This document shows positions 1 to 64,000 of a DNA stretch of 64,000 nucleotides, in pieces. The notes below the pieces were generated by a model. That model searched no databases, was not told the DNA's origin, and saw only the letters and a list, made by a program, of their open reading frames with translations. Both the position numbers and the translations under genes were made by a program. This DNA comes from a virus (Duplodnaviria > Heunggongvirae > Uroviricota > Caudoviricetes), in the IMG/VR virus record IMGVR_UViG_3300032315_001309, positions 12,305 through 76,304 of that record; one strand, given 5' to 3'. Numbering within the stretch: the stretch's first letter is position 1; the number at the start of each line of letters is the position of its first letter.

Positions 1-231
1 TGATAATGCGAGTGTTGGAATATACTATTGGTCAAGGGGATCTGATTATGTCAAATATGCCCAACAAATGATCAGTAAAGGTATCACCACAAAAAATGAA
101 TATTATGTATGTCCGGTTTTTAATGAGGCTATCGCAGATGGTAAAAAAATCAGAATGAAGGAAATTCAAAAAATGTGGGGACTCGGAACTCCAGAAGATC
201 TTGACTACTTTTTGGAGCATTATAACGCATG
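1..231 (+). CDS. 3' end of an upstream gene (C-terminal fragment; possibly a sugar-nucleotidyltransferase-like protein of the glycan island)
   Basis: Open frame from the window edge to TGA at 229-231, overlapping the next ATG (ATGA). The C-terminal ...GTPEDLDYF motif is reminiscent of nucleotidyltransferases. Too short for a firm call. Confidence 0.3.
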
Positions 232-681
232 AAATTGATAGCACATCGTGGTAATGTTCATGGCCCGAAACCAGATCGGGAAAATAGTATCGCTTATATT
301 GAAGAAGCAATTACTGAAGGATATGATGTTGAAATTGATCTAAGAGTTGAGAACAATAGATGCTATCTTGGGCACGACAATCCTGAATATGTCGTAACTA
401 TGGACTGGTTGAGAAAATACAAAGAGATTCTTTGGATTCATTGTAAGAATCATGAAGCACTTGAAAAAATTTCTAGTTCTTTTGTGGAATTTAATTACTT
501 TTGGCACGAAACGGATAGCTATACTATCACCAGTAAAGGTATAGGATGGGTATATCCAGGCAAACAACCATATTCAAAATCTGTTATAGTTATGCCAGAA
601 AATCTTGGTGGAGACATTAAAATACTTAAGGAGTGTGACTGTTATGGTATTTGTAGTGATTATGTAGGAGAGCTTTTTTAA
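229..681 (+). CDS. glycerophosphodiester phosphodiesterase (GDPD)-like protein, short form
   Basis: ATG start. IAHRGN...EIDLR...GHDNPE motifs are typical of the GDPD fold (HRG, E-x-D, HD). Only 150 aa. Confidence 0.5.
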   Translation: MKLIAHRGNVHGPKPDRENSIAYIEEAITEGYDVEIDLRVENNRCYLGHDNPEYVVTMDWLRKYKEILWIHCKNHEALEKISSSFVEFNYFWHETDSYTITSKGIGWVYPGKQPYSKSVIVMPENLGGDIKILKECDCYGICSDYVGELF

Positions 682-1619
682 TGTATAAAAATAAAAAAAT
701 GATTGCCTGCTCCCCAGTCGGAAGAAAGGAATCCATGAAATGTCTTTTCAATCACATGCTGAGACATAAGCAGGTGATTGATGAATATCATCTTTGGGTG
801 AATACTGTAGTCCAAGAGGATTTGGAGTTCATTCAAGAATTCTATGAATCTAATAAAGATTTTGTTCATCTTAAATATGGATGTGAAGAGCTAGATCCAT
901 TACAAATGGGTAGAGCCAATAACGTTAAACGATTTTATAATTATTGCATTGAACCTGGTACATTTTATTTCAAAATTGACGATGACATCATATTCATTGA
1001 AGATGGGACATTTGAGAAGCTGGCTCAATATAAATTAGATAATCCAGAAACATTTTTAACATATCCAATAATCATTAATAATTATTGGTGTACACATTTT
1101 CTTAGAAAATATGATGCTATCGATGTCCCATCATGTCCAATTTGCGATGGTATTTGGTATGACTTATTCGAACAAAATAGAGAAGCCATAAAAAATACGG
1201 ATCAGACATTGAGTGATAATCTAGAAGAACCTAAACCAAGAGACTTTATACCAGAGCAATACTTTTTCAGTCCTTTGTATTGGAGAGATTCACAATTTTC
1301 ATATTCAATTTTGAATGAAACATACAATTATATAAAAGAAAACAAACTTTCAGATTTGGATATTGAAAACATAGTTCTTGATTATGAGCCAGTTTCCATT
1401 CAATTTATTATGTGGTCTGGTGAAGATTTTGCAAAATTTGATGGTAATGTAAAATCAGTAGGTGATGAACCATGGCTCTCGATGTTTTATCCTATTAAAT
1501 ATGATCTGAAAAATGCAATAGTGGGCAATACGAGAGTTGTTCATTATGCATATTGGCCACAAAGAGATTACCTGAATTCTACGGGTATTCTAGACTTATA
1601 TGAAACCCTTTACTCATAA
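681..1619 (+). CDS. hypothetical protein, possible nucleotide-sugar glycosyltransferase (DxD-like FKIDDDIIFIEDG)
   Basis: 312-aa ORF with ATG start overlapping the previous stop. An acidic DDD patch follows a hydrophobic strand, as in GT-A enzymes. Context is a glycosyltransferase island. Confidence 0.35.
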   Translation: MYKNKKMIACSPVGRKESMKCLFNHMLRHKQVIDEYHLWVNTVVQEDLEFIQEFYESNKDFVHLKYGCEELDPLQMGRANNVKRFYNYCIEPGTFYFKIDDDIIFIEDGTFEKLAQYKLDNPETFLTYPIIINNYWCTHFLRKYDAIDVPSCPICDGIWYDLFEQNREAIKNTDQTLSDNLEEPKPRDFIPEQYFFSPLYWRDSQFSYSILNETYNYIKENKLSDLDIENIVLDYEPVSIQFIMWSGEDFAKFDGNVKSVGDEPWLSMFYPIKYDLKNAIVGNTRVVHYAYWPQRDYLNSTGILDLYETLYS

Positions 1620-1628
1620 TTTAATCTT

Positions 1629-2399
1629 ATGAAAATAGCCTTATGTTTTTCTGGTCAGCCCAGATTTGTAAATGAAGTATATAATTATATTCAACAAAAT
1701 GTATGTGATGGATATGATGTTGATGTGTTTATGCATCTTTGGTTTGATGAAGAGCTACAGACTAAACCATACAAATATGGTGGAAATGGTAACTGGGTAG
1801 ATCAAAGAATTTCACCTGATGCAATAAAATATGCCGAAGCATTATATTCACCTAAAAAATTAAAAGTTGAGAAAAGTAGAATATTTAGAGACTCTAATAT
1901 TGTAACTGATTATTGTTATGACTTAAACGGTAATCTTATTGATTGGACAAAACATTGGAAGGAAAGTCAGGAGCCGGATTACAGAAACAGAATGGTCAAT
2001 AATTGGCTGTCTTCATTCTATAGTTTAAATCAAGTTAATATTCTGAAGAAAGAATATGAATATGAGAATGATTTCAAATATGATTTTGTGGTTAGATGCA
2101 GAACCGATTCTGTTGTACATACAAAAATTGTATATGAACAATACGACCCTCGCGTTGTGTATTACACTAATATATTAAATCAACCTGATGGTATGATTGC
2201 TGATTATTTAAATCTTGGTGGTTCAAAGGTGATGGATTGCTTTATGAGTACCTTCAATTATATTGACCGTATATTTGACATATGCAATCAAGATCTTGGA
2301 GGAGCCTGGAGTAATGAAATGCTACATAGAAAGACACTTGATTTTTTTGGAATTCCACATGAATCACGATCAATTGTTATTACTTTACCTAGGTTTTAA
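1629..2399 (+). CDS. hypothetical protein (glycan-island member)
   Basis: 256-aa ORF with ATG start and tight spacing to neighbours. No motif I can name confidently. Confidence 0.4.
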   Translation: MKIALCFSGQPRFVNEVYNYIQQNVCDGYDVDVFMHLWFDEELQTKPYKYGGNGNWVDQRISPDAIKYAEALYSPKKLKVEKSRIFRDSNIVTDYCYDLNGNLIDWTKHWKESQEPDYRNRMVNNWLSSFYSLNQVNILKKEYEYENDFKYDFVVRCRTDSVVHTKIVYEQYDPRVVYYTNILNQPDGMIADYLNLGGSKVMDCFMSTFNYIDRIFDICNQDLGGAWSNEMLHRKTLDFFGIPHESRSIVITLPRF

Positions 2400-2475
2400 T
2401 TGTGGAAAATTCTATCTTTGAAGATATATATTGTCGAATCTGTATTATTTTATTGTATATTGATATAAAAACTTT

Positions 2476-3483
2476 ATGAAACCTAAAATTATTATCTGGG
2501 GATTCCCTTTAGATACTCATACACACTCTTATATACATGCTGCTTGGTATAAGACTTTCAAATTTCTTGGATATGAGACCTATTGGTTTCATGATGGAAA
2601 TTACCCAGAAAATTTTGATTATAAAAATTGCCTTTTTATATCAGAAGAATATGCTGCTAGTAAAATTCCCATCGAGGCTTCTTCGACTTATTTCATACAC
2701 AACGCAATCAATCCATCAAAATATTTGGATAAAGGGGCTCGGTTAATTGATATACGTTTTAATGTATATGGAATTAATGATGTTAATTACAAGCTGAAGG
2801 TAAATAAGGCGGAATTAGTTAAGCTTGATGATGTAACTTTTTACAACCCTAAAGCAGATGATAGCGTCTTAGCTGACCAATGGGAGAAGGGAATCTCTGG
2901 TTATGAAGCAATACATCTAACTTGGGCAACTGATTTACTACCACATGAATTTTATTATGATGATGCATTGATGAAAAGGCATCAAGAATACTATCATGTT
3001 GGATCTATTATTGGTAGTAACATCAAAGAAATGCAGAAGGTGGTTTCGGCATTACAAAGTTTAAATATTCCATTTGTACATATTGACCCATGGAGAAATC
3101 CAGTTTCTTTTGAGGATGGTAAAAGATATATGCAATTGTCTAGGCTTTCACTTGATGTACGAGGAACCGAAACCAAGGAAATCGTAAATGGTAAACCTGG
3201 AAATGGTGGTGATCACAAAAATATCGGATATATTCCATGTAGGACTTTTAAGGCAATTAGTTATGGTAGAATAACCGGAACTAACTCAAAAGCCGTAAAG
3301 GATGTTTTCGGTGATTACGTAATTTATAATGATGATGAATATCAATTGGTTTATGATATGAACGAAGCAGAAAAAAGAGACAAGGTTCAATTAGTTATCG
3401 AATCCATGAGATGGGTACAGGAAAATCATACCTATATTAATAGAGTTAATTGTCTTATGCAAGTATATAATCAGGAGATTTGA
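2476..3483 (+). CDS. hypothetical protein, possible glycosyltransferase
   Basis: 335-aa ORF with ATG start. The N-terminal Rossmann-like beta strand is MKPKIIIWGFP. Confidence 0.4.
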   Translation: MKPKIIIWGFPLDTHTHSYIHAAWYKTFKFLGYETYWFHDGNYPENFDYKNCLFISEEYAASKIPIEASSTYFIHNAINPSKYLDKGARLIDIRFNVYGINDVNYKLKVNKAELVKLDDVTFYNPKADDSVLADQWEKGISGYEAIHLTWATDLLPHEFYYDDALMKRHQEYYHVGSIIGSNIKEMQKVVSALQSLNIPFVHIDPWRNPVSFEDGKRYMQLSRLSLDVRGTETKEIVNGKPGNGGDHKNIGYIPCRTFKAISYGRITGTNSKAVKDVFGDYVIYNDDEYQLVYDMNEAEKRDKVQLVIESMRWVQENHTYINRVNCLMQVYNQEI

Positions 3484-3484
3484 T

Positions 3485-4291
3485 ATGTCAGATATTACGT
3501 TAGTTACTGCCCTTTACGATATTAATCGAGATATATATGGTGATGGCCGAACATTTGAAGAATACCTTGTATGGTTCAGTAAAACACTAAAAATTACGAC
3601 ACCAATGGTAATTTATGTGGATGAATCATTAGTAGATTTTGTAAAAAAAGAAAGAGGGTCTTTACCCACTAAGATTATTACACAATCTCTAGATGAGGTC
3701 CCGTATTATTCATTAAATGAATCTATTAATAATATTTTAATGTCTGATAATTACAGGCTAAAAATAGATGCGCCCGATAGAATTGAGTGTAAAATGAGTA
3801 TGTACAATGTAATTATTTACTCTAAATTCAAATGGGTAGAATTAGCCGTTAAGAATAATTATTTTGACTCACAGTATTTTATGTGGGTGGATGCTGGATT
3901 GTCCAGATTTTTTGGTGGAATCGATAACAATTATCCATCAAAGAATGCGACAGAAACTTTAATTGGGTGTGCGGACCATATTTTAATTCAAACCTCAATG
4001 TCGTATTATCCTGATTTAGTGGAGGCCGAGGGTTGTTCTGAAGAATACTTTTGGGATTCTCGTAGTTGGGTAATGGCTGGACTATGGGGTGGTGGTAATA
4101 AAATTATGCTAGAATTCTGTAATGAAATTGAAAATATTTTAACACAGAAAATGATCAAAAATAATGTCGTGAACAATGAGCAAATTGCAATGGCGTATTT
4201 GTATAAAAATAAACCAAATATGTTCATAGAATTTGAAAATTATGCACATATGCATCGACAATATGAATTAATACAGGAGTTAGGTAAATGA
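3485..4291 (+). CDS. HtrL/YibB-like protein (LPS-core-associated putative glycosyltransferase family)
   Basis: The N-terminal ITLVTALYDINRD motif resembles the HtrL family start (TxVTAxFDIGR). A later WVDAG motif is also present. Overlaps the next gene (ATGA). Confidence 0.4.
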   Translation: MSDITLVTALYDINRDIYGDGRTFEEYLVWFSKTLKITTPMVIYVDESLVDFVKKERGSLPTKIITQSLDEVPYYSLNESINNILMSDNYRLKIDAPDRIECKMSMYNVIIYSKFKWVELAVKNNYFDSQYFMWVDAGLSRFFGGIDNNYPSKNATETLIGCADHILIQTSMSYYPDLVEAEGCSEEYFWDSRSWVMAGLWGGGNKIMLEFCNEIENILTQKMIKNNVVNNEQIAMAYLYKNKPNMFIEFENYAHMHRQYELIQELGK

Positions 4292-5238
4292 AACTTACAT
4301 TAGTTGGACCCGGAATTATGCCGATTCCCCCAAGTGGGTGGGGTGCTGTGGAGATTCTTATTTGGGATACCAAATGTGCACTGGAAAAATTAGGACATGA
4401 AGTACAGATAATCAACACCAAAGATTGTCAACAAATTATCAATGATATTAATGAATTTTCGCCTGATTTTGTTCATGTACATTATGATGAATTCATCTCT
4501 ATAGTTCCATATATTCAATACCCAAATGCAATCACAAGTCATTTTGGGTACCTGGAACGACCAGAAATGTTCAATGGTTATGCTAATATTGCAAATGAAT
4601 TCGCAAGAATTAAACCAAATATATTTTGTCTTTCTGATGGAATCGAGAAAGTATATAATTTGATGTTTGATATACCCAAAGAAAATACTTATGTTACTCC
4701 TAATGGAGTAAATACAGCTAGCTTTAAATATAAAGAGATTCCTGAATATCTTGATAGGAGCATTTATCTTGCAAAAATTGATTATCGTAAAAGGCAACAT
4801 CTTTTTCAGTCTATTGATAGTCTTTGGTTTGCAGGTAATCTGGCTGATAATAGATTTGACGTAAATAAAAATTATCTTGGGGAATGGAGTAAACCTGATC
4901 TGTATGAGAAACTTACTGATTATGGTAACTTAGTTCTCTTATCCGATGGTGAAGCGCATCCTTTGGTGTGTATGGAGGCTCTTGCGGCAGGTTTAGGTGT
5001 AGTTGTATGTGAATGGGGTAAATCAAATTTAGATGTTGATAAAGATTTCATCACGATCATACCCGAAAAAAGAATTGATGACATTGATTATGTAGAAAAA
5101 CAAATTATCGAAAATAGAAAATATTCCGTCAATCACCGTGATGAAATTGTTGAATATTCAAAGCAATTCGACTGGAATAAAATTATAGAAACATACTATA
5201 TACCCAATGTTAAAAAAATAATTGAACGCCATGTATGA
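4288..5238 (+). CDS. glycosyltransferase family 1 (GT-B, GT4-like)
   Basis: C-terminal E-x7-E-like region GEAHPLVCMEALAAGLGVVVCEWG is typical of GT1 enzymes. 316 aa. Confidence 0.55.
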   Translation: MKLTLVGPGIMPIPPSGWGAVEILIWDTKCALEKLGHEVQIINTKDCQQIINDINEFSPDFVHVHYDEFISIVPYIQYPNAITSHFGYLERPEMFNGYANIANEFARIKPNIFCLSDGIEKVYNLMFDIPKENTYVTPNGVNTASFKYKEIPEYLDRSIYLAKIDYRKRQHLFQSIDSLWFAGNLADNRFDVNKNYLGEWSKPDLYEKLTDYGNLVLLSDGEAHPLVCMEALAAGLGVVVCEWGKSNLDVDKDFITIIPEKRIDDIDYVEKQIIENRKYSVNHRDEIVEYSKQFDWNKIIETYYIPNVKKIIERHV

Positions 5239-6028
5239 TACTATTTTAGAAAAAAATAAATCCATATATAAACTTGACAAGTTTGGTCCAATTTATTATA
5301 TAAATTTGGATGATCAACCCGAAAGGCGGGAGTATATGGAATCTCAATTTAAGTATTGGGGAATCGATAATTACACTAGAATTTCTGCTTATGATGGTCG
5401 AAATGATGATTTGAGTGACATTATAAAGGGCAAATACCCCGAGAATATTTCAGCTTCTGAATTGGGTTGTTTGACTAGTCATCTAAAATCAATCAAACAT
5501 TGGTATGATACTAGTGAAACACCATATGCCATCTTCATGGAGGATGATTGCATTATTAATAATGCAAAATATTGGAATTTTACTTGGCAGGAATTTATAT
5601 GTCGAGTTCCCTATAATTGGGATTGCTTACAGTTGGCCGTCATAGTTACTGGCGATATACACTTACAAATACACAAACATTATAGTAATGAATTCTCGAC
5701 TGCTTGTTATGTTATAACAAGGCGATATGCAAAAAAATTAATCGATCTTCATGTGAAAGATGGTAAATATAGATTAGATCAAGATATTCGACCCAGGGCA
5801 GTTGCTGATGATGTATTATATAATACGGGAGTTACCTACACAGTACCCCTATTTTTATATGAACTTAAATTAGGATCAACTATACACCCAGATCATATTG
5901 ACACATTTCATAAAAATTCTTATGAAAGTTTGAGCCAATTTTGGCAAAATAAAGGATCAGAATTGACGGTAGATGCTATTACTGATTATAATCCTTATTT
6001 TAATAGTATCGTTGGATCTACACAATAA
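5231..6028 (+). CDS. glycosyltransferase family 25 (LPS beta-1,4-galactosyltransferase-like)
   Basis: YYINLDDQPERREYMESQF matches the GT25 N-terminal signature. The ORF track start at 5222 is a TTG; the first ATG is at 5231. Confidence 0.6.
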   Translation: MYDTILEKNKSIYKLDKFGPIYYINLDDQPERREYMESQFKYWGIDNYTRISAYDGRNDDLSDIIKGKYPENISASELGCLTSHLKSIKHWYDTSETPYAIFMEDDCIINNAKYWNFTWQEFICRVPYNWDCLQLAVIVTGDIHLQIHKHYSNEFSTACYVITRRYAKKLIDLHVKDGKYRLDQDIRPRAVADDVLYNTGVTYTVPLFLYELKLGSTIHPDHIDTFHKNSYESLSQFWQNKGSELTVDAITDYNPYFNSIVGSTQ

Positions 6029-6041
6029 ACGCAGCCAGGGG

Positions 6042-6070
6042 TTGACAGATCCTAAATAATCACTTATTAT
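6042..6070 (+). promoter_or_regulatory. sigma70-type promoter: TTGACA, 17-bp spacer, TATTAT
   Basis: Consensus -35 at 6042-6047, exactly 17 bp of spacer, then TATTAT at 6065-6070. A relatively GC-rich leader follows, upstream of the RlpA-like and hli genes. Confidence 0.4.
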
Positions 6071-6179
6071 GCAGGGGCCTCGAAATTGAGGCTTGGTGAA
6101 ACGAGAGCTAGGGGTGCTACTCTTTTTAAGAGGAGTTGCGATAGCACCAAAGCCTAGATGTAGAATTCTATTATTTTTA

Positions 6180-6659
6180 ATGCTTTTTAACAACAAAATT
6201 TTAACCTCTATTGTTTGTGGGACTATTGGGGCCACTGTACTGAGCCCTATTCCAACACAAGCTATTTCTGTGACCTCATCTATCGAATCTATGACCGTTC
6301 CTGCGAGAAGTCAAGATTGGTATTTAAAACTCGAAAAAGTGCTTCCAAATTACAAAGCACCTACAGCAAGTGCCCAATATGGTAATGCTAGTTGGTATGG
6401 TCCTGGATTTTATGGAAACCGAACCGCAAATGGTGAAGTTTACCGACCAGGTTCAATGACAGCAGCACACAAATATTTACCTTTTGGTACTAGGGTTCTG
6501 GTCACAAATCTTAACAATGGACGATCTGCTGTTCTTCGAATTAATGATCGTGGTCCATTTTATGGAGGTAGAATTATTGATCTATCCGAAACAGCGGCTG
6601 GTGTCTTGGGGCTTAAAAGTCCTGGAGTCGGTCCAGTTAAAGTAAAGGTTCTAAATTAA
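6180..6659 (+). CDS. RlpA-like double-psi beta-barrel protein with N-terminal signal peptide
   Basis: ASWYGPGFYGNRTANGEVY...MTAAHKYLPFGTRVLVTNLNNGRSAVLRINDRGP is the classic RlpA/DPBB signature. A hydrophobic N-terminus starts at the first ATG (6180). The track ORF at 6093 begins with TTG. GC content is higher than in the surroundings. Confidence 0.6.
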   Translation: MLFNNKILTSIVCGTIGATVLSPIPTQAISVTSSIESMTVPARSQDWYLKLEKVLPNYKAPTASAQYGNASWYGPGFYGNRTANGEVYRPGSMTAAHKYLPFGTRVLVTNLNNGRSAVLRINDRGPFYGGRIIDLSETAAGVLGLKSPGVGPVKVKVLN

Positions 6660-6675
6660 TTTTATAAATATTATA

Positions 6676-6870
6676 ATGACTGTAACAACTAATGAACATG
6701 GACAACAAAACATGTTTGCCAAGGAACCAGAAATGTATTATGAAGATTATGGTACGGAAACTCCGAACCAAATTAAAGAGAAATACAATGGTCGTTGGGC
6801 AATGTGTGGAATTGTCTCTGGACTTATTTCATATACTTTAACCGGTAAACTTTTCTTTGGTATTTTCTGA
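6676..6870 (+). CDS. hli: high-light-inducible protein (HLIP/Scp family)
   Basis: C-terminal NGRWAMCGIVSGLISYTLTGKLFFG resembles the chlorophyll a/b-binding one-helix motif (NGRxAMxGF...). Confidence 0.55.
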   Translation: MTVTTNEHGQQNMFAKEPEMYYEDYGTETPNQIKEKYNGRWAMCGIVSGLISYTLTGKLFFGIF

Positions 6871-6964
6871 TAACCCAAGTACTTTTACCGTGACAAGTAT
6901 TGCCTTTATTGTGCCTTTGGCACATTTTATTAACCTACTTTTTGAAACTTATTGAGGAAAAACA

Positions 6965-7087
6965 ATGAAAAACTTTGGATGGACTGAACAGGCGGAATTA
7001 GCAAACGGAAGACTAGCTATGTGCGCCTTTGTTATTGCTGTCGGCACTTATTTGACTACTGGACAATTAATTCCCGGTATTCTTTGA
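6965..7087 (+). CDS. hli: high-light-inducible protein (HLIP), 40 aa
   Basis: MKNFGWTEQAELANGRLAMCAFVIAVGTYLTTGQLIPGIL carries the canonical FGWTxxAExxNGRLAM motif. A GAGGA ribosome-binding site sits 6 nt upstream. Absent from the ORF track because it is under 60 aa. Confidence 0.7.
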   Translation: MKNFGWTEQAELANGRLAMCAFVIAVGTYLTTGQLIPGIL

Positions 7088-7095
7088 TTTCACCT

Positions 7096-7117
7096 GGGGG
7101 CTATAGCCCCCATTTTA
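7096..7117 (+). terminator. rho-independent terminator (GGGGGC-TATA-GCCCCC + ATTTTAATT)
   Basis: Perfect 6-bp GC stem with a 4-nt loop, followed by an A/T run, directly after the second hli gene. Confidence 0.5.
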
Positions 7118-7128
7118 ATTAATCAATA

Positions 7129-7464
7129 ATGGAAAAAAAATGCATCAGATGTAACAATATCAAATCTATTAATAATTTTTCTACGAGTAAGAGAGGAACT
7201 CGTAATGTTTGTAAAGAATGTATAAATTTAAGCAGTAGAATCGTCAATAATTTAAAAAAAACCGCACCACCAAAGCCAGTACCTGAGGTGTGTCAGTGCT
7301 GCAGAAAAAAAAGTAAATTAGTATTAGATCATTGCCATGAAACCAGCAAATTCCGAGGCTGGATTTGTCACCAATGTAACATGGCTATAGGTAATTTGGG
7401 TGATAATATAGCCGGGCTTATGAATGCTGTACTGTATCTTGCGGAATGTCACGAAACTAAATAG
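7129..7464 (+). CDS. recombination endonuclease VII (T4 gp49-like)
   Basis: LVLDHCHETSKFRGWICHQCNMAIGNLGDN matches the EndoVII motif (DHxH...G.RG.LC..CN...G). N-terminal Cys pairs form a zinc ribbon. Confidence 0.65.
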   Translation: MEKKCIRCNNIKSINNFSTSKRGTRNVCKECINLSSRIVNNLKKTAPPKPVPEVCQCCRKKSKLVLDHCHETSKFRGWICHQCNMAIGNLGDNIAGLMNAVLYLAECHETK

Positions 7465-7484
7465 CTTAAATTGTAATATGTTTG

Positions 7485-7685
7485 ATGATAGGATTCATAA
7501 CTGATGATGGTGAATACGGGGTATTTCCGTATAATAAAAAATGGATGGTGATATACCACAATCAACAATTGGAGGTGTTTAATACACCAACTCAATGTAA
7601 AAAATATATCAAAACCCATTCAGCCAGTTTGAAAAATGGCCTAGCAGACCCCACATCAGAAAAAAAACCGACTATGGTAAGATAG
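7485..7685 (+). CDS. hypothetical protein
   Basis: Small ORF. The track start at 7482 is a TTG; the first ATG is at 7485. Confidence 0.3.
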   Translation: MIGFITDDGEYGVFPYNKKWMVIYHNQQLEVFNTPTQCKKYIKTHSASLKNGLADPTSEKKPTMVR

Positions 7686-7717
7686 ACTTCGAATAAACAA
7701 ATCGTAAATAAGAAATA

Positions 7718-8029
7718 ATGATTTCAACTAAAATTCGTCTACAACTTGAAGAAATTTGTGAAAGAATTGAAAATAGAAAAAAAGTCACCTTGGCCGAAAT
7801 GGTTTTAATTGAAAAGTATGCAAAGGCAAATCGAATTGTATTCGACATGCTACAGAGAGCCCGTCGAAGGGCCACACAGGGGCCAATCCCAGAAGGAGGA
7901 CCAGATGAGTTCTTAGATCAAATGAATCTCGGAAACCCGGACCCAACGACTCATATTACGGGTGCTAGTAATATTGATGATATTGTGAATTTTTTTACAA
8001 ATGATACTGATCACATGAGGAGAGATTGA
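7718..8029 (+). CDS. hypothetical protein
   Basis: 103-aa ORF with ATG start. Confidence 0.35.
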   Translation: MISTKIRLQLEEICERIENRKKVTLAEMVLIEKYAKANRIVFDMLQRARRRATQGPIPEGGPDEFLDQMNLGNPDPTTHITGASNIDDIVNFFTNDTDHMRRD

Positions 8030-8277
8030 TGTTCACTAATGGTTATTATTTAAGTTTATTTTTTATTTTTTGTTTATTGTGCTATGCCATTGTGGTAGAT
8101 AAAAATGTAGGTGAATATATTGTTCTGTCTCTACAACTAATGAAAATTACATTCACAAGATATGTTATGCTAATCAAACTACATCCACATAATCCAATTA
8201 CAAATTATATGGCTAGGGTGAGATACTCAAAAATAGCAAAAGACCTACACGCCGAATTAAACAAAAAAACCCCTTGA
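8029..8277 (+). CDS. hypothetical small membrane protein
   Basis: Hydrophobic N-terminal helix. The ATG at 8029 overlaps the previous stop. Confidence 0.3.
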   Translation: MFTNGYYLSLFFIFCLLCYAIVVDKNVGEYIVLSLQLMKITFTRYVMLIKLHPHNPITNYMARVRYSKIAKDLHAELNKKTP

Positions 8278-8318
8278 CCAATCTGGGGTCATGTGCTATG
8301 ATATGGAGAACTTAAAAA

Positions 8319-8921
8319 ATGACCATGGCTGAAGACTCAATCAATTTAAAGTTTCTGCAATCGCGGATTAATGACATCAAACAAGAAGGTCAAGAATCTG
8401 TCGATTTTACAATCGAATATCTTCAATGTCTTATGGCTCGACATGATCTAATGGAATCTATTCCTGATGATTTTGAGCTTGATGATGTTCCTGATAGTAT
8501 TTTGGATACTCTTCGTAAAGGAGAAATTCCAACAAAAGACGAGATCATTCTCATGGATACGGAGATTCAAAATTATTTTCTATTTGAACTGATTTGGTTG
8601 TGTGGTATGACTGCTATTGCATATTATACTTCAGACGAATCGGACAATGAACAACAAAACAATCCGAATACATTTGACGTTATTGTGAGTATGTTAGAAG
8701 TATCACCTGGACATGCGACAGGTTGTTATCTGATTGCAGTTTTTACTCTTCTTATGAGTCAGCTTCCAACAGAAGCAATGATTTCTAATATTACTAATAA
8801 TTTCTCAGATGATTTTGATCAATGTCAAAAAAATATGGATTATTTTGTAGAACTAGCTTCTTCAATCTTGACTAGACACAAAGAAGATAAATTATATATG
8901 AGTGGAATCGATCTTGCCTGA
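8319..8921 (+). CDS. hypothetical protein
   Basis: 200-aa acidic ORF with ATG start. Confidence 0.4.
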   Translation: MTMAEDSINLKFLQSRINDIKQEGQESVDFTIEYLQCLMARHDLMESIPDDFELDDVPDSILDTLRKGEIPTKDEIILMDTEIQNYFLFELIWLCGMTAIAYYTSDESDNEQQNNPNTFDVIVSMLEVSPGHATGCYLIAVFTLLMSQLPTEAMISNITNNFSDDFDQCQKNMDYFVELASSILTRHKEDKLYMSGIDLA

Positions 8922-9043
8922 CTTTGACGTAACATCCCCATGGTTTGAATTCAATAGCTATTGCTTTTGTTGTGAATCATTGGGTGTGGTTCCCACCATA
9001 ACAAAATTTTTACGTTATAATAAATTTTATAAAAATAACTTTA

Positions 9044-9286
9044 ATGAAAAAACGCAAAGGTTTGACGACCAAAATTAAACCACTAGCGAATACAATTTCA
9101 CCACGAAATTGTACGACCCCATTTCATGAAGCCTTCCCAATTAAATTGACACATATAGATAATAAAGTAGAAAAAAATTGTTACTTTGTCTGTAAGGAAC
9201 ATCTACAATCTTACATAACTAGATATAATATAAAAAAAGACGAAGCTAAAATAGAAAAAACATTACCACAAACTGGAGTAAATTAA
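9044..9286 (+). CDS. hypothetical protein
   Basis: 80-aa ORF. Confidence 0.3.
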   Translation: MKKRKGLTTKIKPLANTISPRNCTTPFHEAFPIKLTHIDNKVEKNCYFVCKEHLQSYITRYNIKKDEAKIEKTLPQTGVN

Positions 9287-9287
9287 A

Positions 9288-9518
9288 ATGGCATTGAGTG
9301 ATAAAGTAGAAGATAAACTAAAAGAAGCAGAAGGTGTTTTGCGAGACGCAATTTACTGGGCAGCCAAGAATGAAAATCCTGTCGTAATTAGTTCAATTTC
9401 TAAAATTATTTGTGAAATTGACATGCTAATGAAAATTGATAGATTTCAGGACAAACTTGAAGAGTTAATGAAAAAACAAAACGGCAATGATTCTGGATTT
9501 CTTGGTGGATTTTTTTGA
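9288..9518 (+). CDS. hypothetical protein
   Basis: 76-aa ORF, adjacent to the previous one. Confidence 0.3.
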   Translation: MALSDKVEDKLKEAEGVLRDAIYWAAKNENPVVISSISKIICEIDMLMKIDRFQDKLEELMKKQNGNDSGFLGGFF

Positions 9519-9536
9519 TAATTATAGGATAATATA

Positions 9537-9737
9537 ATGGATTTTATAGCTGGCCTAATTCTTGGTGCTTTTGTTGTTGGTGGTATGGCTCAACTATACT
9601 CAATGCAGGACTCAAATAATGGATGGATACAGTGTAAATTGCAACCTAAAATATGTGAAGCAAGATTCACACAATACAAAGCCGAAATAAAACTTGAAAA
9701 ATTAAGAGAAAAAAATCAAAAAGAATTTGGTTTTTAG
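9537..9737 (+). CDS. hypothetical small membrane protein
   Basis: Hydrophobic N-terminus, 66 aa. Confidence 0.3.
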   Translation: MDFIAGLILGAFVVGGMAQLYSMQDSNNGWIQCKLQPKICEARFTQYKAEIKLEKLREKNQKEFGF

Positions 9738-9781
9738 TTAAAAATTATTTTAGTCGTATGTCAAAACAGTGAGGAATAAAT

Positions 9782-10291
9782 TTGAATATTTTTGTCACAT
9801 CACAATTTCCTGCAGAAAGTGCTATTGTACTTCCCGATAAACATATAACAAAAATGCCACTTGAATCATGTCAAATGCTTTCAATCGTTGCATCGAAGTG
9901 GTATCATGATTATGGTAATTTAATGAAATCTGATGGAACACCATACAAGACGGAAAAGGGAGCTTTTCGAAATCATCCATGCACTAAGTGGGCAGCCGAA
10001 TCAATTCATAATGCTTATTGGTTAATCAAGCATGGTATGAATCTATGTGATGAATTTCAACTACGTTATGGGAAGCCACACGCATGTTACAATACCTTAG
10101 TCGATGCGTATTACTTATTCCCTAAAGGTAAAATTACTGAAGTATCTTCTTTTGTGCGAGCGATGCCGGATGAATTTAAACTTGACGAAACCATTGACAC
10201 TTTTACTGCTTACAAGATGTACATTGGGTCCAAACCTTGGGTTGCATCTAATTATCTTCGTATGCCAAGCCGAAAGCCTGAATGGGTCTAA
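9782..10291 (+). CDS. conserved hypothetical protein (TTG start)
   Basis: 169-aa ORF whose only upstream in-frame start is TTG. A GTGAGGA ribosome-binding site lies 9 nt before it. No family assigned; a weak resemblance to EndoV-type glycosylase N-termini was not accepted. Confidence 0.4.
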   Translation: MNIFVTSQFPAESAIVLPDKHITKMPLESCQMLSIVASKWYHDYGNLMKSDGTPYKTEKGAFRNHPCTKWAAESIHNAYWLIKHGMNLCDEFQLRYGKPHACYNTLVDAYYLFPKGKITEVSSFVRAMPDEFKLDETIDTFTAYKMYIGSKPWVASNYLRMPSRKPEWV

Positions 10292-10389
10292 ATATTTTTA
10301 AAGACATTTATTACATAAAAATTATACAAAAATTTGTATAGTACAATTTAAAGCAAAATCCAAACCTTACAACAATAGATAAATTAAAA

Positions 10390-10644
10390 ATGAAATTTTT
10401 CATTTATTCCAAGAACAATTGCCCATACTGTGAAAAGATTAAAACTGTTATGGCGACGTATAATTTTGAACATGTAGTATATACTTTAGATGAGGATTTT
10501 ACTCGACAACAATTTATTGAGAAACATGGTATTGGTTCAACTTTCCCCCAAGTGATTATGCAAGAGGATCTTGGTTTGGAACGAATTAAATTGGGTGGCT
10601 GTGTGGATACGGTAAAATACCTAAGAGAAAATGGTTTTATATAA
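10390..10644 (+). CDS. nrdC: glutaredoxin (NrdC-like)
   Basis: CPYC active-site motif at residues 11-14 (SKNNCPYCEKIK). Thioredoxin-fold size of 84 aa. Confidence 0.7.
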   Translation: MKFFIYSKNNCPYCEKIKTVMATYNFEHVVYTLDEDFTRQQFIEKHGIGSTFPQVIMQEDLGLERIKLGGCVDTVKYLRENGFI

Positions 10645-10994
10645 TGGAAGAAGCATTTTATGATATAGAGAAAGCAATAGATTATGCTTTCACTGAAAGA
10701 AAATTCGTTATGAATTTCTACTCTTATTTAAAAGTGAAGAATGCAAGAAGAATCGATGCTCAGTCATTTAAAGAAAGCTTAACCGCTAGGAACATACGGA
10801 ATCTAGCCGAGGAATTACATCTTTATATTGATGGTGGACAGACAAATAATGCAAAAATGCTAAGAGAAGCATATGGGCATATTTCAAAACCCGAGGCCAG
10901 GAAAATCGAAAATTACCTTCTTAAGTTCATATCTGATTGCGATCAATATATTAAAGATAAAAATGCCAAAAAGGGAAGAAAGCAAGCTAAATAA
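10644..10994 (+). CDS. hypothetical protein
   Basis: 116-aa ORF. A possible overlapping small gene continues to 11139. Confidence 0.4.
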   Translation: MEEAFYDIEKAIDYAFTERKFVMNFYSYLKVKNARRIDAQSFKESLTARNIRNLAEELHLYIDGGQTNNAKMLREAYGHISKPEARKIENYLLKFISDCDQYIKDKNAKKGRKQAK

Positions 10995-11159
10995 TACAGG
11001 AAATCGAGGATTTGAATGGATGCTCGATTCGGAAAGTAATAATAAACAAAAGGAGGAATCTGTTTTTAGTTATAGATTTAAGAAATTTATTTCTTTTCTT
11101 TATGAGAGAATCAAATTCTTAAGAAATTATCCAAGATAAAAACTATTCGGAGAATATAA

Positions 11160-11417
11160 ATGTATACAATTGCTGTTTTTATGAGCGTTGTTTTAACATT
11201 ATTACTTTTTATTGTAGGGGGCATTGTTGGTTGGATCGCAACACTGTATTTGAATACTTTAGGTACGCAACAGCCTTTTATTCATCCAGAATTTTTTGAT
11301 AGTAACGGTAACATTATACCAGACGAGATCATTGCAGTAAGAATTACACCTAAATTAAACATTGAAGAAGACTATTATGACACAGACAGCAACGAGGAAG
11401 CCGAGGACTACAGCTAG
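11160..11417 (+). CDS. hypothetical membrane protein
   Basis: N-terminal transmembrane helix and acidic C-terminus. Confidence 0.3.
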   Translation: MYTIAVFMSVVLTLLLFIVGGIVGWIATLYLNTLGTQQPFIHPEFFDSNGNIIPDEIIAVRITPKLNIEEDYYDTDSNEEAEDYS

Positions 11418-11952
11418 TGCGGCAAAAAAGGTAAGTTTGGATTTACCAGCAAATCCTTTTCAACATGAAATACTAGAACTAGCATGTAAACAGAAAACAA
11501 AGGCTAAAAAAATTGAAGTTCTACAAAAATATGCTAACGACGCACTAACTAGTCTCATAATTTGGAATTATGATGATACAGTTATTACGCTATTACCTTT
11601 TGGGGATGTTCCATATTCAAAAGTCGCTGATATCTTACCTGGAAACTCGACTCTGACTGAATCGATCACTCATCAAATCGATGATAAAATGGTTGATGCC
11701 GTTGGTGGAAATCAAAGAACCACCCTAAGGACGGAATATACAAAATTCCATAATTTTATTCAGGGTGGAAATGATACTCTCAGCACCATTCGAAGAGAGA
11801 CTATTTTTATTCAACTTTTAGAGGGCCTACATCCCAAAGAAGCAGAAATCGTATGTTTGGTCAAGGATAAGAAATTGGCAACTAAGTATAATTTATCCTT
11901 TGATCTTATTAAGGAAGCCTACCCCCATATTGTCTGGGGTGGTAGATCCTAA
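11377..11952 (+). CDS. hypothetical protein
   Basis: The track start at 11362 is a TTG; the first ATG is at 11377. 191 aa. Confidence 0.4.
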   Translation: MTQTATRKPRTTASAAKKVSLDLPANPFQHEILELACKQKTKAKKIEVLQKYANDALTSLIIWNYDDTVITLLPFGDVPYSKVADILPGNSTLTESITHQIDDKMVDAVGGNQRTTLRTEYTKFHNFIQGGNDTLSTIRRETIFIQLLEGLHPKEAEIVCLVKDKKLATKYNLSFDLIKEAYPHIVWGGRS

Positions 11953-11985
11953 TTTATAAATTATAAAACAACAGAGAGAATACCA

Positions 11986-12177
11986 ATGTCAAATGGGTTC
12001 AGTAATTCTATTAAGGTCTCTTTACGTAAAGATGGCATTAATGAATTACTTAAAAAATATAAAAATGCTAAAAAAATAATGAAATCTAATTTATACCAAG
12101 TCCAGGTTATGGATGGCACTGAAAAATATATTTCATCATTGATTTGTGAAGCCAATGAGAACCCCCCTGACCTCTGA
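11986..12177 (+). CDS. hypothetical protein
   Basis: 63-aa ORF. The overlapping minus-strand ORF is judged spurious. Confidence 0.3.
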   Translation: MSNGFSNSIKVSLRKDGINELLKKYKNAKKIMKSNLYQVQVMDGTEKYISSLICEANENPPDL

Positions 12178-12503
12178 TGGGAAAACATTACTTACTAGAC
12201 CTATATGGTTGCGAATTTGAAGTATTAGATAATCTAGAATTTCTACTACAACTTCTAGTAGATTCGGCTCTTCTTTGTGGTGCAACTATTTTGAATAAGT
12301 GCTATCATAAATTTGAGCCACAAGGGGTTACAATTATTCTCTTATTGGCCGAGTCACATATTTCAATACATACTGTACCTGAGAAGGGAGAAGCATATGT
12401 TGATGTGTATACTTGTAGTATAGTAGATCCAGAAATTTCATGTCTTAAAATTATTGATGAAATAAAACCATCACGACATAATTTAAGATTATTTGATAGG
12501 TAG
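12177..12503 (+). CDS. speD: S-adenosylmethionine decarboxylase proenzyme (small prokaryotic class)
   Basis: HYLLDLYGC...LAESHISIHTVPE...YVDVYTC is the AdoMetDC signature, including the ES|S self-processing site (ESHIS). Confidence 0.75.
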   Translation: MGKHYLLDLYGCEFEVLDNLEFLLQLLVDSALLCGATILNKCYHKFEPQGVTIILLLAESHISIHTVPEKGEAYVDVYTCSIVDPEISCLKIIDEIKPSRHNLRLFDR

Positions 12504-12573
12504 GTGATTTGGAAAGTATCTAATCTTCCCTTTTTGGGTAAAATAATATAAACTTTAAGATATAGTGGTGTAT

Positions 12574-12813
12574 ATGCGAGACGAAAGAATTAAACTAATT
12601 ATTAAAAACATGGATCTTCTTCTTAGACAATTAAAGTTGGAATTTGAGGAAGATGTTGAACCGGAATTAACTGAAGAAAAATCTAACAAATCTAATTTGA
12701 TTAGTATTCGGGATTTACTTATGCCAGAGGATTATGAGGAACCTCCGTATTACGAAGAACCCGAAAAAGATTTACCCAATATTTCTGTAAGATGGAGAAA
12801 AGAAAATGTATGA
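12574..12813 (+). CDS. hypothetical acidic protein
   Basis: The track start at 12565 is a GTG; the ATG is at 12574. Confidence 0.3.
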   Translation: MRDERIKLIIKNMDLLLRQLKLEFEEDVEPELTEEKSNKSNLISIRDLLMPEDYEEPPYYEEPEKDLPNISVRWRKENV

Positions 12814-12969
12814 TTTAACTGACTTTGAAAAAGAACTGGGAAAATTTTCCGATAGAATTGAAATCATTGTTGCCCTTGAAATTGGGGGTAAGATTTCGGC
12901 AGATGATGCATATGCAATGGTTAAGGAAGAATATAAAAAATTAAAAAAAATGCATAAATCGAATTAATT

Positions 12970-13722
12970 ATGAAACCAATAAAAGCAAATGATCTTCTTG
13001 AATTAGATCAAAGATTACAGACTGTGCTTCTGCAGTGCTATCCAATTCCAGAGCAGGTCATTTATCAAGCAGGTAAGAATGATTATTCGGAAATTCCTAT
13101 TCATGAACAAGTAATACCGAACCCAAAAGAATGTGGTGAGTGGATTGTAAATGAACTTCTGAGTAATGATAAAGGCCATTATGGGCCACTGGAACATCCA
13201 GGTATTACTTTTTCTGTCTCTGGTTATGTACATAATGTAATGGTGCAAGGAAGAACTCATCGAATTGGAACATCGTGGGATGTTCAGTCACAGCGTTATA
13301 CTGGAAAGCGTGTGACCAAAGTTGCTACAGGCGAACTTGCAGTTGATGATGTTTTCTATATCCGTCCTCCTGGTTTTTATACAAACAGAAAAGGTAAAAA
13401 GTATGATTGGACGCAGGATGACTATAATGATGAATTGGAGTTTATTCTGCTGGGCTGTAAGCGATATGCACAAAAATATGAAAAGGGAATGTGTGAGGAA
13501 CATATTCGGGACTATCTAGTGCAAGCAATTCGTCAAAATTTTGTGGTTTCATTTAATCTCCGGTCTGTTCTACACTTTTTGGACCTGAGAGCCAAAATGG
13601 ATGCACAATTAGAAATTCAGGCCCTTTGTGCTCAACTTGCCCCACTACTTGAAAGATGGGCACCTAATGTTTGGAAGTATTATGAGCTAAAGCGATTACA
13701 TCGAGCTAAACTAAGTCCATAA
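12970..13722 (+). CDS. thyX: flavin-dependent thymidylate synthase ThyX
   Basis: RTHRIGTSWDVQSQRYTG matches the ThyX motif (RHRxxSxxxxSxRY). 250 aa. Confidence 0.75.
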   Translation: MKPIKANDLLELDQRLQTVLLQCYPIPEQVIYQAGKNDYSEIPIHEQVIPNPKECGEWIVNELLSNDKGHYGPLEHPGITFSVSGYVHNVMVQGRTHRIGTSWDVQSQRYTGKRVTKVATGELAVDDVFYIRPPGFYTNRKGKKYDWTQDDYNDELEFILLGCKRYAQKYEKGMCEEHIRDYLVQAIRQNFVVSFNLRSVLHFLDLRAKMDAQLEIQALCAQLAPLLERWAPNVWKYYELKRLHRAKLSP

Positions 13723-13938
13723 ATAAATCGCCAGATAAGTGGAATTATGAGAAATTGGTGCGTAAAAGTCGTCAAAACTGGCGACATATTTAAGGTATTT
13801 TTAACTGAAAATGAATTTAGAGAGTTTCTTGCTGAGAATCCAGAAATAGGAGAGTGTATCGAGTGCGTCGATTGTGACGATGCGCCATCACTATTAATCG
13901 AATAAATAGAACACATTCATATAATTGAGGTTCAGTAC

Positions 13939-14187
13939 TTGGCCATTTATCCGATATATAATCCGGTAACGGGAGAAAAAAGAGTTGTTGAAATGAGCGT
14001 ACATGAAATTACACAATGGTATAAAGATAATCCCCCCTGGTCTAGGGATTGGGGTGAAGGTTGCGCTTCTATTGGGTCTGAAGGTGAATGGAAGGATAAA
14101 TTAAATAAATCTCACCCATCATGGAATGAGATTCTAAAAAATGCAAAAAAAACTGGTGGTATGAATTCAAGAGTGGAGACTTTATGA
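13939..14187 (+). CDS. hypothetical protein (TTG start, or ATG further downstream)
   Basis: 82-aa ORF. A GAGG ribosome-binding site precedes the TTG. Confidence 0.3.
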   Translation: MAIYPIYNPVTGEKRVVEMSVHEITQWYKDNPPWSRDWGEGCASIGSEGEWKDKLNKSHPSWNEILKNAKKTGGMNSRVETL

Positions 14188-14951
14188 CAAGAGCACGGCG
14201 TAAAACACGGCAACAAGCAAACATTCCATTAAACAAGAAAAAGACTCAAAATCCTTTAGTAACATTAGATCATTTAATTGAGTTACAGCCACTCACTGAA
14301 AATCAAGAAAAACTATTTGCTGCTTACGATAAAGGAAAAAATATCGTCGCTCATGGGTATCCTGGTACAGGAAAGAGCCTATGCTTGCTCTACAAGGCCC
14401 TAGAAGACGTTCTAGACCCCAAGACGCCCTACAAGAAGGTCATCATGGTAAGATCCACTGTAGCCACCAGAGACATTGGATTTCTGAAGGGCAGTGTGGA
14501 AGAAAAAATTGGTGAGTATGAAAAGCCATATAAGTACATGATCAAAAATCTTTTTGATTTTAACTCAGATGAGCAGTATGAACTTCTTTATGGGAATTTA
14601 AAGGCACAGAAATCATTCTATTTCATGTCAACTAGTTTTGTTCGTGGAATGACCTTTGATGAATGTGTTTTGATTGTTGATGAATTTTCTAATATGTCTT
14701 TTCATGAATTGGATTCTTTGATTACTCGTGTTGGTATGGATTGTAAGATTCATTTCAGCGGTGATTTAGAGCAAACCGACCTCATCAAGACAGCTGAAAA
14801 AAATGGTGCCCCATCATTTCTTCGAATTCTTAGGGAAATGAATTCATTTGAGAGAATTGATTTTGAAGTAGATGATATTATTCGTTCTGGTACCGTCAAA
14901 GAATATATTATGGCTAAAAATAAGCTTGGCTTGTTCTCAAATCCCAGTTGA
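14184..14951 (+). CDS. phoH: PhoH-like ATPase
   Basis: Walker A GYPGTGKS plus the PhoH-type downstream motifs (VRSTVATRDIGFLKGS, Walker B VLIVDEFSNM). Confidence 0.75.
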   Translation: MTRARRKTRQQANIPLNKKKTQNPLVTLDHLIELQPLTENQEKLFAAYDKGKNIVAHGYPGTGKSLCLLYKALEDVLDPKTPYKKVIMVRSTVATRDIGFLKGSVEEKIGEYEKPYKYMIKNLFDFNSDEQYELLYGNLKAQKSFYFMSTSFVRGMTFDECVLIVDEFSNMSFHELDSLITRVGMDCKIHFSGDLEQTDLIKTAEKNGAPSFLRILREMNSFERIDFEVDDIIRSGTVKEYIMAKNKLGLFSNPS

Positions 14952-14966
14952 CAAACTGGCCTTTTT

Positions 14967-15671
14967 GTGCTAAGATTTGAGCATGTACAAAAAGGCCAAA
15001 TGCAATTTACACATAATATTCTGGATGTTCCTAAATTAAAGAGATTTCATCTCGACGGTAAGAGATTCTATCAAAATCCCAATTCCGATACGATAAAAAA
15101 TTATATTTCGATCACGACTATTACTTCACATTACAATAAAGAGAAGTTTAAGGCGTGGAGAGAAAGAGTCGGAGAAGAAGAAGCCAATAGGATTACGAAT
15201 GCCGCGACTAGTCGTGGTACACAAATGCATACTTTGGTGGAGCACTATATTGGAAACGAACCACTTCCAAAAGCTGCCCCACTACCAAGAATGTTGTTTG
15301 ACGTAGCAAGGCCAGAGTTAAATAAGATAAATAATATATTAGGTATCGAAATTCCACTCTTTTCAGAGTATTTCGGTATAGCCGGTACTTGCGATACTAT
15401 TGCCGAATATAATAATATTCTAAGCATTATTGACTACAAGTCTTCCGAAAAACCAAAACCGAGAGAATGGATTGATTCATATTTCGTTCAAGCATTGGCT
15501 TATAGTATAATGCTTTATGAAATGACCGGAATTAAGGCAAAACAACTTGTCATTATTATGGCATGTGAAAATGGAGAGGTTGAAGTTTATATCGAAACCG
15601 ATTTCAAAAAATACCTCAAAATGCTTGTCGAATACATCAAAAAATTTAAACAGGATCATGACAGCAACTAA
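14967..15671 (+). CDS. PD-(D/E)XK nuclease superfamily protein (Cas4/RecB-like exonuclease fold)
   Basis: GTCDT...IIDYKS (D...D-x-K) followed by QALAY (QxxxY) gives the RecB-family motif order. Start is GTG at 14967 or the downstream ATG. Confidence 0.45.
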   Translation: MLRFEHVQKGQMQFTHNILDVPKLKRFHLDGKRFYQNPNSDTIKNYISITTITSHYNKEKFKAWRERVGEEEANRITNAATSRGTQMHTLVEHYIGNEPLPKAAPLPRMLFDVARPELNKINNILGIEIPLFSEYFGIAGTCDTIAEYNNILSIIDYKSSEKPKPREWIDSYFVQALAYSIMLYEMTGIKAKQLVIIMACENGEVEVYIETDFKKYLKMLVEYIKKFKQDHDSN

Positions 15672-15930
15672 TTATAAACAAGAATTACAAGAAGAACTAG
15701 AGAAGAAGTTTCACTCACCTGAAAAATTTGCACAGGGAGTCGAACTAATACTAAAGACAAATGCAGAACATAATTACATTACTGCGATTGTGGAATATTG
15801 TGAACTAAATCAAATAGACATTGAACTTGTACCCAAGCTCATGACAAAGCCACTAAAAGAAAAACTTAAGTGGACTGCAATGGAACTAAACTTTCTGAAA
15901 AAAACTTCTCTCGGTAAATTGCCAATCTGA
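15658..15930 (+). CDS. hypothetical protein (position upstream of gp59, as dsbA is in T4)
   Basis: The track ORF at 15547 overlaps the previous gene. The first ATG clear of the overlap is at 15658. Confidence 0.35.
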   Translation: MTATNYKQELQEELEKKFHSPEKFAQGVELILKTNAEHNYITAIVEYCELNQIDIELVPKLMTKPLKEKLKWTAMELNFLKKTSLGKLPI

Positions 15931-15940
15931 ACAATTACTT

Positions 15941-16543
15941 ATGTTGACCCCATATGATGTTTATGTGCTTTATTTGGCCTTGAAGTTACACTTCACTAGT
16001 CCCAGTTATAATTATTTCAAATATGGTGGAAAAATTAAGGCAAACGTACAATCCTTTAATAAACGGAAAGATCGATATTTCTTTGAGCACTTATCTAGAA
16101 AAAAACAAAAAACGGATTTGATCAATTATTTTGTATCTAACTTTATTGTATCTTCCGACCTATCAAAAATGTGGGTTGGTGAACTTAGAGAAAAGGGTGA
16201 TGATAACTACATTAAATGGAAAAGCAGAATACAATCTTTGCGTTATCTATTTGCACAAGATATTAATACTTTAATTAGAGAAGATCATATATACGAGACT
16301 TTGGTAGCCAAACCAAATACGCATCCTAAAGCCGTTAAATATTATTTGTCTGGTAAAATTTCATTAGAGACTCTAGTTATATTAAACGATATTACGTCTT
16401 TTGCTGATAAATTAGAGTCATCTTTGAGTCACGATCCGATATTTCATATCGTGTTAAATAAGATAAGAAAGTATAAATCATTTTTTGTTTATGACAAGCC
16501 GTCATATGTAGAAGAATTTAAGGCCAAAATTTTTATTAAGTAA
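15941..16543 (+). CDS. 59: gp59 helicase-loading protein
   Basis: YDVYVLYLALKLHF and KRKDRYFFEHLSRK resemble T4 gp59 (SVYKLYLMIKQH, KRRDKYFFQKLSEK). It lies immediately upstream of gene 32, as in T4. Confidence 0.65.
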   Translation: MLTPYDVYVLYLALKLHFTSPSYNYFKYGGKIKANVQSFNKRKDRYFFEHLSRKKQKTDLINYFVSNFIVSSDLSKMWVGELREKGDDNYIKWKSRIQSLRYLFAQDINTLIREDHIYETLVAKPNTHPKAVKYYLSGKISLETLVILNDITSFADKLESSLSHDPIFHIVLNKIRKYKSFFVYDKPSYVEEFKAKIFIK

Positions 16544-16602
16544 TTTTCGGGTTGGTAAACCCAGTAAAAAAGTTTCCAATGTACCGTTATTTAAAAATTA
16601 AA

Positions 16603-17553
16603 ATGGATTTCAAACAACTAAAAAAAGCATCTTCCCTTGGTAGTCTTACCGAAAAACTTCTACAGGAAGCGGAAAAAATGGGAGGTGGTGCATCCATGAA
16701 GGATGATCGCATCTTCTCTGTTGAGCGTGATAAGGCTGGTCTAGGCTTTGCTGTCGTTCGCTTTATGCCTGCTCCACCAAATGAGGATCATACATTCGTA
16801 AAACTTTATAATCATGGATTTAAGGTGAATGGTAAGTGGCTAATTGAAAACTGCCCGACTACTATTGGCGATCAGTGCCCAATTTGCACCTCAAACACTG
16901 CACTATATGATACAGGTATTGACGCAAATAAGAAAATTGGCTCTCAGCGTAAACGTAAACTAAGCTTCTATAGTAATGTTTATATCGTAAAGAACCCTTC
17001 AAATCCTTCTCTAGAAGGAACAGTAATGCTGTATCGCTTCGGTCAGAAAATCTTTGACAAGATTAAGTCTGCAATGAAACCCGAATTTGAAGATGATACC
17101 GCAATCAATCCTTTTGATCTGTGGGAAGGTGCAAATTTCAAAATCAAAGTGAAGACCGTGAAGGAATCTTCTGGTCAATCATATCCAAACTACGATGATA
17201 GTGTTTTTGAATCACCTGCGCCCTTTTTGGGTGGTGATGATGAAGAGCTAGAAAAAGTATGGAGGCAGTGTTATTCACTTGCAGATCTTGTCTCTTCAGA
17301 TAAGTTCAAGACTTATGATGATCTTGAAAAGCGCCTTAACATCGTTCTTGGTACCAAGGCTACTGCGAGTTCCACTCAGCGGCAGGAAGAAGAACTAGAA
17401 GAAACATTTAGTTCGCCTTCTACAGATTCCAAGGAAGATATTATGCAGGAACTGGAAAAATCATACAATAAATCAAAGTCTGATGAGGGCGAAGATCAGG
17501 ATGATGATGATTTCGATGACTCTCTTGCTCGGTTCAAAGAACTAGCCAATTGA
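16603..17553 (+). CDS. 32: gp32 single-stranded DNA-binding protein
   Basis: VVRFMPAPPNEDHTFVKLYNHGFKVNGKWLIENCPTTIGDQCPIC aligns with T4 gp32 (IRFLPS...VNHGFKKNGKWYIETCSS). Acidic C-terminal tail. Start chosen at the ATG giving MDFKQLKKAS (like the T4 MFKRKST); the track start at 16552 is a TTG. Confidence 0.8.
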   Translation: MDFKQLKKASSLGSLTEKLLQEAEKMGGGASMKDDRIFSVERDKAGLGFAVVRFMPAPPNEDHTFVKLYNHGFKVNGKWLIENCPTTIGDQCPICTSNTALYDTGIDANKKIGSQRKRKLSFYSNVYIVKNPSNPSLEGTVMLYRFGQKIFDKIKSAMKPEFEDDTAINPFDLWEGANFKIKVKTVKESSGQSYPNYDDSVFESPAPFLGGDDEELEKVWRQCYSLADLVSSDKFKTYDDLEKRLNIVLGTKATASSTQRQEEELEETFSSPSTDSKEDIMQELEKSYNKSKSDEGEDQDDDDFDDSLARFKELAN

Positions 17554-17566
17554 CCTTGAATATTCT

Positions 17567-17590
17567 GGCTCCCATTTGGGGGCCTTTTTT
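17567..17590. terminator. bidirectional rho-independent terminator between convergent gene 32 and gene 53
   Basis: GGCTCCC-ATTT-GGGGGCC stem-loop followed by TTTTTT. Confidence 0.5.
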
Positions 17591-18317
17591 ATTGGTTAAA
17601 AATTTTAGTATTTTCTCCCCTTTTCAATTTTCTGTCTACGTATTGAGTACCACCTTCCTTATATGTCATAATATCTTCAAGATTTTCAAATAATATATTT
17701 AAATATTGCGCCTTCAATAAAAATATTTCTCTTTTTCTTTCTTCTTTATTGATCTCATAATCATAATTAGTAACTACTTTTATTAGCTCTGTGGATGGTA
17801 CTGATACGGTAACTTCTAGATCACTATCATAATACTCATAAGAATAAGCACTTTCAGATTCCCCTACCAACTCGATAAAATTACCGTTTGTTTTCCATGT
17901 CGAATTTACCTGAGTTCCTTCAGGTAAAAGAATTCTTTCTCTAGAATCTTTAACCTCAATTGTCTCGTAGTGATGAATTCCCTGATAGAGTGCTTCATAT
18001 GATCCGTATTTTTGAATCATGACTTTATCAAAAGAATCTTGAGATAGTGGCCATTCATCTTGAACACTTAGGTAATTATTTGAGAGGAAAATAACCCAAT
18101 CTAGAGTTGAATCGCCATAAATTTTCTGTGCCACATTATATGGTTTCTCATCACCTTCGATATTATACTTTTCAAAGAAAGATAGTTCATTGAAAATTTC
18201 TTCAAATATTTTACCTTTTCTGAAGAAGTTTTTTATCTGTATATAATCGTTTATTTTAGCATTTGGTAGTCTGCTAACATAATTAAAATTAGGAACGCTT
18301 CTAAAATAGTGTGCCAT
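17589..18317 (-). CDS. 53: baseplate wedge protein gp53
   Basis: IYGDSTLDWVIFLSNNY resembles T4 gp53 (IYGNPQLYWVLLMCNDNY). 242 aa. Confidence 0.55.
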   Translation of the reverse strand: MAHYFRSVPNFNYVSRLPNAKINDYIQIKNFFRKGKIFEEIFNELSFFEKYNIEGDEKPYNVAQKIYGDSTLDWVIFLSNNYLSVQDEWPLSQDSFDKVMIQKYGSYEALYQGIHHYETIEVKDSRERILLPEGTQVNSTWKTNGNFIELVGESESAYSYEYYDSDLEVTVSVPSTELIKVVTNYDYEINKEERKREIFLLKAQYLNILFENLEDIMTYKEGGTQYVDRKLKRGENTKIFNQ

Positions 18318-19681
18318 TAGTATCCGATTGAGTGCTCATTGTCATAATCATTATCGTATATAGGAGTTAACTCCTTAAATTGCAAACCTAAGTTATACAT
18401 AAACATCGTTTTATCTTCATCGTCAAATGTCATATAGCTTCCCATTGGAGTATAATCGACTGCACATGATTGTAGAGCACATAATTTAATCTTATTTAAT
18501 GATCGATGTTCTTTTGTACCTGACAGATATTCTACCTTAAACACATATGGTGATTGTAGAAATACTTTACTTTCAGTATTTCTTACTGCCATATTTTTTT
18601 TGAAAAATTTGATGATTTGTTTTATTTTCTTTGCCTCTAGTTCAGCTTTAGGAATCATGCTGAAATTAAATACAAATGATCTTAATTGTGGTCCTCTGAA
18701 TAATAGCTCTAAGTTTGGATTGAATATCGCCCCTGTGGCTCTTGTCAATAATCCACCAACCCCAACAGCTTGTCCTGCAAGACTTAATCGTACCATATTT
18801 GCAAATTCTGGAGTTTTAGTAGCATAATCTAGAAGCGCATCGGTTTGATCTATAGCTTTCTGGCCCTCATTGACCATAAGATTTAATGATATTTCAGCCA
18901 ACCGCCTTTGTAGGGGATTCATTAAATCCTCGTTCCAATCAACGGTATTAGAATCTGATATTTTCGTTATTGGTAAATAAACAACAGAAGAATCTGGCAC
19001 TAGTTCATAATTGTCATATTCACTAGCTGTTAATTGAGATTTATATATATCAGCTAAATTTAAATTATCCCCAACGGTTGTTACATTTGGGCTGGTTATA
19101 TTTCTAGTTTTATTCTTCCACACAGAAAACTTTATCCTATCTTGACCATCTTTCATGTCACTTGGATACACTAATAATGGCGAAACTTTTCTGCCAATGT
19201 TGCCGGTCCCAACTACAGGTGTTGCTAATACTGAGGCATTTCCAATTGTTTCTGTTATTTTTGCAGTTCCTGGGCTTATATTACTTTTATTTTCTAATTT
19301 ATATTCTTCAATCGTTTCGTTTGCTTGGCCTTTTATTATTGTTCCCCATTTAGCTGGATCTTGCTTTATTTCTGGTGATGTTATTGTAGTTGTGGCTAAC
19401 TTATTTCCATTTAGTATAGCATTAACTCCCAAATATAAAACTTCACCATTATCTAGATTATATGTTGTTACTAGTTTATCATCTCCTCTTTGTCTTATTT
19501 TGTTGTAATCCTGTTGATTTATTCTTTTATATAAAACAACAACAGAGGAAGTTCTACCGTCAGCCGGTAAAAAATCATTACCAACTGTTCTTCCTTCTAC
19601 TCCAACATAATATCGATCCTTTGTATTTGGACCTAAGAATGGCTTTATTGAAATTAATTCTTCTACTATCGGTACGGCCAT
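18317..19681 (-). CDS. baseplate structural protein, gp48-like (tail-tube cap / tube-related)
   Basis: 454 aa on the minus strand, placed between gp53 and gp4 as gp48 is in T4-like cyanophages. The assignment rests on position and size only. Confidence 0.4.
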   Translation of the reverse strand: MAVPIVEELISIKPFLGPNTKDRYYVGVEGRTVGNDFLPADGRTSSVVVLYKRINQQDYNKIRQRGDDKLVTTYNLDNGEVLYLGVNAILNGNKLATTTITSPEIKQDPAKWGTIIKGQANETIEEYKLENKSNISPGTAKITETIGNASVLATPVVGTGNIGRKVSPLLVYPSDMKDGQDRIKFSVWKNKTRNITSPNVTTVGDNLNLADIYKSQLTASEYDNYELVPDSSVVYLPITKISDSNTVDWNEDLMNPLQRRLAEISLNLMVNEGQKAIDQTDALLDYATKTPEFANMVRLSLAGQAVGVGGLLTRATGAIFNPNLELLFRGPQLRSFVFNFSMIPKAELEAKKIKQIIKFFKKNMAVRNTESKVFLQSPYVFKVEYLSGTKEHRSLNKIKLCALQSCAVDYTPMGSYMTFDDEDKTMFMYNLGLQFKELTPIYDNDYDNEHSIGY

Positions 19682-19692
19682 CTATTTTTTAG

Positions 19693-20271
19693 CTATTTAG
19701 GTATTTTGATTGGATAAAATGTTGGAATTTTCAATACATATTCAAGTTCATCCGGCATAATTTTATAAAATTTTGATTGTACTCTATCGAATCTATACTT
19801 TCTAAATGGTGATTCAACATAAGATGGGGCGTCTCTCCAGTGAAAGTTGACTCCTTCAAAATGCGATCCACTGATATTAGTTACAATAATAACAGGATTT
19901 AAATCATACCATTCGGGCGTTTTTGCTATGTACTTAAAAGTATAAATTTGATTTAATTGAAATGATTCAGCCGTTCTATTCATAGAAGAAAGAACAGATG
20001 TTAACGCAGTAAAATAATAATTTGGATTATATCCTCTTGGGATATTTTCATATAATTTTTTTAACTTATTTATTTTTTCCTCTTCCTTTTCAATAATTTC
20101 ATATTCAGGAAAGGATTGTGGTAGTCTATTCTGCTTTAAAGAAAGATCTATAATTCTTTCTTTATCTCGTTTAATTTTTCTTCTTCTTGCATCCGATAAT
20201 TTACCAAAAAGAGAAATAATTTTCCCTACGGTATTCCATGCGCTAGCGGCTAGATTAGAAAATATTGACAT
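19693..20271 (-). CDS. virion structural protein (possibly gp2-like DNA end protector)
   Basis: 192 aa. Synteny guess only. Confidence 0.3.
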   Translation of the reverse strand: MSIFSNLAASAWNTVGKIISLFGKLSDARRRKIKRDKERIIDLSLKQNRLPQSFPEYEIIEKEEEKINKLKKLYENIPRGYNPNYYFTALTSVLSSMNRTAESFQLNQIYTFKYIAKTPEWYDLNPVIIVTNISGSHFEGVNFHWRDAPSYVESPFRKYRFDRVQSKFYKIMPDELEYVLKIPTFYPIKIPK

Positions 20272-20711
20272 TATATACCTAATTCCTTTTCGGTGAGCAG
20301 TTTAAATATCATATTATTTGACTCGCAAAACTTTTCAGCCTGAGTCCATTTAGAAATGTTCTTTTGATATGTTGCTATTTCATTTAAATATGTTTTCGTT
20401 TTCTTTTTTCTTTGCTGGGGTGGTTTTGTTTGTTTCTCTGGTTTTATTTCTATAAGGTATTTTTTTATCTCATTATTTTTGTCTTTTACTTTTAGAAATA
20501 AATCTGGAAAGTATCTTCTGAATTTATTAGTTGACTCATCAAAATATCTTATAGGGAATGGTTCAGATGACCATTCAATAATATTTTCGTTATTATCGGC
20601 CCACTTGAATGCTCTCAATTCCCATGAAGACCTATAGATAATTTGGTTAATATCGCCAATATATTTTAATGGATGATTTGGTTTATATAAACCTTGAATA
20701 TAGTTAGCCAA
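20271..20711 (-). CDS. 4: head completion protein gp4
   Basis: KYIGDINQIIYRSSWE, IKPEKQTKPP and FKLLTEKELGI match the T4 gp4 pattern (YRSSWE...IEIKP..QT.PP...F..VTE.ELGI). 146 aa. Confidence 0.6.
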   Translation of the reverse strand: MANYIQGLYKPNHPLKYIGDINQIIYRSSWELRAFKWADNNENIIEWSSEPFPIRYFDESTNKFRRYFPDLFLKVKDKNNEIKKYLIEIKPEKQTKPPQQRKKKTKTYLNEIATYQKNISKWTQAEKFCESNNMIFKLLTEKELGI

Positions 20712-20713
20712 GC

Positions 20714-20721
20714 TATAAATA
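20714..20721 (+). promoter_or_regulatory. T4-type late promoter TATAAATA
   Basis: Exact TATAAATA 28 nt upstream of the ATG at 20749, in the divergent intergenic region. Confidence 0.35.
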
Positions 20722-20748
20722 ACTAATGAAGTAATAAGTATTTATGGT

Positions 20749-21471
20749 ATGGCACCTCGGATAAGAACAATGAATGATCTTAAGAATAAGATCTTGAGAC
20801 CTGCCACAACAAGTCACTTTGAATGTAATTTCAAGCCTCCTGAAAAAGTAGTCGCATGGATGAAACAGAAGGGGAGATCTGGTGCAGGAGTTAATCTAGA
20901 TTCTGCAGTGATGGATAAAATTAATATTAGTTGCTTTGAGGCATCTTTACCTGGATCTTCATTACAAACCACTAATTTGAATGATACTTATACTGGAGTT
21001 ACTGAAACCTACGCATATCGAAGGGCCTACGATAATCGATCTGATTTTACTTTTTATGTGGATCATTTGGATAATGGTAATAACAATTCTCAAAGCTATA
21101 CTGTAATTTTGTTTTTTGAGAATTGGTTATCTTACATTTCAGGTGAAAATTATGCCGATGGCCTGAGAGATCCAAATTATTTCTATCGAATAAATTTCTT
21201 TGATAATTATGTTGCTCCAAAAATAGAAATTGATAAATTTGAAAAAGACGTGGTCGGAGATTACTTACATTATGAATTCATTAATGCATATCCAATCTCA
21301 ATCGCATCGATGCCTGTTTCATATGAGGGGTCACAATTGTTAAGATGCACCGTTTCATTTACATATCAGAGATATTTAATTCAAAATAAACCAGCATCTG
21401 GTATTGGTAGGCCACCCATTGAGCCAAGAAGAGTCGTCGCCCCAACAACGCCTACACCACCAACCCTTTGA
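20749..21471 (+). CDS. hypothetical virion/baseplate protein
   Basis: 240-aa ORF preceded by a late-type promoter. Confidence 0.35.
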   Translation: MAPRIRTMNDLKNKILRPATTSHFECNFKPPEKVVAWMKQKGRSGAGVNLDSAVMDKINISCFEASLPGSSLQTTNLNDTYTGVTETYAYRRAYDNRSDFTFYVDHLDNGNNNSQSYTVILFFENWLSYISGENYADGLRDPNYFYRINFFDNYVAPKIEIDKFEKDVVGDYLHYEFINAYPISIASMPVSYEGSQLLRCTVSFTYQRYLIQNKPASGIGRPPIEPRRVVAPTTPTPPTL

Positions 21472-21501
21472 TTTTGACCAACTAAATAATAAGATAATTA
21501 T

Positions 21502-22242
21502 GTGTTATATTTGCTAATCATGGCTCTTCCTATTATTAATAATCCTGAGTATTTTGTTGAACTTCCTTCCACCGGTAAGAAAGTAAAATACCGTCCCTTT
21601 GTTGTAAGAGAGGAGAAGCTTCTTCTCTTGGCTTTAGAGAGTGAAGATCTTTCTGAAATGTCCAACGCAGTTAAGAATGTTCTTTCCAATTGCGTGAAGG
21701 GAGACAATCTAGATATTGAGACTTTACCTACTTTTGATATTGAATATCTATTTTTGAATATTAGGGGTAAGGCTGTTGGTGAGGATATTCAAGTAAACAT
21801 TCTTTGTCCTGATGACGAAGAAACTTACGTGAATGTAAAGATTTTTATTGATGATATCAAAGTAGTTAAAAACCCAGAACACAATAATCAAATCAAGATT
21901 AATGAAACCATAATGATGGAAATGAAATATCCATCACTTGAACAATTTATTAAAACGAATTTTGATTTCCAAAACAAGAAAAATCAGTTAGATCAATCAT
22001 TAGATTTAATTGCATCTTGTGTGCGTAAAATTTATAATGAAGATGAAGTTTGGACATCTTCCGATGTAACCGAAAAAGAAATTATTGAGTTCCTTGAGAG
22101 CATGAATTCTACTCAGTTCAAAAAAATAGAAAATTTCTTTGAGACAATGCCAAAATTGGAGCATAAAGTTAAGATCAAAAATCCCAACACAAAAGTTGAA
22201 AGTGAAGTTACATTGATGGGCCTGGCTGATTTTTTCGGTTAG
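21502..22242 (+). CDS. hypothetical structural protein (baseplate hub-assembly position)
   Basis: 246-aa ORF. CTAAATAATA upstream is NATAAATA-like. Confidence 0.35.
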   Translation: MLYLLIMALPIINNPEYFVELPSTGKKVKYRPFVVREEKLLLLALESEDLSEMSNAVKNVLSNCVKGDNLDIETLPTFDIEYLFLNIRGKAVGEDIQVNILCPDDEETYVNVKIFIDDIKVVKNPEHNNQIKINETIMMEMKYPSLEQFIKTNFDFQNKKNQLDQSLDLIASCVRKIYNEDEVWTSSDVTEKEIIEFLESMNSTQFKKIENFFETMPKLEHKVKIKNPNTKVESEVTLMGLADFFG

Positions 22243-22421
22243 GGATGAGCCATATGGATTTGATGTCTTACTATAAAGTAGTTTTTAGTTTGACTCAATT
22301 TCATAAATGGTCCATCACTGAGATTGAAAATCTAATGCCATGGGAAAGAGATATTTTCGTTTCGATGTTGATCAAACATATTGAAGAAGAAGAAAACAAA
22401 CAACCCAAATCAGAATAGTAA

Positions 22422-25238
22422 ATGTCAATTCCGCAGCAATTAAATAATCTCAAGAAAACATATGGCACAGGAAACTTTGCTGCTGCGGAAGTATTCGTAA
22501 AACTTTTACGTTTCAAAAAAACGGATAGATTATATGCAGCCGCAGTAGAGTGGGCTGCAATGAGAATTGGATCAAATACTGATCTATTATCTTCTAGAGA
22601 CGCAAAACAGTTTGCAAAAGATAATCGGGATAAAAAATTAGGAGTAATACACAAGAAAATAATAAAGGAGATTGGTCAACTCTATAAGATCAATGAGGTG
22701 ATGAAAGGTATTGTATTACCTCCAAAATCTCAATTATTGGAACCTGCGGCCACACAATCTTTTACCAATTTAATTAAACAAAAAATACCAAAACCAGAAG
22801 TAAAACTGGAGTCCAGTAATACAATCGTAGAATCCGGGGGATCGACTGTATTATATTGGACTGCAAAAAACGCAACAAAAATAAAAAGAAGTAATATACC
22901 TGGAGTAACAACCAAGACTCCAGTAAATGGTTCTGCTGAAGTTTTTGATATAAAAAGAAGACGACAATTTTATATCGTTGTTCAGAACTATGAAGGAGTA
23001 ACTGCAGAATCCAGATTACCAATTATAGTAGAGACTCAAGATTACAAAAAACAACAAAAGAATGCTCCTGTACCAAGACAAACAACTAGTCAAACTAGTA
23101 CTCCACGAGCTAGTGTTTCTAGGTTACTGAGTCCATCGACAACTGTTTCGACTGAAGAAAAATCACAAACACAAGACAAGAAATCTTTTTCTGCGATTAC
23201 TTCACTGGATAATGGTATTCTTTTGAGTATTGACAAATCTCTCACAAATATATTAAAACTACTTAGAGGTCAATTAAAATTAAATCAAAATATTTTCAAC
23301 AAGGATAGAATATCCTCTGAAGCTGAAAGAAGAGCCAGAAGAGAAAAAACAATGGAAGGATATCAAAATGATTCTGGTATGTCGAAGATAGCCAGAGGTG
23401 CAGAAGATATGTTGTCTCCCTTTAAAGTTATTATTGATAAAATAGTAAATTTTATTTATTATACTTTTCTGGGTAAAGCATTTACTGATATTCTCAAATG
23501 GATGAATGATCCAGCAAATAAAGGTAAAGTCGATTCTTTTGGGAAATTTCTTAAAGATTTCTGGCCGATTATTGCAGGAGCCGCTTTATATTTTCTAACT
23601 CCTCTGGGTGGATTTATTAATGGGACCGTAAACGTATTGCGTGGGTTCACTAAATTAATGCTTAATTTGACTCCAAAATTACTAAAAGTATCTAAAGTAT
23701 TACTTTCAAATCCATATTTTGCTACTGCTGCTGCCGGTGTTATTGGATCTATTGCAAGAATAAAAGAAAAAGAAAGATTAAAGCCACTAATAAAAGAAAA
23801 ACAAAAACAAATAGATAAAGAGTTAGCTGATGAAAAAACTCCATGGTATAAAAAATTAGGATTATATTTTGCTAAGCAGGAGGCTTCATTTTCTAAATCC
23901 CAAGAAACATTACCCACATACTCACCGGGATCAATGTTTGCGAATGGGGGTACAATATTTTCAGGACAAGTAACTTCCAATGATGGGAAAAAAGTATCAG
24001 GTGCCGGAAAGGATACACAATTATTTTCAGTTATGGGTGGGGGTATGGCCGTTTTACAAAAAGGAGAAACTGTTTTACAACCAGGAGTTAGAGAAAAAAT
24101 AATTTCAGATAAAGGAATAGATGTTCTCGCATATAATAAAGGACCAAATGCAAATAAACCAAATACATTAGCCGGAAATATCACCCCAATGAATACTGGT
24201 GGTGTTGTTGGTTCCAAGGGATTGAGCCCGGATCAATTAATGTTCATTCAAAGAGCTATCGCTAGAGGAATTACAAATCCAAAAGAAATTAGTGCATTTA
24301 TGGCACAGGTTCATGTTGAACAGGGTGGGGATTTTTCAAAACCAAGAAGAGAGCTTTATAATCCTAGTTCAAGTGATCCTAAAGGTAAACCTGGGTATAA
24401 TTATTTTGCTCCGTATGCTAATCCTAAATTAGGTTTGGGTAATAGAAATACTGATGATGCTTATAATTATAGTGGTAGAGGATATTTGCAACTTACCGGA
24501 AGAGCAAATTACCAAGATATTGGAAAAAGAATAGGTGTAGATTTGTTGCAAGATCCGAATAGCCTGGTTAAAAATAAGGAAATCTCCATGGATGCTTCTA
24601 TAGAATATTGGAAGACCAGAGTAAGACCTAAAATTAAAAATTGGGACGATGTATTTAATGTATCTCGATTAGTGAATAATCCAAGTGCCAGGAGTCCAAG
24701 AGGAATCAATCACTTTAAACAAAGGGATGATCAATATAGATTTTATTCTGGATTACCGGGATCTGTTTACAAACCAAAACAGAAACCGAAACCGAAACCA
24801 AGACAAAAACCCAATCTATTACAATCTGTTTTTGAATTTATGGGTATGACTCCACGGAAAAAATATGGTGGACTAGTAGAGCCAGATTCCGGTGAAAGAT
24901 TATCTCATGCACAGGATAATATCCTTATGAGAGCCGAAAGGGGGGAATATGTAATTCCAACTATAGCTGCTAGGAAAATTGGAATAGATGTATTGGATAA
25001 AATTTCATCATTAGATCCTAATTTTAAAATTACAAGAGCGGATATTCCAATTCCCACACCGAAGCCATTTAACCCATCAGCTAAACGTAATACCGTTACT
25101 TTACCTCCAATTGGCGATCTAGGCAATTCGAGTGGAAGTTCTTCTGGTTCTGGTACTGAAATTCCTAGTTTTTCAGCCACTCCTGCTAGTGGAATTCAAG
25201 TTAGATTGGCTATGGCAAATATCTATGGGATTAACTAA
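22422..25238 (+). CDS. tape-measure-like tail protein with embedded GH19-like (chitinase/lysozyme-like) domain
   Basis: 938 aa. Central hydrophobic/TM segments (FWPIIAGAALYFLTPLGG..., NPYFATAAAGVIGSIA). NYSGRGYLQLTGRANYQDIG matches the GH19 GRG(P/Y)(I/L)QLT motif. C-terminal RKKYGGLV motif is shared with the next protein. Confidence 0.5.
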   Translation: MSIPQQLNNLKKTYGTGNFAAAEVFVKLLRFKKTDRLYAAAVEWAAMRIGSNTDLLSSRDAKQFAKDNRDKKLGVIHKKIIKEIGQLYKINEVMKGIVLPPKSQLLEPAATQSFTNLIKQKIPKPEVKLESSNTIVESGGSTVLYWTAKNATKIKRSNIPGVTTKTPVNGSAEVFDIKRRRQFYIVVQNYEGVTAESRLPIIVETQDYKKQQKNAPVPRQTTSQTSTPRASVSRLLSPSTTVSTEEKSQTQDKKSFSAITSLDNGILLSIDKSLTNILKLLRGQLKLNQNIFNKDRISSEAERRARREKTMEGYQNDSGMSKIARGAEDMLSPFKVIIDKIVNFIYYTFLGKAFTDILKWMNDPANKGKVDSFGKFLKDFWPIIAGAALYFLTPLGGFINGTVNVLRGFTKLMLNLTPKLLKVSKVLLSNPYFATAAAGVIGSIARIKEKERLKPLIKEKQKQIDKELADEKTPWYKKLGLYFAKQEASFSKSQETLPTYSPGSMFANGGTIFSGQVTSNDGKKVSGAGKDTQLFSVMGGGMAVLQKGETVLQPGVREKIISDKGIDVLAYNKGPNANKPNTLAGNITPMNTGGVVGSKGLSPDQLMFIQRAIARGITNPKEISAFMAQVHVEQGGDFSKPRRELYNPSSSDPKGKPGYNYFAPYANPKLGLGNRNTDDAYNYSGRGYLQLTGRANYQDIGKRIGVDLLQDPNSLVKNKEISMDASIEYWKTRVRPKIKNWDDVFNVSRLVNNPSARSPRGINHFKQRDDQYRFYSGLPGSVYKPKQKPKPKPRQKPNLLQSVFEFMGMTPRKKYGGLVEPDSGERLSHAQDNILMRAERGEYVIPTIAARKIGIDVLDKISSLDPNFKITRADIPIPTPKPFNPSAKRNTVTLPPIGDLGNSSGSSSGSGTEIPSFSATPASGIQVRLAMANIYGIN

Positions 25239-27940
25239 TGAACGCTTCCGCTTTTTTAGGTAGACAATCAACAGTAAGAAATCCTTCAACTCCATATAAA
25301 AGTGCTAGGATGGTAGATTCTTCTGCTAACTATTCTAATCGTATTGAAAGAAAAGTACAAAGAACTCCCACAACAAAATCTTTACTTACAATCAGACGAA
25401 AGGTATTTGATGTAGAAAATACTTTAAAGTCTTTGTTTAATTTGAATGTGAAATCTTCAACTATGAAGAAAAGAATCAAATTAATTCAAGGACAAGAAGA
25501 TAGAGACGGTAAAAAAAATACAAAAACAACTTCGAATTTGGGTGGAATCACACAAAAAACTCAAGTGGGGTCAATGGGCTTTATTTCAAATTTCTTAACT
25601 TTTACTTTTCTTGGGTGGTTGTTTAGTGTTTTTCAGCCTCTGATCGGAAAATTGGAAGGAATGGTACCTCTTTTAACTGGGACATTTGGCTTCTTTGGCG
25701 GGGTCCTTACTTCTTTGCTTGATGGGTTTGCTTCCTTTGTTAAATTTGGGAACGATACTCAGGATAAAATTAAAGGTGCGGAAAATCAAATAAAGAATCA
25801 AGCATCAAATATAAAGAAAACTTTTGATGATGCCACAAGCGCATTGGTGGGTTTACTTAATAGTACCACTCAAGTAGCAACTTCATTTTTGGATATATTT
25901 AATGAAACTTATGATAAACAATCTCTATCTTCAAGCAATACCACTCAAGAAAATGTTGTAAGCTTTTCTAGTCTTGCTAGCTCGGCAACTCCTCGCGTAA
26001 GAACATATGCTGAAGGTGGTCACGTAGATAATGGAAGAATTGATCCCCGGACTCCAATTAAAAGAGGTGGTAAAGAAAGAAGAACGCCGACACAAAAACA
26101 AAAGCCTATTATTCAACAACTAGTCACACAACCAGGAAAAGATGTTGGTGGTATTGATAAAATACAAGAATTATATGATCAAAGATCTAGTGATTCGGGT
26201 TTCAATATTTTTTCTACTTTTGATAGAACACATAAAAGTGGTTATGTTGCTCTTACCAAAACATCAGAAGAATTTAAAAGAGTCCATTCCAGTGATTTTC
26301 TCGGTATTGGTAATTTAATGAGCATCTCAGTCGATGCTTCTTTAGGACAAAAACCAGAAAAGAGATCATATACTCAATTTGCCGAAGGTATTAGTTATTT
26401 GGTTAATTTTGGATTGACGCAATCCGAAGAGTTTAAGAAACTCAATATAGAAAAAATGATAGAGAATATTGTTCAATCGAAAGTAGATTCTGCCATTAAT
26501 AAGGTAAGAGAAGAAATAAACAAAAGGAGTAAAGTAGAAGAAGGTGGTCCAGGTGGGGGTGCTGGTGAAATCGCTGGGGGTGAATATGGTGCATATGCCC
26601 CATCTGGAATAGAAAAACAAATTTATGATTATTTGATTAATGAGAAAAAAATGAATGATTTTCAGGCTTTGGGTTTGATGGCTAATATCCATCGGGAAAG
26701 TAGCTTTATTCCAAATAATAGAGAACCTAATGGAACTGGTGTTGGTTTATTTCAATGGTCACATGGTAGAGTAGCGCCGTTTATGCGAGCAGTTCCTAAT
26801 TGGGAAACTGATTGGAAAGGTCAGATTGATTATGCTTTATCTGAGCCGGAAAATTTATCTTTAGTTAAACCTGGGGCTTATCAATCGCAACAGTTTAAAT
26901 CTGCACAACAAGCGGCTGATTGGTGGATGAAAGAATGGGAAAGACCCAGAGATACTTTTACGGGTAGTAAAAAACATACAGAGTATTTAAATTCGGTTCC
27001 AAAAGGTCCAAGTGGATCTGCAAAATTTAGAGAAGGTTCCTCACTTGAAAATCTATCAGTCGAAGGTGGAATATTACCTAGTACTAGATTCATTTCTAGT
27101 TATAGGGGATGGAGATGGGGACAAATGCACAGAGGTGTGGATTATGCTGGGGCCGGTGTTGATGATAAACCCATATCAATAATAAAAGCAGGTAAGGTGG
27201 TGACAGCAGGTTACGATCCCGGCGGTGGTGGTTATATTGTAGTAATACAGCACAATGATGGAACCCTGTCCAAATATTTTCACCTAAAAGAAGGATCTAT
27301 AAAAGTTAAAGCTGGCCAAGCTGTATCACCCGGAAGAGTAATAGGTATTGTTGGAAATACGGGAAGAAGTACTGGTACACATTTACATTTTGAGGTGTGG
27401 AAAGGAAACAAAGATTTAGATAATCCCCATTTGTTGGCAAATAATTATTTTAGATTTGGTGGGAATGTTAAACCAACTCAAGTTAAGCCAGTTAAAACAA
27501 AACCTACACCTGGCCAATCTCCAATACCGGAGAATCAAGCACCAAAAGGCGAGGCATTCATGATTAACGGAAAAATGTATTATGTTGACCCCAAAGGCCA
27601 GGGAAAAGTTACCACTGAAAGTGGCGCAGAGATTGATTTCTCTGGTGGCAAAAATATTTCTCTATTGAAAGAAATATCAAAACTCAGAGAAATGAGAAAT
27701 ATTAAAGGTGCGCCAAAGAAAAAATATGGCGGATTGGTTTATTCAAGAGGTTCCAACCCATTACTGCCTCCAGATAAGTACGCATCATATAACGACCCAT
27801 CAATGACTTCGACTATTTTAATTCAACCTATAATTAAATCTAAGATAGTTCCAATCGACTCTGAAACAAATGGTACAATTATGTTCGCTGCTCCTAATGT
27901 AAATAGTTCATCAAGTAGTTTTGAATTAATGAGAAGTTAA
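25238..27940 (+). CDS. tail/baseplate protein with SLT-type lytic transglycosylase and M23 peptidase domains
   Basis: 900 aa. ANIHRESSFIPNN...GTGVGLFQWS matches the SLT E-S...GxGLMQ pattern. MHRGVDYAG...GNTGRSTGTHLHFEV matches M23/LytM (HxxxD...HxH). Hydrophobic N-terminal region. KKKYGGLV motif near the C-terminus. Confidence 0.6.
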   Translation: MNASAFLGRQSTVRNPSTPYKSARMVDSSANYSNRIERKVQRTPTTKSLLTIRRKVFDVENTLKSLFNLNVKSSTMKKRIKLIQGQEDRDGKKNTKTTSNLGGITQKTQVGSMGFISNFLTFTFLGWLFSVFQPLIGKLEGMVPLLTGTFGFFGGVLTSLLDGFASFVKFGNDTQDKIKGAENQIKNQASNIKKTFDDATSALVGLLNSTTQVATSFLDIFNETYDKQSLSSSNTTQENVVSFSSLASSATPRVRTYAEGGHVDNGRIDPRTPIKRGGKERRTPTQKQKPIIQQLVTQPGKDVGGIDKIQELYDQRSSDSGFNIFSTFDRTHKSGYVALTKTSEEFKRVHSSDFLGIGNLMSISVDASLGQKPEKRSYTQFAEGISYLVNFGLTQSEEFKKLNIEKMIENIVQSKVDSAINKVREEINKRSKVEEGGPGGGAGEIAGGEYGAYAPSGIEKQIYDYLINEKKMNDFQALGLMANIHRESSFIPNNREPNGTGVGLFQWSHGRVAPFMRAVPNWETDWKGQIDYALSEPENLSLVKPGAYQSQQFKSAQQAADWWMKEWERPRDTFTGSKKHTEYLNSVPKGPSGSAKFREGSSLENLSVEGGILPSTRFISSYRGWRWGQMHRGVDYAGAGVDDKPISIIKAGKVVTAGYDPGGGGYIVVIQHNDGTLSKYFHLKEGSIKVKAGQAVSPGRVIGIVGNTGRSTGTHLHFEVWKGNKDLDNPHLLANNYFRFGGNVKPTQVKPVKTKPTPGQSPIPENQAPKGEAFMINGKMYYVDPKGQGKVTTESGAEIDFSGGKNISLLKEISKLREMRNIKGAPKKKYGGLVYSRGSNPLLPPDKYASYNDPSMTSTILIQPIIKSKIVPIDSETNGTIMFAAPNVNSSSSSFELMRS

Positions 27941-29269
27941 ATGTCGAATTTTTCCGCTGCCCCAGGTGAAGGCCAAATACAAGAACTAACAATATTTTCG
28001 AATTACTTTAAGGACTTGAATCTGGCTGGTAATTCATTTATTGAATTAATTTTATATGAAAGTATTCTCGATTACTCTGTGAGAGCTTCTTTTTCGTTTG
28101 TGGATACAGGTTATAGGAGTTCAGGTAATTCAGTGGCGATAACCGAGGCCGATGGTATAAATTTAGTTTCTGGTGAAAAGGTATTTTTGAAAGTAACTGA
28201 TGGGTATGGTCAAGTTATATCATGTAAAAATGATTATCAATTAAGAGTAAATTCTCTGAAGAGTGCTGACGAAACAGTGAACAAAACTATAATATCTTTA
28301 GATTTTTATTCTAAGGAGTGTATTGACAATGAATTGGTGGAAAATCGAGTAACCAAAAGATACGAAGGAAAAATTTCAGATTCAGTTGAATCTATATTAA
28401 AAAATGTTCTGAAGACACCCAAAAACTTAGATATTGATCCTGGGTTAAATGATTTTAACTTTTTGGGTCATGTGGAAAAACCTTTTTATAAGATCGCATG
28501 GTTAGCAAAAAGAACAGTACCTGACATGCCAGATTCAAAGGGTAAGTTGGCTGGGTATTTTTTCTTTGAAACTTTAGATGATGGTGTTGGATCTGGGGGT
28601 TACAAATTCAAATCAATTGATATGATGTGGTCACAAACACCAAAAAGAAAATTAATTTATAATGATCTAGTTGCAACTCCACCTGGATACAATGCCAAAA
28701 TTCTTTCGTATTCTTTTAACAACTCAACAAGTATTGATAAATTATTAAAATCGGGTGCTTTTTCTTCACCTACGCTTAAGAGATTTGACCCATACACTAA
28801 CGAGTATGTTGAAAATCAATTTTCTGATACTGGGAGACTAAAGCCAAAAAATATGGGTGGATTAGAGCCGCCCAAGATAGCTAGTGATCTTGATTTATGG
28901 AATAAGTCTAGTAGAATTAGTTACCGATTTGATGACAAGGGCGTACTTCCAACCGGCACAACACTGAAAAATCAGTTGGAGTTTTCAAAGGATATTAACT
29001 TCAGTACCGAAGAGATTATTCGACAATCTTACACTAGATATAATAATCTCTTTACTATTAAACTGTCTGTCACAATCGTTGGGGATTTTGGAATACATGC
29101 AGGTGATTTGATTAGGTGTGATTTTCCTGAAATAAGTGGAAAAGAAAATACCATAGTCAGTAGTAAAAAAAGTGGACTATATATTGTGGTGGATGTTGCA
29201 CATCGAATACACCAAACAGGATATTATACGACACTGCACTTAGCCAGAGAGAGTATCTATAAAAAATAA
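27941..29269 (+). CDS. baseplate hub protein, gp27-like (by position upstream of gp5)
   Basis: 442 aa, immediately upstream of the gp5-like spike. No motif confirmation. Confidence 0.3.
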   Translation: MSNFSAAPGEGQIQELTIFSNYFKDLNLAGNSFIELILYESILDYSVRASFSFVDTGYRSSGNSVAITEADGINLVSGEKVFLKVTDGYGQVISCKNDYQLRVNSLKSADETVNKTIISLDFYSKECIDNELVENRVTKRYEGKISDSVESILKNVLKTPKNLDIDPGLNDFNFLGHVEKPFYKIAWLAKRTVPDMPDSKGKLAGYFFFETLDDGVGSGGYKFKSIDMMWSQTPKRKLIYNDLVATPPGYNAKILSYSFNNSTSIDKLLKSGAFSSPTLKRFDPYTNEYVENQFSDTGRLKPKNMGGLEPPKIASDLDLWNKSSRISYRFDDKGVLPTGTTLKNQLEFSKDINFSTEEIIRQSYTRYNNLFTIKLSVTIVGDFGIHAGDLIRCDFPEISGKENTIVSSKKSGLYIVVDVAHRIHQTGYYTTLHLARESIYKK

Positions 29270-29293
29270 CTTCACGGAACACATTAAAACACA

Positions 29294-31594
29294 ATGAGTG
29301 ATTTATTTAATTCAGAAAAGGGGGGAATTGAAAATCTCTATGGTTGGATGGGACAAGTTGTTGATGAATCTTGTTGGGTATATAACCATTCAAATTCTGA
29401 TTTTAAACATAAATTACATAGCTCAAAAGATATTGCTGGTTATGGATACCGCTATAAGGTAAGAATTTTCGGTAGAGATGTATCAACAAAAGATATACCA
29501 GATGATCAACTAGAAATGGCGGAAGTTCTTCTTCCTGTTACTTCTGGTTCTGGTCATGGTGGATCAGTACAGACACCGAACATACGACAGGGAATGTATG
29601 TTTGGGGGTTTTATAAAGATGGTATGGATGCAACCGAACCCATTATTGTGGGGGTGCTTCCAAATAATTCACAAACTACTCTTTTTGGTGGAGACCCAGA
29701 TCAAAATTTTATACCTAGATCAGGGTATATTGGACTAGAAAGAACATTACCAGTATCCACTAAGAATATAAAATTAGAGGGACCTTCATCACTCTCCACA
29801 AATGAAGGTATAAATGCAACAGTTACGACTGTTGCGCATGAGGATCAAAAGTTAGACGGTAAAAGAAGATTCTATGTCCCCAAAACCATTAATTGTGATG
29901 GTTCAGATGGTGAAATAAAAGGATTACAGAAAATAATTAAACAATTATTAAAAGATATTCAGAGAATAAAAAGATTCTCTCAGAGTTTTTCGGGGGCAGT
30001 TTCTGATCTGGCGTCAAATATCACTAGTTTAATTAATGATGTTACGGTAATTGCGGCCTCTATTGTCAAGTCATTAATGATGAGAGTTAGGGGCTATGTA
30101 GTGAATTCACTAAACAAAAAAATATCTCAGATAATTGAAAAACTTCCACCGAATCGAAGGCCGAATTTAGTTGAAAGCGTAAGAAAGTCTACTGATACTA
30201 TACAATGCACTTTTAATAAAATAGTATCAAGATTATCTGGATTGGTGGAAGGTTTATTAAATGATATAGTAGAAAAATACGTTAACGCACCTTTATGTGC
30301 AGCCGAAGCATTTGTGGGGAATTTTATTTCTAGTATTTTAGGTGACTTAACTTCTGGAATCACAAGCGCATTGAGTTTTATATCTGAAGTGACCTCAGGT
30401 GTTACAGATTCAATTTTTTCTGGTCTTGATGTTTTAACCGGTGTTCTCAAATTCCTTTCGTGTGAAGAGGAATTGAATTGTCAAATTTTAGATGAATGGT
30501 CGTTTTGGGATGGATCCCAATTGACTGTTGATAATATTTTAGGTGAAAAAGTAAGTGAAAAAATAAGAGGAGTTGTAAATCAAACAGCCCCAGGATGCAG
30601 TTATTCCCAGTTACCTTGTGGGCCACCAAAGTTACAGTTATATGGTAATGGTAGTGGCGTATCTGGAAATGTTGTCGTAAGCCCATCTGGATATATTATG
30701 GGTATTGATATATTATCCGGTGGACAGTATATTTCTGAACCGATTGTTAAAATTGTAGACGATTGTGGAAGTGGAAATGATGCTGTGGTTGTTCCAATAT
30801 TAGCAACAATACCAAGTTTCGAGTTGGATGATGTCCCACAATTTACTATAGATAATTTTATAGTTATTGATCCTGGGTTTGGTTATTTGAATTATCCTGA
30901 CGGGTCAACCGGTGGGGGTGGTGGTAAATTTTCCGGTCCATGTGATACAATAGTAGGAGTAAGCGTCTATACACCTGGTCAAAATGTTGTAGTCAAAGCT
31001 GGTGATATTGTTTATCTTCCATACAAAACCACTATTGATATTTTTGATTCACAAAACGAAATAGTTCAAATCATAAATGGTCTAGGTCAATTAACTCCAC
31101 TTATAGTTGAATTCAATGGGACGTTTGTTACTCCCGAATGCGCTTCCGATAGCTTAATCGGCGTTGGGGGATCTAGTGGTAACATTGAGACTGTAACAGG
31201 CCCTACAGGGGCAGCAACAGCCCCCTCTGGTGGTTCTCCGGTTTCAATAGGTAGTAGCTCAACATACCCAGTTGTTGTCTCTATTTGTGATTTGGCCGTT
31301 TTGAATGGGGGAATTAATTATTCACCATCCGACACAATACAAGTGATTCCAAATAATGGAATCAACGTTAAACCCATATTTGATTCTTTTGGTAAATTAT
31401 TAGATGTGGAAGTTTCTTCGTGTGGAGTCGGTTATGAGGATATACCCGAGATACGAGTTATCTCAGAAACTGGATATAATGCCGTTTTGGTTCCGGTCTT
31501 TAAATTTGACAGAATCAAGAATCAGGAAGACCTTCTAAATATTACACCTGGAGTTCCTTTAATAAACGTAGTGGATTGTGTTGGTAAATTATGA
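29294..31594 (+). CDS. 5: baseplate central spike gp5-like (OB-fold N-terminus, no lysozyme domain)
   Basis: The N-terminal GWMGQVVDES...YRYKVRIFGRD...LLPVTSGSG...GMYVWGFYKDGMDATEPIIVGVLPN matches the gp5/VgrG OB-fold pattern. The C-terminal half is Gly/Ser/Val-rich and beta-helix-like. Confidence 0.55.
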   Translation: MSDLFNSEKGGIENLYGWMGQVVDESCWVYNHSNSDFKHKLHSSKDIAGYGYRYKVRIFGRDVSTKDIPDDQLEMAEVLLPVTSGSGHGGSVQTPNIRQGMYVWGFYKDGMDATEPIIVGVLPNNSQTTLFGGDPDQNFIPRSGYIGLERTLPVSTKNIKLEGPSSLSTNEGINATVTTVAHEDQKLDGKRRFYVPKTINCDGSDGEIKGLQKIIKQLLKDIQRIKRFSQSFSGAVSDLASNITSLINDVTVIAASIVKSLMMRVRGYVVNSLNKKISQIIEKLPPNRRPNLVESVRKSTDTIQCTFNKIVSRLSGLVEGLLNDIVEKYVNAPLCAAEAFVGNFISSILGDLTSGITSALSFISEVTSGVTDSIFSGLDVLTGVLKFLSCEEELNCQILDEWSFWDGSQLTVDNILGEKVSEKIRGVVNQTAPGCSYSQLPCGPPKLQLYGNGSGVSGNVVVSPSGYIMGIDILSGGQYISEPIVKIVDDCGSGNDAVVVPILATIPSFELDDVPQFTIDNFIVIDPGFGYLNYPDGSTGGGGGKFSGPCDTIVGVSVYTPGQNVVVKAGDIVYLPYKTTIDIFDSQNEIVQIINGLGQLTPLIVEFNGTFVTPECASDSLIGVGGSSGNIETVTGPTGAATAPSGGSPVSIGSSSTYPVVVSICDLAVLNGGINYSPSDTIQVIPNNGINVKPIFDSFGKLLDVEVSSCGVGYEDIPEIRVISETGYNAVLVPVFKFDRIKNQEDLLNITPGVPLINVVDCVGKL

Positions 31595-32229
31595 ATTTAA
31601 CGCATTTAAATGCCAGAGATGAAGGTAAAGAAAAAACAAATTCGGAATGGGTCAAATATGGAACCAAGGACGGGCAAATAGAATTTGGTCATCTACATTT
31701 ATCCAACGATGATCAAGGTTCAGGTGTAACATCTGGAGTTTATCTACAAGCATATGACTCTAGACACTATATGACAATGGATATTGATGGAAAACGAAAG
31801 GGTTGGACCTTGAATCGCTGTCCTGGGAGTTATGAAATTTTATGTGGAACTGAGACAAAGGAAAGTGACGCTGGATTTTTTCTTCTCACTGAAAATGGAG
31901 ACATTATAATTCGGGCACCAAAAGGAAGAATTCGACTTTCCGCACTTGACATAGATATAAGAGCGACCGGAAAAGATAACACCAGGGGCTCTATAAACAT
32001 TGATTCAAACCAAAGCGTTAATATAAAAACAGGAACTTTTGATGTCAATGCAAATGTTGGAATTAAATTATTTACCGCATCAACTTTAGATTTGATTGCG
32101 AATACTTCAATGACAATAACAAGTAATTTTATAAATGGATTAACTGCTGCGTCTAAAGCATATCCGAACAAGAGTGCAACTACGCAACAATCAACTGGTA
32201 AATTTAACACTAATTCAAGTTATAATTAA
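31591..32229 (+). CDS. hypothetical baseplate/spike-associated protein (beta-helix-like repeats)
   Basis: 212 aa with repetitive N/T/I-rich strands. Overlaps the gp5-like stop. Confidence 0.35.
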   Translation: MNLTHLNARDEGKEKTNSEWVKYGTKDGQIEFGHLHLSNDDQGSGVTSGVYLQAYDSRHYMTMDIDGKRKGWTLNRCPGSYEILCGTETKESDAGFFLLTENGDIIIRAPKGRIRLSALDIDIRATGKDNTRGSINIDSNQSVNIKTGTFDVNANVGIKLFTASTLDLIANTSMTITSNFINGLTAASKAYPNKSATTQQSTGKFNTNSSYN

Positions 32230-32230
32230 A

Positions 32231-33016
32231 ATGGCATTTCAGGCAGATGATATATCAGTATCTCACCAATTAGTTGTTGGTGATGGATTTCCAATACAGG
32301 TACTGGGAGTTGGGTTAGGTAAAATTAGAGGATCGTCCTATATAGAAGGCCCCGCAATATTCGGCAGAGCCACGTCTTTCCCGAATGTCTGGGCCACAGT
32401 AATGATTGGTCCAAACTCTAATGTGGATTCGAAACCACCAATCATACCGGGAGCGTTATGTACTGGAGTCAATAATCCGTATTCTTTGGGTGTTCGCGGA
32501 CCTTCGGCTTTTATGGATGTAATTGATGCTGCTGAAAATATTAATGTGGGTGGTAACTTAATAGCTCAAGGCGAGGTAATATCTAGATGCGGAAAACATA
32601 TTCTATCTGCGAAAAAGAATTTCGATATCCCACACCCAACAAAAGAGAATTGGAGACTGAGGCATACTTGCCCCGAAGGCCCAACAAATGATGTCTATGT
32701 TCGGGGAAAATTAAAGAATAGTAATGTGATCAAACTACCCGAATATTGGAAAAAATTAATAGACCCCACCACAATTACAGTAAGTTTGACACCAATAGGA
32801 TACCACCAAAATATAATAGTAAAAACAATTACCATAGAAAAAATTGATATTCAATCAAATAGTCCGGTACCTATTCATTGTTTTTATCATATTTTTGCCG
32901 AAAGAGCCGATGGTGAAAAATTAATAGCAGAATATCCAGGCAATAGTCCAATTGATTATCCTGGGAACAATGATGAATACTCTATTTGCGGTTACCATTA
33001 TGATATTAAGGAGTGA
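32231..33016 (+). CDS. structural protein, paralog A of a tandem pair
   Basis: HPTKENWRLRHTCPEGPTNDVYVRGKLKNSNVIKLPEYWKKLIDPTTITVSLTPIGY is about 60% identical to the next ORF. The first ATG after the previous stop is at 32231; the track ORF starts earlier with an overlap. Confidence 0.4.
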   Translation: MAFQADDISVSHQLVVGDGFPIQVLGVGLGKIRGSSYIEGPAIFGRATSFPNVWATVMIGPNSNVDSKPPIIPGALCTGVNNPYSLGVRGPSAFMDVIDAAENINVGGNLIAQGEVISRCGKHILSAKKNFDIPHPTKENWRLRHTCPEGPTNDVYVRGKLKNSNVIKLPEYWKKLIDPTTITVSLTPIGYHQNIIVKTITIEKIDIQSNSPVPIHCFYHIFAERADGEKLIAEYPGNSPIDYPGNNDEYSICGYHYDIKE

Positions 33017-33021
33017 TTTAA

Positions 33022-33678
33022 ATGGCTGAAAAGTTTATACCAAGAAATAATGGAATAAGAGATTGTTCTGATCAACAAACATGGGGACAAAAATCTTTTA
33101 GATATGATTATATTGTAAAATCGACATCGGGCGATGAGGAATATCCAATCGACGCATGTAGGCCCTGGGTTCATGCGAATTTTCAGGTCGATAATATTCA
33201 GATAAATGGAACAGCTACTGGTGATTTTGAAGGAACTTTTAATGGAATAATTAACGTCCAATCCTGGAAAGGATTTGATATTAAACACCCCACTAAAAAG
33301 AATCATAGATTGAGGCACATTTGTTTAGAAGGCCCTGAAGGTGGTATTTATTTTCGTGGCCGATTGACTAATTCCAATATAATTGAAATACCCGAATATT
33401 GGAATAATTTGGTTGATCCTGAGAGTATTACTGTGAGCCTCACACAAATAGGATATTCGCAAGACTTAATTATAGAAAAAATTGAATGGGGTAGGCGGGT
33501 GATTATAAAATCTGGAACAGGGTCCAATATTGATTGTTACTATCTAATACATGGATCCCGTATAGATGGAGAGCCTTTAATTGTCGAATATGCGGGAGAC
33601 ACCCCAACCGATTACCCAGGTAATGACACTCAATATTCGATTTCTGGTTACAATTATGATAATAGGAGCAATTCATGA
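33022..33678 (+). CDS. structural protein, paralog B of a tandem pair
   Basis: HPTKKNHRLRHICLEGPEGGIYFRGRLTNSNIIEIPEYWNNLVDPESITVSLTQIGY is clearly homologous to the previous ORF. Confidence 0.4.
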   Translation: MAEKFIPRNNGIRDCSDQQTWGQKSFRYDYIVKSTSGDEEYPIDACRPWVHANFQVDNIQINGTATGDFEGTFNGIINVQSWKGFDIKHPTKKNHRLRHICLEGPEGGIYFRGRLTNSNIIEIPEYWNNLVDPESITVSLTQIGYSQDLIIEKIEWGRRVIIKSGTGSNIDCYYLIHGSRIDGEPLIVEYAGDTPTDYPGNDTQYSISGYNYDNRSNS

Positions 33679-34280
33679 AAATTACAACTGAGACACATCA
33701 AGAGCTATTTGAATTACAAGAGGACATGGCAAGTCATTTTACAACCGAACATTTTCCCATAAGCGGTGAAGCCTATTGGGCGGTGGTCGAATGTATTGCC
33801 ATTGCGAAATTAGCCGAGCTTCGAGGGCAGTTGGACAGTTCACATACTGTCCATTGATCTGGTTTCCTGATCTGTTTTGGATGTATTATTAACAAGTCCA
33901 ACACAATTCAAAACTATGCAAGGATATATTAACAAAGAAGACATTCTTCAATCATATCGGAATAAATCGGATCTCGATAAATTTGAGGCAATCACCGCAG
34001 TGATTAATGAAGTTTTACCGGAATATCATTTAGATGTGATGGCCCTTGAAGATTATTATCATACAATCTTTACTGTATGGAATATCATTGAGAGTAATGA
34101 GACCCGAAACTAAAGAGGCTTTGTGGGATGTATATTATAGTAGAAAAAATATACCCAATGCGGCCCAATCTTGTGGGCTGACAAACAAAGAAATGAAGAT
34201 CATTTTTAGTGAATTTTGTAGATTACATGAACCAGATTATAATCATGAAATAAATACAAAAGATTGACTGAAGGTGACTA

Positions 34281-34577
34281 ATGGGATTCAAAATCACAAG
34301 TTCCTACCATTGGTATTTGATTCCAAAAGAGCCACCTGCTCTTATAAAGGCATACTTCATCGAAGGAATTCCCTTTGATTTTGATTACTTGGAGAATATA
34401 GAAACTGTACAAAAAACTAGTCCAGAAGTATTGTCCGAGGCTGAGAGAAATAAGGGAATTCATGCTGATGATATGTTTAGAAAATCAGATTATCTTATTG
34501 CGGAAATGATGCACCCGCTTCTTTTTGATTTGGAAATAGATAATCCAGAAGAATTACCACAGGAAAATATCAACTAA
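34281..34577 (+). CDS. hypothetical protein
   Basis: 98-aa ORF upstream of the giant fibre gene. Several small ORFs (33675-34267) precede it. Confidence 0.3.
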   Translation: MGFKITSSYHWYLIPKEPPALIKAYFIEGIPFDFDYLENIETVQKTSPEVLSEAERNKGIHADDMFRKSDYLIAEMMHPLLFDLEIDNPEELPQENIN

Positions 34578-34607
34578 ATAAACATAAGGAATTATGTAAC
34601 AATAATA

Positions 34608-37600
34608 ATGGCGTTAAACCGTTTAGAGAATTTTCTGAAGTCTTCTAGAGGAAAAGTTCTTCATGTAAATCCAGAAAATCTGGATTCAACTGATGCAATT
34701 TCAAATGATGGTTCCTCACCATTTACTCCGTTTAAGACCATCAACAGAGCCCTCATGGAGGCTTCAAGATATTCTTATCAAATTGGTTTGGGTAATGATA
34801 GATTCAATTTCTGCACCATTCTATTATACTCAGGTGAACATCTTGTAGATAATAGACCAGGTGCAGTAATAAGTGATGATGGAATAGTAAGAGTAAGAAG
34901 CGGTTCTACTACAACAATCAACCAGTTTGATATAAACACTATTCTTGATATCACAAATTCCAATAATAAATTATACCTCTTAAACTCTGTTCATGGTGGA
35001 GTGATAGTTCCAAGAGGAACATCTATTATTGCACAAGATTTAAGGAAAACAGTAGTTAGACCATTATATGTTCCAGATCCTATAAGTAGCGATACTATCG
35101 ATGAAAACATAGAAAGATCCGCCATTTTTAGAATTACTGGGGCTTCTTTTTTCTTTGGTTTTAGTATTTTAGATGCAAGTCCAAATGGATTCTGTTATAA
35201 AAATTATAATACTTCTAAATTTACTCCAAATTATTCACACCACAAATTAACCGCATTTGAATATGCTGATGGGGTGAATCCAGTAAAAATAAGAGATGCT
35301 TTTATTAATCTAGATACTACTAGAACTGACCTAGATCAATATTACGAAAAGATTTCTCTGGTTTATGGTGTTAGTTCCGGTAGAACTATAACTGATGTAA
35401 ATTATGTTGGTGGAGTATCCGTTGATATTCAACCAATTATTGATGAATATCGAATTGTTGGACCTAGAGGAGAAGTTGTAGGTATTTCAAGTATTATTTC
35501 GGGTGATGGTGTAACGCCATCAAAAGTAATCACCGTAACTCTAGATGGACCAGCAACTGGTATTTCAGTAGACACTTCTATTCAAGTTTCTGACGTTAAT
35601 GAAATAGGATATGATGGACAATATGTTGTTGCCTCTATTCCAACAACTAATCAGGTTCAGTACATAACACCGAATATTCCAACTGATCCAAATCCACCAT
35701 TATTTGGTGCTACGTTAAACATCATATCTGATACTATATCATCAGCGTCACCATATGTTTTTAACGTATCATTAAGATCCGTTTATGGCATGTGTGGCCT
35801 ACATGCAGACGGTAGTAAAGTTACTGGATTTAAGAGTGTAGTTGTTGCACAATTTACTGCTGTTTGTTTACAGAAAGACGATAATGCATTTGTAATTTAT
35901 GATGAAGATAGCGGTAATTATGTTGATTCATCAGTAATACCAGATCTCTATAAAAATACCAGATCAAGATATAAGCCAGAGTTCGAAAACTACCACATTA
36001 AGGTATCTAATGACTCTTTTGCACAGCTAGTTTCTGTTTTCTCTATTGGATATGCTACTCAAATTGTTGCGGAAAGCGGTGGTGATTATTCAATCACTAA
36101 CTCAAACTCCAACTTTGGTGCAAAGACCTTCATTTCTTCTGGTTATAAAAAGGACTCATTTGATCAAGATGATCACGGATACATTATAGGTGTAATTCCA
36201 CCCGAAGAAGTAAATGTAGATCCAGTTACAGTTGAATTCGCTCAGATTGATATTGGTCTGACTAAATCTGTTTCTGCGGGAATCGGCACCACAAATAGAT
36301 TGTATTTGTATAATAAAACTGATATAAATTCTCCACCTAATGTAATTATGGATGGATTTACTGTTGGTGCTAAAATAAATGATACGATAAACATTGAACT
36401 ACCAACAAGAGCATCATCTAAAATTGTTATACCGAATACTGAAAGTTCATATGCAAAATCTTTTAATGTTCAAAGACAAAATAATGATTTTGAAAATGCC
36501 ATTACCGGTGGAGTTTTAACTCTAACACAATCACACACATTTGAGTCTGGTGAAAAAGTAAGGGTATTGTCTGAAAATGGACATCTACCAGACGGTCTTG
36601 ATGATAGAGTTTATTATATTATAGAATCGAGTATCGATAATACTCTTTTAAATACTCAAGTAAAACTAGCCACCACATTTAATAACTCTATCAACAATAT
36701 ATCCATACTACCAAATAGGAAGGGTGGAGTTCTTTCAATTGTAAGTAGAGTACACGACAAGATAGCGAATGATCCAGGACACCCTATTCAGTGGGATTCG
36801 GTTAATAATAATTGGTATATTACTGTAAGTGAAACAGACAATGGAATATATTCTGTTATTAGTCCTCTTAGTATTGATAGCACTGGAAGAACTTTCGTCA
36901 TCAGGACCCCCGATAGAAGAACAGAGCAGAATAAATTATATAAATTAATTTATAGTATTCCAAAGAATACAGCAACCGCTGCAAGGCCGCCAATTAACGG
37001 ATATATCATACAGGAAAGTAATAATAGTTCTCTTACTAATGAAGAACTTTCAAGATATTTTGGAAGCAGTAGCTTAACTGTAGACAATGAAATTAGAAAT
37101 CCTAGATTTATTTCTGATATACGGTGGGTCAGTGGTGAGATTATAGTAACTACAGAATTGCCCCATAAGTTAAACGTAGGGGACTTTACTGAAATTGTAA
37201 ATGTTCTCCCTGTTGGATATAATGGAACATATCAAGTATTAAGAACACCTAGTTCTAGAAGTTTCGTTTATACTTCAACAAATAATCCTGGTATCTTCTC
37301 AAACGATACCAGAAATAGAAATATTGATCTCCCATATATTAAAAGAAAAGAAATCCGGGATGTTTTTCAAATCTATAAATCTGAAGAAGTTCAGAAATTT
37401 ATTAGAGATAAACAAGATGGTATATATGAATTAACAGTTATTCATAATTCTGTAGCGCCAACAGTAGCGCCGTTTACTGAATTTAAGTTTTCCCAACCAT
37501 TAACAAATCTCTATCCAAGATTGGATAGAGATAATTTGAATATAGATCCAAATCCAACAGTTTGTTTTGCTCATTCTAATCTAATTGGTAGTGTATTAGT

Positions 37601-40600
37601 TAATAATCCAGAAAACTCAGTCACGAAAGAATCTTTTAACAAATTTAATTCTGATTTAGTAGTCGGTTTTGGTGTCACTGGTATAGTATCCAACCAAACT
37701 GGTACTTCACATACGATTTATACTAGTGTTGATCATGGATTGGCTGGTATTACTAGTGTTTCTATCGTTAGTACTGGAGCATCTTATATAAGTGGAACTT
37801 ACTATGGTGTGGGTGTAGGTACTACTTCTGGTGGGGCATCAGCGTCCTTTAAAGTTGTTGTTGACGGCACCCAAAGAGTTTCATCTGTCAGCCTCATGAA
37901 TGGAGGTAGCAATTATTCAGTCGGAAACCGAATTTCTATTATATCAGGAATCGGAACTACTACTGGATTTATTCCTGCTGTTTTAAATGTAACTTCAATT
38001 GCTGATAGTATTGATAACTCAGTTTCCGTTTCTGGTTTCGGTGAGAAATATTTAAATTATAATGACGCATATAGAATAACCGAGATTAAAAATTCAAATC
38101 AAGTAATAGTTTCTTCAGCATCTACAATAATTGGCTTTTCGACTTCAATAGTTCCTATTATCGGTGCAGGTATAATTAATGGTAAAATTATACCAATATT
38201 ATCGTTAACATATAATAATATCACGGGTATTTCAACTGTTACTTTAGGTCGATCATCTGGTATAAAATTAAATTCTAAAATTAGAATTACTGGATTTAAT
38301 TCTAACTTATATAATCAAGACGTTGTAGTAACTAAAGTAAACTCTCTGACACAAGTTGAAGTCAAAACTGGTATTTCTACTACAACACCACCAACTAGTG
38401 GTTCTGGTATTGTAATTCCATTGGGTATTTCGCCTATTGTTGGAAAAAATAGAAATAGTTATTACTACTCTGGAATTTCAACAACCACTGGAGCCGCACT
38501 TAACTCTAATGCTTCTGATAGCACACCACTTAACATAAGAAATGCCACTGTAACTGGGTTAAAGCAGGGTGATTTTATTGAAGTGAATAGTGAAATCATG
38601 AGAATTAAATCACCTATAACTTCAAATTTAGTTCCGGTTTATCGTGGAGTTTTTGGTACTGAAAGAACGACACACCCAATCAATTCTTTAGTTAAAAAAG
38701 TACAGATCATTCCAGTTGAATTAAGAAGAAATTCCATCATTAGAGCGTCTGGTCATACATTTGAATACGTTGGTTATGGTCCAGGTAATTATTCAACTGC
38801 GTTACCTGAAAATCAAGACCGAGAGATTTCAACCAAGGAAAGATTACTATCGCAGGCTACTAAAATAGGTGGTGGAACAATCTATTATAGTGGAATGGAT
38901 GAAAATGGTGACTTCTATTCTGGAAATAGGAAGTTGTCATCTTCCACTGGACAAGAGGAAGTTTATGATCTTCCAATCCCAACAGTTGTAGGCGAATATT
39001 CTACCCCGAATATTGCGGAATCTGATAAATTAATTGTTTCGAGTTCCATTACGGTTAATGGTGGTGAGAATAATAATGCGGTATCTGAATTCAATGGACC
39101 CATTATTTTAAATAAAAAATTAACATCATATTCACCTGACGGAATAGAAACCACCTCGTTATTTTTACAAGGTGATCAAGAAATTTCAAGAAGACATTCT
39201 ATTTCTGAAGATACTCCAATTATTGTAGGTAATTATGGTGATATTCTTTACCGTGCTACTCCAAATGAGGGTGAAAATATTGGATGGGTTTATACCACAA
39301 ACGATAGATGGAAAACCTGGGGATACGTTGGCGATCTAGGAACATTAGTTTACTTATATTCTGGAACAGAATCGACATCCACTTTAGAAGGTATCGTTGA
39401 TTCACTTAAAATTGTTGGTGATCCTAATGGATTTGGTATAGATGTTGATATACAAATAGATCCAGTGGTTGGATTTGGTACAATTGTATTACGAAATCCA
39501 ATTAGTATTATAAATTTTGGAACAGAGTTAAGTAGAAATAATCCGACTTTTACAAATAGAAGTGGCGGATCTCGATTAGTTTATTATAATAATTTAAATA
39601 CAACTAATGTAGATTATGCAACTGGTGTAAGCGCCAACTCTCTATGGAATTCAATTCCAATTAATGATCCCTCAGTTAACTTTAAGTGGTTTGCTGGTGA
39701 AACTGAAATTGCATCTTTAAATGGTGTTGGTAATCTTACCATAGCTGGAACACTTAACGTAAGTGGTGGAATTACTGGTACCATAACCGGTAATGTGACT
39801 GGTAATTTGACTGGCACTGCGACAAGTTCAATAACATCTGCAAACTTAACTCGATCAGTCGTTGCTGGTGATGGATTAGCTGGTGGCGGATCTTTAAATG
39901 GCCAGAATGTAACTTTAAATATAGGTACTGTGGTAAATGGTGGTATTCAAGTTGATGGCGATAGCATTCAAGTCGATTCCACTGTAGTAAGAACTTCTGG
40001 AACTCAGAGTATTTCTGGTGCCAAGACTTTTAATGATGGTGTTTCTGTTACCGGAAATACTAGTTCAACTACATTTACTGGTAATGGTATTACCCCAATT
40101 GGTGGTATTATTATGTGGAATGGTACTTTTGCTGAAGCTGCCACATTACAGCCAGGTTGGGCAATATGTGATGGTAGGACAGTAAATGGGAGAACTACTC
40201 CAGACTTAAGAAATAGATTCATTGTTGGATCTGCCGGTGATTCCGGTGGAATATCTGTTGCCACAATAACCGGTGGAGTCACTAAAACTGGTGGTAATAA
40301 AGACTCAATTGTTGTTTCACACTCACATACAGGGTCTACTACTGGTGCTGGTGGTCACGGTCACAGTGTTTCAGATCCTGGCCACTCTCATGATGTGACT
40401 GCCGCAGTAACTGGTGTTGCGTTCCCATCACTTACTTCTACTGGTGGTTTTGGTCTTGTCGTGACCAATACAACAATTGGTACCACTGGTTCTGGAACTG
40501 GAATTAGTATCTCTGCTGTTGGTGATCACGCTCATGGATTATCGATTGATGCTACGGGCGGTTCAGGAACAGATGCTAATCTCCCACCATATTATGCACT

Positions 40601-40625
40601 TGCATTCATTATGAGAACTGCTTGA
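34608..40625 (+). CDS. giant tail-fibre/structural protein (2005 aa) with C-terminal phage tail-collar domain and His-rich terminus
   Basis: The C-terminal IMWNGTFAEAATLQPGWAICDGRTVNGRTTPDLRNRFIVGSAG matches the tail-collar pattern. The His/Gly tail is SHSHTGSTTGAGGHGHSVSDPGHSHD...GDHAHG. Long S/T/G/N-rich repetitive body. CTAAATAAACA upstream is late-promoter-like. Confidence 0.7.
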   Translation: MALNRLENFLKSSRGKVLHVNPENLDSTDAISNDGSSPFTPFKTINRALMEASRYSYQIGLGNDRFNFCTILLYSGEHLVDNRPGAVISDDGIVRVRSGSTTTINQFDINTILDITNSNNKLYLLNSVHGGVIVPRGTSIIAQDLRKTVVRPLYVPDPISSDTIDENIERSAIFRITGASFFFGFSILDASPNGFCYKNYNTSKFTPNYSHHKLTAFEYADGVNPVKIRDAFINLDTTRTDLDQYYEKISLVYGVSSGRTITDVNYVGGVSVDIQPIIDEYRIVGPRGEVVGISSIISGDGVTPSKVITVTLDGPATGISVDTSIQVSDVNEIGYDGQYVVASIPTTNQVQYITPNIPTDPNPPLFGATLNIISDTISSASPYVFNVSLRSVYGMCGLHADGSKVTGFKSVVVAQFTAVCLQKDDNAFVIYDEDSGNYVDSSVIPDLYKNTRSRYKPEFENYHIKVSNDSFAQLVSVFSIGYATQIVAESGGDYSITNSNSNFGAKTFISSGYKKDSFDQDDHGYIIGVIPPEEVNVDPVTVEFAQIDIGLTKSVSAGIGTTNRLYLYNKTDINSPPNVIMDGFTVGAKINDTINIELPTRASSKIVIPNTESSYAKSFNVQRQNNDFENAITGGVLTLTQSHTFESGEKVRVLSENGHLPDGLDDRVYYIIESSIDNTLLNTQVKLATTFNNSINNISILPNRKGGVLSIVSRVHDKIANDPGHPIQWDSVNNNWYITVSETDNGIYSVISPLSIDSTGRTFVIRTPDRRTEQNKLYKLIYSIPKNTATAARPPINGYIIQESNNSSLTNEELSRYFGSSSLTVDNEIRNPRFISDIRWVSGEIIVTTELPHKLNVGDFTEIVNVLPVGYNGTYQVLRTPSSRSFVYTSTNNPGIFSNDTRNRNIDLPYIKRKEIRDVFQIYKSEEVQKFIRDKQDGIYELTVIHNSVAPTVAPFTEFKFSQPLTNLYPRLDRDNLNIDPNPTVCFAHSNLIGSVLVNNPENSVTKESFNKFNSDLVVGFGVTGIVSNQTGTSHTIYTSVDHGLAGITSVSIVSTGASYISGTYYGVGVGTTSGGASASFKVVVDGTQRVSSVSLMNGGSNYSVGNRISIISGIGTTTGFIPAVLNVTSIADSIDNSVSVSGFGEKYLNYNDAYRITEIKNSNQVIVSSASTIIGFSTSIVPIIGAGIINGKIIPILSLTYNNITGISTVTLGRSSGIKLNSKIRITGFNSNLYNQDVVVTKVNSLTQVEVKTGISTTTPPTSGSGIVIPLGISPIVGKNRNSYYYSGISTTTGAALNSNASDSTPLNIRNATVTGLKQGDFIEVNSEIMRIKSPITSNLVPVYRGVFGTERTTHPINSLVKKVQIIPVELRRNSIIRASGHTFEYVGYGPGNYSTALPENQDREISTKERLLSQATKIGGGTIYYSGMDENGDFYSGNRKLSSSTGQEEVYDLPIPTVVGEYSTPNIAESDKLIVSSSITVNGGENNNAVSEFNGPIILNKKLTSYSPDGIETTSLFLQGDQEISRRHSISEDTPIIVGNYGDILYRATPNEGENIGWVYTTNDRWKTWGYVGDLGTLVYLYSGTESTSTLEGIVDSLKIVGDPNGFGIDVDIQIDPVVGFGTIVLRNPISIINFGTELSRNNPTFTNRSGGSRLVYYNNLNTTNVDYATGVSANSLWNSIPINDPSVNFKWFAGETEIASLNGVGNLTIAGTLNVSGGITGTITGNVTGNLTGTATSSITSANLTRSVVAGDGLAGGGSLNGQNVTLNIGTVVNGGIQVDGDSIQVDSTVVRTSGTQSISGAKTFNDGVSVTGNTSSTTFTGNGITPIGGIIMWNGTFAEAATLQPGWAICDGRTVNGRTTPDLRNRFIVGSAGDSGGISVATITGGVTKTGGNKDSIVVSHSHTGSTTGAGGHGHSVSDPGHSHDVTAAVTGVAFPSLTSTGGFGLVVTNTTIGTTGSGTGISISAVGDHAHGLSIDATGGSGTDANLPPYYALAFIMRTA

Positions 40626-40698
40626 TTAATGCAATATGTTTGAATTTATCATAAATAATTAAACTATAATAAGGTAGGCGCTCTCCTCCTTCATATAA

Positions 40699-42189
40699 AT
40701 GGCAATAGAAAGAAATTTTATAATAAAAAATGGACTTGAGGTTGCAGATAATTTATTAGTCACAAATAATGATAAGATTGGTATTGGTACAACTCAACCA
40801 AATTACGTTTTAGATATAGTTGGTGATGTTGCTTCATCGGGAAAATTATTATTTCCACCCGAAAATCAACCAAATTCAACAACTGGAACATTTAGTTCCC
40901 CGACTCCTTTTTTAGTTACAGGAATTAATACTTCCCTTTTCCGTGTATATGATTCATTAGATGACACTGGGAGTATATTAACTCCTGGTACTAAAGTTGT
41001 AAATATTGGAATATCTAGTATTAGTATTTTTCCTGGACATAATTTAGCTGTAGGTTCGGCCCAAACTACTATTTCTATCATTAGAAATGTAACTGCGGGG
41101 GAAGCAGAACAATTTTTAGTATCTAGGGGTCCAAGTCTACCTCCCGTTTGGAAAACAATTAGTGGCTTTGGTACCGTTAGTCCTGCCGGTATAGGTTCAA
41201 CTGGTCCTGCTGGTCCTGCTGGTCCTGCCGGTATAGGTTCAACTGGTCCTGCTGGTCCTGCCGGTATAGGTTCAACTGGTCCTGCTGGTCCTGCTGGTCC
41301 TGCCGGTATAGGTTCAACTGGTCCTGCTGGTCCTGCCGAATTCAGAAATGTTCTAATCAATGGAGATTTTCAGGTCAAGCAACAATACGGGACGACGGTA
41401 ACGCCTGGATTCACCACAAGTCTGTATGTAACCGATAGATGGGCAGCACAAGCTTTCGGTTCTGGACTAACCGCACAAACTGTTGTCACTGACCAGAGGG
41501 CCAGGCTGCAAATCAATGGTGCCGCAGGCAACTTTGGTTGCAACGTACTGCAGCGCATTGAGTCGGTCAATGTACTACACATGCGCAACAGTAGCGTTAC
41601 TCTTTCTGTCGATCTTGCAAATACGCTGTTAACGTCAGTCACCTGGGCTGCATATTATCCCAACACAATCGATACTTTTACGTCACTCACCCTGATTGCG
41701 TCAGGTACGTTTAACGTAACATCAACACTAGGGCGTTATAGTGCTACATTCAACATAGGCGACTTCGCTTGGAGAGGTGTCGAAATCCGCTTTTCTGTCG
41801 GCGCTCAGAGTTCAGGTACTTTTACCTTGCGTGACGCTATGTTAGAGCTAGGCACTGCGGCAACTCCCATGGAAAGAAGATCCTATGGCGCAGAGCTACA
41901 GCTTTGCCAACGCTATTTCCGCTGGGTTTCGTGTAACTCTACTCTCCGTGCTGTCATCAGTACCCAAACCCAAGAGACAGGAATAAACTGGCCCGAGATG
42001 AGGGTAACTCCAACAGCGGGAACTCCGGCCCCAGATCCAAACACACCTGGATTCTCTGAAACCACTAACGTCGCTTTCTTCTTTCTTGGGCGTATGACAC
42101 CATATGGCGGCTCTCTTATACTGACTAGCAATACCTCTGGTGTCTCATATACTCTCGGTTACCGAGCCTCTCTCTCTGCTGAACTATGA
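40699..42189 (+). CDS. collagen-repeat tail-fibre protein with GC-rich C-terminal domain
   Basis: GPAGIGSTGPAGPAGPAG... Gly-X-Y repeats lie in the middle. The N-terminus resembles phage fibre starts. The C-terminal 280 aa are encoded by about 50% GC DNA, against about 35% elsewhere. Confidence 0.65.
   Translation: MAIERNFIIKNGLEVADNLLVTNNDKIGIGTTQPNYVLDIVGDVASSGKLLFPPENQPNSTTGTFSSPTPFLVTGINTSLFRVYDSLDDTGSILTPGTKVVNIGISSISIFPGHNLAVGSAQTTISIIRNVTAGEAEQFLVSRGPSLPPVWKTISGFGTVSPAGIGSTGPAGPAGPAGIGSTGPAGPAGIGSTGPAGPAGPAGIGSTGPAGPAEFRNVLINGDFQVKQQYGTTVTPGFTTSLYVTDRWAAQAFGSGLTAQTVVTDQRARLQINGAAGNFGCNVLQRIESVNVLHMRNSSVTLSVDLANTLLTSVTWAAYYPNTIDTFTSLTLIASGTFNVTSTLGRYSATFNIGDFAWRGVEIRFSVGAQSSGTFTLRDAMLELGTAATPMERRSYGAELQLCQRYFRWVSCNSTLRAVISTQTQETGINWPEMRVTPTAGTPAPDPNTPGFSETTNVAFFFLGRMTPYGGSLILTSNTSGVSYTLGYRASLSAEL
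41178..41336 (+). repeat. tandem DNA repeat (33-nt unit ggtataggttcaactggtcctgctggtcctgcc plus 9-nt ggtcctgct sub-repeats) encoding collagen-like GPA triplets
   Basis: About four near-perfect copies read directly. The minus-strand ORF 40866-41360 mirrors them and is an artefact. Confidence 0.7.
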
Positions 42190-42623
42190 CCTACCAACTT
42201 ACTCGTTTTGGCACCATTATCCGCCTTTCTGATGGATTCACTATTCCCTTTGATTTGCGCAACATTGATTACCAAGAATATCTGAAATGGGTGGCGGAAG
42301 GCAATACCCCATTACCTGCACCTGAAGACATTCCCACCCCCAACTTCCGGGGATTTCTAGATGCCGTAATTGCCAGCCCCCTTTATCAGAAGGTAGGTGA
42401 ACAGTCCGTAACCACTCCAGCGGTCAACGTGGCATTTACCACCACGATGGGTGCCCTGATACTGGCCTCAACGGGCCAACCCAACCTGACAGCATTGCAA
42501 TCTGGGTTCAGTAATTTACTGGCGGCGATGACGGTCGATCAGAATGATCTGGACTCACTGCAAGCTTTACTTGTGGGTACCGGCCTGGATACCTTGATAA
42601 CCATAAGTGTTACCCCTAGTTAA
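42186..42623 (+). CDS. hypothetical protein (fibre-associated, within GC-rich module; possible tail-fibre chaperone)
   Basis: 145 aa, overlapping start (ATGA). Its composition is GC-rich and Ala/Thr/Leu-rich, unlike the rest of the proteome. Confidence 0.35.
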   Translation: MTYQLTRFGTIIRLSDGFTIPFDLRNIDYQEYLKWVAEGNTPLPAPEDIPTPNFRGFLDAVIASPLYQKVGEQSVTTPAVNVAFTTTMGALILASTGQPNLTALQSGFSNLLAAMTVDQNDLDSLQALLVGTGLDTLITISVTPS

Positions 42624-42763
42624 GTTTAAAAACACTAACACACACAACAGAATGTGTCAAGTGCATTGTGACAGTTATTGAATCGTCACATTTAGAATTG
42701 ACATTTTGATATATTGTGTCTAGAGTGTGTTTGTCGCTTTTGAAGTGTTTCTGTATATATTAT

Positions 42764-42799
42764 TAATTAGTGGACGGTTCGATAGCTGTCCACTAATTA
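42764..42799. promoter_or_regulatory. perfect 12-bp inverted repeat TAATTAGTGGAC-N12-GTCCACTAATTA
   Basis: Read directly. Lies in the 228-bp non-coding gap upstream of the helicase gene. A TTGACA-N17-TAGAGT promoter-like element sits around 42690-42720. Confidence 0.4.
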
Positions 42800-42851
42800 G
42801 CTGGTTCTAAAATAAATCGGTTATTATTATTTCATACTGATTCAATAATCA

Positions 42852-44084
42852 ATGACTTCTATCCTTCTTCGCCCACACCAAGGATCCGCTCTGGATTTGA
42901 TGGATATGTACGAAACTGGAAAGATTATTCTCCCAACCGGTTCCGGTAAGAGTATCGTTTTTATTCAGAATACTATTAATCAATTTGAACAGGAAACACC
43001 ACAGATTGTTTGTGTTGTTGCTCCTAGGTTGCTTCTTGCGTGTCAATTGTCTGCTGATTATGAACAGTATATCACTAACGCCAAATATCTACACGTTCAT
43101 TCTGGAAGTAAGCTAAAGCATTATCGCACCACCAATACTGCAGATATCGAAGAATGGTGTCGAATTCATAAAGATGAACATAGGCTAATTTTTACATCTT
43201 ATAATTCTCTACATAAGATTACTAATTCTTCTATCGACGTGAATACTTATCACTTTGATGAATGTCATAATTCTGTGAAGAAAAATTTCTTTCCACATAT
43301 TGAAACCGCAACAAAAAAGGCGAATAAAAAATATTTCTTCACTGCGACACCTAAAAACTCTAAAATTCCTACCAAAAAGCCTGGTATGAATATTCAAGAG
43401 GTTTATGGTCACACTATTTGTGATATTCCGATGACACAAATGGTCAAGAGTGGATATGTTCTACCTCCACTTGTGATTAAAAAGAAAGTCCATAATCTGA
43501 TGAATGACGATGAGCGCAATTGTGATCTGATTATCACAACTCTCGATGAACAAGCCCCATCTAAGGTTCTCATTGCAGCAAAATCCACTAAATCCATTAT
43601 CTCTTTGATTTCGGACACTGATTTTGTTACGCAACTACGTGATCGAGATTATCATATTTTACATATCACGGCTGCTCATGGTGCTTATATTGACGGTAAG
43701 CAAGTCAAGCGGGATGCATTCTTCCGTATATTGAATGAGTGGGGTCTAGATGATTCTAAAAAGTTTGTTCTTTTAAATTACTCGATTCTCTCTGAGGGTA
43801 TCAATTGCACTGGACTTGATTCTGTGATCTTTCTTCGCAATATGAATGTTATCGCTATGTGCCAAACTATTGGTCGCATCATTCGTCTACACAAGAAAGA
43901 TTCCGATAAGCTTGCTACTAATCAACTCGAAGTGGGTGATTATGACAACTACAAAAAGCCTTATGGTGTAGTTGTTCTTCCTGTTTATGATACTTACTCT
44001 GAGTCTATTGCTGATGCTGTAGAATCAGTGATTCATAAGTCGTTTGTTATGGGACAGACGGTCTCAGATGAAATCGAGAAGTGA
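42852..44084 (+). CDS. uvsW: UvsW-like DNA helicase (SF2)
   Basis: LRPHQ...ILPTGSGKS (motif I), FDECHN (DECH box) and TIGRIIRL (motif VI) parallel T4 UvsW (LNLPTSAGKS, DECH, TIGRVLR). 410 aa. Confidence 0.6.
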   Translation: MTSILLRPHQGSALDLMDMYETGKIILPTGSGKSIVFIQNTINQFEQETPQIVCVVAPRLLLACQLSADYEQYITNAKYLHVHSGSKLKHYRTTNTADIEEWCRIHKDEHRLIFTSYNSLHKITNSSIDVNTYHFDECHNSVKKNFFPHIETATKKANKKYFFTATPKNSKIPTKKPGMNIQEVYGHTICDIPMTQMVKSGYVLPPLVIKKKVHNLMNDDERNCDLIITTLDEQAPSKVLIAAKSTKSIISLISDTDFVTQLRDRDYHILHITAAHGAYIDGKQVKRDAFFRILNEWGLDDSKKFVLLNYSILSEGINCTGLDSVIFLRNMNVIAMCQTIGRIIRLHKKDSDKLATNQLEVGDYDNYKKPYGVVVLPVYDTYSESIADAVESVIHKSFVMGQTVSDEIEK

Positions 44085-44161
44085 CACTTCATTAACTGTC
44101 CACTATATTCACTAGGTTGCCACTGCTTGTGGTAGCCTATCTATATTATCAAGAAATCAAC

Positions 44162-45487
44162 ATGTTTAAAATCTCGGAAAATTCAAATCCAAATTATCTT
44201 GCTCAGATTGTAAGCCTGAAAAATATTCGACCACACCCAAATGCGGATCGACTTCAGCTATGTACAATTCAGGGAAATAATATTATTGTATCTCTAGATG
44301 CAAGTGAAGGGGATGTTTATATTTATTTTCCTCTAGAGTGTGCTATTAATAAAGAATATCTTTCTTGGTCGAATTCCTTTTCAGATAAAACTTTAAATCA
44401 AGACCAAGAAGAAGTTGGCTTTTTTAGTCATAAAGGTCGAGTTCGTGCTGTAAAACTCAGGGGAACCCCATCAGAAGGATATGCGATTCCCGCAGATAAA
44501 CTTCTACAATGGCTAAGTGAAAAGCTAGGTAAAAATATTACGTTAAATGAAAAGTGGATCAATCAGGAATTTGATACTTTTGATGGAATTCTTCTTTGTG
44601 AGAAGTATGTAAACCAAGTTCAACTTCGGTCACAGAAGAATCTGGAGAATAAAAAGAAAGGGAAGAAAGCTGTTGAATCGAAACTGCTTGCTGGGCAGTT
44701 CCACTTTCACATTGACACACCTCAACTTAAAAAACTGGTTTCACATATTTCACCTTCCGATTATATTTCTATTACTAAGAAGTATCACGGTACCAGTGCA
44801 GTTGTATCCAATATTCTTTGTTTCCGAAAACTCAATTGGTTTGAGAAACTTCTTAAGCGATTTGGCGTTAAAATTCAAGAATATGAATATGATCTTGTGT
44901 ACTCCAGCCGTAAAGTAATTAAAAATGGAAATCGACAAGACGATATTCAACATTATTATTCTTCAGATATTTGGGGTATTGCAGCTAAGTATGTTCAACC
45001 TAGCCTGGAACCTGGAATTACTCTATACATGGAAATTGTAGGTTTCGTGAATGGAGGTGGATATATTCAACGTGACTATGATTATGGTTGCGAACCAGGC
45101 AAGTATGATATCTACGTGTATCGAATCACACATACTGATCCAACTGGTCGAATTTTTGAATATTCCCCGGCACAAGTGGAAGAATACTGTAACCGAAAGG
45201 GTATCAAAGCAGTAGAAACATATTATTATGGTAAGGCTGGGGATCTATTTGATGTAGATGTAGAAAATCATTGGCATCAAAACTTCCTTCAAAAAATGTG
45301 TGAAACCTATCTAGAAAAAGATTGCAGTCTTTGTGCAAACAAAGTCCCTGATGAAGGAATTGTGCTTCGTCGGGATGTTCCGAATGATATTGATGTTTAC
45401 AAACTGAAATCATTCAAGTTTCTTATGAAAGAAACAGCACAACTCGATGACGAGAACTTTGTTGATATGGAATCAGCCGATATTTGA
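44162..45487 (+). CDS. RNA-ligase-like nucleotidyltransferase (Rnl2-type KxHGT motif)
   Basis: ITKKYHGTSAVV resembles ligase motif I of the Rnl2 family (KIHGTN in T4 Rnl2). There is an N-terminal extension of about 200 aa. The start could be ATG 44117 or ATG 44162 (MFKISEN...). Confidence 0.4.
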   Translation: MFKISENSNPNYLAQIVSLKNIRPHPNADRLQLCTIQGNNIIVSLDASEGDVYIYFPLECAINKEYLSWSNSFSDKTLNQDQEEVGFFSHKGRVRAVKLRGTPSEGYAIPADKLLQWLSEKLGKNITLNEKWINQEFDTFDGILLCEKYVNQVQLRSQKNLENKKKGKKAVESKLLAGQFHFHIDTPQLKKLVSHISPSDYISITKKYHGTSAVVSNILCFRKLNWFEKLLKRFGVKIQEYEYDLVYSSRKVIKNGNRQDDIQHYYSSDIWGIAAKYVQPSLEPGITLYMEIVGFVNGGGYIQRDYDYGCEPGKYDIYVYRITHTDPTGRIFEYSPAQVEEYCNRKGIKAVETYYYGKAGDLFDVDVENHWHQNFLQKMCETYLEKDCSLCANKVPDEGIVLRRDVPNDIDVYKLKSFKFLMKETAQLDDENFVDMESADI

Positions 45488-45491
45488 ATTT

Positions 45492-45743
45492 ATGAAAGAA
45501 AAGTATTTGACTACTAACCAAGTAGCCAAGATATTGGAAATTGACTCACCCGAAACAATTCACAATTGGTTAGAGGGTGGACAATTTCCAGGATCATTTT
45601 TAAATGATGAGGGATATTGGCAATTTCCTTTATATATTGTTGAATTGGTAAAATCACGTATGAATATTATTAAAAATTTAAACATCATAGGTGATATTTA
45701 TGTATCTGACATAAATGACGATTTTCAGCCACCTCTATCATAG
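45492..45743 (+). CDS. putative HTH DNA-binding protein (excisionase/MerR-like HTH_17)
   Basis: LTTNQVAKILEIDSPETIHNWLEGGQFPG fits the pattern helix, turn, helix, W, then G..P. The ATG at 45492 avoids overlap with the previous gene. Confidence 0.35.
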   Translation: MKEKYLTTNQVAKILEIDSPETIHNWLEGGQFPGSFLNDEGYWQFPLYIVELVKSRMNIIKNLNIIGDIYVSDINDDFQPPLS

Positions 45744-45836
45744 ATGTGCCACATAAAAAACTGTCCACTCGTGACCAAACCGCTTCAAAAATGACCTATT
45801 ATTGGTCTGTTCACCAAACAATACAACATCACACTT

Positions 45837-46184
45837 ATGGAACAAGTTACACCCACCATTCATTCTGCTACTGATTTTGCATACGACGAGTATGAAGAAG
45901 ATCTTTCAGTAATGGCCTATAATCGCGCCACTAAACAATGGGAAATGGCGGAACTATATGAAGTAGAAGATGGTATTTCACCATATACTCGCTTCTTTTT
46001 CGTTGATGAACTTCCCACTCCTAAGGAAGACTCTAAGTTTGATGCCGCCAAGGCCAAACTTGACGAAATGATCAATTGGATCAATCGGTGGTCTGTGAAG
46101 GCCCCTGCGGTAGATGAAGCCCTGAATGGCTTCAGGACTTCAATTCATGAAATCCTAGATCAAATTGAAGAGAGCCAGTCCTGA
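45837..46184 (+). CDS. hypothetical acidic protein
   Basis: 115-aa ORF. Confidence 0.35.
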   Translation: MEQVTPTIHSATDFAYDEYEEDLSVMAYNRATKQWEMAELYEVEDGISPYTRFFFVDELPTPKEDSKFDAAKAKLDEMINWINRWSVKAPAVDEALNGFRTSIHEILDQIEESQS

Positions 46185-46255
46185 AACTGGACTAAGTAAA
46201 CCAGATTCCGTTAATCCCTCTGCTATCCTAAACAGGTTAGTCGAGGGATTTTTCC

Positions 46256-46936
46256 ATGTCGGTATGTTTTATTTCTGATGTCCATTCTCAGTATGATAGA
46301 CTGCAGAAAGCAGTAGATTATGCAGAGAGCCAAAATCTTCAAATCATCTTTTTGGGTGATTTGTTTGACTCGCGGGTGGATTACTCCGACACTTTTGGCA
46401 CATTAAATCTAATGTATCGCTGTATCAAAAGTGGTCATCTTTGTGTAAACTCTAATCACCAAGATAAGCTTATTCGTTATCTGAAAGGAAATAAAGTTGT
46501 ACAGAACAATGGCCTAGAGGTAACCGTTCGCCAACTGGAAGAAAATCAAGTAAACAAAACTGATCTACTGAATTTTCTCTCTTCTTTTGCCTATGGGATT
46601 GTTTGTAAAAACTCTCACGGAAAACAATTTCGGGTAGCTCATGCATACTTTCCAAATTTCCTGAATGTAGCAAAAACTGATGAGGTTCAATTCTTTCATG
46701 GAGAAAATCTGAATCGCAAGGCCAAAAATCTAATGATCTATGGTCCGACTGATCGGGATAATCTCAGGACCTTTTGGTGGAATTCTGAGAACAACAGTCG
46801 TGATTATATTAAAGTTGCTGGACATTATCACACTGTTCATGTTGATGATCACTCTGTGATCATTGATAGTGGTTGTGGTAGTGGTGGTTGTCTTTCTCTC
46901 TATGTTGCGGACACTACTGTTATTAAGGAGTTTTGA
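46256..46936 (+). CDS. calcineurin-like metallophosphoesterase (lambda-PPase / ApaH / Pnkp-phosphatase-type)
   Basis: Motif order ISDVHS (DxH), then FLGDLFDSR (GDxxDR), then VNSNHQD (GNH[DE]-like). Confidence 0.6.
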   Translation: MSVCFISDVHSQYDRLQKAVDYAESQNLQIIFLGDLFDSRVDYSDTFGTLNLMYRCIKSGHLCVNSNHQDKLIRYLKGNKVVQNNGLEVTVRQLEENQVNKTDLLNFLSSFAYGIVCKNSHGKQFRVAHAYFPNFLNVAKTDEVQFFHGENLNRKAKNLMIYGPTDRDNLRTFWWNSENNSRDYIKVAGHYHTVHVDDHSVIIDSGCGSGGCLSLYVADTTVIKEF

Positions 46937-47413
46937 ATGAATTATAAAAAATTGGAACCCTTTAAGGATGTTTTGTTGTTGAATGCGGATTACAATCCAA
47001 TTTCAATCATCAAATGGCGAAGAGCGGTTGTACTTCTCATGAAGAATCGAGTGAAATTCATTTCAAAACGAGTAGTATGTCTTTTTACATATATTAAAAT
47101 CCCACATCATAGACTTCTGAGCGTTAGACCGACAAAAAATCTAATTAAAAAATTTTGTAACTATCAATGTAGTTATTGTGGATCCATCAAAGATCTAACA
47201 ATTGATCACATTATTCCACTATCTCGTGGTGGTCTTCATGCCTTTGAAAACTTGACTTGTGCATGTTTAAAATGCAATGCAGAAAAGGGAAACAGAACGC
47301 CTGAAGAATGGGGAAAGCCACTGTATGTCAAGACATACAAACCTTTCAGTAGATTAGAAATTATTCTCAAAACTTCTAAGGTTGATGAATGGCTTGATTA
47401 TGTCTACAACTGA
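46937..47413 (+). CDS. HNH endonuclease (McrA-like)
   Basis: CNYQCSYCG...LTIDHIIPLSRGGLHAFENLTCACLKCNAEKGN is an HNH motif with flanking Cys pairs. Confidence 0.65.
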   Translation: MNYKKLEPFKDVLLLNADYNPISIIKWRRAVVLLMKNRVKFISKRVVCLFTYIKIPHHRLLSVRPTKNLIKKFCNYQCSYCGSIKDLTIDHIIPLSRGGLHAFENLTCACLKCNAEKGNRTPEEWGKPLYVKTYKPFSRLEIILKTSKVDEWLDYVYN

Positions 47414-48694
47414 CCAGTCCTAAAACTGGCACACCCATTTCGTTTCAGGCCCACCTTAGACTATATAATACTAAAGCAAACAACAGAGGAACAATTGGAT
47501 CAGCAACAGAAATTTCTTTTCGACATTATTTCCCAACTTGAGGACTGTATCCTTGATGCAGAATTCGATCTTGGGTCCGATTCGGTTCTTTACCAAAAAC
47601 TAAAGGATCTTGTGGAAACTGTAGAAACGTATCAAGAAAATCTATGAAATTCAAGGAGATTTAGACATGCCAACAGTTCAGGGAATTCAAAAAATACATA
47701 TCACCGACGTTGAAATTTTTTCGGAAAATGAAAAATATTTTGTTCGCGTTGATTATTCCGATGGGGAATCCGACGAATTCGGCCCTTATCGGTCACATGA
47801 AGAAGCTAAGTCCATCGTCTTTTAAATCAAAAAACAAACCCATCGAAAAGGAGATTTTATGAAAGTACACACCATGGAAACCACCAAAACGGAAGAATTT
47901 CAAAATCTATATGATCTTCTCGATGAAAAAGAAAATGAAAAAGAACAGGAAAGGTATTACCCTGAATTTGACGACCAAACTTGATCACTGTACCAATTTT
48001 AAAACTGTCCACCCATGGCCAAAAAACTCAAAAAAGCTGATATGCTTGATGGATCAGAGCACCCCGTCAAGGAAACTCTGATTGATGACTTACTTGATAC
48101 GGGATTGTTTAAATCTCCAGTTCAAGAAGTCTTTTCTCCAGAACTACAACAGCTTCTGGATGAATTTTAATCAATATCCCATTATTTTTAAGTAAACTAT
48201 GTCTCGTGAAGAAGCTCTTGTTATTATTCGCTCAGGTAAAAATGGCACCCAAATTCTAGATCTTCTAGATAAAGTCGCCACTCTTTGCCCCACTGAATCT
48301 ACTGTTGACTCTGAATTTTCTGACGTAAAATTTAATGATTGATACTCTTTCATTTAACTATGGAAATCTGACTACCATTATTGGATTTGTCGGTATCGTT
48401 TCATCTTTGGTGATCGTTGTTACTGCTTTCACAAAGCATTACAACTCACCGGTCAATAAGTAAGACCACTCTCTGAACTGTCCATTAGCTCCTATCAATT
48501 CGCTTGGTGGGGGCTATACTTTTGAAGTTAACTCATTGAACAATGAAACACTATTCGGCCCACTCACATACAGAATTTTTTGAGACAGATGATCTTGAAG
48601 AAGCCAAAGATATTGCAATGTCTATGTGCGAGCACTTTGGGTCTGGCTATGTAATCGACAACACAAACAATCAAGTAGTTGAGGAATACTGAAC

Positions 48695-50272
48695 ATGATT
48701 TTAAATTTTAAAGTACCAAAGAATATTTACAATAAAATTGATGCGTATGATTTGGTAAAGCCAAAAGAAGAAAGGGCGGCCGCCAAGGCAAAAAAAGTCA
48801 ATACTTTTCCTAAGGCTGGACTTCCCGAACAACTGATTCCAGAATCAGTGATTCCAAAGACGGTGTTGATGGAAGCAATTAACCTTTTGAATATTCGACA
48901 CAATGATACTTATTGGTACGATTCTGGTAGTTTTGCTGGGACTCATGGAAACATTCAATATCTAATTACCAAGAAAGCTAATAAGTATTGGTCCGCTATT
49001 TGGTTTGATACTCAAAATTCTGATATTGTATTTGGATTCTCTCATTCTTTTCGAAATCTAAAATCATACAAGAATTATCGTTATAATTCATTCTTGAATG
49101 AAACTAAACTTGACGAAACAAAATTCACTTCCGTAAAGCACAATAAGAAAGATTACCTTTATTATAGCCAACTGGTTACACCATCCGATCTAATTGATCG
49201 AAAGTTTAATTGTGTAATCCCGGCATATAATCAACGAAACGAAACAGTAGCTTTCACCAACCTATTTAAAGCCCGACTAGGTAAATATACTTTAGTCTGG
49301 AGTAAAAGTAATAATGTTTTTGAAGCATATAATACACCACTATATGATCTTCTGGGTGTACGTGGAATTAAGGATCATAATTGGGTTCCTGATTTCAATT
49401 ATATTCTAAGTAAAGTTCCTGATGTTTTTTCCAAAAAAATCAACATTCCATACTTTCGACGTAAGTTGACTGCGATGTGCGATGATGCAGTGAAACAATA
49501 TCAATCAAGTGATTTTGATCGATATAAACTCAAATTCAGTACACGATCTATTGAGATTCTACAATGGATTGATCAGATTTACGATTGGACTGTACCTGTT
49601 GATTATCTACAGCAGGTATGGGAGGACCTAAAATTTGATGAAAATACTTCACAGTTTCGATATGTAAACACAAGTAATCACAATGTAGGCACTGAATGGC
49701 TTCGCCAGAATGTCCCGATTAAATCCTTTATCAACATGTTTGTTCGGGATTATTCGGTATTCATTGATACTATCTCGATGTTACGTGATATTCTGGGGCG
49801 GAATCCAGATCTTAAGTATAATGGTAGGTGGCGGGTACAGGAACTACACGACTGGGCCATGGCTGAGCAATGGAAACAAAGTAACAAAAATCAAAACCTA
49901 CCTCAGGATCTATTTCCGGCTCCATTGAAAGTCGATAATATGACTTTCATTCAACCAATCAACACTCACCAACTTGCTCAATGGGGTCGAGCAGCCCGAA
50001 ATTGTGTGGGATCCTCTTCATACTATAATGGAATCATTAAGCATAATCATTTCATTATTCTGGCTCTCTCTAAAAATGAACCATACCTAACTATTCAGGC
50101 TAGGTTGGAAGGTGAGGAACTAAAGGTGACTCAGATCAAGAAAACATGCAACGAAAGTCTGAGTTATACGGAAGAAGATGAATACCGAAAAGTATTCCAA
50201 AAAGCTCTTATTATTCGTAGTGCTCAACTAGCAGAGGAACCACAAGAAGTTGAACCAGTAGTGGAATCATGA
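48695..50272 (+). CDS. hypothetical protein with PcfJ-like C-terminal region
   Basis: 525 aa. The C-terminal QWGRAARNCVGSSSYYNGIIKHNHFIILALSKNEPYLTIQARL resembles the PcfJ-family core (WG..NCV.S..Y...). Confidence 0.35.
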   Translation: MILNFKVPKNIYNKIDAYDLVKPKEERAAAKAKKVNTFPKAGLPEQLIPESVIPKTVLMEAINLLNIRHNDTYWYDSGSFAGTHGNIQYLITKKANKYWSAIWFDTQNSDIVFGFSHSFRNLKSYKNYRYNSFLNETKLDETKFTSVKHNKKDYLYYSQLVTPSDLIDRKFNCVIPAYNQRNETVAFTNLFKARLGKYTLVWSKSNNVFEAYNTPLYDLLGVRGIKDHNWVPDFNYILSKVPDVFSKKINIPYFRRKLTAMCDDAVKQYQSSDFDRYKLKFSTRSIEILQWIDQIYDWTVPVDYLQQVWEDLKFDENTSQFRYVNTSNHNVGTEWLRQNVPIKSFINMFVRDYSVFIDTISMLRDILGRNPDLKYNGRWRVQELHDWAMAEQWKQSNKNQNLPQDLFPAPLKVDNMTFIQPINTHQLAQWGRAARNCVGSSSYYNGIIKHNHFIILALSKNEPYLTIQARLEGEELKVTQIKKTCNESLSYTEEDEYRKVFQKALIIRSAQLAEEPQEVEPVVES

Positions 50273-50661
50273 CATTTGAAAAGAATCTAGAGTACATTGA
50301 TGATAGAGTCAATGTACTGATTCGAGAAATTTGTGATGGGAATTGTGAGGTTATTGATGAATATCATCGACTAGTAAATCTTTATGCACATACGTGCCTA
50401 GAAGAAGAATCAAAATTTTTGATTCCTTCGTCTATCAATGGTATTAAACCAACTCTCACTAAAGATGCGATTAGATTAGATGAAGACGGAAACACAGTAA
50501 ATGTTCCACATAGTTTACGGTCTAAAGCATTTACATACAAGAAAACTACTGCAATGAAAATGATTACTGCCTGGTTAAAAAAACATGAGACAACTGAAAA
50601 TTGTCCAAATTCTTATCAGGACACTCTAAACATTCCATTTCAGCAAATCAAGCCAGTATAA
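50269..50661 (+). CDS. hypothetical protein
   Basis: 130-aa ORF overlapping the previous stop. Confidence 0.35.
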   Translation: MTFEKNLEYIDDRVNVLIREICDGNCEVIDEYHRLVNLYAHTCLEEESKFLIPSSINGIKPTLTKDAIRLDEDGNTVNVPHSLRSKAFTYKKTTAMKMITAWLKKHETTENCPNSYQDTLNIPFQQIKPV

Positions 50662-50730
50662 AAACTGGCACTTTGACAACCAGATTTCATTTGTCACACC
50701 TCTATAATAGGTACACTAAACCAATTTATT

Positions 50731-51009
50731 ATGATTTCCCTACCCAATCTAGATACCGATACAGATATTGTTCTTGACACTGAACTTGATGCTGAATATG
50801 GTGGTGATATCACTGTCACTTTGACGTATGTAGAGCATGATGTTCTAAATGATATTATCAATAGTGCTCTTGATGCTATTCAACTTATTGCACCTTATGG
50901 TAGTGGTCTAACACATCTACCACTAGATAATGAGATTATTCAACGTATCTCTACTATTGATAATCTTAAGGAACGATTTGACGCTCTATGGGCCAGTCGC
51001 TTTCTTTGA
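50731..51009 (+). CDS. hypothetical acidic protein
   Basis: 92-aa ORF. Confidence 0.3.
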   Translation: MISLPNLDTDTDIVLDTELDAEYGGDITVTLTYVEHDVLNDIINSALDAIQLIAPYGSGLTHLPLDNEIIQRISTIDNLKERFDALWASRFL

Positions 51010-51055
51010 GGTGAGTCCAATAAACAAGTTTAATATCATTTAATGTATAAAATAA

Positions 51056-51331
51056 ATGAAATTCACTGAACTCAAATTCGCCCCACATCCACATATTCCT
51101 GGTGATGAAGCTATTTTAGCTGTTCATATTTTTCCTAATTCTTACGGGGTATGTGTTGTGCGTTTTCCAGGGAGTTATGGTTACATGCAAGGACTATATG
51201 AATTATACATCATTAAAGGAACTTTAGATAATTATCAGGCATGTTATAATACACATATCACTAATGATATTTTGGGTCATCTTGATGAGATTAGAGTGGA
51301 AGATATTATGTGTGAAGTTGAAAACCTATAA
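51056..51331 (+). CDS. hypothetical protein
   Basis: 91-aa ORF. Confidence 0.3.
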   Translation: MKFTELKFAPHPHIPGDEAILAVHIFPNSYGVCVVRFPGSYGYMQGLYELYIIKGTLDNYQACYNTHITNDILGHLDEIRVEDIMCEVENL

Positions 51332-51355
51332 CCTGGACGAAATGTCCTATAAAAA

Positions 51356-51961
51356 ATGAGAGACCAAAATTATCTAGCACTAGATCTTGAAATCAATACT
51401 GATGGTAATGGCTGGGTCGGTGACATTATTCAGGTTGGAATTTCTGTTGGCAATCCCACAGTCGGAATTTATTTCGATGAAGATTTTCTGATCAAACCAT
51501 ATGAAAAAACCAATGGTGGACTGTTGACTCCATTTATCACACAATTAACCGGAATCACACAAGAAGAATTTGATCTGGACGGGGTCACACTTGCAGACTG
51601 TGCAGATAGACTAAAGCAAGTAATTAAGGAATATAACACCTTTGTGAATCCAGTACAATGGGGACTTGGTGATGCCGATGAACTGATGGATGCATTTAAA
51701 TATAAAACAATTGATTTTCCTAATTTTGGGCGGCGAGTAATTGATGTAAAACACCTTTTCTTGTACCTGGAGGCAGCCAACGGCAGAGCCCTCTCAGGCG
51801 GCCTAAGGAGCGCCATGGGCAAGTACAAGCTCCCTTTTGAGGGGAAGCCACACGATGCGGCCAGGGATGCCTACAACACGCTCAGATTCTTTTTTCACCT
51901 ACTGGAGCGTCAGAAGAAATTAGAAGACTGTGCTAGGTTGATGAAAACTATTGCGTATTGA
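51356..51961 (+). CDS. DEDD-family 3'-5' exonuclease (DnaQ/oligoribonuclease-like)
   Basis: LALDLE (Exo I D-x-E) and HDAARDAYNT (Exo III H-x4-D) are in the correct order. 201 aa. Confidence 0.55.
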   Translation: MRDQNYLALDLEINTDGNGWVGDIIQVGISVGNPTVGIYFDEDFLIKPYEKTNGGLLTPFITQLTGITQEEFDLDGVTLADCADRLKQVIKEYNTFVNPVQWGLGDADELMDAFKYKTIDFPNFGRRVIDVKHLFLYLEAANGRALSGGLRSAMGKYKLPFEGKPHDAARDAYNTLRFFFHLLERQKKLEDCARLMKTIAY

Positions 51962-52233
51962 AATCAATGAAAAAAATACTTGAGGGGTTACGAAACTGCC
52001 GAAGTAATTTCCAACAATGGAAATACCTTATTTCTTATAAAAATTATAATGATTATGAGCATTGGATATTTTTTAACTATATCAACGGGACCGAAAATAT
52101 TGAGCCATACAGAATTGTATTGTCTTCTGAAAATTATGATGCTTTAATTGAAATGTTAAATACCCCACCTGATCTTGCGGTGGTTGATAATTTAAAAGAA
52201 TTTATGAGCCGACCTTCACCGTGGGACACTTGA
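51958..52233 (+). CDS. hypothetical protein
   Basis: 91-aa ORF. Confidence 0.3.
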   Translation: MKSMKKILEGLRNCRSNFQQWKYLISYKNYNDYEHWIFFNYINGTENIEPYRIVLSSENYDALIEMLNTPPDLAVVDNLKEFMSRPSPWDT

Positions 52234-52291
52234 AAAACTGGCACACAAATTCTAAAACACCCTCCATATACCCTATACTACTTTTGTACAA

Positions 52292-52474
52292 TTGAAAGCC
52301 TACATGAAATTAACAACCAAAAAAGAGTTTAATTTATCCCTATCTGAATATGAAGCTACACAATTAAGAAACTTTATACGTGATTGTAAAGTTTGGGATA
52401 ATACTGAAATGAAAGGAAAAGAGTATTACATCACGGTTATTGAATTGTGGAATTCTTTAAAGGCTGAAGAGTAA
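52292..52474 (+). CDS. hypothetical protein
   Basis: 60-aa ORF. Confidence 0.3.
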   Translation: MKAYMKLTTKKEFNLSLSEYEATQLRNFIRDCKVWDNTEMKGKEYYITVIELWNSLKAEE

Positions 52475-52920
52475 TGAAAACATTCTATCTAGATACAGAA
52501 TTCAATAGTTTCGGTGGTGACTTAATTTCACTTGCCCTGGTTTCGCAGGATCTTGAAGTTCAATTTTATGAGGTTTTACCTTGGGCTCATTTGAATCTTC
52601 ATCCATGGGTGGAGACAAATGTAATTCCGGTTCTTTTTAAAAATCCACGTGGGTCTAAACTTGATGCTCAACGAAAACTAGCCAAGTTCTTAACAGAGAA
52701 CGCAGTTGATAACGAAATCACAATCGTGGCAGACTGGCCAGAGGACATTAAGCACCTATGCGATTTTCTGCTCACTGGGCCTGGGACTTGTCTATCTATT
52801 CCTAACATTATTATGATTGTTGATAGGGTGAATCTCCCAAGTACAACAGAATATTCATTAACTCCACATAATGCACTAGAAGATGCAAAAGCTCTTGCTA
52901 TGTGGACGCAAAAACCATAA
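52474..52920 (+). CDS. second DEDD-type exonuclease-like protein (RNase H-like fold)
   Basis: FYLDTEF (D-x-E) near the N-terminus and HNALEDAKALA (H-x4-D) near the C-terminus. 148 aa. Confidence 0.45.
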   Translation: MKTFYLDTEFNSFGGDLISLALVSQDLEVQFYEVLPWAHLNLHPWVETNVIPVLFKNPRGSKLDAQRKLAKFLTENAVDNEITIVADWPEDIKHLCDFLLTGPGTCLSIPNIIMIVDRVNLPSTTEYSLTPHNALEDAKALAMWTQKP

Positions 52921-53144
52921 TGAGGTGATTATTTATGTTAGCTAGAACTCTTTCACTATTAGCCGGACTTGGAATTATATTCACAGTTCTGGTTATTCGA
53001 GGAATTCCTATTCTTCTACTTGCTAAGGGTGCATTTCTCTTAGTTCTTCTACTTGTTGCTGTGGTGCTAATCGCAACCTCATTTTCAAGTGATTCCTGAT
53101 TCAATTATTCAAATTATTCAAACTATTCAATTACTTAAATTATT

Positions 53145-53966
53145 ATGAGCACTACTGGTAAACTAATTCTCGGCGGCGTTGGCGTATTTCTTGCCGTCAC
53201 TCTTGTTGGCGGCAACTTCACCACGATTCAAACTGGTGAAAATGGACTCTATAAGAGTTTCGATGGTAAGATCTCTGAGCAGGTTCTACAGCCTGGTATC
53301 AACTGGGATGGTCTTGGTTCTATTCAGACTTTCAACACCCGTAAGATCACTGTTAATGCAAATGATCTGAAGCCTAAGACAAAAGATAACACCATTATGA
53401 AAGAAATGGATGTTACTGTCACCTACTCTATCTCTCCCACATCCCTGTTCGGTTTCTATACCGGATATGATATCTCTAATCATGGAGTTACTCAAAATGG
53501 GCAGATTCAGTTGATGGCCGCATACATTCAACGTCTAATCACATCTTCCGTTAACCAATCCGTTGATGAATTCCCTGCTCTGGAAGTCAACTCCAAGCTG
53601 GAAAACATTCAGGATGCTATCAAGGCCAACCTGACGGCTGCTCTTGAGAAGAATGGTCTGGCTGGTAAAATCACCATTGATTCTGTAATCGTTGGTAAAG
53701 CCGATCTTCCTGATTCTCTGGTTGCTTCTGTTAACCGAGTTGTTGTTGCTCAGTCTGCATTCAAGGAACAGGAACAACGTACCCTTACTGCTGAAAGTAA
53801 GGCTAAGGAAAATGCGGCTCTTGCTGCTACTGTTACTGAAAAATCTATTGAGTACAAGCGACTTGAAATCATGGAGAAATTTGTTGATAATCCCAACATC
53901 AAGTGGGGTATCATCAATGGCGCCAAGATGGACTTCATGCCTGGTGGTATGGTAGGCGATAAGTGA
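53145..53966 (+). CDS. SPFH/band-7 (stomatin/prohibitin/HflKC-like) domain membrane protein
   Basis: An N-terminal TM helix is followed by IQTGENGLYKSFDGKISEQVLQPGINW, which is typical of the SPFH domain start, then a coiled-coil-like Ala-rich C-terminus. Confidence 0.5.
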   Translation: MSTTGKLILGGVGVFLAVTLVGGNFTTIQTGENGLYKSFDGKISEQVLQPGINWDGLGSIQTFNTRKITVNANDLKPKTKDNTIMKEMDVTVTYSISPTSLFGFYTGYDISNHGVTQNGQIQLMAAYIQRLITSSVNQSVDEFPALEVNSKLENIQDAIKANLTAALEKNGLAGKITIDSVIVGKADLPDSLVASVNRVVVAQSAFKEQEQRTLTAESKAKENAALAATVTEKSIEYKRLEIMEKFVDNPNIKWGIINGAKMDFMPGGMVGDK

Positions 53967-53972
53967 TAATGC

Positions 53973-54016
53973 ACCAGGTGGCAGGCTAAAACTGCCACCT
54001 GGTCTTAATAATTTAT
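53973..54016 (+). terminator. stem-loop terminator candidate (12-bp GC-rich stem ACCAGGTGGCAG/CTGCCACCTGGT)
   Basis: Perfect inverted repeat with a 7-nt loop, directly after the SPFH gene, followed by an A/T-rich stretch. The loop-stem junction carries the AAAACTGCCAC motif. Confidence 0.4.
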
Positions 54017-54020
54017 TACT

Positions 54021-54230
54021 ATGACACCCGAAAGATACCAAGAAATCCAAACATTCCTCAATTATATTCGTTCAAATCCGTTTGGAATTCGTCTAGACCG
54101 ACAGTATAATTATGAATTTAAAAGAGAAAAGCCAACCTGGTCAACTAATGTAGTGTACCGTATGATGACACAACCAGGCCGATATGATTCTGATGTTTTG
54201 AATTACTTACGTGGAGCATTTATAAAATGA
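54021..54230 (+). CDS. hypothetical protein
   Basis: 69-aa ORF. Confidence 0.3.
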   Translation: MTPERYQEIQTFLNYIRSNPFGIRLDRQYNYEFKREKPTWSTNVVYRMMTQPGRYDSDVLNYLRGAFIK

Positions 54231-54384
54231 TTAAAATCTTTGAAAAGAGCTATGACGGAGAATCACTCTACGATCTCCAAAGGGATGCGGGAGAGGCAGT
54301 GAGTGAAGAATATAATGACAAAATGCAACAACTTCCAGTAGATCAGTATGGATTTACTGCTGGTATGTTCAAAGTAACTATCGA

Positions 54385-54837
54385 GTGGACACTATGAAAC
54401 AACTAGTAACTTATGCATCGCATGTAGAAGATCCCACTGCATATGCATTCATGGTCTTTGATTCTATCGAAGACACTGAGAAGTTCTTCCGAACCGCACA
54501 GATCTATTTTGAAATGTATCCTGGTGATACTCTCCAAACTATCTACCTAACTAGTGATAAGTTTGTAGAATATACCAACTACATGAAATTCAGGAATGAT
54601 TTTGAAGTAAAGAATATTTCCAATGAACAGTATCAAACATTGAAGGCTGTATTCACTGGCGAATGTAGCAATCATGGAGCATGTGGAGAATTTGGACATA
54701 CTCAGGTCTTTGATATTATCGAATGTTTCGGTAATCTTCCATACGAAGAGAAACCAGAACTGGTTAAAGAGTTGACTGACTTATATCCCGAATGTGATCT
54801 TGCACTTTCTGGTGAAGATGGCGTCTACATCACATAA
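54385..54837 (+). CDS. hypothetical Cys/His-containing protein
   Basis: 150 aa. Contains GECSNHGACGEFGH, a possible metal site. Confidence 0.35.
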   Translation: MDTMKQLVTYASHVEDPTAYAFMVFDSIEDTEKFFRTAQIYFEMYPGDTLQTIYLTSDKFVEYTNYMKFRNDFEVKNISNEQYQTLKAVFTGECSNHGACGEFGHTQVFDIIECFGNLPYEEKPELVKELTDLYPECDLALSGEDGVYIT

Positions 54838-54907
54838 TTTTTGACTAAATAAACACAAGACCAGAAAATAGATTTCTGGCATATTACACTAAAGGAGCTT
54901 TAGTACC

Positions 54908-55933
54908 ATGATTAAAAAAAAGTTTGACACCATTGTTTTTATTGGTAGATTTCAACCATTACACAATGCACACGTAGCTACAATAAAGAAAGCATATAGT
55001 CTTGCTGATCAAGTATTGATTGTAATTGGTTCCGCAGGAGAACCTAGCACATATAAGAATCCTCTATCAGCGGAACAGCGAGAGGATATTTTGATCTATG
55101 CAATGGCAGATATCGATATTCCAGAACAAGATTATAAGATCATTCACCAGGAAGATTGTCTCTATAGTAATCTTAAATGGTTTACTGAGATTCAAGATAA
55201 AATTACAAAACATACCAAGCCCACTGATAATATTGGAATTATCGGGTATGAGAAGGATAGCAGTAGTTTTTATCTCAAGGGATTTCCACAATGGGAATAC
55301 ATTGAAATGCCATTAGTAGAACATCTGAGTTCTACTGATATTCGGACTCTTTACTTTGTTGAATATCCAAATCTCAAATTCATTAAAGGTGTAATTCCTA
55401 AAGCAACCTTTGAGTTTCTTGAGGATAATTTAAACACCAGTTTCAGGACAAACATCGTAAAAGAACGAAGGTTTGTTGAGAACTATAAAAAACCATATGT
55501 GAATCTCCCATATCCTCCGATTTTCGTAACGACAGATGCCGTAGTTTTCCAATCGGGTCATGTTCTAATGATTCGCAGGAAGGCTTTCCCAGGAAATGGT
55601 CTACTCGCTTTACCTGGAGGATTTGTAAATGCAAATACTGATAAATCTCTTGAAGATGCTATGCTCAGGGAGTTGCGAGAGGAAACTAAGATTAAAGTTC
55701 CGCCCGCAGTTCTTAGAAGTAGTATCACTTCATCCCACGTATTTGATGCTATTGAACGAAGCACTAGAGGAAGAACTATCACTCATGCATTCAATATTGT
55801 TCTGAATGAACCAGAATTACCTAAACTAAGGGCGAGTTCCGATGCATCTGATGCAATGTGGATTCCGATTAGTCAAATCAAAAGAAGTGAGTGTTATGAA
55901 GATCATTATCATATCATTTCCTACTTTATCTAA
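54908..55933 (+). CDS. bifunctional NMN adenylyltransferase / Nudix hydrolase (NadM-Nudix, NatV-like)
   Basis: The N-terminal IVFIGRFQPLHNAH is a nucleotidyltransferase (H/T)xGH motif. The C-terminal GGFVNANTDKSLEDAMLRELREETKIKV is a Nudix box. Confidence 0.75.
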   Translation: MIKKKFDTIVFIGRFQPLHNAHVATIKKAYSLADQVLIVIGSAGEPSTYKNPLSAEQREDILIYAMADIDIPEQDYKIIHQEDCLYSNLKWFTEIQDKITKHTKPTDNIGIIGYEKDSSSFYLKGFPQWEYIEMPLVEHLSSTDIRTLYFVEYPNLKFIKGVIPKATFEFLEDNLNTSFRTNIVKERRFVENYKKPYVNLPYPPIFVTTDAVVFQSGHVLMIRRKAFPGNGLLALPGGFVNANTDKSLEDAMLRELREETKIKVPPAVLRSSITSSHVFDAIERSTRGRTITHAFNIVLNEPELPKLRASSDASDAMWIPISQIKRSECYEDHYHIISYFI

Positions 55934-55945
55934 TTATTATTAAAA

Positions 55946-56476
55946 ATGAAACAATTTACAGAACAAAATTTTCTAGAAAAATATAATCAATATGTATTTT
56001 TCTATGGTGGATTTCTTTCCAATTGGGCAAATACACACTTTTTGGATACTCGCTCAGGAACACCATATAACTGCACGGAACAGTATATGATGGAGAAAAA
56101 GGCGTTGCTCTTTCATGATTATGAAATTGCTAAACGTATTATGACTAAGACTTTTCCTGGTGACCAAAAAGCACTAGGGCGAAAAGTAAAAGGATTTGAC
56201 AAATCTTTGTGGGATCAACACGCCAGGCAAATTGTTTACGAAGGTTGTTATTACAAATTCACTCAAAATGAAGATGCTTATAACTATCTAATGGAAACTA
56301 ACGGATATCTTCTTGTAGAAGCCTCTCCCACTGATACTGTATGGGGAGTTGGAATGGGTGGTTATGAGAAAGAAATTGAAGATCCTAAAAACTGGAAAGG
56401 AACTAATTGGTTGGGTCAAGTTCTTACTCAACTACGAGAAGATATTATAGGTAAACCAGAATTAATAATGTTCTGA
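55946..56476 (+). CDS. NADAR-domain protein (YbiA/DUF1768 family)
   Basis: FFYGGFLSNWANTHF...EQYMMEKKALLFHD...LGRKVKGFDKSLW...LLVEASPTDTVWGVGMG matches the NADAR pattern. Confidence 0.6.
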   Translation: MKQFTEQNFLEKYNQYVFFYGGFLSNWANTHFLDTRSGTPYNCTEQYMMEKKALLFHDYEIAKRIMTKTFPGDQKALGRKVKGFDKSLWDQHARQIVYEGCYYKFTQNEDAYNYLMETNGYLLVEASPTDTVWGVGMGGYEKEIEDPKNWKGTNWLGQVLTQLREDIIGKPELIMF

Positions 56477-56695
56477 TTATGAAAGTTCATACTACAGAAT
56501 TAGTTAAAAAAATTCTAGCTAACCCATCAGCACAAAAACAATTACAATAAGCTCTAACTAACCCAAATCAATGTATAGAACTTGATGGTAAAATATATGA
56601 GCTTGTAAAAGTTTGACAGATGTAAAGTCATTAAAACATGAAGACCTTCGGATAGACTGAAGGCAATTAAAAATCACTAAAGGAGATTTAGTACA

Positions 56696-58084
56696 ATGAA
56701 CAGCAACATTATTCTCAATACTGACTCTTACAAATACAGTCAGTTCAATCAATATCCACCAAATACAGAAATCGTATCTTCCTACATTGAAAGTAGGGGG
56801 GCTAAAGGTGGATTCTATGACAGAACCGTATTCTTCGGTTTGCAGATGTTTCTGAAAGAATATCTTTCCAAACCTATTACTCTAGATCAAATCAACGAAG
56901 CAGAAGAAATCGTTAATGCTCACGGACTTCCATTTAATCGTGCAGGATGGGAATACATCCTCAAACAATATGGTGGATTTCTTCCTCTATGCATTCGTGC
57001 AGTAAAAGAAGGTTCCATTATTCCTACTAAAAATCTTCTGGTTTCTGTAAAAAATACTGATCCAAATTGCGCATGGTTGACTTCTTTTATGGAGACAGCT
57101 ATTCTTCGTGCTGTATGGTATCCTACCACCGTAGCCACATATTCGTGGTACATGAAGCAACTGATTCTACATTCTCTGAAAAGAAATGGTACTCCAGAAT
57201 CTATTGATTTCAAACTACATGACTTCGGATTCCGTGGCGTATCTTCTAAGGAATCTGCTGGTATTGGTGGACTAGCTCACCTAGTCAACTTTCAAGGCAC
57301 TGATACCATGGAGGCCCTACTGTATGGTAGGAGGTACTACAATGCCCCTATGGCAGGTTTTAGCATCCCAGCCACAGAACACAGTACAATCACCTCCTGG
57401 GGGCGTATGGGGGAGGCTGATGCATATGAAAACTTCCTGAATAAGTATGCCCAAGAAGGAAAGATCATCGCATGTGTTAGTGATAGCTACAACATCTATG
57501 ATGCATGTTCTAAGATCTGGGGAGAGCAACTGAAGCAGAAAGTTATTAGTTCTGGTGCTACTCTTGTGATTCGTCCCGATAGTGGATATCCACCAGAAGT
57601 TGTTATGGAATGCCTACACATTCTTGATGCTAAGTTCGGACACACTATCAACAATAAAGGATACAAAGTTCTGAATAATGTTCGTCTTATTCAGGGTGAC
57701 GGAGTTTCTTATGAAATTGTTGGTAACATTCTAAGCAGAATGGATACTGCCGGATTCTCTGCTGATAATATTGCATTCGGTCAAGGCGGCGGACTACTAC
57801 AGGCACATGATAGGGATACACTGAAGTTTGCTATGAAGTGCTCTGCTATCCTTGTGGATGGTGAATGGCGTGATGTGTACAAGCAACCTATCACTGATAT
57901 GGGTAAAGAATCCAAGAAAGGATTGATTGACCTTTACAAAATCGATGGTGAGTATGTCACTAAACGTATTGATGATCATGAAAACCCAGCGAGCGAAACT
58001 CAAATGGTTTTTTATAATGGTATTATGTATAACAGCACCAACTTAGAGACGGTTCGCAAACTGGCACAGTCTATGAGCGTCTGA
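56696..58084 (+). CDS. nadV: nicotinamide phosphoribosyltransferase (NAMPT/NadV)
   Basis: NTDSYKYSQF, HDFGFRGVSS, GTDTMEAL and STIPATEHST are characteristic NAMPT motifs. 462 aa. Confidence 0.8.
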   Translation: MNSNIILNTDSYKYSQFNQYPPNTEIVSSYIESRGAKGGFYDRTVFFGLQMFLKEYLSKPITLDQINEAEEIVNAHGLPFNRAGWEYILKQYGGFLPLCIRAVKEGSIIPTKNLLVSVKNTDPNCAWLTSFMETAILRAVWYPTTVATYSWYMKQLILHSLKRNGTPESIDFKLHDFGFRGVSSKESAGIGGLAHLVNFQGTDTMEALLYGRRYYNAPMAGFSIPATEHSTITSWGRMGEADAYENFLNKYAQEGKIIACVSDSYNIYDACSKIWGEQLKQKVISSGATLVIRPDSGYPPEVVMECLHILDAKFGHTINNKGYKVLNNVRLIQGDGVSYEIVGNILSRMDTAGFSADNIAFGQGGGLLQAHDRDTLKFAMKCSAILVDGEWRDVYKQPITDMGKESKKGLIDLYKIDGEYVTKRIDDHENPASETQMVFYNGIMYNSTNLETVRKLAQSMSV

Positions 58085-58302
58085 CTCTGAGAGTGCTACT
58101 ATATATTAGTAGTTGAGAGATTTTTCTCAAATCACCCAAAAATTTTAAATACTAAATAAATACAGCTAATCAATTAATTATTATGGCCAATTATTACGAC
58201 TGGGATCTCATTCAAAAAAATGATTGGGATTTTATTAAAAAGAATGATTGGGAGATACTTTCTCTGGGAATGTAAGTTATATTTACATAACCAATACCGA
58301 AG

Positions 58303-58336
58303 AGAGTTCAATCCCACAAAGATTGAACTCTTTTTT
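58303..58336 (+). terminator. rho-independent terminator (11-bp stem AGAGTTCAATC/GATTGAACTCT + T6)
   Basis: Perfect inverted repeat with a 7-nt loop and a TTTTTT run, upstream of the tRNA island. Confidence 0.6.
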
Positions 58337-58451
58337 ATGATTAGCTTATGACACTATCTCAACTGTCCATTACTACAACATCCTCTTCAAAAATCGGGTA
58401 TTGTATAGAAGTGATTGAGAAATCAACAGAACCTTGACAATTTAAACTTTT

Positions 58452-58524
58452 GGGTTAGTAGCATAGTGGCTAATGCACCTGGCTTTTAACCAGTATATCG
58501 TGAGTTCGAGTCTCACCTAACCCA
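58452..58524 (+). tRNA. tRNA-Lys (anticodon TTT)
   Basis: Manual fold: 7-bp acceptor GGGTTAG/CTAACCC, D-arm GCAT/ATGC, anticodon loop CTTTTAA, T-arm GTGAG-TTCGAGT-CTCAC. Confidence 0.65.
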
Positions 58525-58555
58525 TTAGGACACTATTATCTAAAATGTCCTATTT

Positions 58556-58626
58556 GTCTGGTTCGTCTAATGGTAAGACTGGAGCTTCCAAACCTTTTGA
58601 CGTGGGTTCGATTCCTACACCAGGCG
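58556..58626 (+). tRNA. tRNA, anticodon unresolved (possibly CCA, Trp)
   Basis: Acceptor GTCTGGT/ACCAGGC, D-arm GTCT/AGAC, T-arm GTGGG-TTCGATT-CCTAC. The anticodon stem could not be folded cleanly by hand. Confidence 0.4.
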
Positions 58627-58653
58627 TTAGGTTAAATATACCTAGATTTATTT

Positions 58654-58740
58654 GGGGAAATGGCAACTATCGGCAAGTGTTGCGGCGCTCTGTAAAAGCG
58701 TTACTTTGAACCGTTGGGGGTTCGACTCCCTCTTTCCTCA
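58654..58740 (+). tRNA. tRNA-Tyr (GTA), type II with long variable arm
   Basis: Acceptor GGGGAAA/TTTCCTC, anticodon arm GCGCT-CTGTAAA-AGCGT, T-arm GGGGG-TTCGACT-CCCTC. 87 nt. Confidence 0.5.
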
Positions 58741-58769
58741 TTAGTCATAAATATGACTAGTATATAATT

Positions 58770-58843
58770 GGTCCTGTAGCATAGTGGCCTAATGCACTAC
58801 CCTGTCACGGTAGATTACGGCGGTTCAAATCCGCTCAGGATCG
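58770..58843 (+). tRNA. tRNA-Asp (GTC)
   Basis: Acceptor GGTCCTG/CAGGATC, perfect anticodon stem CTACC/GGTAG with loop CTGTCAC, T-arm GGCGG-TTCAAAT-CCGCT. Confidence 0.7.
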
Positions 58844-58844
58844 T

Positions 58845-58870
58845 ATCTTGCTTCAATAGCAAGATTTTTA
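58845..58870 (+). terminator. hairpin terminator ATCTTGC-TTCAATA-GCAAGAT + TTTT
   Basis: Perfect 7-bp inverted repeat and a T run, directly after tRNA-Asp. Confidence 0.5.
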
Positions 58871-58897
58871 ACTTTATTATCTGAACACTGGAGAATC

Positions 58898-59155
58898 ATG
58901 GGAACAAATTCTAATTGTTGCTGCTATGAAGGAAAAGCTAATCACCCAGATGATGAAGCAGTAGATCGTTTTGCTACTGCTATGAAAGAAAAACTCGCCA
59001 AGAAACGGGAGCAAGGGTGTAGCGGGTGGCAAACTGCTTCGGCTGATTTGCTAAATCAGTTGCTCCAAGAACACCTAAGCAAAGGTGATCCTGTCGATAT
59101 TGCAAATTTTGCCATGATGCTGCATCAGAATGGCCAATCAATCGTAATAAAATGA
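58898..59155 (+). CDS. hypothetical protein
   Basis: 85-aa ORF with a GGAG ribosome-binding site, between tRNA clusters. GC content is higher than the average. Confidence 0.4.
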   Translation: MGTNSNCCCYEGKANHPDDEAVDRFATAMKEKLAKKREQGCSGWQTASADLLNQLLQEHLSKGDPVDIANFAMMLHQNGQSIVIK

Positions 59156-59355
59156 TTACTTTTGAAAGAAAAATGAGGTTGTATGAGAAACTTCATGTAG
59201 GTTGGTGGTGGATCGGGCAAATCTTTGACGAGTGGCGTTGGACCATGACTCATGATGATGGTGACTTCTTTAACTATCTTCAGTCAGATTATGTTGCTTA
59301 CGAGCAAGATATGTATTATGAAGTGAAAGATGGTAAGAAGATTACCACTAAATAA
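59152..59355 (+). CDS. hypothetical protein
   Basis: 67-aa ORF overlapping the previous stop. Confidence 0.35.
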   Translation: MITFERKMRLYEKLHVGWWWIGQIFDEWRWTMTHDDGDFFNYLQSDYVAYEQDMYYEVKDGKKITTK

Positions 59356-59362
59356 AACACAA

Positions 59363-59414
59363 TGGGATGTAGTTCAGCGGTAGAACGTCCTTCATGACGG
59401 TAAACTGTATTCAA
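59363..59414 (+). pseudogene. degenerate tRNA-like 5' fragment (acceptor + D-arm GTTC-AGCGGTA-GAAC, CAT-containing loop)
   Basis: Clear tRNA-type D-arm and a TTCATGA loop. No matching T-arm or 3' acceptor follows, and it abuts the start of tRNA-Asn. Confidence 0.25.
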
Positions 59415-59487
59415 TCCCCATGACTCAGCAGGCGACGAGGGCTGACTGTTAATCAGTTTTTGCTAGGATCGATACCTAGATGGGGAG
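59415..59487 (+). tRNA. tRNA-Asn (GTT)
   Basis: Acceptor TCCCCAT/ATGGGGA (U1-A72), anticodon arm GCTGA-CTGTTAA-TCAGT, T-arm CTAGG-ATCGATA-CCTAG. Confidence 0.5.
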
Positions 59488-59515
59488 TTGTCTGAATAGA
59501 CATTAAACTATTTGA

Positions 59516-59588
59516 GGGAGCATAGCTCAGCGGCTAGAGCAAACTCTTGATAAGGGTTAGGTCACAGGTTCAAATCCTGTTGTTCCCA
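59516..59588 (+). tRNA. tRNA-Ile (GAT)
   Basis: Acceptor GGGAGCA/TGTTCCC, D-arm GCTC/GAGC, anticodon arm AACTC-TTGATAA-GGGTT, T-arm ACAGG-TTCAAAT-CCTGT. Confidence 0.7.
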
Positions 59589-59610
59589 TTCCGCTGAATA
59601 AGTGGTGTAT

Positions 59611-59687
59611 TGCGGAAAAGTGTATTGGTTGCACACTGGGCTCATAACCCAGAGGTAGTCTCAAACGGTTCGATTCCTACTTCCGCC
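59611..59687 (+). tRNA. tRNA-Met-like (CAT) with atypical T-arm, possibly a pseudogene
   Basis: Acceptor (T)GCGGAA/TTCCGCC, D-arm GTGT/GCAC, perfect anticodon stem CTGGG/CCCAG with loop CTCATAA. The T-stem pairs poorly (AACGG-TTCGATT-CCTAC). Confidence 0.35.
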
Positions 59688-59756
59688 ATTGGGAAGCAAT
59701 TCTAGATTATCCCTTCCGGTGCACCCTACCGGGTCTGAATAGATGAAGTGGGTCCA

Positions 59757-59830
59757 GGGGAATTAGCTCAGATGTGTAGAGCACTTGGTTGAAGCCCAAG
59801 GTGTCGTCGGTTCGATTCCGACATTTCCCA
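59757..59830 (+). tRNA. tRNA-Phe (GAA)
   Basis: Acceptor GGGGAAT/ATTTCCC, anticodon arm CTTGG-TTGAAGC-CCAAG, T-arm GTCGG-TTCGATT-CCGAC. Confidence 0.7.
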
Positions 59831-59868
59831 TACGAGTCACTAAATAATAGTGACTCGATTCCTTTGTT

Positions 59869-60387
59869 ATGAAACATCTTCATCATATTATCCCAAAACA
59901 CGCAGGAGGAACTGACGAACCCTCCAATCTTATTGAACTTACTGTAGAAGAACATGCGAGGGAACATTACCTCTTGTGGAACCAATATGGTAGGTGGCAA
60001 GATAAAGTTGCGTGGAAGGGTTTATACGAAATGATAGATAAACAAGATGTTATTGCTAACATCAGGAATGAAATGTGGCAATCTTCTAGTCATAGAGAAA
60101 TGTTTTCTCACATAATGAAGCAAGTCTGGAAAAGAGAAGATTATCGTCAACGACAGTTGCAAATGTCAAATGTTTCTCAGCCGATTGCTACTTTAGCATC
60201 AACTTCACCCGAATCCAGACAAAAGAGAAAGAAGACTTTACAAGAAATCAATCATCAACAGGGTTCTAAAAACTCACAGTTTGGTAAGATGTGGATCACA
60301 AACGAAACTCATTCTTATAGGATAAATAAGAATGAGTCTATCCCCGAAGGTTACCGAAAGGGTAGAGTCATTAAAAGTAAGACCTAA
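59869..60387 (+). mobile_element. HNH homing endonuclease gene inside the tRNA island
   Basis: The N-terminal HHIIPKHAGGTDEPSNLIELTVEEHAREH is an HNH motif. The C-terminal GSKNSQFGKMWITNETHSYRI...PEGYRKGR is a NUMOD-like DNA-binding motif. A perfect 9-bp hairpin (GAGTCACTA/TAGTGACTC) sits just upstream. Confidence 0.65.
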
Positions 60388-60474
60388 GTGATTTTATAAA
60401 GCATTGGGGTGGAAATAACACACCACATTAAAACCGGGTTAGAAGTTTGTAGGTTTTCATAAACCTACCATTAT

Positions 60475-60548
60475 GGGGTCACATGTACCAAGGCTGGCGA
60501 GACTGCTTTGCAAGCAGACTGTGTAGAGTTCGATTCTCTATGATTCCA
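60475..60548 (+). tRNA. tRNA-Ala (TGC)
   Basis: Acceptor GGGGTCA/TGATTCC with the G3:U70 Ala identity pair, anticodon arm ACTGC-TTTGCAA-GCAGA, T-arm TAGAG-TTCGATT-CTCTA. The D-arm is poorly paired. Confidence 0.5.
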
Positions 60549-60570
60549 TTGATACTTAAAGTATCATTTT

Positions 60571-60641
60571 GGTCCTGTCGTCCCGTGGTTAAGACGCTGC
60601 CCTTTCAAGGCGGAACAAGAGTTCAATTCTCTTCTGGACTA
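60571..60641 (+). tRNA. tRNA-Glu (TTC)
   Basis: Acceptor GGTCCTG/CTGGACT, anticodon arm CTGCC-CTTTCAA-GGCGG, short variable loop, T-arm AAGAG-TTCAATT-CTCTT. Confidence 0.55.
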
Positions 60642-60649
60642 TTTCTCAT

Positions 60650-60750
60650 TTATGAGAAACCTGTTGAATACTCGGGCCAGTTGGACGGGAGTTAATGTTA
60701 AAGTGCTCAATGACTTTAATTCTTCAAGAGTTCGACTCTCTTGTGGTCCA
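60650..60750 (+). ncRNA. tRNA-like element of unresolved structure (T-arm AAGAG-TTCGACT-CTCTT present; possible atypical or pseudo-tRNA)
   Basis: Canonical T-arm and a possible CCA-proximal GTGGTCCA are present. No standard acceptor or anticodon arms could be built. A 6-bp inverted repeat TTAAAG/CTTTAA lies upstream. Confidence 0.2.
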
Positions 60751-60886
60751 TAATTTATAATCATTTGTAATTAAAATGTAACCAAAATGAGGAAAAAACT
60801 TGTTGGTTGGAATTTTGATTTTAGACTGTATGACTCTAGGCATTGGGATAATAAAAACAATTGTTGGCACTCACAGTAGGTAAGCA

Positions 60887-61180
60887 ATGAAAGGCACAGC
60901 ATATACAAAACTTTATAGTTATAATCCCATTCACGAACCCATAAGTGGGTTACCTTGGCATCTAGCCTTTGGTAAAATGCGAAGAGAAGCAATCAAGAAA
61001 GAGTTTTTGAATAATCCACGTCTTCAACAATGGGGCCTCCGTATTGATAGCTCATGGTGTCCACAATTAAAAAATGATCCAGAGTTAAGGCAACTTGTGA
61101 AATCTGGATTTCTGAAACAAGTAAGAAGATTCGATAAATCTTATTTGGTATTGAACGATGAATGTGTATCGACATATTAA
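60887..61180 (+). CDS. hypothetical protein
   Basis: 97-aa ORF. The overlapping minus-strand ORFs are judged spurious. Confidence 0.3.
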   Translation: MKGTAYTKLYSYNPIHEPISGLPWHLAFGKMRREAIKKEFLNNPRLQQWGLRIDSSWCPQLKNDPELRQLVKSGFLKQVRRFDKSYLVLNDECVSTY

Positions 61181-61418
61181 AAACGGTCACCTGTATTGGG
61201 TCTATCGTGATAGATATCATCAAATAAAGGTAGAACCTTTGTATTATGGTACGCCAAAGTTGACTTGTACTCAGAATCCAAGAAAGCTCACTCACTATAG
61301 TGGGCTTGAGAGTTTTACATTAACATATACAGAATAGATTGGTCCAATCTAAAAACTGACACACCAAGCAGGCTCAAGCCTGAATTCCTGATATGATTTT
61401 ATCAAATGAAATTAAATC

Positions 61419-61619
61419 ATGCGTTGGATTTGGCCCCCGAAAGAACATAAAGATTCCGAATTGGATGATCTTGTTAATAATGGGAAACTTAAAGAGTATT
61501 CTTATGTTTCTCTTGAAGATTACGAAAAACTCGTTTTGACTCTTCCATGCGGAACTAAAATTTCTATTGATTCTGAACCTGGAATTGAATGTAGTTCTCT
61601 TTCTGTTCGTGTATCCTAA
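61419..61619 (+). CDS. hypothetical protein
   Basis: 66-aa ORF. Confidence 0.3.
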   Translation: MRWIWPPKEHKDSELDDLVNNGKLKEYSYVSLEDYEKLVLTLPCGTKISIDSEPGIECSSLSVRVS

Positions 61620-61826
61620 ATGGAAAATAAATCAGTTGAAATTGATATGGAATTCATTCGAGAATTCACTGGGCTCTTTCAGGAAGTAAATTGTTCGCTA
61701 TTCAGGAAACCCAATCTACAAGAAAGAGTAGATGAATTTGTCGAAAAGTATTCTCATGTAATTAACAGAGAAGGTTATGAAAATCCCGAACCCAAACAAA
61801 ATCATGCAACTTACTGTCAACTATAA
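61620..61826 (+). CDS. hypothetical protein
   Basis: 68-aa ORF, contiguous with the previous one. Confidence 0.3.
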   Translation: MENKSVEIDMEFIREFTGLFQEVNCSLFRKPNLQERVDEFVEKYSHVINREGYENPEPKQNHATYCQL

Positions 61827-62007
61827 TTCACACACACAAATGTTTGTCTGGACCATATATGATGGCCCAGACGGAATTGATGAGGGTTGCGGCGATGCTC
61901 GTACTCTTGGTGAAGTGTTTGAACAAGTTACTATCTGGAGGCATAACAACGCCAAACAGTATTTCTGATAAATCGGTACTCAATACAAAAACCAACTACA
62001 AAATCTC

Positions 62008-62382
62008 ATGAAAAATAAAAAACTCAAAAGAATCAAAGCCTGGGTAAAAGCTCTCAAGTCTGGTAAGTATAAACAAACCACTGAACAACTATATGATGGA
62101 AAAGGATTCTGTTGTCTTGGTGTGGCCACGGACCTATATCTGAAAGAAAAGGGGAAGGAATGGCAAAAAGAAACTTCACGTTCTTATGGTGTTGATAATG
62201 AGTTTGATGAGATCGAAACCTCTGAACTTACTACAAGAATCGCTTCGTGGTATGGATTGAAATTAAGGTCACCAGAAGTTTCTCACAAAGGTCTCGGCAG
62301 AACATTGATGTATCTTAATGATAGTGAGAAACTTTCTTTCAAAAAGATTGCTAAGTTGATCAAAAAAACTTATCTAAAGTAA
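62008..62382 (+). CDS. hypothetical basic protein
   Basis: 124 aa, Lys-rich at both ends. Confidence 0.35.
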   Translation: MKNKKLKRIKAWVKALKSGKYKQTTEQLYDGKGFCCLGVATDLYLKEKGKEWQKETSRSYGVDNEFDEIETSELTTRIASWYGLKLRSPEVSHKGLGRTLMYLNDSEKLSFKKIAKLIKKTYLK

Positions 62383-62547
62383 AAAACATGAAAGATTATG
62401 ATTTGGAACGATTGATCGAGTCTGGTGATATCACTAAGTATGTGTATGAAGATGATGAGTACACTGAAAATGTCAAGATCACGTTTCCTTCTGGTTTGGT
62501 GTTATCTATTAGTTCTTCTGCAACTACCTATGGTGGTAGCGGTTTGA

Positions 62548-62913
62548 TTGTTGAAGTTGGTGAATGAAATGACTGAAAAAGATCTACTATTGCGACTAGA
62601 ACATATCTGTCAGGTATATCGTGACATTAACGACAAGTATTGGGAAGAAAATGATCTTACTTTAGAAGAAGTGAATCAATGTCTAGTCTACATTTCTGGT
62701 AAACTTCAAAATAATATATTCAATCGAGAAGATCCTGAACAGTGGCAAGAAGTTAAATATATTCTCTATGGACGACTAGAGAAGAAATCGCCCCAGACAA
62801 CGTTTGAACTATCTTTGGGACTTCCTGAGGGTGTTGGTACTGTTGTTCTGGATGAAATAGAATATGGTCGCATGTACCTAGATGAAAATTATCAAATTGG
62901 ATTAAAAAAATGA
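62548..62913 (+). CDS. hypothetical protein
   Basis: 121-aa ORF. Confidence 0.35.
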   Translation: MLKLVNEMTEKDLLLRLEHICQVYRDINDKYWEENDLTLEEVNQCLVYISGKLQNNIFNREDPEQWQEVKYILYGRLEKKSPQTTFELSLGLPEGVGTVVLDEIEYGRMYLDENYQIGLKK

Positions 62914-63110
62914 ACATAAAACAACTTAAAGAACTATTAAATGAACACCCTGATGATATGCGACTAGTTCGACGTGGGTATGAGGGTGGTTATTCTGATA
63001 TAGATGATTTAGTGGTGATTGGTTTGAAACTCAACAAAAATACTGCATGGTTTTACGGCCCACATGAAATTTCTACGGATGAAGACGAATTTGCACTTCT
63101 TATTGATTAA
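62910..63110 (+). CDS. hypothetical protein
   Basis: 66 aa, overlapping start (ATGA). Confidence 0.3.
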   Translation: MNIKQLKELLNEHPDDMRLVRRGYEGGYSDIDDLVVIGLKLNKNTAWFYGPHEISTDEDEFALLID

Positions 63111-63113
63111 AAA

Positions 63114-63446
63114 ATGAGCTACTACATTCTTGTTGTTGATCGTGACGGTGACGGGCTTGAAATGCTTACAGAAAATAAATATATGAATGTGTGTCTGTTT
63201 TTCACTAAAGAAGAACTTGATGCCGGAATCGTTGGTGCAATCAAGTATCTTAAAGATCAATTAGAATTTGGTCAAAATTACTCTGACATTGATTCAATGT
63301 TGAATGTTTTTGAATGTGTGAGTAGTATTGGTGATATCAGTACTGTAAATTACATCAGGAACATTCGGGAATCAATTGATGAGGAAGAAAAACAAAAAGA
63401 CAAACGACGAAAACTTTATTTGGAACTTCAACGGGAATTTGGCTAA
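63114..63446 (+). CDS. hypothetical protein
   Basis: 110-aa ORF. Confidence 0.35.
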   Translation: MSYYILVVDRDGDGLEMLTENKYMNVCLFFTKEELDAGIVGAIKYLKDQLEFGQNYSDIDSMLNVFECVSSIGDISTVNYIRNIRESIDEEEKQKDKRRKLYLELQREFG

Positions 63447-63480
63447 TAACCAAACTTCAAAAATTTCACACTAAATTATT

Positions 63481-63678
63481 ATGCCTAAACTATCTGACGC
63501 CGATAAAATCGGGGCAGTGATTTTCTCCACTGTTGTAACTCTCATTCTTATTATGATCGCCCACCAAAATATCATGAATAAACGACAACATGATTCTTTT
63601 GTTTTGTGCTTGAAATCGGGGGTTCCTAGTGAGTATGCTGATAATTCAATTGCATGTTCTTCTATTCTTCGTAATTAA
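63481..63678 (+). CDS. hypothetical small membrane protein
   Basis: Central TM helix VIFSTVVTLILIMIA. Confidence 0.3.
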   Translation: MPKLSDADKIGAVIFSTVVTLILIMIAHQNIMNKRQHDSFVLCLKSGVPSEYADNSIACSSILRN

Positions 63679-63683
63679 ATATA

Positions 63684-63908
63684 ATGACTCCTACCGAAGC
63701 CTCAGTTAAATTAGTAGAAATCATCGAAAAGCACATTGACTCTAAACCAACTGAATTGTATTTAAAAATTATGGTTCTTATGTGTGAATATGGTGATTCT
63801 TGTTATTTGGTAGCAAAACAAAAATATTATAAAGATGGTTATGGCGATGGACATTTTGATGGTTATCAAGAAGGATATGGTTCAGGCTGTAGTGATTCCG
63901 CGCCATAA
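63684..63908 (+). CDS. hypothetical protein
   Basis: 74-aa ORF. Confidence 0.3.
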   Translation: MTPTEASVKLVEIIEKHIDSKPTELYLKIMVLMCEYGDSCYLVAKQKYYKDGYGDGHFDGYQEGYGSGCSDSAP

Positions 63909-63918
63909 ATAAAATAAA

Positions 63919-63990
63919 GGCAGTATAGCTGAGTGGTAAAGCGCATCATTCATACCGATGTGATCATGAGTTCGATCCTCATTGCTGCCA
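63919..63990 (+). tRNA. tRNA-Met/Ile2 (CAT)
   Basis: Acceptor GGCAGTA/TGCTGCC, anticodon arm CATCA-TTCATAC-CGATG, T-arm ATGAG-TTCGATC-CTCAT. Confidence 0.65.
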
Positions 63991-64000
63991 TGTGGTCGTA

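Follow-up and report, generated by a model that had tools for sequence, protein, structure and literature searches.

Paired large proteins with predicted wall-hydrolase domains, and a spike without a detectable lysozyme, in the baseplate hub gene cluster of a phage B3-like cyanophage

In phage T4, the cell wall is digested locally at the tail tip by the lysozyme of gp5 (PDB 1K28). Muralytic domains are reportedly also carried by tape-measure proteins, namely pb2 of phage T5 and Tmp of mycobacteriophage TM4. T4 gp29 has been reported to have TM, coiled-coil, and hub-binding parts and to form an inner-membrane channel (bioRxiv 10.64898/2026.03.06.709160); in the Anabaena myophage A-1(L), gp15 is a hub protein with several hydrolase domains, the lytic activity of which was shown experimentally (PMC10966104).

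The stretch of DNA analyzed here (the window; 64,000 nucleotides) belongs to a T4-like cyanophage and shares 98.6% identity with Synechococcus phage B3, a member of the Kyanoviridae. Four of its proteins, P1 to P4, are considered below; their counterparts in phage B3 are all annotated 'hypothetical' (b3_0009 and b3_0010 for P1 and P2, 98% identical to the window). Homologues of P1 and P2 in other phages are referred to as A and B. The open reading frames, lengths, and coordinates given in an earlier sequence-only reading of this DNA were confirmed and are listed with further features in Table 1. The genes are ordered tube-like, gp26, gp51, A, B, gp27-fold, gp5-like, and are preceded by a putative late promoter, a consensus match located in the divergent gap between a gp4-like gene (minus strand) and the tube-like gene (plus strand); the consensus TATAAATA has two matches in 64 kb, against 9.6 expected by chance. 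The start of P2 overlaps the stop of P1 by 1 nt, and the P3 gene begins directly after that of P2; co-orientation of P1 and P2, abutting or overlapping the hub genes, suggests coupled expression.

Table 1 Features of the hub gene cluster, in positions of the window; residue numbers refer to the protein named.
Feature	Position	Strand	Basis or remark
Putative late promoter, T4-type consensus TATAAATA	20714..20721	+	28 bp upstream of first gene of hub operon
Tail-tube-fold protein, 240 aa, first gene of operon	20749..21471	+	Pfam PF23849 Phage_TTP_2, E = 1.1e-10; phrog_45 tail tube, E = 3e-24
gp26-like baseplate hub protein	21502..22242	+	Pfam PF12322 T4_baseplate, E = 1e-71; phrog_150; 'T4-like gp26' in phage B3
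Small gp51-like hub assembly ORF, 54 aa	22254..22418	+	Counterpart of b3_0008, noted 'gp51' in phage B3
P1 ('A' protein), 938 aa, GH19 cargo	22422..25238	+	ORF coordinates confirmed
P1 259-361, helical and hydrophobic core shared with P2	23196..23504	+	hhalign
P1 336-444, three moderately hydrophobic segments (336-354, 381-399, 426-444)	23427..23753	+	Kyte-Doolittle
P1 500-560, module 1 (F-x-x-GG-x-I ... G-x-DTQ ... GE-x-V)	23919..24101	+	jackhmmer
P1 606-775, GH19 glycoside hydrolase domain, predicted catalytic E633 and E644	24237..24746	+	Pfam, PDB alignment
P1 811-850, PRKKYGGLV ... RGEYVIP, putative module 2, positional copy after cargo slot	24852..24971	+	Family consensus
P2 ('B' protein), 900 aa, PF18013 and M23 cargo	25238..27940	+	ORF coordinates confirmed
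P2 41-161, core shared with P1 (41-136) and hydrophobic segments (119-137, 143-161)	25358..25720	+	hhalign, hydropathy
P2 459-573, phage tail lysozyme PF18013, predicted catalytic E487-S488	26612..26956	+	Pfam
P2 629-728, M23 metallopeptidase (H631, D635, H682, H715, H717)	27122..27421	+	Pfam, PDB
P2 826-834, PKKKYGGLV motif	27713..27739	+	P1/P2 comparison
P3, gp27-like central baseplate hub, 442 aa	27941..29269	+	Predicted fold, phrog_350
P4, gp5-like central spike, 766 aa, without lysozyme domain	29294..31594	+	phrog_1922

Three lytic domains had been proposed on P1 and P2, and all three lie above the Pfam gathering cut-offs with their catalytic residues present; the one that had been read as SLT belongs to another family. 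In P1, PF00182 (GH19) is matched by residues 618–739 (E = 7e-11, 42.8 bits; cut-off 25.5), and the region matches the PDB endolysins 8p8e and 4ok7. Its predicted catalytic residues E633 and E644 line up with the two glutamates (HE...QE) of 4ok7, the SPN1S endolysin; the signature YSGRGYLQLTGRANY (G-R-G-x-x-Q-L-T type) is intact and aligns with YRGRGLIQITG of the same structure. P1 would accordingly be predicted to have muralytic or chitinolytic activity. In P2, no match to PF01464 (SLT) was found by Pfam scan at E ≤ 0.01, and PF18013 (Phage_lysozyme2) stands in its place (E = 4e-20, 72.9 bits; cut-off 28.2); its catalytic glutamate is kept in 22 of 23 aligned domains, with serine or threonine next to it in 22. 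PF01551 (M23) is likewise matched (E = 2.6e-24, 85.6 bits; cut-off 28.7), and neither its zinc motifs (HxxxD, HxH) nor its catalytic histidine are missing: H631/D635, H682, and H715/H717 all have aligned counterparts in lysostaphin and in PDB 9gy1 (E = 1.2e-19). Matches of P2 to PHROG tape-measure families run through the enzyme domains.

About 60% of P1 and of P2 is conserved, non-enzymatic scaffold common to hundreds of clusters (803 representative clusters for the core of P1), and the non-enzymatic halves gave no meaningful match in the PDB by phmmer. By profile comparison, A and B are shown to be paralogues sharing a homologous core: 50 A and 50 B proteins align with a probability of 98.8% (hhalign, E = 9e-17), P1 259–361 corresponding to P2 41–136. 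Profiles were needed for this, as whole-protein BLASTP of P1 against P2 returned only a nine-residue motif and a hydrophobic patch. Hydrophobic segments, expected in both proteins from the sequence-only reading, are indeed present and moderate, with 19-aa Kyte-Doolittle maxima of 1.15 (336–354), 1.51 (381–399), and 1.34 (426–444) in P1, and of 1.52 (119–137) and 1.56 (143–161) in P2; W360, N366, W381, and P382 of P1 are conserved across the family. The shared C-proximal motif, P(R/K)KKYGGLV, also proved real: 8 of its 9 residues are identical between P1 and P2, and it is kept in 40 of 59 P1 relatives. Among 55 B proteins, 30 have a related motif, aromatic-x-GG-x-[VIL], within their final 220 aa, a four- to five-fold enrichment over shuffles.

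Module 1 of P1 was found by jackhmmer in 39 of 56 A proteins and in none of 55 B proteins; its invariant residues are G522, G529, D531, G548, and E549. In relatives with two modules, the cargo is located between them, and the family consensus at the position of P1 811–850 reads KxxGG...AD.Q...QPGEYV.P. Pairwise similarity between module 1 of P1 and its own putative module 2 is not significant (z = 1.1), so that the two-module description rests on the relatives and on the family consensus.

The predicted model of P3 (AF2; pLDDT 81.8, pTM 0.84) shows the gp27/VgrG hub fold. Its best Foldseek match is T4 gp27 (2z6b_D; E = 3.7e-17, probability 1.0, target-normalised TM-score 0.67), followed by VgrG, Mu gp44, and the hub of phage P1; P3 further belongs to phrog_350 (E = 1.8e-69). 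P4 belongs to phrog_1922 (E = 1.8e-74), and the earlier statement that this gp5-like spike lacks a lysozyme holds throughout the proteins searched: no lysozyme family was matched by Pfam in P4, in six isolate gp5 homologues, or in any of 35 proteins at the gp5 position (P4 of the window and 34 metagenomic homologues), and none occurs among 120 listed database relatives. No kyanovirus tail structure and no statement that cyanophage gp5 lacks lysozyme were found in the literature searched.

The architecture assigned to the spike, an OB fold followed by a beta-helix, is too simple. The AF2 model of P4, of low confidence (pLDDT 59), has an OB-like N-terminus with strands at 17–122; PF06714 was not matched in P4 at E ≤ 0.01, and Gp5_OB was detected in 12 of the 35 proteins at this position. 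The same low-confidence model places about 220 aa of long helices (residues 206–428) where T4 gp5 carries its lysozyme, and beta-rich domains beyond them; in the monomer, beta-helix-like periodicity is confined to residues 539–612, where short strands with a period of about 7–8 residues are flanked by globular beta domains. Gp5_C gave no Pfam match in P4. The best PDB fold matches of this model are T4 gp5 (1pdl, 1k28), weak at E = 2e-3 (Foldseek); helical-bundle matches to viral fusion proteins are spurious and were not used. Downstream small proteins were considered as a detached lysozyme and rejected; the products of 31591–33678 and 34281–34577, and S-PM2 p213, have no Pfam match.

The placement of lytic domains on P1 and P2 had been read as a redistribution, possibly an adaptation to a thick or unusual peptidoglycan. 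It is the layout of the family: the order gp26-gp51-A-B-gp27-gp5 is found in all cyanomyovirus isolates examined (S-SM2, S-SCSM1, P-SSM2, S-PM2, RB11-B, S-SSM7, S-CREM2, S-N03, and S-SRM01; in S-CRM01 with a single protein for A and B) and in about 60 IMG/VR metagenomic contigs, with the small gp51-like gene preceding A in S-SM2, S-SCSM1, P-SSM2, S-PM2, and S-N03. Positional homologues are ORF213/214 (S-SCSM1), ORF208/209 (S-CREM2), p209/p210 (S-PM2), and gp153/gp152 (S-N03). Judged from their domains, the A and B positions carry interchangeable predicted wall hydrolases and occasionally other enzymes: GH73 on A and VanY on B in S-SCSM1; GH19 on A and PF00959 on B in S-N03 and S-CREM2; ADP-ribosyltransferase and PF18013 on A and M23 on B in S-PM2 (PF01129 in p209, E = 1.3e-5; one further A protein, 8e-9). 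Many members have no recognizable hydrolase, and in P-SSM2, S-SSM7, and S-SM2 none is detectable by Pfam on A, B, or gp5, which weakens the proposed link to a thick or unusual peptidoglycan. A unique three-enzyme arsenal is likewise rejected, since, apart from the window, 5 of 49 metagenomic loci have PF18013 with M23 at the B position, and one other lineage among them (L021-23) has the full set, with GH19 on A. Wall enzymes on A and B beside the hub are thus the normal cyanophage arrangement, and the window is an ordinary instance of it; the finding is sound and not peculiar to this phage.

A and B homologues are abundant in CsCl-purified virions of S-SCSM1 and S-CREM2 (PMC9602691, PMC10665884): ORF213/214 were detected in the former (PMC9602691), and ORF208/209, with 73 and 71 unique peptides, in the latter (PMC10665884). 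That P1 and P2 are end-of-cycle endolysins encoded in the structural region, and no virion components, is very improbable in view of this abundance. Several homologues are called 'endolysin', 'chitinase', or 'lysozyme' in RefSeq/GenBank, and the catalytic residues are all intact; against this reading, the proteins have 900 aa or more with some three-fifths as conserved scaffold, many relatives are devoid of a recognizable hydrolase, and the genes are co-oriented with those of the hub, which they abut or overlap.

The explanation we favor, and consider probable, is that P1 and P2 are paralogous, virion-borne, tail-internal tape-measure or ejection proteins with a swappable enzyme slot, together taking the roles of gp29 and of the gp5 lysozyme. 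The proteomics authors themselves proposed capsid packaging or carry-over (PMC9602691, PMC10665884), and packaging in the capsid with delivery alongside the DNA, in the manner of T4 Alt and the internal proteins or of T7 gp14-16, and with no relation to tail length, would also suit the cytoplasm-acting cargo of some A proteins (the ADP-ribosyltransferase recalls capsid-borne T4 Alt) and the lack of homology to gp29. We regard it as improbable, because the genes lie in the hub assembly cluster, right after gp26/gp51 and right before gp27/gp5, and not among head genes, because A and B increase in size with tail length in the four two-protein phages compared, and because no other tape-measure candidate is seen in the hub clusters of the isolates examined.

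The description of P1 and P2 as tape-measure-like tail proteins, already part of the sequence-only reading, is indirectly supported by synteny with gp51 and the gp27-fold hub, by the homologues in virions, and by the enlargement in S-CREM2, and finds no counterpart in profile similarity to gp29 (comparison of both families with T4 gp29 by hhalign; probabilities 1.3% and 0.1%). No tape-measure Pfam family was matched on about 150 A and B proteins, and none of the isolate hub clusters inspected has a gene annotated as a homologue of gp29. The hub-gene neighborhood holds for A and B family-wide; the T4 order is 51-27-28-29-48-54. In four two-protein phages, the summed size of A and B rises monotonically with tail length by negative-stain EM, at a ratio that is not constant: S-SRM01 (536 + 636 aa, 1172 in all; about 100 nm), S-N03 (933 + 722 aa, 1655; 138 nm), S-SCSM1 (950 + 1131 aa, 2081; 173 nm), and S-CREM2 (1565 + 1456 aa, 3021; 418 nm). 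A and B of S-CREM2 are each about 600–700 aa longer and its tail is three times as long; the inserts, of about 560–600 aa, consist of low-complexity sequence or 13-aa tandem repeats. S-CRM01, in which one 864-aa protein takes the place of the A/B pair and the tail measures 140–170 nm, is an outlier to a rule based on the sum of two. By BLAST, this protein is similar to A as well as to B of S-N03, suggesting that a fusion or mosaic arose and not that one function was lost.

Rather unlikely, on these figures, is that only one of A and B is the tape measure and that the other is a lysin attached to the hub or baseplate and staying at the tail tip, like the lysozyme of T4 gp5. Such a division would fit S-CRM01, at about 0.18 nm per aa, close to T4 gp29; A or B alone, at 0.15–0.19 nm per aa in S-SRM01, S-N03, and S-SCSM1; and the hub protein of A-1(L), which bears lysozyme/endoglucanase and peptidase domains (PMC10966104). 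Yet the same core is found in A and B, the S-CRM01 protein resembles both, and both, not one, are enlarged in long-tailed S-CREM2, where an extra 280 nm spanned by one insert would need 0.38–0.44 nm per residue, at or above the fully extended limit. We tentatively suggest, as a possibility that may well fail, that T4-like cyanophages have a two-component tape measure in which A and B, in series or as a hetero-oligomer, jointly set the length; both would be modular delivery vehicles, the slot of A accepting about ten peptidoglycan-hydrolase families as well as ADP-ribosyltransferase and trypsin-like and C39-like peptidases, and aromatic-x-x-GG-x-V, expanded to 28 exact 13-residue repeats in S-CREM2 with its 418-nm tail, would be the tube-contacting unit.

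As tail-internal proteins, A and B are inferred to lie within the lumen of the tail, to measure its length, to be ejected, and to insert into the membrane. As ancient duplicates, they would be assembled with the gp26/gp51/gp27/gp5 hub and housed in the hub cavity and tube lumen, jointly doing the work of T4 gp29, as tape measure and as channel in the inner membrane, and of the gp5 lysozyme domain. Each would comprise a helical and hydrophobic core, glycine-rich linear motifs, a cargo slot (in A probably bracketed by two GG...PGExV module copies), and a conserved C-terminal tail. On infection, sheath contraction would push the lysozyme-less spike through the outer membrane; spike and hub would then depart, and P1 and P2 would be expelled from the tube into the periplasm, where the GH19 and PF18013 domains would cut glycan strands and M23 the peptide cross-links, opening a local hole; the hydrophobic segments may finally enter the cytoplasmic membrane and aid a conduit for DNA. 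Folded enzyme domains of 15–20 kDa, in several copies, do not obviously fit a lumen of about 4 nm, an observation that speaks against housing in the tube.

A concrete role is hereby proposed for four adjacent genes annotated 'hypothetical' in freshwater cyanophages of the phage B3 type, and labels are corrected, both that of kyanovirus gp5 as 'hub subunit and tail lysozyme' and those of its neighbors as 'endolysins'. The A/B pair is pointed to as the missing equivalent of gp29 in an ecologically dominant phage family, and cargo swapping across that family offers a natural catalogue of enzymes predicted to be active on cyanobacterial cell walls. A two-protein tape measure, if true, would be a variation on how length is set in contractile tails.

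Compared with known systems, P1 and P2 are closest to the other A/B pairs of Kyanoviridae, with which they share the slot between gp51 and the gp27-like hub, the scaffold core, and cargo in the C-terminal half; the cargo itself varies from phage to phage. T4 gp29 is, like A and B, encoded in a hub cluster with gp26, gp51, and gp27; T4 differs in having one gp29 instead of two proteins, in carrying its enzyme on the spike and not on internal proteins, and in gene order, A and B here preceding gp27, with gp5 next to gp27. Like P1 and P2 as envisaged here, muralytic tape-measure proteins are large, lie inside the tail, and unite a role in tail length or ejection with hydrophobic segments and domains that hydrolyze peptidoglycan. 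The pair PF18013 and M23 on annotated tape-measure proteins of Staphylococcus/Mammaliicoccus phages aligns to P2 458–723 at 28–32% identity; unlike A and B, the muralytic tape-measure proteins, those of T5 and TM4 included, are single proteins, mostly of siphoviruses or Gram-positive hosts, and the similarity is confined to the enzyme domains. A-1(L), also a cyanobacterial myophage, has multiple hydrolase domains on a tail protein, as the phage of the window probably does on P1 and P2; chain 8kea_A of its hub gives weak matches to P2 in the M23 region and to P3 in fold. In A-1(L), however, the gp27-like hub gp15 itself contains the enzymes and a separate helical tape-measure protein, gp13, fills the tube (PMC10966104), whereas the hub P3 of the window has no enzyme domain, these being carried on A and B.

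The lytic domains of this T4-like cyanophage lie on two adjacent proteins, P1 and P2, which occupy the positions called A and B between gp51 and the gp27-like hub in Kyanoviridae (the Pfam matches tabulated below are all over curated cut-offs). The ORF layout of the sequence-only reading was upheld when coordinates were rechecked, as were two of its three enzymes: the GH19 domain on P1, which keeps the GRG..QLT signature and whose E633 and E644 align with both glutamates of the SPN1S GH19 endolysin, and the M23 domain on P2, in which H631/D635, H682, and H715/H717 align with lysostaphin. The third, read as SLT, is a lysozyme domain, but of family PF18013 (E487-S kept in 22 of 23 aligned domains); the SLT family PF01464 gave no score. 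By alignment, all three domains retain their catalytic residues. Hydrophobic segments claimed for both proteins are present, but score slightly below the classical transmembrane threshold; the P(R/K)KKYGGLV motif said to be common to both is kept in 40 of 59 P1 relatives.

Coordinates of features in the window and in loci of related phages (residue numbers refer to the protein named)
Feature	Sequence	Coordinates	Size	Details
P1, A protein	window	22422-25238 (+)	938 aa	GH19 (PF00182), residues 618-739, E=7e-11
P2, B protein	window	25238-27940 (+)	900 aa	phage tail lysozyme (PF18013), residues 459-573, E=4e-20; M23 (PF01551), residues 629-728, E=2.6e-24
P3, gp27-like hub	window	27941-29269 (+)	442 aa	
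P4, gp5-like spike	window	29294-31594 (+)	766 aa	invariant cysteines C201, C305, C335, C390, C396, C435, C442, C491, C762
Paralogous gene 1	window	32231-33016		phrog_17490, phrog_28536 (unknown function)
Paralogous gene 2	window	33022-33678		phrog_17490, phrog_28536 (unknown function)
ORF annotated 'tail fiber protein' in B3	window	34608-40625	2005 aa	sole Pfam match a 20-residue BppL_N motif near residue 1789
Collagen-like ORF	window	40699-42189	496 aa	Gly-X-Y repeat (GPAGPAG...) at 41180-41338
SF2 helicase (ResIII/DEAD) and adjoining RNA-ligase-like protein	window	42852-45487		PHA02142 OB domain on the latter
tRNA cluster	window	58451-63990	eight genes	Lys, Trp, Tyr, Asp, Ile, Phe, Glu, Met
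Late-promoter octamer	window	6663; 20714		
S-CRM01 g61	S-CRM01 locus (L010)	5410-8004	864 aa	
S-PM2 p209	S-PM2 locus (L005)	1057-4557		ADP-ribosyltransferase (PF01129), E=1.3e-5
S-CREM2 ORF209	S-CREM2 locus (L008)	7185-11555		repeats in two arrays, residues 773-1310

The AF2 model of hub P3 is good (pLDDT 81.8), with T4 gp27 as closest structural match (E=3.7e-17), ahead of VgrG, Mu gp44, and further central hub proteins. The model of spike P4 is weak (pLDDT 59) and comprises N-terminal strands, ~220 residues of long helices, and beta-rich C-terminal domains; its top fold match, a marginal one, is T4 gp5, from which this weak model differs by a helical insert of ~220 aa at the position of the T4 gp5 lysozyme. 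The claim that the spike lacks a lysozyme domain was borne out and extends to the scanned homologues, none being found in 35 gp5-position proteins, six isolate gp5s, and the 120 database relatives listed. The insert suggests a function other than lysozyme. Nine cysteines of P4 are invariant over 36 homologues at 41-85% identity to P4, a pattern suggestive of disulfide bonds or metal sites. P4 and the gene downstream of it overlap. After the spike gene, a 212-aa phrog_26118 protein precedes two adjacent paralogous genes; a detached lysozyme among these three was rejected, since they have no Pfam matches.

Over the 9.2-kb region, identity is 98.6% with Synechococcus phage B3 and 98.5% with B23, both T4-like cyanomyoviruses (Kyanoviridae) of 244 kb from a subarctic freshwater lake, with a Synechococcus-Cyanobium host (PMC7171214). 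The B3 counterparts of P1-P4, b3_0009 to b3_0012, are all annotated 'hypothetical protein' and are not discussed in the B3/B23 genome announcement (PMC7171214). P1 is preceded by genes for a tail-tube-fold protein and gp26 (PF12322, E=1e-71) and by a gp51-like ORF of 54 aa; gp53, the gp48-position gene, and gp4 are on the opposite strand. The genes for P1 and P2 share 1 nt, and P3 starts directly after P2. The T4 late-promoter octamer TATAAATA is apparently depleted across the 64-kb window (2 matches vs 9.6 expected from shuffles); the copy at 20714 lies 28 bp upstream of the first hub-operon gene. Downstream of the spike genes are the 2005-aa ORF and the collagen-like ORF, which is probably a fibre protein and whose repeat coincides with a local GC rise to 0.43; the helicase and its neighbor bear no relation to the lytic domains. 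The tRNA cluster fits the reported tRNA content of B3/B23 (14-16).

The order gp26-gp51-A-B-gp27-like-(CP12)-gp5-like was found in S-SM2, S-SCSM1, P-SSM2, S-PM2, RB11-B, S-SSM7, S-CREM2, S-N03, and S-SRM01, and in ~60 IMG/VR contigs recovered with a P3 profile. In S-CRM01, one protein replaces A and B; by BLAST it resembles the A as well as the B protein of S-N03, which points to a fusion or a mosaic. Enzyme cargo varies: ADP-ribosyltransferase and PF18013 on A with M23 on B in S-PM2; GH73 with VanY in S-SCSM1; GH19 with PF00959 in S-N03 and S-CREM2; none detected on A with M23 on B in RB11-B; and none detected on A or B in P-SSM2, S-SSM7, and S-SM2. Among 50 proteins per position (the window's own and 49 from metagenomic contigs), A carries GH19 (5), PF00959 (5), PF18013 (4), Hydrolase_2 (2), and GH73 (1), and B carries PF18013 (18), M23 (12), DPBB_1 (5), VanY (3), Hydrolase_2 (3), SLT_3 (2), SLT (2), M15_3 (1), Amidase_2 (1), and Amidase_3 (1). 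PF18013 and M23 occur together on B in 5 of the 49 metagenomic loci, and the exact triple, with GH19 on A, in one lineage besides the window. Because both the layout and the lysozyme-less gp5 are family-wide, the redistributed lytic arsenal proposed for this phage is real, but it is a trait of the family with swapped cargo; the window's enzyme set is one draw from the family pool, and an adaptation to thick cyanobacterial peptidoglycan, as suggested for it, would not apply to every member of the family.

Profile-profile comparison of A with B detected a homologous stretch of ~100 residues (P1 259-361, P2 41-136; probability 98.8%, E=9e-17), with charged helices followed by a hydrophobic ILDxIxxFIxFTxLG segment; A and B are ancient paralogues. 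Residues 250-600 of P1 retrieved 803 representative clusters, the best 150 of which span 226 to 1771 aa. The consensus order in these relatives is N-terminal domain, charged helices, hydrophobic core, module 1 (GG..V..G.DTQ....PGExV), variable cargo, module 2 (KxxGG...AD.Q...QPGEYVxP), and conserved C-terminus (LPPI...FS...YGI); the enzyme lies between the modules in relatives in which both are detectable, and KKYGGLV of P1 is the beginning of module 2. P1's own two modules have diverged so far that they give no significant alignment. An aromatic-x(1,2)-GG-x-[VIL] motif is 4-5 fold enriched in both families (A, 108 vs 19.5±4.7 in shuffles; B, 122 vs 28.1±5.4; other window ORFs, 6 vs 3.0).

Cargo of A-type relatives (alignment A7, a sample of 50 representatives) also includes ADP-ribosyltransferase, trypsin-like peptidase, and C39-like peptidase; besides S-PM2 p209, one further A-type protein matches the first at 8e-9. 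Such non-muralytic cargo implies effectors delivered into the host; at least part of A would then reach the cytoplasm, as expected if the protein is ejected. By analogy with T4 gp29, reported to form an inner-membrane channel once the gp5-gp27 device has left (bioRxiv 10.64898/2026.03.06.709160), and with tape-measure proteins (TMPs) bearing muralytic domains, we infer everything beyond domain identity in the following scheme. Spike P4, on hub P3, would breach the outer membrane; P1 and P2 would be pushed out of the tail interior; GH19 and PF18013 would cut glycan strands and M23 the cross-bridges; and the hydrophobic core segments would enter the cytoplasmic membrane.

A tail-internal, tape-measure-like role for A and B is more probable than not; in its favor are synteny with hub assembly genes, published virion proteomics, and size relative to tail length. 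Virion proteomics found S-SCSM1 ORF213/214 (PMC9602691) and S-CREM2 ORF208/209 (73 and 71 unique peptides; PMC10665884), which the authors of both papers regard as non-structural 'endolysins', perhaps capsid-carried. RefSeq labels homologues 'endolysin' or 'tail length tape measure protein', and near-identical P1/P2 proteins in GenBank are unannotated. That A and B are ordinary endolysins is very improbable; ejection proteins packaged in the capsid are an unlikely reading. Counting against a place in any known TMP family, the A/B proteins show no similarity to T4 gp29 and no TMP Pfam family, and the P1/P2 scaffolds have no relatives in PDB.

Tail length and size of A and B proteins in four phages (negative-stain measurements; nm/aa is per residue of A+B)
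Phage	Tail (nm)	A (aa)	B (aa)	A+B (aa)	nm/aa
S-SRM01	about 100	536	636	1172	0.085
S-N03	138	933	722	1655	0.083
S-SCSM1	173	950	1131	2081	0.083
S-CREM2	418	1565	1456	3021	0.138

That A+B size tracks tail length in these four phages is suggestive only, and S-CRM01 is off the trend (one 864-aa protein, 140-170 nm tail). At the ratio shared by the three shorter-tailed phages (0.083-0.085 nm/aa), B3/B23 would have a tail of roughly 150-155 nm. Relative to S-N03, S-CREM2 has inserts of about 560-600 aa in both proteins, S/T/N-rich low complexity plus extra domains in A and 28 exact 13-residue FQQ[ST][MN]GSVxPxxx repeats in B; as speculation, one such repeat, if extended, would approximate the height of one tail-tube ring. 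A single insert would need 0.38-0.44 nm/residue to span the extra 280 nm, both together ~0.2; a single insert is thus too short, a hint that the two contribute together, perhaps in series. A division of labor, in which one protein measures the tail and the other is a tip lysin, is a minority possibility, favored by Anabaena myophage A-1(L), whose enzymes are on the hub protein (PMC10966104).

The papers searched contain no description of A and B as a paralogous pair, of a cargo slot between two modules, of a gp5 lysozyme-less throughout, or of co-expansion with tail length, and remaining interest sits in this family-level picture. Peptidoglycan hydrolases on virion TMP-like proteins are of an already known kind; the PF18013 and M23 pair of P2 is present on annotated TMPs of staphylococcal phages.

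Follow-up and report, generated by a model that had tools for sequence, protein, structure and literature searches.

A GC-rich fibre tip and its adjoining small gene as a probable foreign-origin host-recognition module in a B3-type freshwater jumbo cyanomyovirus

The tail-fibre cassettes of phages T4 (gp37/gp38), lambda (Stf/Tfa), Mu, and P2 (fibre/Tfa) consist of a mosaic fibre with an exchangeable receptor-binding C-terminus, followed by a small assembly gene, and conserved junctions are where unrelated phages have exchanged such classical cassettes. The locus described here follows the same logic, but no sequence relation between its genes and those of the classical systems was detected. 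The folds are also of another kind, with a modelled CBM-type beta-sandwich at the fibre tip and a small beta motif plus a helical bundle in the product of the small gene. CBM-bearing phage fibres offer a structural comparison for the tip (Kp7 gp52, CBA120 TSP4, and the phi812 baseplate), at a sequence identity of just 11-18%. To our knowledge, no receptor-binding protein has been characterised from the phages of freshwater picocyanobacteria, and our literature search on fibre exchange in cyanophages found nothing specific.

The window, i.e., the whole stretch of 64,000 nt analysed here, belongs to a phage that is 97-98% identical to the freshwater jumbo cyanomyoviruses B3 and B23, which infect hosts of the Synechococcus-Cyanobium complex (PMC7171214). 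The known relatives of the window phage are limited to these two viruses and near-identical metagenomic contigs. Our analysis centred on a GC-rich block at 41338-42623, which covers the C-terminal part of a tail fibre and the small gene behind it. The block is probably a module of foreign origin in which two genes serve host recognition.

The fibre gene occupies 40699-42189 on the plus strand and encodes 496 aa. Its first 160 aa (40699-41178), which have the native composition of the genome with a GC3 of 0.14, presumably anchor the fibre to the virion. They are followed by a linker of 53 aa (41179-41337) with the pattern (GST/GPA)n, in which runs of three or four GXY triplets (GST, then two or three GPA) are split by G-I interruptions. 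At the DNA level, the linker consists of a perfect tandem repeat of 75 nt (TRF period 75, 2.1 copies, 100% match), whose unit occurs at this single site within the window, and a 471-aa fibre variant from another metagenome is shorter by exactly 25 aa, or one repeat unit. The Pfam Collagen model (PF01391) did not match this short and interrupted stretch, and the term collagen-like is therefore used as a description and does not denote membership of that family. The tip consists of domain A (aa 214-407; 41338-41919) and subdomain B (aa 408-496 plus the stop codon; 41920-42189), with the LCQRYF motif (aa 402-407; 41902-41919) at their boundary and a family-wide AEL at the C-terminus. The second gene, ORF145 (145 aa; 42186-42623, plus strand), shares an ATGA overlap with the fibre stop codon, through which its translation is predicted to be coupled to that of the fibre, and no intrinsic terminator was found after it.

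The original prediction described a switch to GC-rich DNA from about 41.35 to 42.62 kb, starting inside the fibre gene after the collagen repeats and accompanied by a shift toward Ala, Thr, Leu, and Arg, and quantification bore out all three elements. The block of 1286 nt had a GC content of 0.491, compared with a mean of 0.354 (sd 0.025, maximum 0.437) for the other segments of equal length, none of which equalled it (z = 5.4). GC3 was 0.503 in ORF145, 0.448 in the codons for fibre aa 214-407, and 0.427 in those for aa 408-496, compared with a range of 0.19-0.42 among the window's 40 ORFs with a length of 150 aa or more. The parts of the block (0.43-0.50) thus stood clear of the 0.19-0.33 of other genes. 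Raw GC was already climbing within the collagen-like repeat (GC 0.59), from about 41.18 kb on, but the GC3 of this repeat was 0.09, so its high GC is due to the Gly, Pro, and Ala codons alone. The codon style itself switched at around 41338, directly 3′ of the repeat, and the block ended with the stop codon of ORF145 at 42623, followed by a gap with a GC of 0.35. GC1 and GC2 of the block were likewise somewhat raised (0.49-0.60). When amino-acid usage was compared with that of eight long ORFs, the cassette was richer in Thr (13.3 vs 7.0%), Ala (8.4 vs 4.6%), Leu (10.3 vs 7.1%), and Arg (5.1 vs 4.0%), and poorer in Lys (0.7 vs 6.7%) and Ile (4.4 vs 8.1%).

A composition of this kind could also arise without any import, in a block that evolved in place and whose high GC followed from selection on codons or from the amino acids that the domain requires. 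The raised first and second codon positions fit such an origin, and the GC of the homologous stretch in phage S-CRM01 (0.42-0.44) slightly exceeds that of the DNA around it (about 0.38). However, the excess in the block was largest at synonymous third positions, and the S-CRM01 homologue of domain A, which is 66% identical, keeps a native GC3 of 0.245, so the high GC is not demanded by the protein. The 71 members of the tip family located in AT-rich contigs showed a mean GC3 excess over their background of 0.001, and the GC3 of the other structural genes of the window phage was 0.19-0.28. These GC3 comparisons largely refute evolution in place, which we regard as improbable, and import from elsewhere remains the preferred reading.

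B3 and B23 are cultured isolates with PCR-closed genomes (PMC7171214), and the announcement of these genomes did not discuss their gp21 and gp22. These two genes (MN695334, MN695335; annotated as hypothetical) occupy the same locus as the window genes, between a 2005-aa fibre and a helicase gene. The anchor (93% DNA identity), the C-terminal domain (86-97%), the ATGA overlap, and the GC3 anomaly are common to the three phages, and the GC-rich block, formed in B3 and B23 by the C-terminus of gp21 together with gp22, is bounded at its 5′ and 3′ ends by the same junctions and has an equal GC3. The protein of ORF145 is 97.9% identical to B3 gp22. Consequently, the import predates the split of the window phage from B3 and B23 and is not recent. 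A recent acquisition specific to the window phage would have suited the strong, unameliorated GC3 contrast, which is what a young insert should show, but B3 and B23 share the block, both junctions, and the GC3, and the dS of subdomain B and ORF145 against B3 (about 0.06) is no higher than in the flanking genes. A phage-specific recent import of the whole block is refuted by this comparison and has only the slightest probability. The comparison among relatives that the original prediction called for thus yielded, in part, the outcome that it had named as refuting, and tells against a recent import.

Within this shared framework, B3 and the window phage differ in two adjoining segments. Of the 1909 aa of B3 gp21, about 1,450 form a shaft with He_PIG, beta-helix, and Laminin_G_3 domains, at the place where the window fibre has its 53-aa collagen-like repeat, and the corresponding B3 positions 24571-28943 (4,373 nt) have no counterpart in the window. 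Domain A, the first ~200 aa of the tip, diverged from its B3 allele with a dS of 0.47 and an omega of 0.14, compared with a dS of 0.04-0.07 in the flanks, a ninefold elevation within the recombination tract. The maximum chi-square breakpoint against B3 fell at 41914 (chi2 98.7), within the LCQRYF codons, with 89 mismatches in the 619 nt before this position and 22 in the 1068 nt after it (Fisher p 3.5e-22). Downstream of it, positions 41950-42186 of subdomain B were 97% identical to B3 in DNA, with a flank-like dS of 0.067, and subdomain B and ORF145 were inherited together. The recent exchange relative to B3 is hence bounded at roughly 40.36-41.91 kb, its 3′ end lying inside the GC-rich block, and by sequence comparison the shaft and domain A (41338-41914) are the only recent replacements. 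The anchor, with 92.9% DNA identity to the N-terminus of B3 gp21 and a dS of 0.19, had no relatives outside B3 and B23 in IMG/VR, a set of 5.8 billion proteins, or the JGI metagenome contigs, and the shaft swap therefore cannot be polarised. With so few known relatives, there is no root from which to read the direction of this swap or the age of the import. A diversity-generating retroelement target was considered as well and rejected, as the window contained no template or variable repeat of the cassette.

Recombination is clearly frequent at this locus, and the GC excess could stem from GC-biased gene conversion at such a hot spot, in which case no donor composition would be implied. A composition out of step with the genome was also seen elsewhere in the tip family, where the domain deviates in the opposite way in GC-rich phages (correlation -0.60). 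This deviation is a GC deficit, however, whereas biased conversion would give a GC excess everywhere. In addition, the dS of the fibre's N-terminal part marks it as recombinant too, but its GC3 is only 0.14, while subdomain B and ORF145 have the highest GC3 yet show no recent recombination. Biased conversion is accordingly an unlikely source of the excess, and import from a pool of different composition accounts better for a block whose GC3 excess in the window phage, B3, and B23 (+0.18 to +0.20) was the most extreme among 113 members of the tip family.

The tip and the small ORF have relatives in siphoviruses, podoviruses, and myoviruses whose GC ranges from 35 to 69%, and the N-terminal motif of ORF145 alone matched 364 stretches in IMG/VR. 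In the siphovirus S-2L, S2L_50 (tail fiber protein) carries both tip parts ending in AEL at 40% identity, and S2L_51 (tail fiber assembly-like) is 43% identical to ORF145 over 92% of its length, in the same order and with a 4-nt overlap. This fibre differs in its N-terminal part and lacks a collagen-like linker, and in the GC-rich genome of S-2L (GC3 about 0.92) the tip domain lies slightly below its surroundings with a GC3 of 0.83. In S-CRM01, the homology of gp18 (tail fiber) to domain A stops at the boundary equivalent to LCQRYF and is followed by a different subdomain B, while the C-terminal domain of gp17 (tail fiber assembly-like) is 44-47% identical to ORF145. S-CRM01 gp17 lacks the N-terminal motif and is located upstream of gp18, after another fibre. 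ORF145 homologues directly following a same-family fibre were also found in L005, a T7-like podovirus with ~69% GC (about 57-61% identical), and in L012 (60%). The closest tip outside the B3 group, that of L011, sits on a collagen-like stalk in DNA of 58% GC, with 73.6% DNA identity overall and 67% protein identity in subdomain B, compared with 39% for subdomain B of S-2L.

The block accordingly has the marks of an exchanged tip-plus-accessory cassette, i.e., an odd composition and a module present in unrelated phages, and the proposal that it is horizontally exchanged agrees with the occurrence of the pair or its parts in S-2L, L005, L012, and S-CRM01. A GC-richer donor had likewise been suggested, and the nearest relatives outside the B3 group do reside in GC-richer DNA (L011 at 58%, S-2L and L005 at ~69%), although no donor was found, and the best non-B3 match was only 75% identical in protein. 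Strict co-inheritance of tip and ORF145 was rejected, as the L011 tip is followed by an unrelated gene in place of an ORF145 homologue and L005 combines a close ORF145 with a distant fibre (24% identical). The term cassette therefore holds for the B3 lineage and does not denote an indivisible unit.

The window derives from a metagenome scaffold, which raises the question of an assembly chimera or of a captured host gene, and Synechococcus and Cyanobium hosts are GC-rich. The same arrangement was present in two isolate genomes and at least three independent contigs, however, and a misassembly is excluded by the fact that both isolates, B3 and B23, share the block with its junctions. Host capture is contradicted by a scan with a narrower alignment (A3) of 185,579 bacterial and archaeal species, one genome per species, which returned only prophage-type relatives, none of them above 46% identity, and no cyanobacterial copy. 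Both origins are thus exceedingly improbable. A metagenome scan with the tip returned nothing.

That the block spans a receptor-binding domain, as had been proposed, gained support from both profile and fold. Residues 214-496 matched positions 790-1096 of the 1096-position profile of phrog_4492 (tail fibre) with an E value of 4.6e-47, and B3 gp21 matched the same profile (E 1e-40). The HMM of the tip family (alignment A1) recognised the window protein with an E value of 2.2e-101, and all family motifs were found in it (FRNxLINGDF, DRW, QRIE, LExG, CxRY, and the C-terminal AEL). The near-invariant A1 columns conserved in the window protein were N13, I16, N17, G18, D42, W44, Q81, I83, E84, and L178, as well as E179, G181, C199, R201, Y202, R231, P234, E291, and L292, of which C199, R201, and Y202 support the LCQRYF boundary, and E291 and L292 support the C-terminal AEL of subdomain B. 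The structural model of the tip was a beta-sandwich jelly-roll of the CBM4_9/CenC type, and domain A was assigned as CBM4/22-like. The sequence identity to CBM4 and CBM22 modules was as low as that to the fibre CBM domains, no Pfam CBM family matched at E ≤ 0.1, and the tip profile gave marginal matches in the PDB (E 0.017-0.026), where a sequence search with the tip produced only a weak match, between its N-terminal motif and 9t9r, "Spike (GP13)". Judging from the model, domain A is therefore CBM-like by fold and outside the CBM4_9/CenC family by sequence profile, and it is a probable receptor domain that would bind a glycan. No Pfam family was found for either the fibre or ORF145.

ORF145 consists of a beta-hairpin/helix motif (aa 1-48; 42186-42329), a Pro-rich linker, and a helical bundle (aa 53-145), with a pLDDT of 92 for its AF2 model. 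In its small size and position it resembles known fibre assembly genes, and the view that it is the small downstream gene of a fibre cassette was strengthened by its family, since 30 of the 38 family ORFs in the fetched loci had a same-family fibre just upstream. By analogy, it probably acts in fibre assembly or as a partner of the tip, and its position suggests a chaperone role. The reverse, that ORF145 is a structural tip or adhesin subunit staying on the fibre, or is functionally unrelated to it, is the less likely option but a serious one. The window proteins contained no Caudo_TAP or gp38-type family in a Pfam scan, and ORF145 showed neither sequence nor fold similarity to characterised Tfa/Caudo_TAP or T4 gp38-type assembly proteins. 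Fold searches with its model returned generic helical bundles and uncharacterised phage proteins alone, with no characterised structure, and a PDB sequence search returned nothing. PF16778 (Phage_tail_APC) did not match ORF145 itself at E ≤ 0.1 and was carried by 4 of 41 aligned homologues (best E 8e-18), which share the N-terminal 45-aa motif only, so that the relation is an indirect one; a literature search on this family found nothing. The C-terminal domain of ORF145 moreover recombines independently of the N-terminal motif and of the fibre, and the S-CRM01 homologue gp17 precedes gp18. Against a lack of any relation stands the repeated adjacency of the family to same-family fibres, with 4-nt overlaps, in three phage morphotypes, which argues for some functional link between ORF145 and the fibre.

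We propose that the common ancestor of the window phage, B3, and B23 took up the module by recombination from a GC-richer phage pool, and that its codon usage has yet to adapt to a genome of 35% GC. The resulting fibre would combine a lineage-specific anchor, a collagen-like and presumably trimeric spacer, and an imported C-terminal part composed of domain A followed by subdomain B ending in AEL. On the basis of the model, domain A would most likely bind a surface glycan of a Synechococcus or Cyanobium host, and ORF145 would most likely aid the folding or trimerisation of the tip or remain bound to it. Recombination at the locus has continued since then, the shaft and the domain A allele having been exchanged with a junction in LCQRYF.

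A broader reading, which we put forward tentatively and consider doubtful as yet, is that the AEL-ending CBM-like tip and the small protein with the 45-aa motif form a very widespread class of receptor-binding modules, unrelated to Tfa, gp38, and gp57A, in which the segments FRNxLINGDF and LCQRYF serve as recombination linkers. If this were true, phages of any morphotype or base composition could swap domain A, subdomain B, and the N- and C-terminal parts of the small ORF independently, and the B3 lineage would amount to a natural experiment, with both shaft and domain A traded between phages that are 98% identical. In kind, the locus is a case of the familiar mosaicism of tail fibres, and its value lies in being a clear and well-delimited example, with no new principle involved. 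The host range of cyanophages is poorly understood, and the locus provides a concrete candidate in the form of a putative glycan-binding tip with its partner gene, while B3 and the window phage offer a near-identical natural pair that differs mainly in shaft length and tip allele. The presence of the module in phages of 35% to 69% GC and of all three tail types points to a shared tool-kit for the recognition of Synechococcus/Cyanobium receptors.

The 64-kb window is collinear with the Synechococcus phages B3 and B23 (MN695334, MN695335) and 96-98% identical to them, with position 1 of B3 corresponding to window position 16603. These freshwater Kyanoviridae myoviruses (244 kb, 34.8% GC) originate from a subarctic lake and infect hosts of the Synechococcus-Cyanobium complex, and their genomes are closed and derived from isolates (PMC7171214). 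In the window, the gene of a 2005-aa tail fibre equivalent to B3 gp20 (34608-40625) and a helicase gene (42852-44084) are the 5′ and 3′ neighbours of the locus, which comprises a 496-aa fibre ORF (40699-42189; counterpart of B3 gp21) and directly after it a 145-aa ORF (ORF145, 42186-42623; counterpart of gp22). The fibre consists of four parts. The first 160 aa have a native composition and are common only to gp21 of B3 and B23. They are followed by a Gly-Pro-Ala-rich linker of 53 aa (41179-41337). Its coding DNA consists of a 75-nt unit in perfect tandem duplication, and in the protein GXY triplets come in groups of three or four interrupted by G-I; the linker had no match to Pfam Collagen. 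The fibre tip comprises domain A (aa 214-407) and subdomain B (aa 408-496, ending in AEL), which match phrog_4492 (tail fibre protein C-terminus, E 4.6e-47) and belong to a broad family with the nearly invariant motifs FRNxLINGDF, DRW, QRIE, LExG, CxRY, MR..P, and terminal AEL. Among solved structures, sequence-level similarity to this family was seen only in chain H of PDB 9t9r, 'Spike (GP13)' (E 1.2e-5). The match spans the NxLIN...DxW start, with weaker similarity in the CxRF region, and the structure could be a reference for the mounting of the tip domain.

The original prediction of a switch to roughly 50% GC right after the collagen repeats was borne out. The block at 41338-42623 had a GC content of 0.491, compared with 0.354 ± 0.025 for all other equal-length stretches (maximum 0.437; z 5.4). 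At third codon positions, the GC content (GC3) of fibre aa 214-407 and aa 408-496 was 0.448 and 0.427, respectively, and ORF145 reached 0.503; elsewhere in the window most ORFs had values of 0.19-0.33 and structural genes 0.19-0.28. The contrast peaked at synonymous sites, and the 428 pooled block codons had a GC3 of about 0.46 vs a background of 0.26, a difference of more than nine standard errors by binomial arithmetic. In the collagen-like repeat (41179-41337), raw GC had already risen to 0.59, yet GC3 was only 0.09 (GGT, CCT, and GCT codons). The codon style of the repeat is therefore native, and the true switch lies at about 41338. The block ends at the ORF145 stop codon, after which the gap returned to a GC content of 0.35. 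Thr, Ala, Leu, and Arg were all raised in the cassette, as predicted, while Lys was at only 0.7% (6.7% in eight long ORFs) and Ile at 4.4% (8.1%). The next-highest GC3 values belonged to the ORFs at 51356-51958 and 53145-53963 (0.40 and 0.42), which may be other acquired genes.

A GC-rich block occupies the same place in B3 and B23, where the gp21 C-terminus and gp22 had GC3 values of 0.44-0.48. The B3 shaft directly upstream had a value of 0.255, and the rise in B3 shares its first codon and final stop codon with the window. Acquisition by this phage alone is thus refuted, and the shared junctions place the import before the split of the window phage and B3; since both relatives are closed isolate genomes, misassembly is excluded. 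A junction conserved in relatives had been named as an argument against recent exchange; it does speak against a recent import and leaves the foreign composition standing. The B3 gp21 protein comprises 1909 aa, and its difference from the 496-aa fibre lies in the middle of the gene, where B3 24571-28943 (4,373 nt) encodes He_PIG Ig-like repeats, a beta-helix, and a Laminin_G_3 domain with no counterpart in the window, which has the 159-nt collagen-like repeat instead. A 471-aa variant from another metagenome, in which precisely one repeat unit (25 aa) is missing, and a further 496-aa variant differing by one residue indicate that the short fibre type is real and its repeat number polymorphic.

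High GC is not a property of the tip protein. A homologue of domain A in the cyanophage S-CRM01, 66% identical, had a GC3 of only 0.245, the native level for its genome. Among 113 family members from the fetched loci, those on AT-rich contigs deviated from background GC3 by a mean of 0.001, and the extremes of excess were the window and B3/B23 (+0.18 to +0.20; next highest +0.096). These GC3 comparisons contradict evolution of the block in place through amino-acid constraints. On GC-rich contigs, the tip domain lay below its surroundings by up to 0.24, and background GC3 and deviation were correlated at -0.60. GC-biased conversion as the source of the excess is contradicted as well, because the GC-rich phages deviate the opposite way and the recombinant fibre N-terminus is AT-rich. 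Capture from a host found no support in a search of 185,579 genomes. Throughout the family, tip composition seems to be at odds with that of the carrier genomes, a pattern that fits a module moving between genomes of unlike composition. Outside the B3 group, the closest tip was that of contig L011 (58% GC), which showed 73.6% DNA identity to window 41318-42191 and 75% protein identity, had a domain GC3 of 0.55, and directly followed a long uninterrupted GXY stalk. In the GC-rich phage loci L005 (4375-5997), L049, L033, L092, and L021, all from IMG/VR and ENA contigs, tip-domain GC3 was 0.18-0.24 under the genomic background, mirroring the window excess. Since the cassette has no repeat copy in the window, a diversity-generating retroelement was excluded there.

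A younger layer of exchange was found at the locus. DNA identity to B3 was 97-99% in the flanks, 92-95% at 40.3-41.18 kb, 82-87% at 41313-41950, and 97-99% again from 41950 onwards, including the whole of ORF145. At synonymous sites, the 2005-aa fibre, subdomain B, ORF145, and the helicase were all close to B3 (dS 0.04-0.07), the fibre N-terminus was more distant (0.19), and domain A was the most distant (0.47-0.49). The omega of 0.14 for domain A indicates a different allele under purifying selection rather than rapid adaptation. A breakpoint at 41914 by the maximum chi-square method (chi2 98.7) separated 89 mismatches in 619 nt from 22 in 1068 nt (Fisher p 3.5e-22) and sits within the stretch coding for the conserved motif LCQRYF (41902-41919), the same point at which the homology of S-CRM01 gp18 stops. 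The recent recombinant tract is therefore placed at about 40.36-41.91 kb, and its borders are not those of the GC block. Domain A has a high GC3 in both alleles (0.448 in the window, 0.436 in B3), which hence come from the same module lineage. At the C-terminal tip of the 2005-aa fibre, a Gly-rich stretch of 58 codons with HxH motifs (40359-40530) had 13 amino-acid replacements relative to B3 but a single synonymous change; omega was about 5.7 over the last 110 codons vs 0.19 for the whole gene, which looks like diversifying selection.

Full-length ORF145 homologues were located directly 3′ of same-family fibres in several phages. In the siphovirus S-2L, the fibre (40% identical) and the small ORF (43%, annotated 'tail fiber assembly-like protein') overlap by 4 nt, and L005, a T7-like podovirus contig (40 kb, about 69% GC), encodes a small ORF 57% identical to ORF145. 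The S-CRM01 homologue, gp17, lies just upstream of gp18, and the L012 homologue (60%) lies between two same-family fibres, being full-length and flanked by them at 1023-3593 of this 42% GC contig. At several IMG/VR loci, family fibres stood in tandem arrays of three or four. The N-terminal 45-aa motif of ORF145 alone matched 364 stretches in IMG/VR, and at the loci fetched with it a family fibre stood immediately upstream of 30 of the 38 family ORFs. Pfam PF16778 (Phage_tail_APC) was present in four distant homologues and had no match in ORF145 itself. There is good support for fibre and small protein being functionally linked, and size, position, translational coupling, and depositor annotations suggest that ORF145 may be a chaperone. 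The sub-modules A, B, ORF-N, and ORF-C do not always travel together: L011 combines a close tip with an unrelated downstream gene, and L005 a close ORF145 homologue with a distant fibre. The cassette reading therefore applies to this lineage and not to a strict unit.

Two elements were noted in the gap between ORF145 and the helicase gene (42624-42851): a promoter-like TTGACA-17-TAGAGT occupies 42698-42726, and the perfect 12-bp inverted repeat TAATTAGTGGAC/GTCCACTAATTA lies at 42764-42799. An intrinsic terminator was looked for and not detected. The gap may be the border of structural and replication transcription units. Collinearity with B3 is also broken at 52290-52473, 53936-54826, 59820-60885, 61160-62544, and 62545-63180, comprising stretches without a B3 match and one segment only 85% identical, which are other mosaic spots of the genome. 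A tRNA cluster at 58451-63990 (Lys, Trp, Tyr, Asp, Ile, Phe, Glu, Met) includes tRNA-Tyr and tRNA-Phe, both missing from the annotated list of the matching B3 stretch, so that tRNA content differs between near-identical phages.

The original prediction was thus essentially correct, with the caveats that the import is ancestral and the recent exchange has different borders. In the likeliest mechanism, the lineage-specific N-terminus would fix the fibre to the virion, and the fibre would extend a short spacer and display a CBM-like domain predicted to bind a polysaccharide on the surface of the picocyanobacterial host. ORF145, whose synthesis is coupled to that of the fibre, would help tip folding or trimerisation, or stay bound to the tip. 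A GC-richer phage would have been the source from which a B3-lineage ancestor took up tip and ORF145, after which conserved sequence at domain boundaries would have enabled homologous exchange of sub-modules. In kind, the locus is classical tail-fibre mosaicism; it is distinguished by a clean two-layer history, a radical exchange of the shaft between phages that are 98% identical, and a module common to all three tail morphotypes and to phages of 35-69% GC.

What the first reader, a model, noticed from the sequence alone, without database searches (positions are those of the whole stretch)
42786..58370. Recurrent post-stop-codon motif AAAACTG(T/G)CCAC/T, often forming the 3' arm of a small hairpin
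Copies of aaaactgtccac or aaaactggcac occur at: 14953-14961 (AAACTGGCC, within a TTGACA-N17-TAAGAT promoter), 42786-42793, 44094-44103, 45767-45778, 47422-47432, 48001-48012, 48475-48485, 50661-50671, 52234-52244, 53988-53998 and 58361-58370. Almost all lie 0-25 nt after a stop codon in the small-gene accessory region. In several cases (14948-14961, 42764-42799, 47415-47430, 50651-50670, 53973-54003) the ACTGG/CTGCC/GTCCAC part pairs with an upstream CCAGT/GGCAG/GTGGAC, giving a hairpin whose loop is the A-run. This looks like a family of phage-specific intergenic elements: a promoter-early stem-loop (PeSL) type modular junction, an RNA processing site or a regulator binding site.
Basis: seen in the sequence. 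Interest (0 to 1): 0.55.

Follow-up and report, generated by a model that had tools for sequence, protein, structure and literature searches.

The report
Upstream half of cyanophage early-type promoters
The repeated AAAACTG(T/G)CCAC motif is the upstream part of a two-part promoter that this freshwater cyanobacterial virus places before many small genes. The same design occurs in marine relatives and very probably matches a published early-gene element, so it is real but not new.

Summary
The motif is real. However, it is not a post-stop-codon hairpin, terminator or RNA processing site.

**What it is**
- It is the better-conserved right arm of a 22-24 bp imperfect inverted repeat: G-M-C-A-S-T-T-N4-A-A-S-T-G-K-C(C)-A-C-A.
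- This repeat lies at a fixed distance upstream of a TATAAT-like -10 box. The -10 box starts 37-39 nt after the A of ACTG.
- Only one of the 13 copies has a -35 box.

**Where it occurs**
- The window is about 97-98% identical to the freshwater Synechococcus phages B3/B23 and holds 13 copies, all on the + strand.
- Each copy lies 20-35 nt upstream of a small gene or a tRNA cluster and abuts the previous stop codon.
- B23 has about 43 copies, 41 of them in its 17-118 kb small-gene region.
- The same architecture occurs in Syn9, P-TIM40, S-SSM7, S-SKS1, S-PRM1, S-WAM1 and many uncultivated viral contigs. It is absent from 50 kb of T4.

**Why it is a DNA site**
- The two arms show no compensatory changes.
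- Most copies do not fold.
- This points to duplex DNA read by a dimeric protein centred near -53.

**Prior work**
It very likely equals the 'novel early-gene regulatory element' of Doron et al. 2016, a paper I could not open. The binding factor remains unknown.

The parts
33832..33889 (+). Promoter element: TGGACAGT-TCACAT-ACTGTCCAT, 29-nt spacer, -10 box TATTAT (33884-33889).
   Evidence: PWM score 20.3 and -10 box at offset 38. The arms form a perfect 8-bp inverted repeat. Orthologue in B23 at 17250.
42668..42726 (+). Weak variant element: GTGACAGT-TATTGA-ATCGTCACA, then TTGACA-N17-TAGAGT. It is the only copy with a consensus -35 box and is the first of two tandem promoters upstream of the helicase gene.
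   Evidence: PWM score 13.1. The -35 box matches 6 of 6 at spacing 17. Sequence.
42771..42827 (+). Element: TGGACGGT-TCGATA-GCTGTCCAC, 28-nt spacer, -10 box TATTAT. The helicase gene starts at 42852.
   Evidence: Equivalent elements lie upstream of the helicase homologue in Syn9, S-SSM7 and S-PRM1.
44081..44138 (+). Element: GTGACACT-TCATTA-ACTGTCCAC, 29-nt spacer containing a stem-loop, -10 box TAGCCT. An alternative TATATT lies at 44142-44147. The gene starts at 44162.
   Evidence: PWM score 25.8. Coordinates. The left arm overlaps the helicase stop codon.
45746..45802 (+). Element: GTGCCACA-TAAAAA-ACTGTCCAC, 28-nt spacer, -10 box TATTAT. The gene starts at 45837.
   Evidence: PWM score 27.1.
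47411..47469 (+). Element: TGACCAGT-CCTAAA-ACTGGCAC, 31-nt spacer, -10 box TATAAT. The gene starts at 47495.
   Evidence: PWM score 27.7.
47990..48046 (+). Element: GTACCAAT-TTTAAA-ACTGTCCAC, 28-nt spacer, -10 box TATGCT. The -10 box lies inside the listed ORF 48015-48170.
   Evidence: PWM score 22.9.
48463..48520 (+). Element: AGACCACT-CTCTGA-ACTGTCCAT, 29-nt spacer with a 12-bp stem that includes G-U pairs, -10 box TATACT. The gene starts at 48543.
   Evidence: PWM score 19.8. Spacer fold -15.7 kcal/mol, z -4.7.
50650..50708 (+). Element: AAGCCAGT-ATAAAA-ACTGGCAC, 31-nt spacer, -10 box TATAAT. The gene starts at 50731.
   Evidence: PWM score 27.2.
52223..52279 (+). Element: GGGACACT-TGAAAA-ACTGGCAC, 29-nt spacer, -10 box TATACT. 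It is followed by a 185-nt stretch that in B23 is only 38 nt.
   Evidence: PWM score 30.9, the best in the window. Junction with B23 at 52289.
58046..58107 (+). Element inside the 3' end of the nicotinamide phosphoribosyltransferase gene: GAGACGGT-TCGCAA-ACTGGCAC. The -10 box is TACTAT (58097-58102) or TATATT (58102-58107).
   Evidence: PWM score 25.1. Sequence. The gene stop is at 58084.
58348..58404 (+). Element: ATGACACT-ATCTCA-ACTGTCCAT, 28-nt spacer, -10 box TATTGT. It lies upstream of the tRNA cluster that starts at 58452.
   Evidence: PWM score 19.0. tRNA at 58452-58524.
61341..61397 (+). Element: GGTCCAAT-CTAAAA-ACTGACAC, 29-nt spacer with a hairpin, -10 box TATGAT. The gene starts at 61393-61419.
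   Evidence: PWM score 18.5. Diverged orthologue in B23 at 48131.

Best explanation
**What it is.** The motif is the promoter-proximal arm of a 22-24 bp imperfect inverted repeat. The consensus is (GT)G-M-C-A-S-T-T-N4-A-A-S-T-G-K-C(C)-A-C-A. This repeat forms the upstream element of a two-part promoter. A TATAAT-like -10 box starts 37-39 nt after the A of ASTG. The intervening 28-31 nt vary in sequence but not in length, and there is normally no -35 box.

**What it drives.** About a dozen such promoters in the window, and about 43 in the related B23 genome, drive rightward transcription. Their targets are the small genes of unknown function and the tRNA genes.

**Shown.**
- The architecture.
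- Its statistical significance.
- Its placement before genes.
- Its conservation across cyanomyovirus genera.
- The lack of selection for base pairing between the arms.

**Inferred.**
- The element works as double-stranded DNA.
- It is bound by a dimeric protein centred near -53 that recruits or stabilises host RNA polymerase in place of a -35 contact.
- These are the early promoters of T4-like cyanophages, that is, the 'novel regulatory element' of Doron et al. 2016.

**Unknown.** The binding protein has not been identified. It could be a host factor or a protein delivered with the virion.
For: **Spacing to the -10 box**
- In B23 the best -10-like hexamer starts 37-39 nt after ACTG in 17 of 20 ACTGGCAC sites and 9 of 13 ACTGTCCA sites.
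- The same test at random window positions, over five offsets, succeeds 9% of the time.

**Count in the window**
- There are 10 two-part matches on the + strand. Shuffles give a mean of 0.5 and a maximum of 3, and the - strand has 1.

**Position relative to genes**
- The next ATG-initiated ORF mostly starts 20-35 nt after the -10 box.
- The left edge of the element typically lies within -12 to +10 nt of the preceding stop codon.
- 65% of B23 sites have a gene start within 10-70 nt, against 15% of random positions.

**Distribution in B23**
- 41 of 43 sites lie between 17 and 118 kb, all on the + strand. The structural and replication modules have almost none.

**Conservation across phages**
- The same architecture is found in Syn9 upstream of gp55, gp63, gp68, gp75, gp78 and gp79.
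- S-SSM7 has 13-14 copies in the 20-kb locus, all within about 11 kb. S-SKS1, S-PRM1 and S-WAM1 also carry it, as does P-TIM40.
- An IMG/VR scan seeded only with the right arm plus the -10 box recovered the unseeded left arm. C at -10 is present in 138, A at -9 in 130 and T at -7 in 125 of 152 matches.
- T4 positions 1-50 kb give 0 hits.

**A DNA site, not a hairpin**
- The register of the inverted repeat is specific: 69% of cells pair, against 26-39% when the register is slid.
- There is no covariation: 69.1% paired against 70.0% in shuffles.
- The M/K and S/S positions vary independently.

**Two promoter classes**
- Syn9 also has a separate class of TTGAC-N17-TATAAT promoters at other genes.
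- The window has one at 14.9 kb.
- This matches the split between early and middle (host-like) promoters stated in the abstract of Doron et al. 2016, which I cite from my own knowledge.
Against: - No transcript data were available, so start sites and timing are inferred.
- The Doron 2016 paper is not held. Identity with its motif is therefore unverified.
- No binding protein was identified:
  - The HTH protein next to one copy occurs only in B3/B23.
  - The conserved cyanophage AbrB/MazE-like protein is not detectable in B23.
- A centre near -53 is an unusual position for an activator.
- One copy (47990-48046) would start transcription inside a listed ORF.
- One copy (58046-58107) lies inside a coding region.
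- Between the window and B23, the arms are not significantly more conserved than the spacers: 2.8-4.5% against 6.6% differences, on small counts.
Confidence: 0.75

Rival explanations
1. Operator for temporal shut-off. The inverted repeat is bound by a phage-encoded dimeric repressor, or a middle-mode activator made after infection. In that case it controls when these promoters are switched off or on, rather than being needed for immediate-early initiation.
For: - Dyad symmetry without covariation fits any dimeric DNA-binding protein.
- A related CCAGT-N6-ACTGG palindrome sits directly on the -35 box of a sigma70-like promoter at 14940-14961, a typical repressor position.
- Small DNA-binding proteins are encoded in these regions: an HTH_17 protein in the window and an AbrB/MazE-like protein in 321 cyanophage records.
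Against: - A site at -42 to -65 does not overlap the -10 or -35 regions, so simple occlusion is unlikely.
- The strict spacing to the -10 box argues for a contact with RNA polymerase.
- Neither candidate protein is shared by all phages that carry the element.
Confidence: 0.15
2. PeSL-type cassette. The element is a composite promoter-terminator unit whose main evolutionary role is to provide repeated homology for modular gene shuffling in the hyperplastic region.
For: - The copies are dense and co-oriented between small genes of unknown function.
- Some spacers hold strong hairpins, a few followed by T runs, for example B23 101413 and 99162 and S-SSM7 9128.
- Some junctions between the window and B23 fall at or just after an element: 52289, and B23 42239.
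Against: - The defining sigma70 -35/N17/-10 promoter is absent in 12 of 13 copies.
- Only 2 of 6 window spacers, 5 of 28 B23 spacers and 5 of 13 S-SSM7 spacers fold significantly.
- No insertion was found flanked by two copies.
- Whether junctions and elements coincide more often than chance was not tested statistically.
Confidence: 0.07
3. RNA-level element. The arms pair in the upstream transcript and form a 3' hairpin that terminates, stabilises or marks the mRNA for processing.
For: - Four copies in the window fold better than shuffles: 42764 at -20.3, 33829 at -12.2, 50647 at -9.7 and 47408 at -6.4 kcal/mol.
- The element directly follows stop codons.
Against: - Six of the ten family copies that were folded do not fold.
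- There are no compensatory changes across 36 sites from four phages.
- There is no U run after the arms.
- Conservation is by sequence and differs between the two arms.
- Strict spacing to a downstream -10 box has no role in an RNA 3'-end element.
Confidence: 0.03

Closest known systems
Early-gene regulatory element of T4-like cyanophages (Doron et al. 2016, ISME J 10:1437; Syn9 and P-TIM40)
   Same: - Found in Syn9 and P-TIM40 upstream of clustered small genes.
- Unlike host sigma70 promoters.
- Conserved and abundant across T4-like cyanophages and in uncultivated viral contigs.
- Coexists with a separate class of host-like -35/-10 promoters.
   Different: - I could not read the paper, so the published logo was not compared.
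- The window's phage is a freshwater B3/B23-type virus. Its variant has ACTG rather than AGTG/GGTG in the right arm.
- It has two subtypes, ACTGGCAC and ACTGTCCAC.
- It lacks the weak -35-like GTTG seen in S-SSM7.
PeSL (promoter-early stem-loop) cassettes of RB49/phi1, T4/PST and KVP40/nt-1 (Arbiol 2010; Comeau 2014)
   Same: - Repeated, co-oriented intergenic promoter units that begin at the stop codon of the previous gene.
- Concentrated in hyperplastic regions in front of genes of unknown function.
- Some copies carry a stem-loop between the upstream element and the -10 box.
   Different: - PeSLs have a sigma70 -35 box at N17 and an AT-rich upstream region. Here the -35 box is missing and the upstream region is a G+C-containing inverted repeat.
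- The stem-loop is optional here.
- Mini-circle formation or shuffling was not shown.
T4 middle promoters (MotA box at -30 plus a -10 box, sigma appropriation by MotA/AsiA)
   Same: A phage promoter in which a factor-specific upstream box replaces the -35 element and is combined with a sigma70-type -10 box.
   Different: - The box here is a dyad centred near -53, not a 9-bp box at -30.
- No TGCTT box is present.
- Cyanophages lack motA and asiA (stated in PMC5780444).
Activator-dependent cyanobacterial promoters without a -35 box (for example NtcA-activated, GTA-N8-TAC centred at -41.5)
   Same: A dimer-type palindromic site at fixed spacing upstream of a TAN3T -10 box, with no -35 box.
   Different: - The sequence is different. 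No GTA-N8-TAC occurs in any copy.
- The centre lies about one helical turn further upstream.

Membership tests
T4-like cyanophage early-promoter element (Doron 2016) | Present upstream of clustered small genes in Syn9 and in P-TIM40 | tested here: met
   Found in Syn9 upstream of gp55, gp63, gp68, gp75, gp78 and gp79. P-TIM40 has 3 copies in 1.5 kb of its 53.5-55 kb region.
T4-like cyanophage early-promoter element (Doron 2016) | Conserved and abundant among T4-like cyanophages and in environmental viral sequence | tested here: met
   Found in seven cultured phage lineages. At least 120 IMG/VR stretches matched, and the unseeded left arm is conserved in them. Absent from T4 positions 1-50 kb.
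T4-like cyanophage early-promoter element (Doron 2016) | Not a host-like sigma70 -35/-10 promoter | tested here: met
   The best -35 match at spacing 16-18 is 2-3 of 6 in 12 of 13 window copies.
T4-like cyanophage early-promoter element (Doron 2016) | Lies directly upstream of mapped transcription start sites of early-class genes | not testable with these tools
   No transcript data were available. Placement 20-35 nt upstream of start codons is consistent with this.
T4-like cyanophage early-promoter element (Doron 2016) | Sequence matches the published logo | not testable with these tools
   The paper is not held. No secondary source quoted the sequence.
PeSL cassette | Sigma70-like promoter with -35 and -10 boxes at N17 | tested here: not met
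   Only the copy at 42668-42726 has TTGACA-N17. Definition taken.
PeSL cassette | Stable stem-loop that acts as a terminator or attenuator within the cassette | tested here: inconclusive
   Spacer hairpins with z below -2 occur in 2 of 6 window copies, 5 of 28 B23 copies and 5 of 13 S-SSM7 copies. Terminator activity was not tested.
PeSL cassette | Preferential location in hyperplastic regions upstream of genes of unknown function | tested here: met
   41 of 43 B23 copies lie in the 17-118 kb small-gene region.
PeSL cassette | Association with insertion, deletion or replacement junctions between close relatives | tested here: inconclusive
   Two or three of about eight junctions between the window and B23 abut an element. 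No statistical test was made and no flanking duplicate copies were seen.
Intrinsic terminator or structured RNA | Base pairing maintained by compensatory changes; stem followed by a U run | tested here: not met
   Covariation equals that of shuffles. Six of ten family copies do not fold. There is no Rfam match.
Sigma54 promoter (TGGCAC-N5-TTGC) | A -12 TTGC element 4-6 nt after the TGGCAC -24 element | tested here: not met
   None of the 13 copies has it.
NtcA site or T4 MotA box | GTA-N8-TAC, or (A/T)(A/T)TGCTT about 12 nt before the -10 box | tested here: not met
   None of the 13 copies has either.

The most novel reading that the evidence does not exclude
The element may be the operator of an as yet unidentified dimeric transcription factor that substitutes for -35 recognition at a centre near -53. 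This factor would be a host protein shared by freshwater and marine picocyanobacteria, or a protein injected with the phage DNA. The idealised 24-bp palindrome TGTG(A/C)CA(C/G)T-N6-A(C/G)TG(G/T)CACA, with the same T....A preference in the spacer, also recurs in many Acidobacteriota genomes and in several filamentous cyanobacteria. The phages may therefore have adopted the DNA specificity of a widespread but uncharacterised bacterial regulator family. That would give a direct handle for finding the missing early-transcription factor.
Probability: 0.2. Interest if true: 0.7.

Novelty: new member of a known kind. Interest (0 to 1): 0.35.

Why it matters
T4-like cyanophages lack the MotA/AsiA system of T4, and how they start their infection programme is only partly understood.

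**What this analysis adds**
- A precise anatomy of the promoter class: dyad half-sites, a fixed 37-39 nt offset to the -10 box, no -35 box, and an optional hairpin in the spacer.
- Evidence that a freshwater, subarctic lineage (B3/B23-like) uses the same element as marine Syn9 and P-TIM40. This implies a factor conserved across picocyanobacteria.

**Practical uses**
- The model allows promoters, and probably expression timing, to be annotated for about 40 genes of unknown function per genome.
- It flags likely mis-called start codons.
- It identifies phage contigs hidden in bacterial genome records.
- It provides a defined 24-bp bait for isolating the binding protein.

Tried and rejected
**Literature**
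- The Doron 2016 paper is not held by DOI or PMC id.
- Six text searches and ten secondary papers gave no description of the motif sequence. One search for the sequence strings themselves was wasted on unrelated hits.
- The B3/B23 genome announcement says nothing about promoters.

**Known RNA families**
- The Rfam gathering scan found only tRNAs.

**Candidate binding proteins**
- The HTH_17-like protein at 45492-45743 is restricted to B3/B23.
- The homologue of the small gene next to phoH (13939-14184) has no Pfam match.
- The AbrB/MazE-like protein conserved in 321 cyanophage records is not detectable in B23 or the window.

**Host sites**
It returned mainly Acidobacteriota, a few filamentous cyanobacteria and mis-binned phage contigs.
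- It returned no clear chromosomal site in a picocyanobacterium.
- Clustering of neighbouring genes found no adjacent regulator.

**Conservation between the window and B23**
- There are too few substitutions for a significant contrast between the arms and the spacer.

**Known motifs considered and rejected**
- Sigma54, NtcA and MotA boxes are absent.
- CRP-type (TGTGA-N6-TCACA), LexA, CIRCE and LysR T-N11-A geometries do not fit the spacing. This last point rests on my own comparison, not on a tool result.


Full report
**Identity of the window.** Positions 42600-50500 are 97% identical to Synechococcus phages B23 and B3, which are 244-kb cyanomyoviruses of the family Kyanoviridae. Nearly the whole window aligns to B23 at 95-98%, interrupted by a handful of indels and replaced cassettes. 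B3 and B23 were isolated from a subarctic freshwater lake on a Synechococcus-Cyanobium host. Their genome announcement does not discuss promoters. I fetched the whole B23 genome so that many more copies could be studied.

**Check of the observation.** Ten of the eleven listed coordinates are correct. The copy given as 45767-45778 is really at 45757-45768. The short core alone is only modestly over-represented in the window: 14 against 5.4 expected. It is, however, strongly strand-biased and clustered. In B23, ACTGGCAC occurs 20 times on the + strand and 2 on the - strand, and ACTGTCCA occurs 13 and 4 times. Nearly all copies lie between 17 and 122 kb.

**The decisive feature: fixed spacing to a -10 box.**
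- The motif is the right arm of an imperfect inverted repeat. The left arm, G-(A/C)-C-A-(C/G)-T-T, lies 6 nt upstream of A-(C/G)-T-G-(G/T)-C(C)-A-C-A.
- A TATAAT-like hexamer starts 37-39 nt after the A of ACTG in 17 of 20 ACTGGCAC sites and 9 of 13 ACTGTCCA sites. The same test at random positions succeeds 9% of the time.
- In the window, core plus a -10 box at that spacing occurs 10 times on the + strand. 500 dinucleotide shuffles give a mean of 0.50 and a maximum of 3, and the - strand has 1.

**Copies in the window.** A position weight matrix built from B23 finds 13 copies in the window.
- 14953 sits on the -35 box of a separate TTGACA-N17-TAAGAT promoter.
- 53988 is part of a strong unrelated hairpin.

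**Placement relative to genes.**
- The next ATG-initiated ORF usually starts 20-35 nt after the -10 box.
- The left edge of the repeat usually lies within -12 to +10 nt of the previous stop codon.
- 65% of B23 sites have a gene start within 10-70 nt, against 15% of random positions.

This explains the 'post-stop-codon' impression. The genes are tightly packed, so each promoter begins where the previous gene ends. Two copies precede tRNA genes: 58348-58404 in the window and 110473 in B23. In B23, 41 of 43 high-scoring copies lie in the 17-118 kb block of small hypothetical genes, all on the + strand. The structural and replication modules have almost none.

**Hairpin or DNA site?** I aligned 36 sites from B23, Syn9, S-SSM7 and S-SKS1 and tested the arms as a helix.
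- 69.1% of cells pair, against 70.0 +/- 1.3% when partners are shuffled among sequences.
- The covariation score is 0.042, against 0.053 in shuffles.
- Sliding the register drops pairing to 26-39%. The dyad consensus is therefore real, but nothing maintains pairing.
- The two variable positions change independently. At -8/+1 the pairs are G-C 11, C-C 9 and G-G 8. At -11/+4 they are C-G 14 and A-G 14.
- Of the ten family copies folded as RNA, four fold better than shuffles and six do not.

This is the pattern of a protein-binding dyad in duplex DNA, not of a selected RNA or DNA hairpin.

**The spacer.** Its length is conserved but its sequence is not. A minority of spacers contain a strong hairpin: z below -2 in 2 of 6 window copies, 5 of 28 B23 copies and 5 of 13 S-SSM7 copies. 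A few are followed by a T run, for example B23 99162 and 101413 and S-SSM7 9128. An optional terminator-like structure can therefore be lodged inside the promoter, but it is not a defining part. A -35 box is absent. The best match to TTGACA at spacing 16-18 is 2-3 of 6 in 12 of 13 window copies. The exception is 42668-42726, which has a perfect TTGACA-N17. That copy and the S-SSM7 copies, which carry a weak GTTG, show where the -35 box would lie. They place the right arm at about -42 to -50 and the dyad centre near -53. The sigma54 -12 element, NtcA sites and MotA boxes are all absent.

**Conservation in other phages.**
- Syn9 shows the same architecture upstream of gp55, gp63, gp68, gp75 (helicase), gp78 and gp79. 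An example is GTGCCAGT-tgaatga-AGTGTCCAC-N28-TATTCT.
- In 20-kb loci around the helicase homologue, S-SSM7 has 13-14 copies, S-SKS1 has 4, S-PRM1 has 3 and S-WAM1 has 2.
- A contig labelled Nonlabens xiamenensis that carries three copies is 98% identical to cyanophage P-TIM40.
- The helicase gene carries the element upstream in the window, Syn9, S-SSM7 and S-PRM1.
The unseeded left arm was recovered at the predicted positions. G at -12 is present in 98, A or C at -11 in 134, C at -10 in 138, A at -9 in 130, C or G at -8 in 125 and T at -7 in 125 of 152 matches. This is an independent, non-circular confirmation.
- T4 positions 1-50 kb give no hit on either strand.

**Relation to published work.** From my own knowledge, the abstract of Doron et al. 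2016 (ISME J 10:1437) states three things. A novel regulatory element controls early-gene transcription in Syn9 and P-TIM40. Host-like promoters drive middle genes. These elements are abundant and conserved among T4-like cyanophages.

I could not open the paper and found no secondary source that quotes the motif. What I see fits that description.
- Syn9 has two clearly separate promoter classes: the dyad class at clustered small genes, and TTGAC-N17-TATAAT promoters elsewhere.
- The window likewise has a host-like promoter at 14.9 kb, in front of the exonuclease gene.

I therefore regard the element as very probably the known early-promoter element, here in a freshwater lineage and with lineage-specific variants: ACTG instead of AGTG, two subtypes, and no -35 remnant. 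PeSLs are defined by a sigma70 promoter plus a stem-loop terminator (Arbiol 2010 and Comeau 2014). They are an analogy in layout and genomic location, not the same family.

**Mechanism.**
- *Shown:* a two-part cis-element with strict spacing, gene-proximal placement, strand and region bias, dyad symmetry without covariation, and conservation across genera.
- *Inferred:* a dimeric protein binds the repeat and contacts RNA polymerase bound at the -10 box, replacing -35 recognition. The class is early.

Who binds it is unknown.
- The HTH_17-like protein encoded at 45492-45743 is confined to B3/B23.
- An AbrB/MazE-like 54-residue protein (P-TIM40 gp091, Syn9 gp92) is conserved in 321 cyanophage records but is not detectable in B23.
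It returned mostly Acidobacteriota, some filamentous cyanobacteria and mis-binned phage contigs. It returned no clear picocyanobacterial chromosomal site and no conserved neighbouring regulator.

A shut-off operator role cannot be excluded. It may also coexist with activation.

**Modular shuffling.** Several junctions between the window and B23 lie at or just after an element. Examples are 52289, where the element itself is highly diverged while the upstream gene is 97% identical, and B23 42239. No insertion is flanked by two copies, and no statistical test was made. This remains a suggestion only.

**Verdict.** The hairpin and RNA-processing reading is rejected, the regulator-site reading is supported, and PeSL is only an analogy. 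Novelty is low to moderate: a new, freshwater member of a promoter class that has very probably already been described. The added value is a sharper anatomy and a concrete route to the unknown factor.

Noticed in passing
window 53973-54003: A strong 12-bp-stem hairpin, CACCAGGTGGCAG-GCTAAAA-CTGCCACCTGGT (-24.8 kcal/mol, z -5.6), lies just after the stop codon at 53966. It is not a member of the promoter family. It has no clear T run and lies inside a cassette (53936-54826) that is replaced by different sequence in B23.
   Followed up: partly
window 14940-15000: A CCAGT-N6-ACTGG palindrome is centred on the -35 box of a host-like TTGACA-N17-TAAGAT promoter. The -10 box of that promoter is bracketed by an 11-bp inverted repeat, GGCCTTTTTGT/ACAAAAAGGCC. 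The site lies exactly at a junction where B23 carries about 860 extra bp (its gp384), between phoH and the exonuclease gene.
   Followed up: partly
window 45492-45743: An 83-residue protein has a helix-turn-helix match (Pfam HTH_17, 25.7 bits, just under the cut-off of 27). By tblastn it is found only in B3 and B23. It may be a lineage-specific regulator.
   Followed up: partly
window 41178-41313 (B23 24576-28950): The window lacks about 4.4 kb that B23 has inside its very large gp21 gene. The corresponding ORF in the window is 496 residues (40699-42189).
   Followed up: no
window 45780-45796, 48024-48040, 58382-58398; B23 33397, 88758: Promoters of the ACTGTCCAC subtype share an extra TCAAAAAT-like stretch ending 5-6 nt upstream of the -10 box. 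The ACTGGCAC subtype lacks it. The family therefore has at least two subclasses.
   Followed up: no
window 47990-48170: The predicted -10 box of the element at 47990-48046 lies inside the listed ORF 48015-48170. Either the start codon of that ORF (annotated in B23 as gp32) is wrong or this promoter serves the next gene.
   Followed up: no
L014-L133 (genome-contig scan): The idealised 24-bp palindrome TGTG(A/C)CA(C/G)T-N6-A(C/G)TG(G/T)CACA is common in Acidobacteriota genomes, such as Terracidiphilus, Pyrinomonadaceae and Bryobacteraceae. The spacer there is non-random (TTTCGAAA-like). The palindrome often lies 42-43 nt upstream of genes for small secreted or outer-membrane proteins. It looks like the operator of an uncharacterised regulon.
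   Followed up: partly
L025 (NZ_RMVE01000006.1), L023 (JBJBBP010000001.1), L072 (NHFO01000063.1), L044, L032: Several records filed as bacterial genomes appear to be cyanophage DNA. A 188-kb contig of the 'Nonlabens xiamenensis' assembly is 98% identical to P-TIM40. A 194-kb contig of a Synechococcus MAG and a Flavobacteriales TMED113 contig each carry multiple copies of the element. The TMED113 contig also has a cyanophage-type helicase.
   Followed up: partly
L134 3990-4154 (P-TIM40 gp091); Syn9 53843-54016 (gp92): A 54-57 residue AbrB/MazE/SpoVT-like protein is encoded at the end of the small-gene region. It is conserved in 321 Synechococcus and Prochlorococcus phage records but is not detectable in B23 or the window. 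It is a candidate regulator in marine cyanomyoviruses.
   Followed up: partly
L010 (S-SSM7) 7793-18839: In S-SSM7 the whole promoter of about 70 nt is repeated almost word for word: element, GTTG, spacer ending in CACTGCCC, TATAAT, and a leader ACATAACAAACA. Many of its spacers are long perfect hairpins. This is much more uniform than in B23 or Syn9.
   Followed up: no
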